A stretch of 27,954 nt of DNA from a virus (Duplodnaviria > Caudoviricetes): the IMG/VR virus record IMGVR_UViG_3300024042_000043, positions 1 to 27,954 of that record; one strand, 5' to 3'. Position 1 is the first letter of the stretch, and every line of letters starts with the position of its first letter. The notes beneath the pieces were generated by a model. The model made no database searches. It was not told the origin of the DNA and worked only from the letters and a program-made list of their open reading frames with translations. Below, one piece after another: positions 1 to 27,954 of the stretch. A program made the translations under genes and the position numbers.

Positions 1-669
1 TTATTCTAAACGGATTACGCCTACCACAATAGCAACCTTATATATGGCTGATACAGGTAGGTTAAACGGCGGGTAAAACTCCGAATTGTCCGATTTACAG
101 ATCAATACATCCTTTTTATCTGGGTTTTCAAACAAGCGTTTTACAATGGCTCCCTGTTCCGTGTCTAGCACATAAGGTTTGCCCCACTGTACAAAACTGA
201 GATCCTTAAGCGGCTTGCAGGCCAGTAAATCTCCACTGGCATATTTGGGATACATGGAATTTCCAGCAACAGAAATCAAGTATTTTGCGCCTCTTTTTTC
301 AAACAAAGGAACTTCATAGTAATCTGTCACCTCATTTTCGCTAACCTGGATATCACCATTCCCAAAACCAGCCATGGCATCAATAGGAATAAGTGGCAAA
401 CCTAATCCGTTACTGCTTTCCTTTTTAATAAGACGTTTAGAACCATAAGGTGCTTGAGATTCTCTAACAACCATACTCTGGCCACCTTCAATCAAATCAT
501 AAACACTTTTATTTATTGATTTAGCTATCTCTTCAATGAGCGACAGCTTTAAATCATCAGAATTAAGTTTACTTTGAAGGTTTTGAGGAGACACCCCCAT
601 ACTCCTAGCAATCTCAGCCAATTCAATATTATATTTTTTTAGCTTGATTTTCAGTTCGTTGCCAGTCAT
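1..669 (-). CDS. CI/LexA-like phage repressor (N-terminal HTH + S24 peptidase domain)
   Basis: HTH (LAEIARSMGVSPQNLQSKL); S24 motifs AG cleavage site (AMAGFG), catalytic Ser (GNSMYP) and Lys (IVKRL); divergent from early operon. ATG at 669 preferred over TTG at 678. Confidence 0.9.
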   Translation of the reverse strand: MTGNELKIKLKKYNIELAEIARSMGVSPQNLQSKLNSDDLKLSLIEEIAKSINKSVYDLIEGGQSMVVRESQAPYGSKRLIKKESSNGLGLPLIPIDAMAGFGNGDIQVSENEVTDYYEVPLFEKRGAKYLISVAGNSMYPKYASGDLLACKPLKDLSFVQWGKPYVLDTEQGAIVKRLFENPDKKDVLICKSDNSEFYPPFNLPVSAIYKVAIVVGVIRLE

Positions 670-670
670 G

Positions 671-750
671 ATAAACAAATTAATTTATAATCGCTTTTTT
701 ATATAAACAAAACTATTTATTTTTGCGTATACTATTTACAAATATGTAAA
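671..750. promoter_or_regulatory. Divergent immunity region: operator-like repeats and rightward -7 promoter
   Basis: ATAAACAA-N2-TTGTTTAT-like sites at 671-688 and 703-720; TATTTTTG (TAnnTTTG) at 718-725; inverted repeat TTTACA-AATA-TGTAAA at 735-750. Confidence 0.65.
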
Positions 751-755
751 CAATT

Positions 756-956
756 ATGCACCCATCCAAAGAACTAATTAAATATCCTGAAAACCTCGTA
801 CTGGCTGAGGCGCTAAAGCAAACAGGCATCAGTTATAAACACATTGCCAAAAGAATTAACGTAAGTCGCGTATACCTGAGCAGAGTGCTCAACGGAAAAG
901 ACAAAGGCGGACAAATTATCGGAAAACTAAAAGAGATCGCAGAACTAACCCAATAA
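756..956 (+). CDS. Ner/Cro-like XRE HTH regulator
   Basis: 66 aa, HTH (SYKHIAKRINVSRVYLSRVLNG); first early gene opposite repressor. Confidence 0.8.
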   Translation: MHPSKELIKYPENLVLAEALKQTGISYKHIAKRINVSRVYLSRVLNGKDKGGQIIGKLKEIAELTQ

Positions 957-959
957 ACA

Positions 960-3020
960 ATGAGCAGCTCTCCCTACGAAATACACAACAATCATTACGG
1001 CGTAAGGCTAAGCTTTATTGTCAGCGACCACCATCGCCGACATAAAGAAAGCGTAAAACTATTGGCTTATGATGCCTATAAAAAAAGAGCTTCACGCAAA
1101 GAAGGCTTTAGGCTTAGAGAAGGAAAAGGCTTGGGAAACGAAGCGCTCATCAATTTCGAAAAACTTAGCCTCACCGAACAACAAGCGTTGGTAGACCGAT
1201 GGGGAGAGCCTGCCAAAACAGCCAAGATCCACCAGTTTAAAGATTTCATTGAAGAAGATGCTGCAGCTATCACTTTCTTCAGCGCTTATCGCTTATCAGA
1301 CAAACGCAGTTTACCTAACGATGTAATCCTCGAATACACCACAAACGCCCACGTTTTGAACGCATGCCATACCATTATCACCAACAGTGCCGCACGACGC
1401 AAAGCCATGGGCGGTGTTCGTGCCAATCTTTGGACCAGGCTTACCGATTGCATCATCAACCTTAACAAAAAAGAATTTCCTCACACGCTTCCTGCAAACC
1501 CTCGTCGATTGCAAGAAAAATACAGGAATTACAAAAAGGAAGGCTATACCACTTTGATACACAAAGGATTTTGCAACAACAACAGCCGTAAAGTCACTGT
1601 AGATATCGAAAGGCTGATCCTAAGCCTATATGTACAAAGCAATAAGCCCTATGTTACAGAGGTAGCCAGCGATTATTGGAGGTTTTTGGCGGGTGATATC
1701 GACATTGTAGATTTTAAAACGGGCGAAATATACGATCGCAAGCATTTTTACGAGAATGGGCAGCCGATCACCTTAAGCGAGGCCACCATTTGGAACTACA
1801 TCAACCAACCCTCTAACCGGGCAATTGTTGACAAATACAGGATGGACAGCCAAACTTACCAAAGTGTACACGGCCCACACCATCATCGCCATGCGCCCAA
1901 TTATTCGTTCAGTAAAATTTCAATGGACGACAGGGATCTGCCTAGAAAAACACCAAACGGAAAACGGGTTAAAGCTTATTATGCTTACGATGTGGCCAGT
2001 GGCTGTATCATTGGTTTTGCGCACAGCTTATCTAAAACAACAGACCTGTTTATCAACTGCATGCGCAATATGTTCCATTTCCTAGACTACAACGGTTACG
2101 GAATGCCTTTGCAAGTAGAAGTTGAGCATCACCTGGTAAACAATTTTAAAGATGACCTGATGAAAGCCGGAGTAGTTTTTCCTTTTGTGCGCTGGTGTAA
2201 CGCGGGCAATTCACAGGAAAAATGGGCAGAGACCGGAAACCGAATCAAGAAATACGGTTTCGAAAAAAGACATCAAGACGGGATAGGCCGCTTTTACGCC
2301 AAACTAGAGGCCAACAGAACCAAAAGCGAGAAAATATTTGATGCAGATAATGACAACTACAAAGAAAAAACTTACGCATACGAAGTTTTAGTGGCCGATG
2401 ACCTGGAGATCATAGAGAAGTACAACAATGCGCTACATCCAAACCAAAAAAAATACAAGGACTTAACCAGAGCGCAGGTGCTAAAGATGTACGCAAACCC
2501 GCAAATGGCCCATATCGACAGGCCGCTATTGATGAGATACATTGGAAACAGCACCGCAACAACGATCAGGAGAAATCAATACGTAGCGGTTAGGCAAGCC
2601 AAGTATGCTCTGCCCTCCCCAGAAGTGATGGAACAGCTACTTCCAAATAATTATGAGGTCATCGCCTATCACTTACAGAATGAGCAAAACGAAGTGGATC
2701 ATGTATATCTCTACCAGAATGAAGTCTTCATTTGCAAATGCGACAAAATAAAAGCCTATAACACGGCCAATGCCGAATGGCTTGATCGAGACGTAAATCA
2801 TTACCAGGAACAGGCCAAATACGTTTCGAAGTTCAACCAACAAATTAAAGAGGGTAAAAACGAATTGGGAAGGCTGAAACTGATGGAAAAGATTGGACAT
2901 GAACATGACACTCCCGTAGAGATTATCCTACCAAAAGTGTCCGAGTCCGTCCAAATCATACATTTCGACGAAGAATACGACAACGATTTTAACAAACTAA
3001 ACGCCATTAACTCACTATAA
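960..3020 (+). CDS. MuA-like DDE transposase/integrase
   Basis: 686 aa uninterrupted; RNase-H-like core (ISMDDRDLP...YYAYDVASGCIIG...EVEHHL...NSQEKWAE); immediately upstream of MuB-like ATPase. Confidence 0.85.
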   Translation: MSSSPYEIHNNHYGVRLSFIVSDHHRRHKESVKLLAYDAYKKRASRKEGFRLREGKGLGNEALINFEKLSLTEQQALVDRWGEPAKTAKIHQFKDFIEEDAAAITFFSAYRLSDKRSLPNDVILEYTTNAHVLNACHTIITNSAARRKAMGGVRANLWTRLTDCIINLNKKEFPHTLPANPRRLQEKYRNYKKEGYTTLIHKGFCNNNSRKVTVDIERLILSLYVQSNKPYVTEVASDYWRFLAGDIDIVDFKTGEIYDRKHFYENGQPITLSEATIWNYINQPSNRAIVDKYRMDSQTYQSVHGPHHHRHAPNYSFSKISMDDRDLPRKTPNGKRVKAYYAYDVASGCIIGFAHSLSKTTDLFINCMRNMFHFLDYNGYGMPLQVEVEHHLVNNFKDDLMKAGVVFPFVRWCNAGNSQEKWAETGNRIKKYGFEKRHQDGIGRFYAKLEANRTKSEKIFDADNDNYKEKTYAYEVLVADDLEIIEKYNNALHPNQKKYKDLTRAQVLKMYANPQMAHIDRPLLMRYIGNSTATTIRRNQYVAVRQAKYALPSPEVMEQLLPNNYEVIAYHLQNEQNEVDHVYLYQNEVFICKCDKIKAYNTANAEWLDRDVNHYQEQAKYVSKFNQQIKEGKNELGRLKLMEKIGHEHDTPVEIILPKVSESVQIIHFDEEYDNDFNKLNAINSL

Positions 3021-3022
3021 CC

Positions 3023-3889
3023 ATGATCACACCAGCCATCAAAGAGAAAATCATAGCAGCCATTAGTGTTCAAAGAAAATTATACAGCAGCGATGCCAAA
3101 CAAGCCGTTGCGCTTGGTATTAACTCCGCACAGTTAAACCGTGTTAAAAAGGGCGAATTTGAAAATGTGCTAAGCAATGCCAACTGGATCAGACTAGCAA
3201 GATTGCTGGACATCCAATTTAACGATGTTCCGCAGTGGGTTACCGCAAAAACACCCACCTATAATTTTATTTACCAGCAGTTAAGCGCATGCCAAACCTC
3301 CAGCCTATCAGCCATGCTCTGTGACTTACCCGGCATTGGGAAAACATACACCGCTAGGCAATACGCAAGAGAAAATATCAACGCCATTTATTTGGATTGC
3401 AGCCAGTACAAATCCAAACAGAAACTCACCCGAGCTATTGCAAAAGAATATGGCGTAACCCATACAGGTAGATATAACGAGGTATATAACGACTTAATCT
3501 ACTATCTATTGAGCATCCCTTCTCCCCTCATCATCCTCGATGAGGTTGGCGACCTAGACTATGCTGCCTTTTTAGAGCTAAAAGCACTATGGAATGCCAC
3601 CGACAAATGCTGTGCTTGGTACATGATGGGCGCCGATGGCTTACGTGAAAAGATAGAACGCAACAAGCACCTGAACAAAGTTGGTTATGCCGAAATTTTT
3701 GATCGATATGGCAATAAATACCAGGAAATAGTCCCCCAAGGCAAAGCAGCACGAGAGGAGTTCCTACTCAAACAAGTGAGCCAGGTAGCCAGGGCCAACG
3801 GCATCCAAGACATCCAAAAATTATATGCCAAATCTGGCTACAGCCTTAGAAGAGTTTACATAGAAGTACAAAAATTAAAAGTAGCCTAA
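3023..3889 (+). CDS. MuB-like AAA+ transposition ATPase
   Basis: N-terminal HTH, Walker A (LPGIGKT), Walker B (LIILDEVG); follows transposase. Confidence 0.85.
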   Translation: MITPAIKEKIIAAISVQRKLYSSDAKQAVALGINSAQLNRVKKGEFENVLSNANWIRLARLLDIQFNDVPQWVTAKTPTYNFIYQQLSACQTSSLSAMLCDLPGIGKTYTARQYARENINAIYLDCSQYKSKQKLTRAIAKEYGVTHTGRYNEVYNDLIYYLLSIPSPLIILDEVGDLDYAAFLELKALWNATDKCCAWYMMGADGLREKIERNKHLNKVGYAEIFDRYGNKYQEIVPQGKAAREEFLLKQVSQVARANGIQDIQKLYAKSGYSLRRVYIEVQKLKVA

Positions 3890-4551
3890 TGGAAATGATA
3901 GCACAAACTAAACGAACCAAATCACTTAACGATCTGCCCAGGGCAAAAAGTGCCAAGGAACTGCAAACCATGAAATTTAAAGTATGGTCGTTCGAAGGAA
4001 AATGGAAAGAATTTTTGGGCACGCCAGAAACTACAGGCTGCTGGATGATTTGGGGAAACTCTTTCAACGGCAAAACAAGCTTTGTCCTGCAGCTATGCAA
4101 GTACCTCTCCAGCTTCGAAAATGTCATTTACGATGATTTAGAAGAAGGCTGGTGCCAAGACACGCAAGATGCCGTTAAAGCCGCTGGCCTTGAAAATGTT
4201 GGGAGCAAGTTCCTACATCTCCACAAAGAGCAGTTGCCTCTTTTGAAAAAACGGCTGCAAAAGCACAAAAGCGCCAACATCGTAGTCATCAACAGCCTGC
4301 AATATGCCGAGCTGAACCTTAAAGGATACATGGAATTACGGGCAATGTTCCCCAAAAAGCTTTTTATCCTGATTAGCCATGCCGAAGGAAAACACCCCGA
4401 AGGAAGAATAGCCAAGCGAATCAGATACGACTGCTCCAAAAAAATTAGGGTTGAAGGCTTTAGGGCATTTGCCCAAGTAAGAGGAAAAGGCCTTGGCCAA
4501 TATGATATATGGCCCGAAGGCGCCGCACAATACTGGAACGAACTACAATAA
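3889..4551 (+). CDS. P-loop ATPase (RecA/KaiC-like), Mu-like early gene
   Basis: Walker A GNSFNGKTS, degenerate Walker B VVINSLQY; TAATG coupling with upstream gene. Confidence 0.75.
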   Translation: MEMIAQTKRTKSLNDLPRAKSAKELQTMKFKVWSFEGKWKEFLGTPETTGCWMIWGNSFNGKTSFVLQLCKYLSSFENVIYDDLEEGWCQDTQDAVKAAGLENVGSKFLHLHKEQLPLLKKRLQKHKSANIVVINSLQYAELNLKGYMELRAMFPKKLFILISHAEGKHPEGRIAKRIRYDCSKKIRVEGFRAFAQVRGKGLGQYDIWPEGAAQYWNELQ

Positions 4552-4561
4552 AACACCAACC

Positions 4562-4918
4562 ATGAGAGATTTTAACAAACATGTGAAACAGATGGCCCAA
4601 CACGTTAACGTAAGCGAAGAGTTTATCAACAACCTTTTCCTAGATACTGCCAATGAATTTTTAAAAGACTATACCAACAACGAAAACCTAGCTACGCTAT
4701 GGAAAGCAACCCCAGAATTTTGGGCTTGGTGGCAACAAATATGGATGAACAGAGATCGGATGATTTTAAAACGGTATCCTCATCGTATCACCGCCAGCCA
4801 CCGCAGTGAAATGTACAAAGTATGGCACAGTCCACAGTTTATGCAGGTACGGCCAAGCCTCAAAGTTTATCAGGCTTTCACATTTATCGCAAAACAAAAA
4901 CGAGTATTCATTAAATAA
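4562..4918 (+). CDS. Hypothetical phage protein (118 aa)
   Basis: ATG at 4562, 10 nt after upstream stop; Trp-rich FWAWWQQIW motif. Confidence 0.65.
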   Translation: MRDFNKHVKQMAQHVNVSEEFINNLFLDTANEFLKDYTNNENLATLWKATPEFWAWWQQIWMNRDRMILKRYPHRITASHRSEMYKVWHSPQFMQVRPSLKVYQAFTFIAKQKRVFIK

Positions 4919-4929
4919 ACAATCAACAC

Positions 4930-5133
4930 ATGATCACCAACCAAAAAGTTGCGTACTACCAAGATAGCGAAGTACGCATTATTAACCACAAACACCCACA
5001 TTTTAATGCCCTAGGCAAAGTGTTAAGAGGCGAACAAACCCCAATGGGCTACGGGCTGGTCGTTAAACGATTCGATACCCAAGAGCTCTTCTTCGTATTG
5101 GACGAAAACGACGTAAAGGTCACCAAACGCTAA
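4930..5133 (+). CDS. Small hypothetical protein (possible SH3/KOW-like beta barrel)
   Basis: 67 aa, tight operon spacing. Confidence 0.6.
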   Translation: MITNQKVAYYQDSEVRIINHKHPHFNALGKVLRGEQTPMGYGLVVKRFDTQELFFVLDENDVKVTKR

Positions 5134-5300
5134 TGTTACAGCACCAAATCAAAACGCTCGACACTAAAATACAGGTCAAAGCTGATGAACTAAAAAGCCC
5201 CAAGTTAAGCCCACAGGAGAGATTAACAAAAACCAGAGAGCTGATCGACCTTTTTAAAGAGCAAAACAAATTGTTAAAGCAAATATTTACAAAACCCTAA
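5133..5300 (+). CDS. Small helical hypothetical protein (55 aa; not in ORF track)
   Basis: TAATG overlap with upstream stop; MLQHQIKTLDTKIQVKADELK...QIFTKP*; ends 4 nt before next ATG. Confidence 0.7.
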   Translation: MLQHQIKTLDTKIQVKADELKSPKLSPQERLTKTRELIDLFKEQNKLLKQIFTKP

Positions 5301-5304
5301 GCAC

Positions 5305-5949
5305 ATGAACAACAACACCATCAACGAGTTAAGCACAAAAGAGTTAGAAGCATTATTAATCAGTCGTAAAAAGCAGGAAAACGCAAAGAGAGAAGCCGAT
5401 AAGAAAGTATACGTAGGTCAAAGGGACTATATCATTGATGAGTTGTTCTCAGAAGCGAAGGAATTGGCCCTTTCAGTAGGCAGGTTCAAACAAAAAATGC
5501 ATTCGGCAATGGATCTCCAAAAACAAAAACTGGAAGCATACGGTGCTATCAGAAGCAATAGCAAGGGCGGTTTTTCAATTTTTCACAGTGATGGCATTAC
5601 ACAAATCACCCGCAGAAGAGATACCGACCCCGTTTGGGATGAAAGGGCACATAAAGCTGTTGAGCTCATCAAAGATTTTTTGAGCGATACCGTTAAAAAA
5701 CGTGACGCCAAATTACACAGCATCCTTTTAGGCTTTTTGGAGCGCAATGCCAAAGGCGATTTAGAATACGCCAAGGTAATGGATCTGCTTAACCACGAAG
5801 ATAAGTTTGAAGATGCCCGTTGGTTAGAAGGCCTACGCCTAATCAAAGAAAGTTACTCGCAAAGTTTTAAAGCTTTTGGTTACGAGTTTAAACAGAAAGA
5901 CAACTATGGAAAATGGAAGGCCTTGGCGCTTAATTTTTCTAGCTTGTAA
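5305..5949 (+). CDS. DUF3164-like Mu-type early protein
   Basis: 214 aa, N-terminal coiled coil, C-terminal ..GKWKALALNFSSL resembling DUF3164 proteins of Mu-like prophages. Confidence 0.75.
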   Translation: MNNNTINELSTKELEALLISRKKQENAKREADKKVYVGQRDYIIDELFSEAKELALSVGRFKQKMHSAMDLQKQKLEAYGAIRSNSKGGFSIFHSDGITQITRRRDTDPVWDERAHKAVELIKDFLSDTVKKRDAKLHSILLGFLERNAKGDLEYAKVMDLLNHEDKFEDARWLEGLRLIKESYSQSFKAFGYEFKQKDNYGKWKALALNFSSL

Positions 5950-5978
5950 TTTATCGGTTAATTAACCGATAAATTACA
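5945..5978. repeat. Perfect 34-bp palindrome at end of early operon (hairpin/terminator or binding site)
   Basis: TGTAATTTATCGGTTAA|TTAACCGATAAATTACA, no spacer. Confidence 0.85.
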
Positions 5979-6261
5979 TTCTACTAATGATGGCTTTTAG
6001 GAAGGTTAAATATCATAGTTCCGATAGTTGAAAAAGGACATGAAACGATAATATTTTTAACGTAGCTTCATAAATCATTACTAGCTCCAAATTCTTAGTT
6101 TTTAGCTCGCCGTCATTATCCTAGTTCTTTTCGAATATGGACAAATTATTAATGTCTATCTGGCATTGGATAATCTTGCGTTTTTCATGTTAAAACTTTT
6201 CCTGTAGAAATTCTTGAGGCATTAATTAATCTCTTTCGGCAAAACCAATAGCTTTTAAAAA

Positions 6262-6292
6262 TAAAAAATCCGCTGGTAAATTCCAGCGGATT
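6262..6292 (-). terminator. Rho-independent terminator of the 560-aa gene
   Basis: AATCCGCTGG-6 nt loop-CCAGCGGATT stem followed by a T-run on the minus strand, 17 nt after the stop. Confidence 0.8.
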
Positions 6293-6309
6293 AAAGTTAC
6301 TTTAATTAC

Positions 6310-7992
6310 CTATTCAGTACTTTCATCAACCCAAGTAGTTCCGCTCCATCGGTAAGCCATAAAGTGTGACTTGCCGTAAGATATAAATGTCCCTGCTGAG
6401 TTTTGAATTTCTATATAACTCGATGGAAAAGGATCACTGGCTGCTATGGATATAATCTCTACCAAATCTCCGATAGTGGGATTAGCTGGCATCTTAAAAA
6501 CGGTGAGTGACCCTATTTCTGATGGTTTATAAATATACAATTTTTTATACCTAGAGGGAGAGGTTGCTACCGTAACGGTTGTCCCTGAAATATCAGCACC
6601 GTGATAAGCCGCTGTTTGAATGGCTGTCATGGCCAATACCTGCTCCATAGTCACCAACGTACCGGTAACAGCAGGCAACGTTGTGGTTACATTACCCCCC
6701 AACAAATTAGGTTTAATCGTATTTCCTATATTATCCTGAGTTAAGCTTAATGTCGGTACGGCTTCACCCAAATTGACTAAAAAGGCATTATTTTTAGCAG
6801 CAGCATTAAATACGTTACTAGCTATTTGACCAGCACCGAAAGTAGCACTTCCACCATTGCCAATAAACCCTAATTGACCATAATTAATATAAGCATAATT
6901 AGTATTTTCAGAATCAGGGTGTTTAAAAATAAAACCATCCTCACTAGTAAATGTCCCCTCCCCAGTAAACTTTGGGCTATCGGCAGTAATACTTCCAATA
7001 AATATAGCATTACCGTTAACTTCCAATTTTTCACTAATAGGTGTCATACCTATTCCCACATTGCCTGTGAACCTAGTCTCTGCTATAGAGGCATTTAAAA
7101 AATCGGTTATGAATTGGGTTTCGCTTCCTCCTGATATTTTTAAATTATATGGGGTAACAATGTTAAACACATCGCTATTCATAAACATCTTACCCTCATA
7201 CATAAACTCGTCAGGGTTGTACACTTTAAATTCACCATTTACAAACTGGTTACCACTAAACGTATTTCCACCCACTAAATTGGCTTTACCGGTTACGCTG
7301 GGGATTTCAGATGTCAAAGCTAAAGTTCCAGAAGCTGAGGGTAATTGAATATTTGTAGCACCCGATGAAATGGTCTGTCCTCTAAGCACCGTCTCTCCAC
7401 TACCATTGTACCTAAACCGAATACCGTCATTCGAGAAATTGGTTCTTATATTCCCTGATAAATTGGAGAATTGCATCCCGTCTCCCCTCAAATAACCGTT
7501 ATAACTATTGTTTACGCTAGAGAAGCTGACCTGATTATTATTTGGCAAAATTAGCGACCCCATCAACGTCAAGTTCCCATTTTTAGTTTCAGCGCCTGTC
7601 GTATGCAACAATTCAGCATTGTCGGGTATGGAAGGCTTATCCTGCAAATCGTTATAGCTTCTGGCTGGTATCTGATTAATATTGGTGATGTTGGCTGTGG
7701 GAGTATAAGGCACCCAATCCACATCGGTCAATCCCACACCCAATGTATAGGTACTGTCTACGCTGGCCGACTTAACCCGCACCAACATTCCCGCTTTCCT
7801 ACGTGCAGTGGGAATAGCATTTCGCTCTTGCCAACTTGTGGCGGTCATTAAACCACCACGGCCCAAGCTATCAACATGGGTAGGATATTTATCCGTGGCT
7901 CCATTGGGCTCTATCTTGCCCAAAACTTTTACCTGGGCATTCGTGAATTGATAGGCCAGGACTAAAATTAAAATAAGGAGTGTTTTTTTCAT
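6310..7992 (-). CDS. Signal-peptide-bearing tail-fibre-like protein, paralog 1 (inverted orphan)
   Basis: SPI signal (..FTNA|Q); 64-aa N-domain 56/64 identical to 20928 product; fibre-type GKANLVGGNTFSGNQ and LPSASGTLAL motifs. Confidence 0.75.
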   Translation of the reverse strand: MKKTLLILILVLAYQFTNAQVKVLGKIEPNGATDKYPTHVDSLGRGGLMTATSWQERNAIPTARRKAGMLVRVKSASVDSTYTLGVGLTDVDWVPYTPTANITNINQIPARSYNDLQDKPSIPDNAELLHTTGAETKNGNLTLMGSLILPNNNQVSFSSVNNSYNGYLRGDGMQFSNLSGNIRTNFSNDGIRFRYNGSGETVLRGQTISSGATNIQLPSASGTLALTSEIPSVTGKANLVGGNTFSGNQFVNGEFKVYNPDEFMYEGKMFMNSDVFNIVTPYNLKISGGSETQFITDFLNASIAETRFTGNVGIGMTPISEKLEVNGNAIFIGSITADSPKFTGEGTFTSEDGFIFKHPDSENTNYAYINYGQLGFIGNGGSATFGAGQIASNVFNAAAKNNAFLVNLGEAVPTLSLTQDNIGNTIKPNLLGGNVTTTLPAVTGTLVTMEQVLAMTAIQTAAYHGADISGTTVTVATSPSRYKKLYIYKPSEIGSLTVFKMPANPTIGDLVEIISIAASDPFPSSYIEIQNSAGTFISYGKSHFMAYRWSGTTWVDESTE

Positions 7993-8066
7993 TTTAAATA
8001 TAATTGTTTATAAAATCGATTAATTGACTGAATTTTAGTATAAAAAGGAGTAAATTTTTGCTTATC

Positions 8067-8091
8067 ATAAACAAAATTGTTTATTTTTGTG
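8067..8091 (+). promoter_or_regulatory. Palindromic operator overlapping -7 promoter of the Mor-like gene
   Basis: ATAAACAA-AA-TTGTTTAT perfect 8-bp arms (8067-8084) plus TATTTTTG (8082-8089); 22/25 identical to 703-727. Confidence 0.7.
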
Positions 8092-8093
8092 CT

Positions 8094-8273
8094 ATGACAA
8101 AGACTTATCTAAAAGACCGAAACCAAGCCCTTAGGCGATATTTTGATGATTTATGCAAAAAGCATCCTGAGTGGAGGCTTGATGCGCTGGAAGAAAAAAC
8201 CGCTAAACAGTTTTATATATCCCAACGCACCGTAAGGGCCATCCTTAAAGAGCAAGGTTGCTATGGTGTCTAA
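8094..8273 (+). CDS. Mor/C-like small HTH transcription regulator (putative late activator)
   Basis: 59 aa from ATG 8094; RN..LR..F and C-terminal HTH AKQFYISQRTVRAIL; position between early and late modules. Confidence 0.65.
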   Translation: MTKTYLKDRNQALRRYFDDLCKKHPEWRLDALEEKTAKQFYISQRTVRAILKEQGCYGV

Positions 8274-8285
8274 TACCCAATCTTG

Positions 8286-8768
8286 CTATACAAAACTAAT
8301 GGTGGTAACAGGGTTGGCAACCTCTTGATACCTTGCCGCAGTTCTTTTATAAATGGTAGCAATAAAGGAAAGTTTGTAGGCCAGCAAACCATCCACGTCG
8401 GTTTCTATTGCTTCATCTAAAATTTGCTCCAGAGGCTTAAATAACTCCCCTTTTAAAAACCTCAGCTTCGCTGTGATGGTATCTATCAGGTCCATTGCTA
8501 CTAAAGCGTCTACCCCTTCTACTTCTGGATCTGGATGGGTTTCAAATAAATAAAGAGTGGCCTCAACCAAGGCACTTCCCTCCTGCATTTGCTCACTCAT
8601 GGCGTCCCACTGAATGGAAACCACCTTTACCAAACAAGCCACCGCATATGGCGGATAACTTGCTTTTCCAGGAGCAAACTGGTTACGCTGCAAATCCACA
8701 TATGTCATCTCAGGGATGGTCAGCAGCTCCTCTTTTATCGCTAAATAAATTTCTTTTCTTGGTGTCAT
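8286..8768 (-). CDS. Putative tail completion/terminator protein (Mu gp37-like)
   Basis: 160 aa, acidic; sequence pattern (YVDL...YPP..V..W...YKLSF) and context resemble tail-terminator proteins. Confidence 0.5.
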   Translation of the reverse strand: MTPRKEIYLAIKEELLTIPEMTYVDLQRNQFAPGKASYPPYAVACLVKVVSIQWDAMSEQMQEGSALVEATLYLFETHPDPEVEGVDALVAMDLIDTITAKLRFLKGELFKPLEQILDEAIETDVDGLLAYKLSFIATIYKRTAARYQEVANPVTTISFV

Positions 8769-8796
8769 AAATTCTGGTGTTAAATTTTTCGGCAGG

Positions 8797-9078
8797 TTAT
8801 CTATAATTTGCTTTCACCACTAGGGTATTTTCGTCACTAAATCTCAGCTCTTCCACCGCCATCCCGTCATATTCAAAATTGCGCCTTGCCTCTATCAGCA
8901 TGGCCACCATTTCTTCACTGTTAATAAGGCTAAGCATCCCTACGCCCAGCTCAGGGAATTGCTTGTATTCGCCTTTCTCAGCAATTAAAATATACTTCTG
9001 GTGATACTCGTCACTAAAGCCTACCATGAGGTCTCCTGCCTCAAATTCCAATTCGTCGTTAATAATAAAATCTTGCAT
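8797..9078 (-). CDS. gp25/GPW-like baseplate wedge / sheath initiator
   Basis: 93 aa; GDL.VG.SD..H...IL...KGEYKQFPELGVG motif typical of gp25-like proteins. Confidence 0.7.
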   Translation of the reverse strand: MQDFIINDELEFEAGDLMVGFSDEYHQKYILIAEKGEYKQFPELGVGMLSLINSEEMVAMLIEARRNFEYDGMAVEELRFSDENTLVVKANYR

Positions 9079-9137
9079 TTTTTGATCTCTGTTTAGGACA
9101 AATCTCCAGCTATTTTAAGAATACAAAAAAAGTTAAA

Positions 9138-9230
9138 GCAATGGTTGTATGGCTTTTACACAATCATTGTAAGTATACTGACAATCACTGTTTGTCGATT
9201 TTTTTAGCGTCCAAAAACGCTCCAATTTTG
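9138..9230. promoter_or_regulatory. Divergent late-promoter region with three 11-bp pseudo-palindromes
   Basis: GCAATGGTTGT (9138), ACAATCATTGT (9160), ACAATCACTGT (9181); degenerate -7 CAATTTTG at 9223-9230. Confidence 0.55.
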
Positions 9231-9349
9231 TATCAACATCACCCCCCAAAACACACGGGTTTTACATTACACGGGTATTTAAAATGGGGTGCCTAAATAA
9301 AGCTTGAACAGCTTAAGTCATCAACCATTAAAAAGTAAAAGCAAATAAA

Positions 9350-9808
9350 ATGAGTAGTTGGATCAGAATAGCACAAAGCCAGTTGGGCGTACAAGAGTTT
9401 CCCAAAGGAAGTAACGCTGGCAAACAAGTAGAAATCTACCTTAAATCGGTAGGCTTGGGCAAAGGATATGCCTGGTGCATGGCTTTTGTATACTGGTGTA
9501 TACAGCAGGCTTTCTCGGCAAAGGGACTAACCCCGCCCTTAAAACGCACCGGAGGTGTGAGAGATCAGTATATCTTTTCGAAAAAATGGGCGGTAAAAGC
9601 TCCGCAGCCTGGCGACATCTTCATGATGATTTACAGCAATGGCTCAGGACACACTGGATTTGTAGAAAAACTTTTGCCAGGAGGATACATCCAAACCCTC
9701 GAAGGAAATACCAACGACGAAGGATCAAGAGAAGGTTACATGGTTTGCAGACGTGTAAGGGCGATATCAACAGTTAACGCCTTTATACGGCTAGAGGAAC
9801 CGCTTTAG
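9350..9808 (+). CDS. CHAP-domain endolysin
   Basis: Catalytic Cys (AWCMAFV), His (GHTGFV) and EGNT motif. Confidence 0.9.
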   Translation: MSSWIRIAQSQLGVQEFPKGSNAGKQVEIYLKSVGLGKGYAWCMAFVYWCIQQAFSAKGLTPPLKRTGGVRDQYIFSKKWAVKAPQPGDIFMMIYSNGSGHTGFVEKLLPGGYIQTLEGNTNDEGSREGYMVCRRVRAISTVNAFIRLEEPL

Positions 9809-9837
9809 CCTTTAAGTTTTGGGTTGATAGCACTTTG

Positions 9838-9873
9838 TTTCGAACGTGTCGCCTTTGGGCGGCCGTTCGCAAA
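9838..9873 (+). terminator. Possible hairpin after endolysin
   Basis: CGAACG..GTCGCC-TTTG-GGCGGC-CGTTCG imperfect stem; no clear U-tract. Confidence 0.35.
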
Positions 9874-9919
9874 CCTAGTGTCCAGATAGAATAGCACATC
9901 AAACTTGTAAAAAATTATC

Positions 9920-10357
9920 ATGAAAAACTTTATTAAAAAACTGATCGAGAAGATAAAAGCACTTTTCCAGGTGTTGGCCCCTTCCTACAAAAAGGCCTTG
10001 ATATTTGCCGTAGCCGTAGTGGATACTGTATACACCGCCATCAATAATCCCATGGCCGATGTTTTAGTGACACTAACTAAAAACACTACCGACGACAAAA
10101 TATTGGCCTGGTTAAGGGACCGCTTGCCAACTTTCCTTAAGCAATTTAAACTCTTTGCGGAAGTGGCAGACCTTACCGACCCTCAGGAAATAGTGCTGAA
10201 AGTTTCAGAGATCTTACAAAACCTAGAAAAAGCCGACCGTAATGGAGAACGCCTGAAAATGGCCGTTGCGCTGGCCGTAGAAATTACTGCAGACGGTAAG
10301 TTGGATTGGGCCGATGCTGTAAAAATAATCCAATCATTAAAAGACAAAAGTATTTAA
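9920..10357 (+). CDS. Hypothetical helical protein with hydrophobic N-terminal segment
   Basis: 145 aa; between lysin and sheath, 3-nt gap to the sheath gene. Confidence 0.6.
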   Translation: MKNFIKKLIEKIKALFQVLAPSYKKALIFAVAVVDTVYTAINNPMADVLVTLTKNTTDDKILAWLRDRLPTFLKQFKLFAEVADLTDPQEIVLKVSEILQNLEKADRNGERLKMAVALAVEITADGKLDWADAVKIIQSLKDKSI

Positions 10358-10360
10358 AAA

Positions 10361-11530
10361 ATGAGTTTACCAAACATTTCATTTAACATCCTCAATGGAG
10401 GGTTGCTGCAACAACCGGTAACAAGCGACAAAGTTGCGGGCTTAATTTTAACTGGTGCAACTGTTGCAGGCAAAGTTCAAATTGACACGCCTTATCAAGT
10501 GTTTAGCTTGTCGGAAATCGAAGAGCTGGGCATTACCGCTGAAGGGACCAACGCCTTTGCCTACAAACAATTTGAACAGTTTTACACCGAGGCCGGACAG
10601 GGCGCCGAATTATGGTTCATGTTGGTAGCAAGCACCGTTACCTACACCACCATGCTGGATGCAACCACCAACAATGCTGTAAAATTACTTGATGCTTCAA
10701 ATGGCGCTATCCGCGTGTTAGGTGTCGTAAAAACACCTCCTGCAGAAGTAACTGCTACTGAAGGTTTAGACGCCGACGTACATACCGCTGTAGTAAAGGC
10801 ACAGGCTTTAGCAGAGCAGTATGCAACCAAGTTTATGCCTGTAAGAATCGTGATCTCTGGCAACAACTACAGCGGAACCATTGCTGATTTGAAAGATTAC
10901 AAAACAGCTGGATTTAACCGCGTAGCTTGTTTAATTGCCAACACAGACACCAGCAAAGTAGCTGCTGTAGGTTTAGTATTAGGCAGATTGGCCCGTATTC
11001 CAGTACAACGTAACATTGGCCGCGTAGCTGATGGTCCTGCAGAAAGCTTGGCAGCTTATTTCACTAGCGGTGTAAAAGTAGAAAGCCAACAAAGTGGCTG
11101 GGATGCCATCCACAACAAAGGCTACATCTTTTTAAGATCGTTTGTAAGCAAAAGCGGCTATTATTTTAACGATGACACTACGCTTACCGCCGAAACAGAT
11201 GACTTTGTAAGCTTGGCTCGCGGCTTAGTGATTGACAAGAGCATTGTTTTAGGTTATGCCACTTTGGTTGAAAACCTTTTGGACGAAGTAGAGGTAACAG
11301 CTGAAGGAAAAATCCATCCAGCAGTTGTAAAAGGCTGGCAGGCACAAGTGGAGCGAGCATTAGCGACCATGGTAGAAGCAGGAAACCTATCCAATGCCGA
11401 ATGCTATATCGATGAGCAGCAAAACATCCTAAGCACAGGAAAATTAGACGTTGCCATCAGGCTACAGCCCGTTGGTTATGCCAAACAAATTAACGTAAAT
11501 ATCGGATTTACCACCACAATAAATAATTAA
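10361..11530 (+). CDS. Contractile tail sheath protein (DUF2586-like)
   Basis: 389 aa; MSLPNISF..NGGL start, LGRLARIPVQRNIGRV, C-terminal IRLQPVGYAKQINVNIGF typical of sheaths. Confidence 0.85.
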   Translation: MSLPNISFNILNGGLLQQPVTSDKVAGLILTGATVAGKVQIDTPYQVFSLSEIEELGITAEGTNAFAYKQFEQFYTEAGQGAELWFMLVASTVTYTTMLDATTNNAVKLLDASNGAIRVLGVVKTPPAEVTATEGLDADVHTAVVKAQALAEQYATKFMPVRIVISGNNYSGTIADLKDYKTAGFNRVACLIANTDTSKVAAVGLVLGRLARIPVQRNIGRVADGPAESLAAYFTSGVKVESQQSGWDAIHNKGYIFLRSFVSKSGYYFNDDTTLTAETDDFVSLARGLVIDKSIVLGYATLVENLLDEVEVTAEGKIHPAVVKGWQAQVERALATMVEAGNLSNAECYIDEQQNILSTGKLDVAIRLQPVGYAKQINVNIGFTTTINN

Positions 11531-11531
11531 T

Positions 11532-11942
11532 ATGTTTTCAAGTAAGCAATATGCATGGAGCGACATTAGCGTATCCATTGGCGGAAAAGTACTACAAGGC
11601 ATTACAGCCATTGAGTATACCCAAAAAAGAGAAAAAGAACTGATTTATGGCCGTGGCGACGATCCACATTCTATTGGCCGCGGTAAAAACTCCTATGAAG
11701 GAAAAGTTTCCATTTGGCAAAGCGAATTAGAGGCCATGGTGCAAAGCACAGCAAGTAAAAACGTGCTTTCCTTATCCTTCGACCTTATCGTTTCTTACGT
11801 TCCAGAAGATGGTGGCCCAATTGTAACCGACATCCTTCAAAACGTAGAATTTACCGAGGTAAAGAAATCGATGAAACAAGGCGATAAAAACATGATCATC
11901 GAAATGCCTATCATTTTCACCAAAGTCAAATTACAAAAATAA
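11532..11942 (+). CDS. Tail tube protein
   Basis: 136 aa, FSSKQYAWSDI...YGRGDDPHSIGRG; directly after sheath. Confidence 0.85.
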   Translation: MFSSKQYAWSDISVSIGGKVLQGITAIEYTQKREKELIYGRGDDPHSIGRGKNSYEGKVSIWQSELEAMVQSTASKNVLSLSFDLIVSYVPEDGGPIVTDILQNVEFTEVKKSMKQGDKNMIIEMPIIFTKVKLQK

Positions 11943-11944
11943 GC

Positions 11945-12238
11945 ATGAGTAAAGTAACAACCCAACAAATTGCCGAGTGGAAAAAGAAGCACGGCGATAT
12001 TTTTAAAATCACAGTAGATGGCAAAGAAGCCTATTTACATAAGCCAGACAGGAAAACTTTAGGTTATGCCACGTCCCTAGCCGCCAACGAACCCCTAAAA
12101 TTTAACGAGGTTCTTTTAAACAATTGCTGGTTAGGTGGTGATACCGAAATCAAGACAGATGATACCCTGTTCCTGTCGGCATCATCAAAATTGGCAGAGC
12201 TTATCGAGATTAAGAATGCCGAACTGGTAAAGTTGTAG
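11945..12238 (+). CDS. Tail assembly chaperone (gpG-like)
   Basis: 97 aa, IAEWKKKHGDIF motif; between tube and tape measure. Confidence 0.8.
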   Translation: MSKVTTQQIAEWKKKHGDIFKITVDGKEAYLHKPDRKTLGYATSLAANEPLKFNEVLLNNCWLGGDTEIKTDDTLFLSASSKLAELIEIKNAELVKL

Positions 12239-12402
12239 AGGGGAGTGAAGTAAGGGACGGTGAATGGATAAGAATTTGTAATGCTCAATTACGCTACTAT
12301 ATGCACCTGGATCCAAATGTTCTTAGCGACCATGAATGGGCTACCGCTATTAAGGACTTGGAGTGGATCCGAAAACAGGAAGCAAGTACAAATTCATTCT
12401 AA
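12214..12402 (+). CDS. -1 frame extension of tail chaperone (gpGT-like)
   Basis: Open -1 frame overlapping the chaperone end at GTA-AAG-TTG-TAG; encodes ..EWIRICNAQLRYYMHLDPNVLSDHEWA..WIRKQE. Confidence 0.7.
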   Translation, partial: ECRTGKVVEGSEVRDGEWIRICNAQLRYYMHLDPNVLSDHEWATAIKDLEWIRKQEASTNSF

Positions 12403-12527
12403 AGAAACCCATCGGTTTTACCGTCCCGAACTTTACCAATAGCACGCCCCTCCACTCAACACAATAATTCATTTTTCTAAGCAAGCCGCTTTTCAACAAG
12501 CATCCATTTTCTATAAAAATTACTTCA

Positions 12528-14531
12528 ATGGCCGATATCTCAAGCAATATTTCCTCTTTATCTGATAGAATGTCAAGGTTGATTATTCTGAACGATATTT
12601 TATTAAACCAGTGGAATAGGATTGAAAGAAACTCTCGTATAGTTGCCGGTGCTTTTGACGGGGTGGCCAGATCGGCCGATGCCTTAATTCAAAGGCTTGA
12701 GCGCTTGAGCAATAGTTCGGGTCCATTTTCTGGCATGAGCTTAAGTTACGCCAGAAGCTATAACAACGAGCTAAGCTTAACCAATAGCCAAATGCAGCGC
12801 CTAACCGCCTCGGGCAATACGATAGGAGTTCAGGCGAGTGCTCAGCAAAGCATCAGGAGCTACAGGAATGAAGTAATGGCGCTTAATGTTGAATTTAGAG
12901 GGCTTCAACAAACTCAGGAAAGGGCTGCGGCCGCAGGAGCTACAGCTACACAAGCACCAGCGAGAAGTAGTAGCAAGTTACTCCAAGAAGCAGTCAATAT
13001 CGAAACCAATCCTTACAAAATACTTGGTAATGTAATGAGCGGTGGCATGGAAGCAGATGCACAAAAAGGCAGCTTGTTAGGTGCCGTGAAAGGAGATACA
13101 GAAAAAGCAAAATCTTTATACGACCAACTTTCTGCCTATAGCTTAAAATCGCCTTATGACAAAGCAGAGCTAATAGAAGCACAAAATGCGATGATGAAGT
13201 TGGGCTTAAGTTCTGAAACGGCTTTAGGTAAACTGAAAAACATTGGAGACATTGCGCTTGGAAACGCAGGCAACATGTCGGCATTATCTGATGCCCTCGC
13301 TAAAACTACCGCCAAGGGACAACTACAAAAGGAAGAATACCAGAAGATGAAAGAAGCTGGATTTGATCCTCTGGAGGCCATTAGCAAAAAGACAGGAGAG
13401 AGCATCGAAAGCCTTCAATCACGAATGGCCAATGGCGCCATCAGCGCAAAGGAACTTTCCCAATCCTTCGAATGGGCCACCCAAAAAGGTGGGGACTTTT
13501 ACCAAGGATCGGAAAAGGCTGGTCAAAACCTGGGCACCAAATGGCAGCAAATGCTTCGAGGTGTTTCAGAAGTATCCTTAAAAATTTACGAGCTGATTGC
13601 CCCAGTACTTATGCCTATTGTTTCGGGCATTACCTTTGCTTTCGATAAAATAGCCCAGGGAATTGGCTGGTTCATTGGTCAACTACAAGCAGGCAATCCA
13701 TATGTAATAGCGGCAGCCATTGCCATTGGCTCTTTTGCGGCGGCATTGCTCATCTTTAATGTTTATACAGAATTAGCAGCCATTGCGCAAAACAAATTAT
13801 CCCTAGCATTTCTGAAGAATCCAATAGTATGGGTAATTGCCGCAATTATTGCCCTCATCGCTACCATTGCTTATGTAATTTACAAAACCGATGGCTGGGG
13901 TAAAGCCTGGGGGCATACTGTGAATGCTGCCACATTCATGTGGCAAGCATTCTGCGCCGCAGGTAGGCTACAATGGGACATCATGATTAACGGAATCATG
14001 GTTGGGCTTGATTTGATCAGAAGAGGTTGGTATGTATTTAGGAATAGTGTAGGCCTAGGTGATAGAAAAGAAAATAATGCCGCCATTGCCGAAATAAATG
14101 AAGACATGAGACAACGTGCGGTTGCTGTAGCCCAAGGCGCAGCAAACGTAGTTAGGCTAACTGCAAGTGCTGGACGAGAGATGCGAGCAGCAGCAGGTTC
14201 ATTAAGTTGGAATAGCGGTCGAAGCATCTCAGATCTCACTACAGGATTTAAGAAACAGCTCGGAATGTCTGATGCACCCACTCAACCTGCTGCCACCAAT
14301 GAAAAAGGCACAGGACAAGGAAATCCAGGCAACCCTGTGCAAACCACTACAGACAGCATTACTGGCGGAGGCAGCAGGCCAAGCAGCATCACCATCAACT
14401 TAGGCAAAATGCAAGATCAAATCGTGATCAATACCATTAGCGCAGGAGAAGGTGCCAGCAGCATGCGCCAATTATTAGAAGAAGAATTAAACCGTTTATT
14501 AGGCTCAGTGGCCGCCATGCAAACCACATAA
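12528..14531 (+). CDS. Tail tape measure protein
   Basis: 667 aa, Ala-rich helical, tape-measure core (LGDIA-like GDIALG, KGQLQKEE), hydrophobic segments, Trp periodicity. Confidence 0.9.
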   Translation: MADISSNISSLSDRMSRLIILNDILLNQWNRIERNSRIVAGAFDGVARSADALIQRLERLSNSSGPFSGMSLSYARSYNNELSLTNSQMQRLTASGNTIGVQASAQQSIRSYRNEVMALNVEFRGLQQTQERAAAAGATATQAPARSSSKLLQEAVNIETNPYKILGNVMSGGMEADAQKGSLLGAVKGDTEKAKSLYDQLSAYSLKSPYDKAELIEAQNAMMKLGLSSETALGKLKNIGDIALGNAGNMSALSDALAKTTAKGQLQKEEYQKMKEAGFDPLEAISKKTGESIESLQSRMANGAISAKELSQSFEWATQKGGDFYQGSEKAGQNLGTKWQQMLRGVSEVSLKIYELIAPVLMPIVSGITFAFDKIAQGIGWFIGQLQAGNPYVIAAAIAIGSFAAALLIFNVYTELAAIAQNKLSLAFLKNPIVWVIAAIIALIATIAYVIYKTDGWGKAWGHTVNAATFMWQAFCAAGRLQWDIMINGIMVGLDLIRRGWYVFRNSVGLGDRKENNAAIAEINEDMRQRAVAVAQGAANVVRLTASAGREMRAAAGSLSWNSGRSISDLTTGFKKQLGMSDAPTQPAATNEKGTGQGNPGNPVQTTTDSITGGGSRPSSITINLGKMQDQIVINTISAGEGASSMRQLLEEELNRLLGSVAAMQTT

Positions 14532-14536
14532 AAGAT

Positions 14537-15127
14537 ATGGAACTTTCAATAAAAGAACTCACCGCACTGGCTCACTTAAGCTATATCGCTGCACCCTACC
14601 CTGATTTTGGAGGATTAAAAAAAGATGCCCTGAAAAGAAAAGCCCAGAGTTATTATCTCCATGATGTTTACAATGTCGATCAGCAAGCAGCTTTAGGTCG
14701 ACCATACTTCATGACCTTAGCAGTGCAAAATGGCGAAAAAACAAGGTGGTTTCCTAATGAACCCTTGGTATCTATCTCTCGCAAAAAAACAATAGTAGAA
14801 ACAGCTACCGTGGGCGAAAACCGTACTGGAACAGTAAAGGAATACATCTGTGCCGAAGACTACGAAATTGATATTAAGGGCGTAATTATTGGCGACGATG
14901 ATAGCTATCCCGCCGAAGAAGTAAAAAATCTGAATGATCTTTTCAACCTCAAGGGGACATTAGAAATACAAAAAAATCCGTTTTTCGAGCTTTTTGGCAT
15001 ACAGCGAATCATCCTAAAAACCATCAGTTTCGACGAAATGGTGGGCAAGCAAAGTATCCAAAAATACACGATAAAGGCAGTGAGTGAAGAACCATTTTTT
15101 GCGGAACTAGAAAATAGGAAAAAATAA
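14537..15127 (+). CDS. DUF6046-like tail tube initiator/baseplate protein
   Basis: EPLVSISRKKTIVET...GTVKEYI..EDYEI.IKG motif; follows tape measure. Confidence 0.75.
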   Translation: MELSIKELTALAHLSYIAAPYPDFGGLKKDALKRKAQSYYLHDVYNVDQQAALGRPYFMTLAVQNGEKTRWFPNEPLVSISRKKTIVETATVGENRTGTVKEYICAEDYEIDIKGVIIGDDDSYPAEEVKNLNDLFNLKGTLEIQKNPFFELFGIQRIILKTISFDEMVGKQSIQKYTIKAVSEEPFFAELENRKK

Positions 15128-16104
15128 TGTTTGTTTTAACTGGACACTTTGAAATAGGGAACTATAAGTTCGACGCCATTAATGAGATAGAGATTACCCG
15201 CAGCATCGACGAAATCAGCGGAAGTGCAGTGATCAAAATGCCGTCGAAATTCTTCATCAAGCAAAATGGTGCTTTAAGGTATACCGAAGAGGCAATTACC
15301 GCCGGAGATTCCGTAAAGATCACCATAGGATACAAAGATAAATTGGTGAAACAGGAATTTGTAGGCTTTGTAGACAGCATCAAAACGGGAAATATCATAC
15401 AGATCAATTGCACCGATGGCCTACGACCTTTGAAACGCAAGGATTTCAAATGCAATGAGCAAAAAACTACTCTTGCGAACGTACTTAAGAAAATTGTTGA
15501 GGGAACAGACATCAAACTGTCCGACAAGCTGCCAGAGGTAACTTTGGAAAAGTTTACCCGCAAGGAGGGCAACGCCATGCAGGCCCTCCAATCACTAAAA
15601 GAACAAACGGGTTTGAGCATTTTCCTTAACGACGAAGGCAAGCTACACTGCGGATTACAGCAATTATTCAATATTGGGAAATATGCTGCCTACGATCTCA
15701 ATTACAACATCGTAAAAAACGATTTGCAAATCCGCACCAAAAGCGACAAAAAAATAAAGATCGTTTATACCGCAAAAACCAAAGACAATCAGAAAATCAG
15801 CGTAGAGGCTGGAGACAAGGATGGCGAATTGCAGGAAATTACACAGCAAATGGTTTTGGATGTGGACACCCTAAAACAAATGGCCAATAACCACCTTTCA
15901 AAACTTCAATATGATGGATACGAGGGCGATTTAACCAGCTTTCTAATTCCTTACGCTGCACCGGCAATGGGAGCCAAAATTGTCGACGACAAACGGCCGC
16001 ATCGAAACGGCATCTACCTTATCAAAAAAGTAGTCACCACTTTCGGTACAAGCGGAGCCAGACGAAAAGTAAGTATCGGGAACAAATTAGCCAACGAAAC
16101 ATGA
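15127..16104 (+). CDS. Baseplate hub (gpD/Mu gp44-like)
   Basis: 325 aa; IGY...EFVGFV N-terminus, GIYLIKKVVTTFGTSGARRKV C-terminus; synteny. Confidence 0.8.
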   Translation: MFVLTGHFEIGNYKFDAINEIEITRSIDEISGSAVIKMPSKFFIKQNGALRYTEEAITAGDSVKITIGYKDKLVKQEFVGFVDSIKTGNIIQINCTDGLRPLKRKDFKCNEQKTTLANVLKKIVEGTDIKLSDKLPEVTLEKFTRKEGNAMQALQSLKEQTGLSIFLNDEGKLHCGLQQLFNIGKYAAYDLNYNIVKNDLQIRTKSDKKIKIVYTAKTKDNQKISVEAGDKDGELQEITQQMVLDVDTLKQMANNHLSKLQYDGYEGDLTSFLIPYAAPAMGAKIVDDKRPHRNGIYLIKKVVTTFGTSGARRKVSIGNKLANET

Positions 16105-16592
16105 GTGAGACCATTAGAACAGCTTTAAAACTTATTACCAAACAAGATACCGACACCAATATCATGAAGGTATTATCGGTAGACAAGCAAAACGGCACTT
16201 GCACTTGTGATGATGGGTTTATTACCCATACCGACGTCAGGCTTTCGGCAATCATCGATGAAAAAGCACAAAAGCTTTACATCATCCCCAAGGTAGGCAC
16301 TACGGTACTGGTAACGCCCATTGAAGCCGACTACAACCTCCAGTTTGTAGCCATGGCCAGCGAAGTAGAGGAATTTTATTTAGGCATAGATCAGGTGGTG
16401 TTTGACGTCACCAAAGAAGGTTTCCTGCTCAAAAAGGAAAATGAAACCCTCAGGATGATCATGCTCGACCTCCTATCGGCCATAAAGGCCATGAAATTTA
16501 CCACCAACGTAGGGCCTACCATTGCCCTGGTGAACACCGCCCAATTTACAGGCATTGAAAACAGAGTTAAAGACTTTTTAAAAGCAGATTAA
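16101..16592 (+). CDS. Baseplate central spike (gpV-like OB fold)
   Basis: VLSVD...TC, DVRL, IPKVGTTVLV motifs; ATGA overlap with hub. Confidence 0.7.
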   Translation: MSETIRTALKLITKQDTDTNIMKVLSVDKQNGTCTCDDGFITHTDVRLSAIIDEKAQKLYIIPKVGTTVLVTPIEADYNLQFVAMASEVEEFYLGIDQVVFDVTKEGFLLKKENETLRMIMLDLLSAIKAMKFTTNVGPTIALVNTAQFTGIENRVKDFLKAD

Positions 16593-16811
16593 ATGGCATT
16601 AGATAGCAACAGGTTAAAAGCCAAGATCAAAGAAGCATTTGAAGCCGAGCAGCAGGAGCAAAATGACCATAACACTGCTTTGGATAGGATTGCCGACAAA
16701 TTAGCGCAAGCAATTGTGGAAGAGATTAAACAGCTCAGAATAAACTATAGCAGTGGTTTATTGGCACCAAACGGGGCCGTAACAGGAACAATTAATGCCA
16801 GCATATCCTAA
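16593..16811 (+). CDS. Small baseplate protein (possible spike tip)
   Basis: 72 aa, C-terminal GLLAPNGAVTGTI; directly after spike. Confidence 0.5.
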   Translation: MALDSNRLKAKIKEAFEAEQQEQNDHNTALDRIADKLAQAIVEEIKQLRINYSSGLLAPNGAVTGTINASIS

Positions 16812-17107
16812 TGGAAGAGTTTTTCAAAAATTATGTTAGCGAATTGGCCTTAGCGGTCATTGGTGCTTTTGTGGGCTGGTTCTTTCAGCGCAAAAAACAA
16901 CTTGCCGAACTAAGAGGCAGCGAAATTGAAAACGCAGAAAAGGGATTGCAGTATTACCGCCAAATGGTTGATGACCTGGGCAATCGTTTAACCCAGGCCA
17001 TTGCGGAGCTTAACGCCACCAAAATGGTGATTAAGGAACTGGAAGAAAAGATAGAAGCACTTACAGAAGAGCTAAGGAAATACAAGCAGTTAAACGGGAA
17101 ATTATAA
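16811..17107 (+). CDS. Holin-like membrane protein (1 TM + coiled coil)
   Basis: TM LALAVIGAFVGWFF followed by QRKK and a long heptad coiled coil. Confidence 0.55.
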   Translation: MEEFFKNYVSELALAVIGAFVGWFFQRKKQLAELRGSEIENAEKGLQYYRQMVDDLGNRLTQAIAELNATKMVIKELEEKIEALTEELRKYKQLNGKL

Positions 17108-17397
17108 TGCAGATCAAGGCACAACACAACCAATCGGTTTTAGACTTACTGTTACAGCATACAGGAAGTTTGGCAAGCGCACTCGCCTTTGCCGTGGCCA
17201 ACCAAATGTCCATTACAGACGAACTGGAAATTGGCTCAAGCTATGTTTTACCTGATGGGGTGACTACCGACACGGATATTTTAAATTATTATACCAACAA
17301 CGCCTACAAACCTGCCACAGGCAATGCTGTGATGGTTATTAATACCGATTATGGTATTGGCGAAATGGCAATAGCACAAACATTTATAATAAGATAA
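17107..17397 (+). CDS. LysM-like tail protein (gpX-like)
   Basis: NQSVLDLLLQHTGS...ANQMSITDEL..G..YVLP degenerate LysM. Confidence 0.7.
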   Translation: MQIKAQHNQSVLDLLLQHTGSLASALAFAVANQMSITDELEIGSSYVLPDGVTTDTDILNYYTNNAYKPATGNAVMVINTDYGIGEMAIAQTFIIR

Positions 17398-18236
17398 TGG
17401 CTAGAAGTATAGATCAAATTCAAACAGAAATTATTCAAACGAAAGAGCAAAACCCTGCACTAACGGGGCTCACCAGCACAAGCAAAACTTCCATCTGGCA
17501 GCTAATTACTTATGTGGTTGCCTATGCCATTTATACTTTGGAGGTATTGTTTGACACCCATAAGGCCGAAACCGATAGCGCAATTGCTTTGTTAAAACCC
17601 CACACCAAACGCTGGTACAGGCAAAAAGCGCTCGACTTCCAATATGGCTTCGACCTAGTGGAAGATAGCGACAAATACAACAACGCTGGTGCAGAAGCCG
17701 ATGTTATTGACCAAAGTAAGATCATTAAGTATGCTGCCGTAACAGAAGCAACAGACCAAAGCAGGGTAATTATTAAAATTGCAACGGAAACCGATGGAAA
17801 ACTAAGCCCCATTGAACCAGAACAAAAGTTCGCCTTTGATGCCTACATCAATGAAATAAAGGATGCGGGTGTAAGTGTAAATGCCATTAATTTCCAGCCG
17901 GATAAGCTTTACCTTAACATGAAAATCTTTTATGATCCTTTGGTGTTAGACGCCCAGGGGAACAGCATTATCAGTGGAGGCAGACCCGTAGAAGACGCTA
18001 TTTTCAACTACTTGAAGAACTTGCCCTTTGATGGTCAACTGGTGTTGGCACACTTGGTAGATGCGCTTCAAAAAGTACAAGGGGTACTCATCCCCCATTT
18101 GGATAGCGCCGAAAGTGCCTGGATAGACGGAACCATTAACAATTACGGTCCCGCAGCACCCATTGATGTGAGAGTAACTCCCGCATCCGGATACTTTGAG
18201 GTGGTAAACTTTAACAACATCAGCTATGTGGTATAA
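17397..18236 (+). CDS. Baseplate J-like wedge protein
   Basis: MARSIDQIQ start, YINEIKDAGV, YLKNLPFDG..LVDALQKVQGV; synteny. Confidence 0.8.
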   Translation: MARSIDQIQTEIIQTKEQNPALTGLTSTSKTSIWQLITYVVAYAIYTLEVLFDTHKAETDSAIALLKPHTKRWYRQKALDFQYGFDLVEDSDKYNNAGAEADVIDQSKIIKYAAVTEATDQSRVIIKIATETDGKLSPIEPEQKFAFDAYINEIKDAGVSVNAINFQPDKLYLNMKIFYDPLVLDAQGNSIISGGRPVEDAIFNYLKNLPFDGQLVLAHLVDALQKVQGVLIPHLDSAESAWIDGTINNYGPAAPIDVRVTPASGYFEVVNFNNISYVV

Positions 18237-18696
18237 AATAGACATCAATAAACTGGTTGTTCTCCTTACTCCCACTTTTCTCCGTAAGGCTAGCTTGCTG
18301 GCTTGGCTACAAACCCTGGTTACACCCATTGCCTCCGTACACCAGCTATGGCTATTGAATAGAGAAAACAACTTAAAACGCCTTCAGCATAATGGTCAGG
18401 TTTGCTATTTAAGGAAAGCCTTAAATGATGCTTTTGACACAGAATTACGTCGCATTACCCTCACTGAAGGAAACAGATATACACGCAGATACATTTACAC
18501 CAACATTGAGCAGCAAGCGCAGTATTTAGGCACAAAGTACCTCAGACAGAGCGCAGATTATGCCGATACGGGCGTAGATTTTAGAGTAGTAGTTCCGAAA
18601 GGATTTGATTTAACAAACAATAAATACCAGCTACAAGCCTTAGTTGACTTTTACAAGCTGGCAGGAAAAAGATATATAATTGAAGTAAATGAATAA
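18226..18696 (+). CDS. Baseplate wedge protein (gpI-like)
   Basis: HNGQVCYLRKALNDAFD, DFRVVVP, YKLAGKRY motifs; follows J-like gene. Confidence 0.7.
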   Translation: MWYKIDINKLVVLLTPTFLRKASLLAWLQTLVTPIASVHQLWLLNRENNLKRLQHNGQVCYLRKALNDAFDTELRRITLTEGNRYTRRYIYTNIEQQAQYLGTKYLRQSADYADTGVDFRVVVPKGFDLTNNKYQLQALVDFYKLAGKRYIIEVNE

Positions 18697-19522
18697 CGTG
18701 CTTTTACAACAAACGGGTGGTTTTCCGTTGGAAACCGACACGTTAAATTTTATGCAAAATGCCTATAGCTTCCTACAGCATATGGCCGCTCTTGGAGGCG
18801 ACAACTACATTTTATCGGGATGCGCCGTCACAGGATCTACCGTAAGCAATGGCGTTGTAGTGATTGCCGGCGAAGTTTTAGAATTTAGAGGCGGTCTTAT
18901 ACAATCTACAGTGGTTGTAAGAGAAGACAAAGCCTCCAGACCTTTTGAAAGTGGACAAGTGAAAGACGTGTACTTTACCAGATATGTCACTTTCGGTACG
19001 GGTACAGGAACCATCGCTTGGGACAGCCTAGTTCGCTTTAAGCCACTATTGGCCTTTAAAGATTTACCTACTGAAAAAAGCAATGCCATTGATTTGGACG
19101 ATGAGAACAAACTGGCCACCGCTAAAGCAGTAAAACTATTGAACGACAAGGTAGAAAGTAGACTACCATCTGGAGCCATCATCATCTGGAGCGGCAGTAT
19201 TACGGCCATTCCTACTGGATTTGCACTCTGCGATGGACAAGGCGGTCGCCCTGATTTGAGAGATAAATTCGTATTGGGAGCTGGTTTGGGTTATGGTGTT
19301 GGCGCAACAGGTGGGGAAAAGGAACATCGACTAACCATTGACGAAATGCCTTCACACAACCACTCCTATACAGAACGAGTGATGGGTGGCGGAGGTGATA
19401 AAATCTTCGACAATGCAAACAGACACTATGTGGAAGGGCGTACCACAGGTAATACAGGAGGGAACATGCCCCACAATAATATGCCGCCATACTATTCATT
19501 GGCTTACATCATTAAATTATAA
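18689..19522 (+). CDS. Short tail fibre / tail-collar domain protein
   Basis: GGFPLETDTL baseplate-anchoring N-terminus; collar motif PSGAIIIWSG..IPTGFALCDG..PDLRDKF; HNNMPPYYSLAYIIKL. Confidence 0.8.
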   Translation: MNNVLLQQTGGFPLETDTLNFMQNAYSFLQHMAALGGDNYILSGCAVTGSTVSNGVVVIAGEVLEFRGGLIQSTVVVREDKASRPFESGQVKDVYFTRYVTFGTGTGTIAWDSLVRFKPLLAFKDLPTEKSNAIDLDDENKLATAKAVKLLNDKVESRLPSGAIIIWSGSITAIPTGFALCDGQGGRPDLRDKFVLGAGLGYGVGATGGEKEHRLTIDEMPSHNHSYTERVMGGGGDKIFDNANRHYVEGRTTGNTGGNMPHNNMPPYYSLAYIIKL

Positions 19523-19525
19523 TTT

Positions 19526-20047
19526 ATGGCAAAGCAAACATTAAATATCATTAAAAACTGGTTTAAAACTGGTTTAAAGCCAACACAAGCGCAGTTTTGG
19601 GATACTTGGGACAGCTTTTGGCATAAAGACGAAACCATCCCCGCAAGTAGTATCGAAAATTTGGATGCCCGATTTAACCAAAAAGCAGATCAGGAGGCCT
19701 TTCAATCGCACTTGTTAGACACCGACGCACATGGCATTTCCGCAAAAGCAAACACAGCAGATCTATTGGCAGAGACACAAGCCCGGGAACAAGCCGATCA
19801 AGCTTTAGCACTTCAAATTGCCGAAATGCAAGGTGAAGTCATTGTGCTCAACCGATTGGGAGAAGATGTAGATGCCAATGGTGATTTAGATCTTTCTTCA
19901 GAAGAGCTGCCCCAGTATCCAAGACAACCAGCCGTTTATGTAGATGAAGTGGCTGGTAGCTGGCAAATACAATACAATAAATCAACTAAAGTATTAACAG
20001 GGCTGTACGGCATCTCACCAGAGGCCACAATCGAAATTATTTTCTAA
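19526..20047 (+). CDS. Short tail-fibre attachment-domain protein (possible adaptor)
   Basis: KNWFKTGLKPTQAQFWDTWDSFWHK N-domain resembles Bacteroidota phage fibre N-termini; only 173 aa, no signal peptide. Confidence 0.65.
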   Translation: MAKQTLNIIKNWFKTGLKPTQAQFWDTWDSFWHKDETIPASSIENLDARFNQKADQEAFQSHLLDTDAHGISAKANTADLLAETQAREQADQALALQIAEMQGEVIVLNRLGEDVDANGDLDLSSEELPQYPRQPAVYVDEVAGSWQIQYNKSTKVLTGLYGISPEATIEIIF

Positions 20048-20919
20048 TGAAACAGATCTTACTTTTTACCTTGATGCTATTTGCCTATGTGGCAAATGCT
20101 CAACAACAAAACATTACGGTTGATTCTATTGCCATTGGTCGCAAGCCCGACAGCAAAATCAATTTGGACGGCAGCATTACCGCTAAAAACTTTAATGGGA
20201 AACGTCCTATTACGGGCAGCGTGGCCACCGGGCAAAATCCCAATACGAATGATTTGGTGGCTTGGTTAAATGCGGTTTTTTATCCTACGCAAGCCCCTAC
20301 TGCTAGTTTGACCGGAGGAGGTAACTTTGAACTTACATCTAATGCTACCATAGGAGGTAACGTATTAAATTGGATAGCCGGTAGGCAAGAGGCTACACTC
20401 CCTTTAACAATCGTAAGAATATCAGGCAGTGATGGTCAGAATTTTCCGCAGAGTTTTTCACAACCACCCGTATCGGGCGCAACTAGTGGTACTCAGTCAA
20501 ATCTTGTGGTATTCTCAAATACATCAACAACTTTTACTCTTAACGTAATCACTACAGACAATAAATCGGCAGCATCTTCGGTAAGCTTTAATTTCTTACC
20601 CAAAAGATACTGGGGCCGTACCACTTCTGTTACAGCTACAGCAAGTGATCTGTTGGCGAGTGCTGGAGGTGGCAATGTCTTGTCTAATAGTAAAGCAGGC
20701 ACTTTCTCCATCACTGCAAGTGGAAGCAACCGTGTTTTCTACGCCTATCCTTCAAACTTAGGAGATTTATCAAGCATTAATATTGGCGGATTGGAAAGTT
20801 TGTCATCGTTCACTAAAACGGTAATTAGTTTTACCAATGCTTCAGGTTATACACAAAATTACAACGTGTACACTTCAAACAATGAAACAGGCGGTAACGT
20901 AACGGCAGTTATTCAATAA
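20047..20919 (+). CDS. Signal-peptide-bearing beta-rich (Ig-like) protein, fibre-associated
   Basis: SPI signal (..VANA|QQQ); Ser/Thr-rich strands, RYWG and FYAYP..LG motifs; TAATG-coupled to tail operon. Confidence 0.7.
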   Translation: MKQILLFTLMLFAYVANAQQQNITVDSIAIGRKPDSKINLDGSITAKNFNGKRPITGSVATGQNPNTNDLVAWLNAVFYPTQAPTASLTGGGNFELTSNATIGGNVLNWIAGRQEATLPLTIVRISGSDGQNFPQSFSQPPVSGATSGTQSNLVVFSNTSTTFTLNVITTDNKSAASSVSFNFLPKRYWGRTTSVTATASDLLASAGGGNVLSNSKAGTFSITASGSNRVFYAYPSNLGDLSSINIGGLESLSSFTKTVISFTNASGYTQNYNVYTSNNETGGNVTAVIQ

Positions 20920-20927
20920 ATCATACT

Positions 20928-23354
20928 ATGAAAAGAATATTCATCACATTTATTTTGGCTTTATTTACCCTCGCCCTTAATGCGCAAGTTAAAGTATTGG
21001 GTAAAATAGAACCCAACGGTTCAACCGATACCTATCCTACCCATGTAGATAGTTTGGGTAAAGGGGGCCTAATGGCCGTGAGTTCCTGGCAGGAACGTAA
21101 CGCCATCCCGTTGGCTCGCAGGAAAGCAGGCATGTTGGTAAGGGTAAAGTCCGCTACGGTAGACAGTACCTACACCATTGGAGGTAACCTGGCCAATGCC
21201 GATTGGAGACCTTTTGTTTTGGGGGGAAGTGGAGCCGTTTGGGGCAGCCTAACAGGTAGTATGATTAATCAAACAGACTTGATGAATGAGTTTAACAACA
21301 AGCTTAATAAAGGAGGCGGCACTGTCTCAGGCCAGCTAGATGTTAATTACTCAGGTAGAAGAATTGAGCTAAAGAATGGTGATATTTCCTTACATGATGG
21401 TTTTGGAAATAGTGCTGGAATGAGTGTGAACGGCTTCGGTGTAGGCACTAACATGATTAGACCTACGGATAATTTAGCTGAAAGATATTTTAATCTACCT
21501 GCAAAAGCTAGTGGTAATTATACCATAGCCACTACAGCAGATATCCCAGGACCGGTAGACATTAGTGGTAAGGCTAACCTGACCGGAGGCAACACATTTA
21601 CAGGAAATCAGTTATTTAACGGTCAAATAACAACTACTACTCCGATTATTGTAGACAATGTTGATTCGGAAGCCAAGGCTACTTTAAACGGTGGAGAATT
21701 GACCCTTTTAAATACCTCATCAGGGCAATTTCTACAGCTTTTTAGTGGAGGGATAGGCTTCAAAGATGGAGGCCCATATAGCTATTTAGTGCAAGACAAT
21801 AATGTTCAGGCCAACAATACGGTAAAAATGCCTACAAGAAGTGGGAAATTACCTGTATTGGATAATGATAATTCTTTAAGTATCTACGATCCTACCGAAG
21901 AATACAGCGGTAAAATTTGGATGGATGGCGATATGCTCACAATAGATGCTAGATCTACTGGTAATCTTGTTGTAGATGCCGGAACTGACCTACAATTAAG
22001 GGGGGGTGTAGTTTCTATAAGTGGTGACGTTAAAGTTAATAGTTCTCGTATAGAAATAGGTAATGTTAATTTACGAGCCCCAGCAGGAGGCTTCAGAGAC
22101 GTAGACTTACCTAGTTCTAACGGTACCATAGCCCTGGTTTCCGATATAAGCGGAAAATCAAATTTAGTTGGAGGCAACGCTTTCACTGGCAATCAGACGA
22201 TAGCTGATAGATTAGCCGTAGGAACTACAAATACAACTAACGGGATAGTAAATATCGTGGGTGCAAACGCAACCACATCAGGCAGTAATGCACAACAAGT
22301 GCTTAATGTAGTAGGAGGTAATGGTGCTTCATCATCAAGTACAGGTTTTGCAGTAGGAGGTCAAGGCAGCAAAATCAGAATTACCAGTGGAACCGGCGGT
22401 GGCGCTAATGGTAGCGGATTTAATCAAGGCGGTAACGGAGGTGAAATTTACATTCTTGCAGGAGACGGAGGTAATGCTATAGGGGGCGCTAATAACTCAG
22501 CCGGCTTCGGAGGCAATGCCATTTTACAAGGAGGTACATCTCTGGGTAATGGTATAGGAGGCTCCGCACAGCTTAAAGCAGGCAACAGTGTCCTTGGCAA
22601 TGGAGGTCATGTATATGTAGTAGCTGGTTATGGTAGTGGTGGAGCTACAGACATTAGCACAGCAGGTGCTATTGCTTTAAATGTGAGTGATGCTGGCGCA
22701 ATTAGAGGTAATACACTTATTGGCATGCTGCCTTCTAATGATGATAAAACTAATAGGCTACAAGTTGGAGGTAGTGTTAAGGATACTGATATTATAGATT
22801 TTTTAAATAACGATGACGAGATGGGCAAAGGTTATATTGCCCAATCTAATTTAGTTGAGGGCAGTGAAGATTTAGGTGTTAAGAATGCTACGGTTAACGG
22901 ACTTGGAGTATGGTTTACTGATAATACTGTTAGCAGGAGCAACTTAACAGCAGCTTATAACCCAAATTGGATCAGGTATTATATGAGCGGGAAAGATATG
23001 ACTGTTAGCCCACCTGCTAGTTTGACTGGCCAACGAAATATTACTTATCCTGATGCCTCGGGTACCATAGCCCTAACTTCTGACATTCCGAAGATGTTTA
23101 TTTACAGCACAATTGCTCCGAGTAGCGGAAGTACCACGACTTATACATTTCCTCACGGATTAGACTACACGCCCACCATGGTGATAGCTACGCCAAATAA
23201 TAATGGGGCCTTAATAAATTGCGAGGGAGATTGTATTGTATTAACCACTAAAGCTGAAATATCAGGAAATAATATCGTACTAACCTGTATAGGAAGAGAT
23301 GACATCGGACCTGAAGGAGGTGCCGCTGTTAAGTGGACCATAATGGTAAAATAA
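20928..23354 (+). CDS. Signal-peptide-bearing tail-fibre-like protein, paralog 2
   Basis: SPI signal; conserved N-domain; GKANL.GGN.F.GNQ repeats; Gly-rich region; IPKMF..WTIMVK C-domain. Confidence 0.75.
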   Translation: MKRIFITFILALFTLALNAQVKVLGKIEPNGSTDTYPTHVDSLGKGGLMAVSSWQERNAIPLARRKAGMLVRVKSATVDSTYTIGGNLANADWRPFVLGGSGAVWGSLTGSMINQTDLMNEFNNKLNKGGGTVSGQLDVNYSGRRIELKNGDISLHDGFGNSAGMSVNGFGVGTNMIRPTDNLAERYFNLPAKASGNYTIATTADIPGPVDISGKANLTGGNTFTGNQLFNGQITTTTPIIVDNVDSEAKATLNGGELTLLNTSSGQFLQLFSGGIGFKDGGPYSYLVQDNNVQANNTVKMPTRSGKLPVLDNDNSLSIYDPTEEYSGKIWMDGDMLTIDARSTGNLVVDAGTDLQLRGGVVSISGDVKVNSSRIEIGNVNLRAPAGGFRDVDLPSSNGTIALVSDISGKSNLVGGNAFTGNQTIADRLAVGTTNTTNGIVNIVGANATTSGSNAQQVLNVVGGNGASSSSTGFAVGGQGSKIRITSGTGGGANGSGFNQGGNGGEIYILAGDGGNAIGGANNSAGFGGNAILQGGTSLGNGIGGSAQLKAGNSVLGNGGHVYVVAGYGSGGATDISTAGAIALNVSDAGAIRGNTLIGMLPSNDDKTNRLQVGGSVKDTDIIDFLNNDDEMGKGYIAQSNLVEGSEDLGVKNATVNGLGVWFTDNTVSRSNLTAAYNPNWIRYYMSGKDMTVSPPASLTGQRNITYPDASGTIALTSDIPKMFIYSTIAPSSGSTTTYTFPHGLDYTPTMVIATPNNNGALINCEGDCIVLTTKAEISGNNIVLTCIGRDDIGPEGGAAVKWTIMVK
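20985..21176 (+). repeat. 192-bp conserved block, copy 2 of 4 (others: 7744-7935 minus, 23493-23684, 26659-26850)
   Basis: Encodes QVKVLGKIEPNG...KSATVDSTYT; DNA visibly similar, e.g. caggaacgtaacgccatccc in the three direct copies. Confidence 0.85.
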
Positions 23355-23435
23355 GTCCATTAACTCTCTCGTCATGATGCCATAGTCTTTACACATAGAA
23401 ACTATTGACATATAACCAACTTTCACAATTACACC

Positions 23436-26400
23436 ATGAAAAAAATATTCATCACATTCATTTTGACCTTGTGCGCAACTATGTTGAATGCACAGGTTAA
23501 AGTATTGGGCAAAATAGAACCCAACGGCTCAACCGATACGTACCCTACCCATGTGGATAGTTTGGGTAAAGGAGGGTTAATGGCAGTAGGTTCCTTGCAG
23601 GAACGTAACGCCATCCCTTTGGCCCGCAGAAAAGCGGGCATGTTGGTAAGGGTAAAGTCGGCTACCGTAGATAGCACTTATACACTGAATGTAGGCCTAA
23701 CAAACTCCGATTGGATGACATTTTCAACGGGTTCAGGCAATTCGCAATGGGGTTCAATTGGAGGCGTATTAGCTAATCAGGTCGACCTTCAAAATGAACT
23801 CGATAGCAAAGCAGTCAAAGCAATAAACATTACCTATGCCCAATTACAGGCTTCATTTTCAAACAATACGCTAATCCCTGAACAAGATTATCTACTTACA
23901 GATTATCAAACAATACATACGATTCCCAATACCAGTGCCATAAATACTGGACCAATAGAGCCATTACTTGTTCGTGCTTCATCTACAAATACACTATACA
24001 ACTTGGCTAAGTCGCCACAGTATCCACAAGATGATATTTTTTACACGGCAAACAATATTAACGGTAGCACTAAAGGGCATATTATGCGCAGGCATGATCG
24101 AGCGCTTGAAATAGAGCTGGGCTTTGATTTTAGAAATGCCAAGTTCAGACGCTGGAAACTTAACCCCGCTACATGGTCAACAGGAACATATAATGCTAAC
24201 ATTATCGTACAACACAATAATAAAATATACTACAGTTTGAGCTCCACAACAGATGAGCCATCTACTGGAACATCTTGGCTAGAAATCCTGAATGATAATA
24301 CTTTACACTTAAGCAGCTCTTCAACTGGCTTTACATTATCACTACAGTATTTTGGCGCAAATATTACCATTCCAGTTAATACAGCAGACTTTGTTGATGT
24401 GCCCATGTTCTCTAATTATGGAGGCATTGCCTGTGTTAAAATTCCAGAAAGCTCTTTTAGCAGCATGCCTAACATTGTTGTTTACACCGATGGCCAAGCT
24501 TTTAGTTTTACCAGAATGCTGATTCACAATGGGTCAAGCAATTTAACTTTCGCGATTAAGGGTAATGCTTATTGTTACCAAAATGAAATTTCAGCCACCA
24601 ATAGTATTTTTGCAATTAATCGTACAGGATCAGGCAATGCGAACTATGCCATTTCATTTAACAAACTAGAAAGTATAACACAGAGTATTATCAATGTAAC
24701 CTCGATGTTCTATAATAACATCCGTTTGGCATCAAGTGTCTTGCTCACAAATGGCTTTACCTATAACAATGCCAACAGGTTAGAATCTGTTGTTACAAGT
24801 AGCTATATCACAGCAAATACTTTTCCTTCATTAGTTCGCAATTTAAGGTTTAATGCAAATAACCTAACCATGGCAGGCTGCTTATTTCAGGCCCCCATTG
24901 GTAGACGATATAATGGGACAGCCACCGAAGACTCTCCTTTTATTATCACCAGTTCGCTATATGGAAAAACAATTTATGGCAATGCCATTAGTGACGCCTG
25001 GACACCCACTTTACAAACTGATTTAGCTACAAAAAATGTAATGTATACTGGGTTAGATTTAGATATAAGCACCAAAGAAGACAGCGCAAACAAAGCGACT
25101 TCCATTGGCACTGGCAACAACACCAGCTATCCAACTACATTAGCAGTAAAAACAGAGCTGGATACTAAGTTAACAGGAACTGCAGCAACAAATTTGTTAA
25201 ATCCAAATAACAGTAAATTTCCAACCGCACAAACAATGGTAAATGCTTTAGCGGGTTACGAACAAAACACAAATAAGGTAACAAGCCTAGCAAGTGCCAA
25301 TAATACTACCTATCCTACTACGCAAGCTGTAGCAACTGGATTAACCGCTAAGGCTAACCTATCAGGTGGAAATACTTTCTCAGGGGTTAACATCATTCCT
25401 AATTTGCATACCTACGGATTTGAGTTCCCTCATACAAGTCCAACCAGTCAGAGAGCTGCTTTTTTTATAGACCCGAGCAATGAGGAATTTACTTTCCAAG
25501 TAAAACCTAAAGACGGTTACGGAACTGGTGATTTTGAAACTGTTTTTAAGGTCTCGCACGAAAGTGGCCCCGAAGGCTCTGACATTGTATTCAACAACCA
25601 TAATATACAAGCTAACGTGGGCATTACAGGCTCAGGAGGTAATTTCAACACTTTCAATGTCAACAGCGCCCCCTCTCAAGGCACCAGCGTTGTGCGTTTA
25701 GACGATATTGCGGGTAAGGCTAATCTAATGGGAGGTAATACTTTTAAAAATGCTCAAGTTATGAACAATTCCTTAGGCAATACTACTATAGACGGCAACC
25801 TAATTGTATTAGATGATGTAAACGGCGGCACAAGTATGCTAACCAATAATCCCGCAGGGAATTATGAAGTTATCCAATTACCTGCAAAAAGTGGCGTACT
25901 AGCCCTAGAGGACGATATACCGAATATTTCAGGAAAAGCTGACTTATTGGGGGCAAACTTTATTGGAACGGTAACCATCAATCCTACAGCACCTGCAACG
26001 GACGACATTTTAACAGTGGGAAGTTCTTTCAAAGTTTCTAAGTATGACCCTTATGGTACGATAACAGCTAGAGGTAGAAGTTTGCACTTTAATAGTACTG
26101 GAGGAAATAGTGCTTCATTGTCGGTAGGCAATGCTACAGAAATAGGTTTACGAGTTAACGATTTAGACAATGATGAAGGACTAGTTCTGTCTCCTAATTA
26201 TTGGTCAATGCGAAAGGGGATTGTTGGAATGAGCTTACAGCTCGATGGATCTTTATATCAGAATGTGAGTTTAACATTTCCTACAGAAAGCGGAAAGTTA
26301 GCCATAATAGATGATATACCTAAGATGTTTACTTATACCTCAATTGAGCATACCGACCGAAACGAGATAGAATATAATTTAGGATTTACGCCAACGATGG

Positions 26401-26534
26401 CAATGGCAGTCATTAACAGCGATGTAGCTCAAAACATTGTAGTTAGTAGCGTACAAATATCTAGTTCCATAATTACCGTACAAACTTCCGCATCACTTCC
26501 AGCAGGCACTAAGTTTACAATAATGGTCAAATAA
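23436..26534 (+). CDS. Signal-peptide-bearing tail-fibre/tailspike-like protein, paralog 3
   Basis: SPI signal; conserved N-domain (62/64 identical to paralog 2); Asn-rich beta-helix-like region; YPTT.AV repeats; shared C-domain. Confidence 0.75.
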   Translation: MKKIFITFILTLCATMLNAQVKVLGKIEPNGSTDTYPTHVDSLGKGGLMAVGSLQERNAIPLARRKAGMLVRVKSATVDSTYTLNVGLTNSDWMTFSTGSGNSQWGSIGGVLANQVDLQNELDSKAVKAINITYAQLQASFSNNTLIPEQDYLLTDYQTIHTIPNTSAINTGPIEPLLVRASSTNTLYNLAKSPQYPQDDIFYTANNINGSTKGHIMRRHDRALEIELGFDFRNAKFRRWKLNPATWSTGTYNANIIVQHNNKIYYSLSSTTDEPSTGTSWLEILNDNTLHLSSSSTGFTLSLQYFGANITIPVNTADFVDVPMFSNYGGIACVKIPESSFSSMPNIVVYTDGQAFSFTRMLIHNGSSNLTFAIKGNAYCYQNEISATNSIFAINRTGSGNANYAISFNKLESITQSIINVTSMFYNNIRLASSVLLTNGFTYNNANRLESVVTSSYITANTFPSLVRNLRFNANNLTMAGCLFQAPIGRRYNGTATEDSPFIITSSLYGKTIYGNAISDAWTPTLQTDLATKNVMYTGLDLDISTKEDSANKATSIGTGNNTSYPTTLAVKTELDTKLTGTAATNLLNPNNSKFPTAQTMVNALAGYEQNTNKVTSLASANNTTYPTTQAVATGLTAKANLSGGNTFSGVNIIPNLHTYGFEFPHTSPTSQRAAFFIDPSNEEFTFQVKPKDGYGTGDFETVFKVSHESGPEGSDIVFNNHNIQANVGITGSGGNFNTFNVNSAPSQGTSVVRLDDIAGKANLMGGNTFKNAQVMNNSLGNTTIDGNLIVLDDVNGGTSMLTNNPAGNYEVIQLPAKSGVLALEDDIPNISGKADLLGANFIGTVTINPTAPATDDILTVGSSFKVSKYDPYGTITARGRSLHFNSTGGNSASLSVGNATEIGLRVNDLDNDEGLVLSPNYWSMRKGIVGMSLQLDGSLYQNVSLTFPTESGKLAIIDDIPKMFTYTSIEHTDRNEIEYNLGFTPTMAMAVINSDVAQNIVVSSVQISSSIITVQTSASLPAGTKFTIMVK

Positions 26535-26601
26535 GTCAATTAAAGCCTCTTCAATTTATTGGTAAGGCCTAACTATATTTCGGAATCACGATAAACACAC
26601 C

Positions 26602-27954
26602 ATGAAAAAAATATTCATTACATTCATTTTAGCTTTATGTGCAACGGTACTAAACGCACAAGTTAAAGTATTGGGCAAAATAGAACCCAATGGACCTACT
26701 GATACCTACCCTACCCATGTAGATAGTTTGGGTAAAGGAGGATTAATTGCAGTAGGTTCCTGGCAGGAACGTAACGCCATCCCTTTGGCCCGCAGAAAGG
26801 CGGGAATGTTGATACGGGTGAAATCCGCTACGGTAGATAGTACATATACTTTAGGTGTCAGCTTAACCAATGCGAATTGGACGCCATTTTTAACTGGCCC
26901 CAACATCACTACAAGCGGTGCTTTGCAGAAGCTCGGCAATGACATCTCTATAAAAAATAGTCCTTTATTCGAAGGGCAAGTAGCCATTACATCTGCAGGA
27001 AGCTTGAATGTCTATACAGGCAGTTACAACGGTGGGCTTTCGCACAACAACGAAGCCGACGGAAGCTTAAAAACAGTAACCATGAGGGCTGGGGGAAATG
27101 CGACAGGAAATACCGCCGACTTCTATACTTCCTCAGGACTTAATGCTTACACATTTGACAAACCTATTAAAATCAATGGCGTTAACGTTGCAACGATCAG
27201 TGACATTTCTGGTCCTGTAGATATTAGCGGCAAAGAGGATAAGTCAAATAAGGTGACAAGTTTGGCCGTAGCCGATAATAGCACTTATCCAACGACACAG
27301 GCAGTAACTACCGGATTGGCTACTAAAGCAGGTTTAAGTAGTCACAACAGCTACAGCGGCTTTAATTCCTTCTATGAAGATGTTCGCTTAGGATACACTA
27401 AAAAATTTAATCTAGAAGGAAATAGTACATTTAGCCTACAATCCACTAATGGAGATCAATTGGTTATAGCGAATGACTCAAACGACGGAGGTGGTCAGAT
27501 TGCAACTAATATAAACTTTAGGATTAACAACGCCTTGATCGCTACTACAGGACAATTCGACGAAGGGCTTTCTGTAAGAGGATCTATTGACAATGATCAA
27601 CCTTCAGACATAGCTAGATTTAACAGAGTTAAAGCCAAATTTGCTCCAACAGATAACGATGATGTCGTTAGATACCAAGACATCCCGAAAATGTTTACCT
27701 ATACAACAAGTGGGAATGGTACAACTTATGAATTTACCATTCCCCATGGATTAAGCTACACGCCTACAATGGTTATAGTTACAGGAAATAGCCCCGACGC
27801 TGTAGCAGTCGATGGAGGGGGAGCAATGATTACACCTTGGGCGAGAATATCTGGAAGTAACATAATCATAAGTTATGATTGGCCTTCTGTGGCTCTTGGC
27901 GGAAGTCCTGTTTCTGGAATCAACAACCTTACTTGGACTATAATGGTCAAATAG
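26602..27954 (+). CDS. Signal-peptide-bearing tail-fibre-like protein, paralog 4
   Basis: SPI signal; conserved N-domain (60/64 identical to paralog 2); shared C-domain. Confidence 0.75.
   Translation: MKKIFITFILALCATVLNAQVKVLGKIEPNGPTDTYPTHVDSLGKGGLIAVGSWQERNAIPLARRKAGMLIRVKSATVDSTYTLGVSLTNANWTPFLTGPNITTSGALQKLGNDISIKNSPLFEGQVAITSAGSLNVYTGSYNGGLSHNNEADGSLKTVTMRAGGNATGNTADFYTSSGLNAYTFDKPIKINGVNVATISDISGPVDISGKEDKSNKVTSLAVADNSTYPTTQAVTTGLATKAGLSSHNSYSGFNSFYEDVRLGYTKKFNLEGNSTFSLQSTNGDQLVIANDSNDGGGQIATNINFRINNALIATTGQFDEGLSVRGSIDNDQPSDIARFNRVKAKFAPTDNDDVVRYQDIPKMFTYTTSGNGTTYEFTIPHGLSYTPTMVIVTGNSPDAVAVDGGGAMITPWARISGSNIIISYDWPSVALGGSPVSGINNLTWTIMVK

Follow-up and report, generated by a model that had tools for sequence, protein, structure and literature searches.

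The window, the whole 27,954-nucleotide stretch of viral DNA analysed here, contains a Mu-like element with a repressor, MuA, MuB, a lysin, a tail terminator and a contractile tail (Table 1). The element has lost the head of the Bacteroidota Mu-like myophage from which it derives, and we read it, at somewhat better than even confidence, as an R-type tailocin whose locus would amplify by replicative transposition on induction. Unlike described tailocins, this one probably goes on copying itself, with an occasional move to a new site.

Gene content of the element

All genes named in the original prediction are open reading frames, and those for the repressor, MuA/MuB, lysin, sheath, tape measure and hub are intact and have family matches. 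The element is larger than the 960..20047 first assigned to it: the S24 repressor (1-678) lies outside that span, four further fibre-region genes reach 27954, and an extra gene occurs at 6310-7992. Both ends, as located in relatives, fall just beyond the window edges, the window having been trimmed at stop codons. The repressor is, from its sequence, likely SOS-inducible. The Ner-like gene retained its HTH assignment, with its Ner identity coming from position, and the "Mor-like" label, which no named family match confirmed, is likewise positional; the product of this gene (8094..8273) is likely a late-gene activator. No holin was firmly identified in the gene set, one small gene within 16101..17397 being weakly holin/spanin-like; an NCBIfam search returned no useful names for the element's proteins, and a promoter scan of the element did no better than chance.

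Table 1. Features of the element, in window coordinates.
Feature	Position	Strand	Basis or remark
CI-like repressor, S24 autocleavage domain	1..678	-	phrog_4 (E 2e-22), PF00717
Ner/Cro-like HTH protein	756..956	+	HTH matches; Ner label from position
MuA-like transposase, 686 aa	960..3020	+	phrog_310 (E 3e-43)
MuB-like AAA transposition protein	3023..3889	+	phrog_296 (1e-36), AAA_22
Second early ATPase	3889..4551	+	phrog_6891
Three small early genes (141, 67, 55 aa), function unassigned	4493..5300	+	kept in relatives
DUF3164 protein	5305..5949	+	PF11363
Fibre-like paralogue with signal peptide, moron position; strain-variable body	6310..7992	-	
Small HTH-like protein, conserved	8094..8273	+	
Tail terminator (Mu gp37 / pyocin collar fold)	8286..8768	-	
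gp25-like wedge protein	8797..9078	-	position; homologues sit in baseplate block of headed phages
Divergent intergenic slot, 271 bp	9079..9349		
CHAP endolysin	9350..9808	+	PF05257
145-aa protein, function unassigned	9920..10357	+	only in site-A subgroup
Contractile sheath (DUF2586)	10361..11530	+	family matches
Tail tube	11532..11942	+	fold match; phrog_4579
Likely tail assembly chaperone	11945..12238	+	position; phrog_19076 (function unassigned)
Tape measure protein	12528..14531	+	TMP_3
Two baseplate hub proteins	14537..16104	+	DUF6046; phrog_4930
Likely spike and three small genes	16101..17397	+	position
Baseplate J-like wedge and likely second wedge protein	17397..18696	+	homologues match Baseplate_J
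Collar-domain tail fibre protein	18689..19522	+	phrog_1800, phrog_8469
Likely fibre anchor/adaptor, 173 aa	19526..20047	+	N-terminal domain stands at the head of several fibres among relatives
Four signal-peptide proteins (290, 808, 1032, 450 aa)	20047..27954	+	

Tail genes

The predicted tail set stands for the sheath, tube, tape measure, hubs, a collar-type protein and one wedge, the wedge label of 17397-18236 depending on matches of its homologues to Baseplate_J, while the spike, gp25-like protein, chaperone and second wedge are assigned by position. The terminator, a structural match to the terminator/collar proteins of pyocin R2, diffocin and Mu, is the sole neck/head-block gene that the element retains. 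The 136-aa gene after the sheath matches a PHROG labelled "major head protein", but a capsid identity was ruled out by fold and synteny: its model (mean pLDDT just 65) resembles tail tubes (best match Z 12.2 at rmsd 4.0, 123 aligned), and headed relatives carry its homologue plus a separate capsid gene. PDB sequence searches with the terminator and tube alignments gave no matches.

Fibres and tape measure vary strongly among relatives, and the tape measure is, as judged from sequence, swapped between close relatives, being 34% identical to that of G002/G003 where neighbouring genes exceed 90%. The genes at 20047..27954 are likely a receptor-binding array, with the 808-, 1032- and 450-aa proteins sharing a common phage-type N-terminal domain ahead of strain-variable bodies. 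Secretion-signal fibres are hard to reconcile with cytoplasmic tail assembly. Such fibres were considered as a hallmark of head-less elements and rejected as one, since the headed G186 and G164 have a gene with a signal peptide in the corresponding place, which points to a trait of phage origin. In one carrier, G118, the wedge gene is split and the collar gene shortened while MuA is intact, which could reflect decay or sequencing error.

Loss of the head block

The claim that no capsid, portal, terminase or protease is present was borne out: none of 70 head and packaging seed proteins from headed relatives matched the window at E<=1e-3, and none matched the nine head-less loci and their flanks at E<=1e-4, including the sequence beside these loci where head genes would have contradicted the original prediction. 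The seeds included small terminases, so the window holds no packaging-redirecting gene of that kind. Nor is there a gap large enough for decayed head genes, the slot at 9079..9349 measuring 271 bp; in headed relatives it holds MuG, MuF, portal, gp36, terminases, protease and capsid, and in 9/9 head-less loci the same deletion junction spans 201-273 bp. Adaptor, neck and small-terminase genes are missing from the element.

Transposition module and selection

All 9/9 loci have full-length MuA and MuB, and the acidic motifs of the window's MuA align identically to those of headed sister phages. Over 10 pairs, dN/dS was 0.04-0.11 for MuA, 0.03-0.07 for MuB and 0.04-0.10 for the sheath, the MuA/MuB ratios resembling those of host genes across 30% protein divergence; tail and transposition module are, on these ratios, both under purifying selection. 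The relaxed dN/dS proposed earlier as a sign of decay was not seen (MuA/MuB 0.03-0.11, with conservation in 8/235 genomes).

The 23-bp end motifs, common to headed sisters, are conserved in the 7 relatives with both ends. Instead of the anticipated TG...CA ends and 5-bp duplication, ends in the element's family are mostly TA...TA and the headed sisters show a 4-bp duplication (2/2), a length taken from two examples in which shifted 5- or 6-bp readings each require a mismatch; target duplications were found in 0/7 head-less elements. A triple 12-bp repeat inside the left end gained no support as a packaging signal, as two headed phages share it unchanged although their small terminases are only 27% identical. 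Set beside transposable Mu-like phages, whose genomes are given as 36-39 kb in the available text of PMC8705779, the element has MuA/MuB and, as seen in relatives, terminal transposase sites, and lacks target duplication, head genes and a genome of that size.

Distribution and past movement

Among 235 Pedobacter genomes, 8 (one genome per carrier species) share the head-less layout, as does contig L003; sheaths are 70-94% identical across the 8 genomes, and a sample of 401 genomes from the family yielded no member of the clade outside Pedobacter. These loci form one sheath clade of 9 rows, in which head loss appears to have had a single origin, and the elements are 23.2-33.3 kb long with a single copy per genome. 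Sequence comparison places this one clade at four chromosomal sites, which supports relocation at some time after the heads were lost. No recent jump was caught, given the single copies and the 0/7 target duplications. The earlier view of a transposing element thus holds for past relocation and less firmly for ongoing spread, with one copy, shared sites and no duplications.

Species as far apart as a dS of about 1 have the element at the same site. Sites A and B were also seen in genomes lacking the element; both are variable spots, and no precise empty site was found. Outside the left end, 5/5 same-site pairs fall to shuffle level (0.35-0.47 vs mean 0.44), compared with 0.68-0.85 inside, a step to which fast intergenic drift may contribute at dS 0.5-1; homology persists in the G060-G061 right flank (0.73). 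A candidate large deletion beside the G221 left end was set aside as just a hint (G118 has a 75% match at a distance of 270 kb). Read depths of element (20.8) and flank (22.2) are similar in the likely source sample, so the element was not amplified there. An RNA-labelled run was discarded as evidence of expression: its contigs reach 139 kb and some of its pieces match a DNA run, so it says nothing on transcription.

Two more lineages lost heads independently yet kept MuA/MuB. Other head-less loci lack MuA/B (G203, G503, G065, G024, L209, L151, L168, L179) and, from their gene content, look like classical tailocins. Of these, G065 and G024 are sisters of the MuA/B-bearing G026, so transposition is not required for retaining a tail locus.

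Alternative readings

The tail-only satellite offered in the original prediction would be a transposable satellite that has MuA/B of its own for replication and relies on a headed Mu-like helper for packaging, either inside whole helper virions or in helper heads joined to the satellite's tail. We consider this unlikely, and prefer the tailocin reading, because no Mu-type portal or terminase was found in 8/8 carrier hosts (portal search controls positive 2/2). At its size the element could be accommodated by headed sisters, whose genomes are 37 kb and whose ends are similar, but it lacks the adaptor, neck and small terminase, its terminator is ~30% identical to the nearest in headed phages, and the left-end repeat is unlikely to serve in packaging. 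In MuB, the window's subgroup clusters with the headed phage G196, whose repressor shares 47% identity with the element's, so element and G196 met in one cell; against a satellite, the element has kept a lysin and a repressor of its own. A gyrB tree, weak at depth, shows carriers and non-carriers intermixed, and in two pairs dS is lower for the element than for its flank, both as a satellite would have it, whereas the element tree broadly parallels host groups and fresh insertions were not seen. The G073 gyrB sequence looks aberrant.

It is quite improbable that the element is an ordinary tailocin in transition, with MuA/B on the way out or retained solely to regulate or to kill the host, with no true copying. 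The MuA-less sisters of G026, the fixed sites, single copies and missing target duplications would suit such a locus, but full-length MuA/MuB with host-like dN/dS, conservation of both ends, and a second lineage retaining MuA (pN 0.195 vs pS 0.81) argue otherwise. Equally doubtful is a contractile or adhesive device that acts on a target other than related bacteria via secreted fibre-like proteins. The window's five signal-peptide proteins, one in the moron position, and a likely source in an ant metagenome lend themselves to it; on the other side, the Pfam matches of the 33 proteins include no effector or eCIS family, and headed G186 and G164 share the signal-peptide gene. Simple decay, for all that one-step head-block deletion is a common loss and the G118 tail genes are broken, is very improbable given the same junction in 9/9 loci, strong purifying selection, four sites, conserved ends and conservation in 8/235 genomes.

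Proposed mechanism and meaning

If the element is a self-copying tailocin, DNA damage would cleave the S24 repressor, and MuA/MuB would then copy the locus in a cell bound to lyse anyway. This copying would raise tail-gene dosage and possibly feed late transcription, which in phage Mu is linked to the replication clamp (PMC12867686, in the part available). Terminator-capped tails with variable fibres would be released and kill related strains, and rare survivors of partial induction could account for the new sites and for replaced DNA beside the ends. A broader proposal, which we hold only tentatively, sees in the locus a self-replicating, transposable tailocin island that represents a new class of mobile element: induction would amplify it, the killing tail would be its payment to the host, and heads of related Mu-like phages would carry it from one Pedobacter strain to another. 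On this proposal the state arose at least 3 times in one phage family, as a step from transposable phage to fixed tailocin.

Tailocins are described as losing replication together with the head, whereas here a head-less locus under selection keeps live-looking transposition machinery. The same state is found three times in one phage family, alongside headed ancestors and transposase-free sisters, giving a natural series from phage to transposable tail locus to fixed tail locus that can be used to study phage domestication and to ask if self-amplification increases weapon yield. The secretion signals on tail-region proteins are a separate puzzle.

Comparison with known systems

Five headed Bacteroidota Mu-like phages (G196, G205, G235, L005, L006) have the same early module, end motifs and gene order, with MuA 65-73% identical in G196/G205, but carry the complete set of head and packaging genes; the genomes of G196/G205 measure 37 kb, and their target duplication is 4 bp long. 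Transposable TA-TA prophages of Leptospira, as far as the available text of PMC8705779 describes them, likewise have TA ends instead of TG...CA, but are headed, 38-40 kb long and make a 6-bp duplication. If the satellite reading held, capsid-forming PICIs, in the accounts available to us, would be its mirror image, encoding heads and borrowing tails. Capsid-forming PICIs use integrases.

No Pedobacter tailocin was found described in the literature searched. The premise that tailocins usually lose replication genes agrees with the published definition in the available portions of PMC12090994 and PMC4542187. Against that definition of an R-type tailocin, the element likewise has no capsid, portal or terminase, and has a complete contractile tail set with a terminator cap (spike, gp25 and second wedge by position), but its replication genes MuA/MuB are intact and selected. 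Of the inducible repressor and lysis genes expected in such a locus, an S24 repressor and a CHAP lysin are present, and no holin was identified. Its terminator/collar and tube folds match those of R-type pyocin and diffocin, which the accessible part of PMC12090994 presents as without transposase. The R-type syringacin of Pseudomonas syringae resembles it in Mu-like tail, lysis and regulatory genes and in head loss, and is described in the available text of PMC4542187 as without any replication genes and at one locus, trpE-trpG; the Pedobacter element differs in keeping MuA, MuB and its ends, in occupying four sites, and in belonging to another phylum and sheath family.

A conserved head-less locus with maintained transposition genes

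The element is a real and conserved variant, apparently undescribed: a Mu-like tail locus that has no head and whose transposition machinery is under selection. The window comprises its entire record of 27,954 bases, and since both termini fall at stop codons, the record is a provirus call that was cut back to gene boundaries. A 642-kb metagenome contig is identical to it over 21,167 of 21,167 bases, and its nearest named relatives are two Pedobacter records plus one Bacteroidetes record that a genus search grouped with them. Gene order runs from repressor, HTH, MuA, MuB, ATPase, small genes and DUF3164, through a fibre-like gene (reverse strand), a small HTH-like gene and the terminator with a gp25-like gene (reverse), to the lysin and then the tail operon.

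Searching 235 genomes of the genus with the sheath revealed 17 matches, eight of them at 70-94%, and all eight of these were head-less with MuA and MuB, forming with the window one starred clade in the sheath tree. The transposase had been noted as intact, and this held across the clade: MuA, MuB and sheath were full length in 9/9 loci (in one carrier, G118, a wedge gene is split and the collar gene is short), with dN/dS over 10 pairs of 0.04-0.11 for MuA, 0.03-0.07 for MuB and 0.04-0.10 for sheath. Flank-gene medians were 0.026-0.083 in four pairs; the G060-G061 set holds 17 genes, two of them element genes, and the G118-G221 set only three. The acidic motifs of MuA, presumably catalytic, are the same as in the headed sister phages G196 and G205.

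Absence of the head is real. In headed relatives, MuG, MuF, portal, gp36, terminases, protease and capsid lie upstream of lysin and sheath, whereas this slot measures 271 bp in the window and 201-273 bp in 9/9 head-less loci, and none of 70 head and packaging seed proteins matched the window or those loci, bearing out the original observation both that capsid, portal, terminase and protease are missing and that decayed copies have no room. The sole surviving neck gene is the tail terminator, similar to that of Mu and to the collars of pyocin and diffocin. Searches for a Mu-type portal were positive in 0/8 host genomes, some of them draft assemblies, and in 2/2 controls, and a search with the large terminase of a relative had the same outcome. 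Separately, the only PHROG "major head" match in the window proved to be the tail tube, not a capsid.

Features of the element by window position
Feature	Window position	Observation
Triple 12-bp direct repeat		190-320 bp inside left end in all relatives; most conserved non-coding block; sequence differs between subgroups
Palindrome, 34 bp	5945-5978	3' of DUF3164; assemblies break there
Five fibre-region proteins	6310-7992, 20047-27954	Start with Bacteroidota-type secretion signals
Chaperone and tape measure	11945-14531	Swapped as a block among close relatives: 60% and 34% identical where neighbouring genes exceed 90%

Chromosomal sites and past mobility

The element has moved in the past, but not recently. 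Carriers occupy four sites, namely A (G001-G003), B (G060, G061), C (G118, G221) and D (G135); site A lacks the element in 7/7 syntenic relatives (8 fetched), as does site B in G096. Site C (flanks L025-L030) is a variable island with, judged from sequence, restriction-modification-like and other defence-like genes. In the likely source metagenome run, a contig with a depth of 22.2, versus 20.8 for the element, spans the junction between a right end and the flank of site A, from which we infer that the window sits at site A as a single copy. Each genome holds one close MuA copy, and carriers are interleaved with non-carriers, which implies many losses or lateral transfer.

Both ends carry 23-bp imperfect inverted repeats common to the headed sisters; the expected 5-bp duplication was not found, with target duplications in 0/7 head-less elements having both ends and exact 4-bp duplications in G196 and G205. 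These two (L038-L040 and L042-L044) are headed transposable prophages with TATA ends, their 4 bp comparing with 5-6 bp described for others. At the left end, 5/5 same-site pairs were 0.68-0.85 identical within the element and dropped to 0.35-0.47 beyond it, where shuffled sequences averaged 0.44 and reached at most 0.58; at the right end four pairs fell to 0.38-0.55 while one remained at 0.73. The Mu transposase makes deletions adjacent to its own ends, and the drop fits such neighbouring deletions, though in older pairs fast intergenic drift could also be its source.

The MuB and repressor of the window's subgroup are nearest to those of G196, which shows exchange with active phages. One fibre body (residues 110-578 of the 1032-aa protein) stands in G135 behind a signal-free anchor, and modules have therefore been shuffled between secreted and cytoplasmic anchors.

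Repeated head loss and transposase-free loci

Head-less loci with MuA/MuB also occur elsewhere in the sheath tree, in G021 with L203 (MuA pN 0.195 versus pS 0.81) and in G026. The starred branches, with headed rows between groups, suggest that this state evolved repeatedly from independent origins, phage mosaicism being the caveat. The sisters of G026, namely G065 and G024, have no MuA/B and occupy a common site, G026 lying at another place; G203, G503, L209, L151, L168 and L179 are likewise head-less without MuA/B. Among 83 further viral loci, 53 were headed, 18 too short and 5 without a sheath call, leaving 2 head-less with MuA (one being G026 itself) and 5 head-less without.

Candidate classical tailocins are G203 (L053-L054), G503 (L047-L048), G065 (L130-L131), G024 (L223-L224) and L209, whose tail loci come from Sphingobacteriaceae or related records. 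In four records of another group (L151, L168, L178, L179) a head-less tail locus surrounds the sheath at one common site, adjoining a gene we take to be patatin-like. A tape-measure-like gene has apparently relocated to the reverse strand next to the terminator in G021 (L127-L129), L203 and G203. No terminator homologue was detected in the G026/G065/G024 lineage, whose tails may be capped differently.

Possible function and comparison with known systems

The kept set of inducible repressor, activator, terminator, lysin, tail and variable fibres corresponds to the tailocin pattern, and it recurs in transposase-free loci. Most likely, MuA/B and the ends would amplify the locus within an induced, doomed cell; Mu late transcription is tied to the replication clamp (PMC12867686). 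Packaging of the element by a helper phage, as a satellite, is a less likely alternative that its size and ends would permit. Judged by its anatomy, the element probably acts as a tailocin.

A full-text literature search outside subscription journals returned, in titles and abstract openings, no description of a transposase-bearing tailocin or of a Pedobacter tailocin. The accessible text of one tailocin review (PMC12090994) contains neither "transpos" nor "Bacteroid" and defines tailocins as lacking replication genes, a definition outside which the element falls by keeping MuA/MuB. TA ends are known from Leptospira prophages (PMC8705779), and the portion available of PMC13626063 adds nothing specific. 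The syringacin, as described in PMC4542187, has lost all replication genes, whereas the element retains MuA and MuB.
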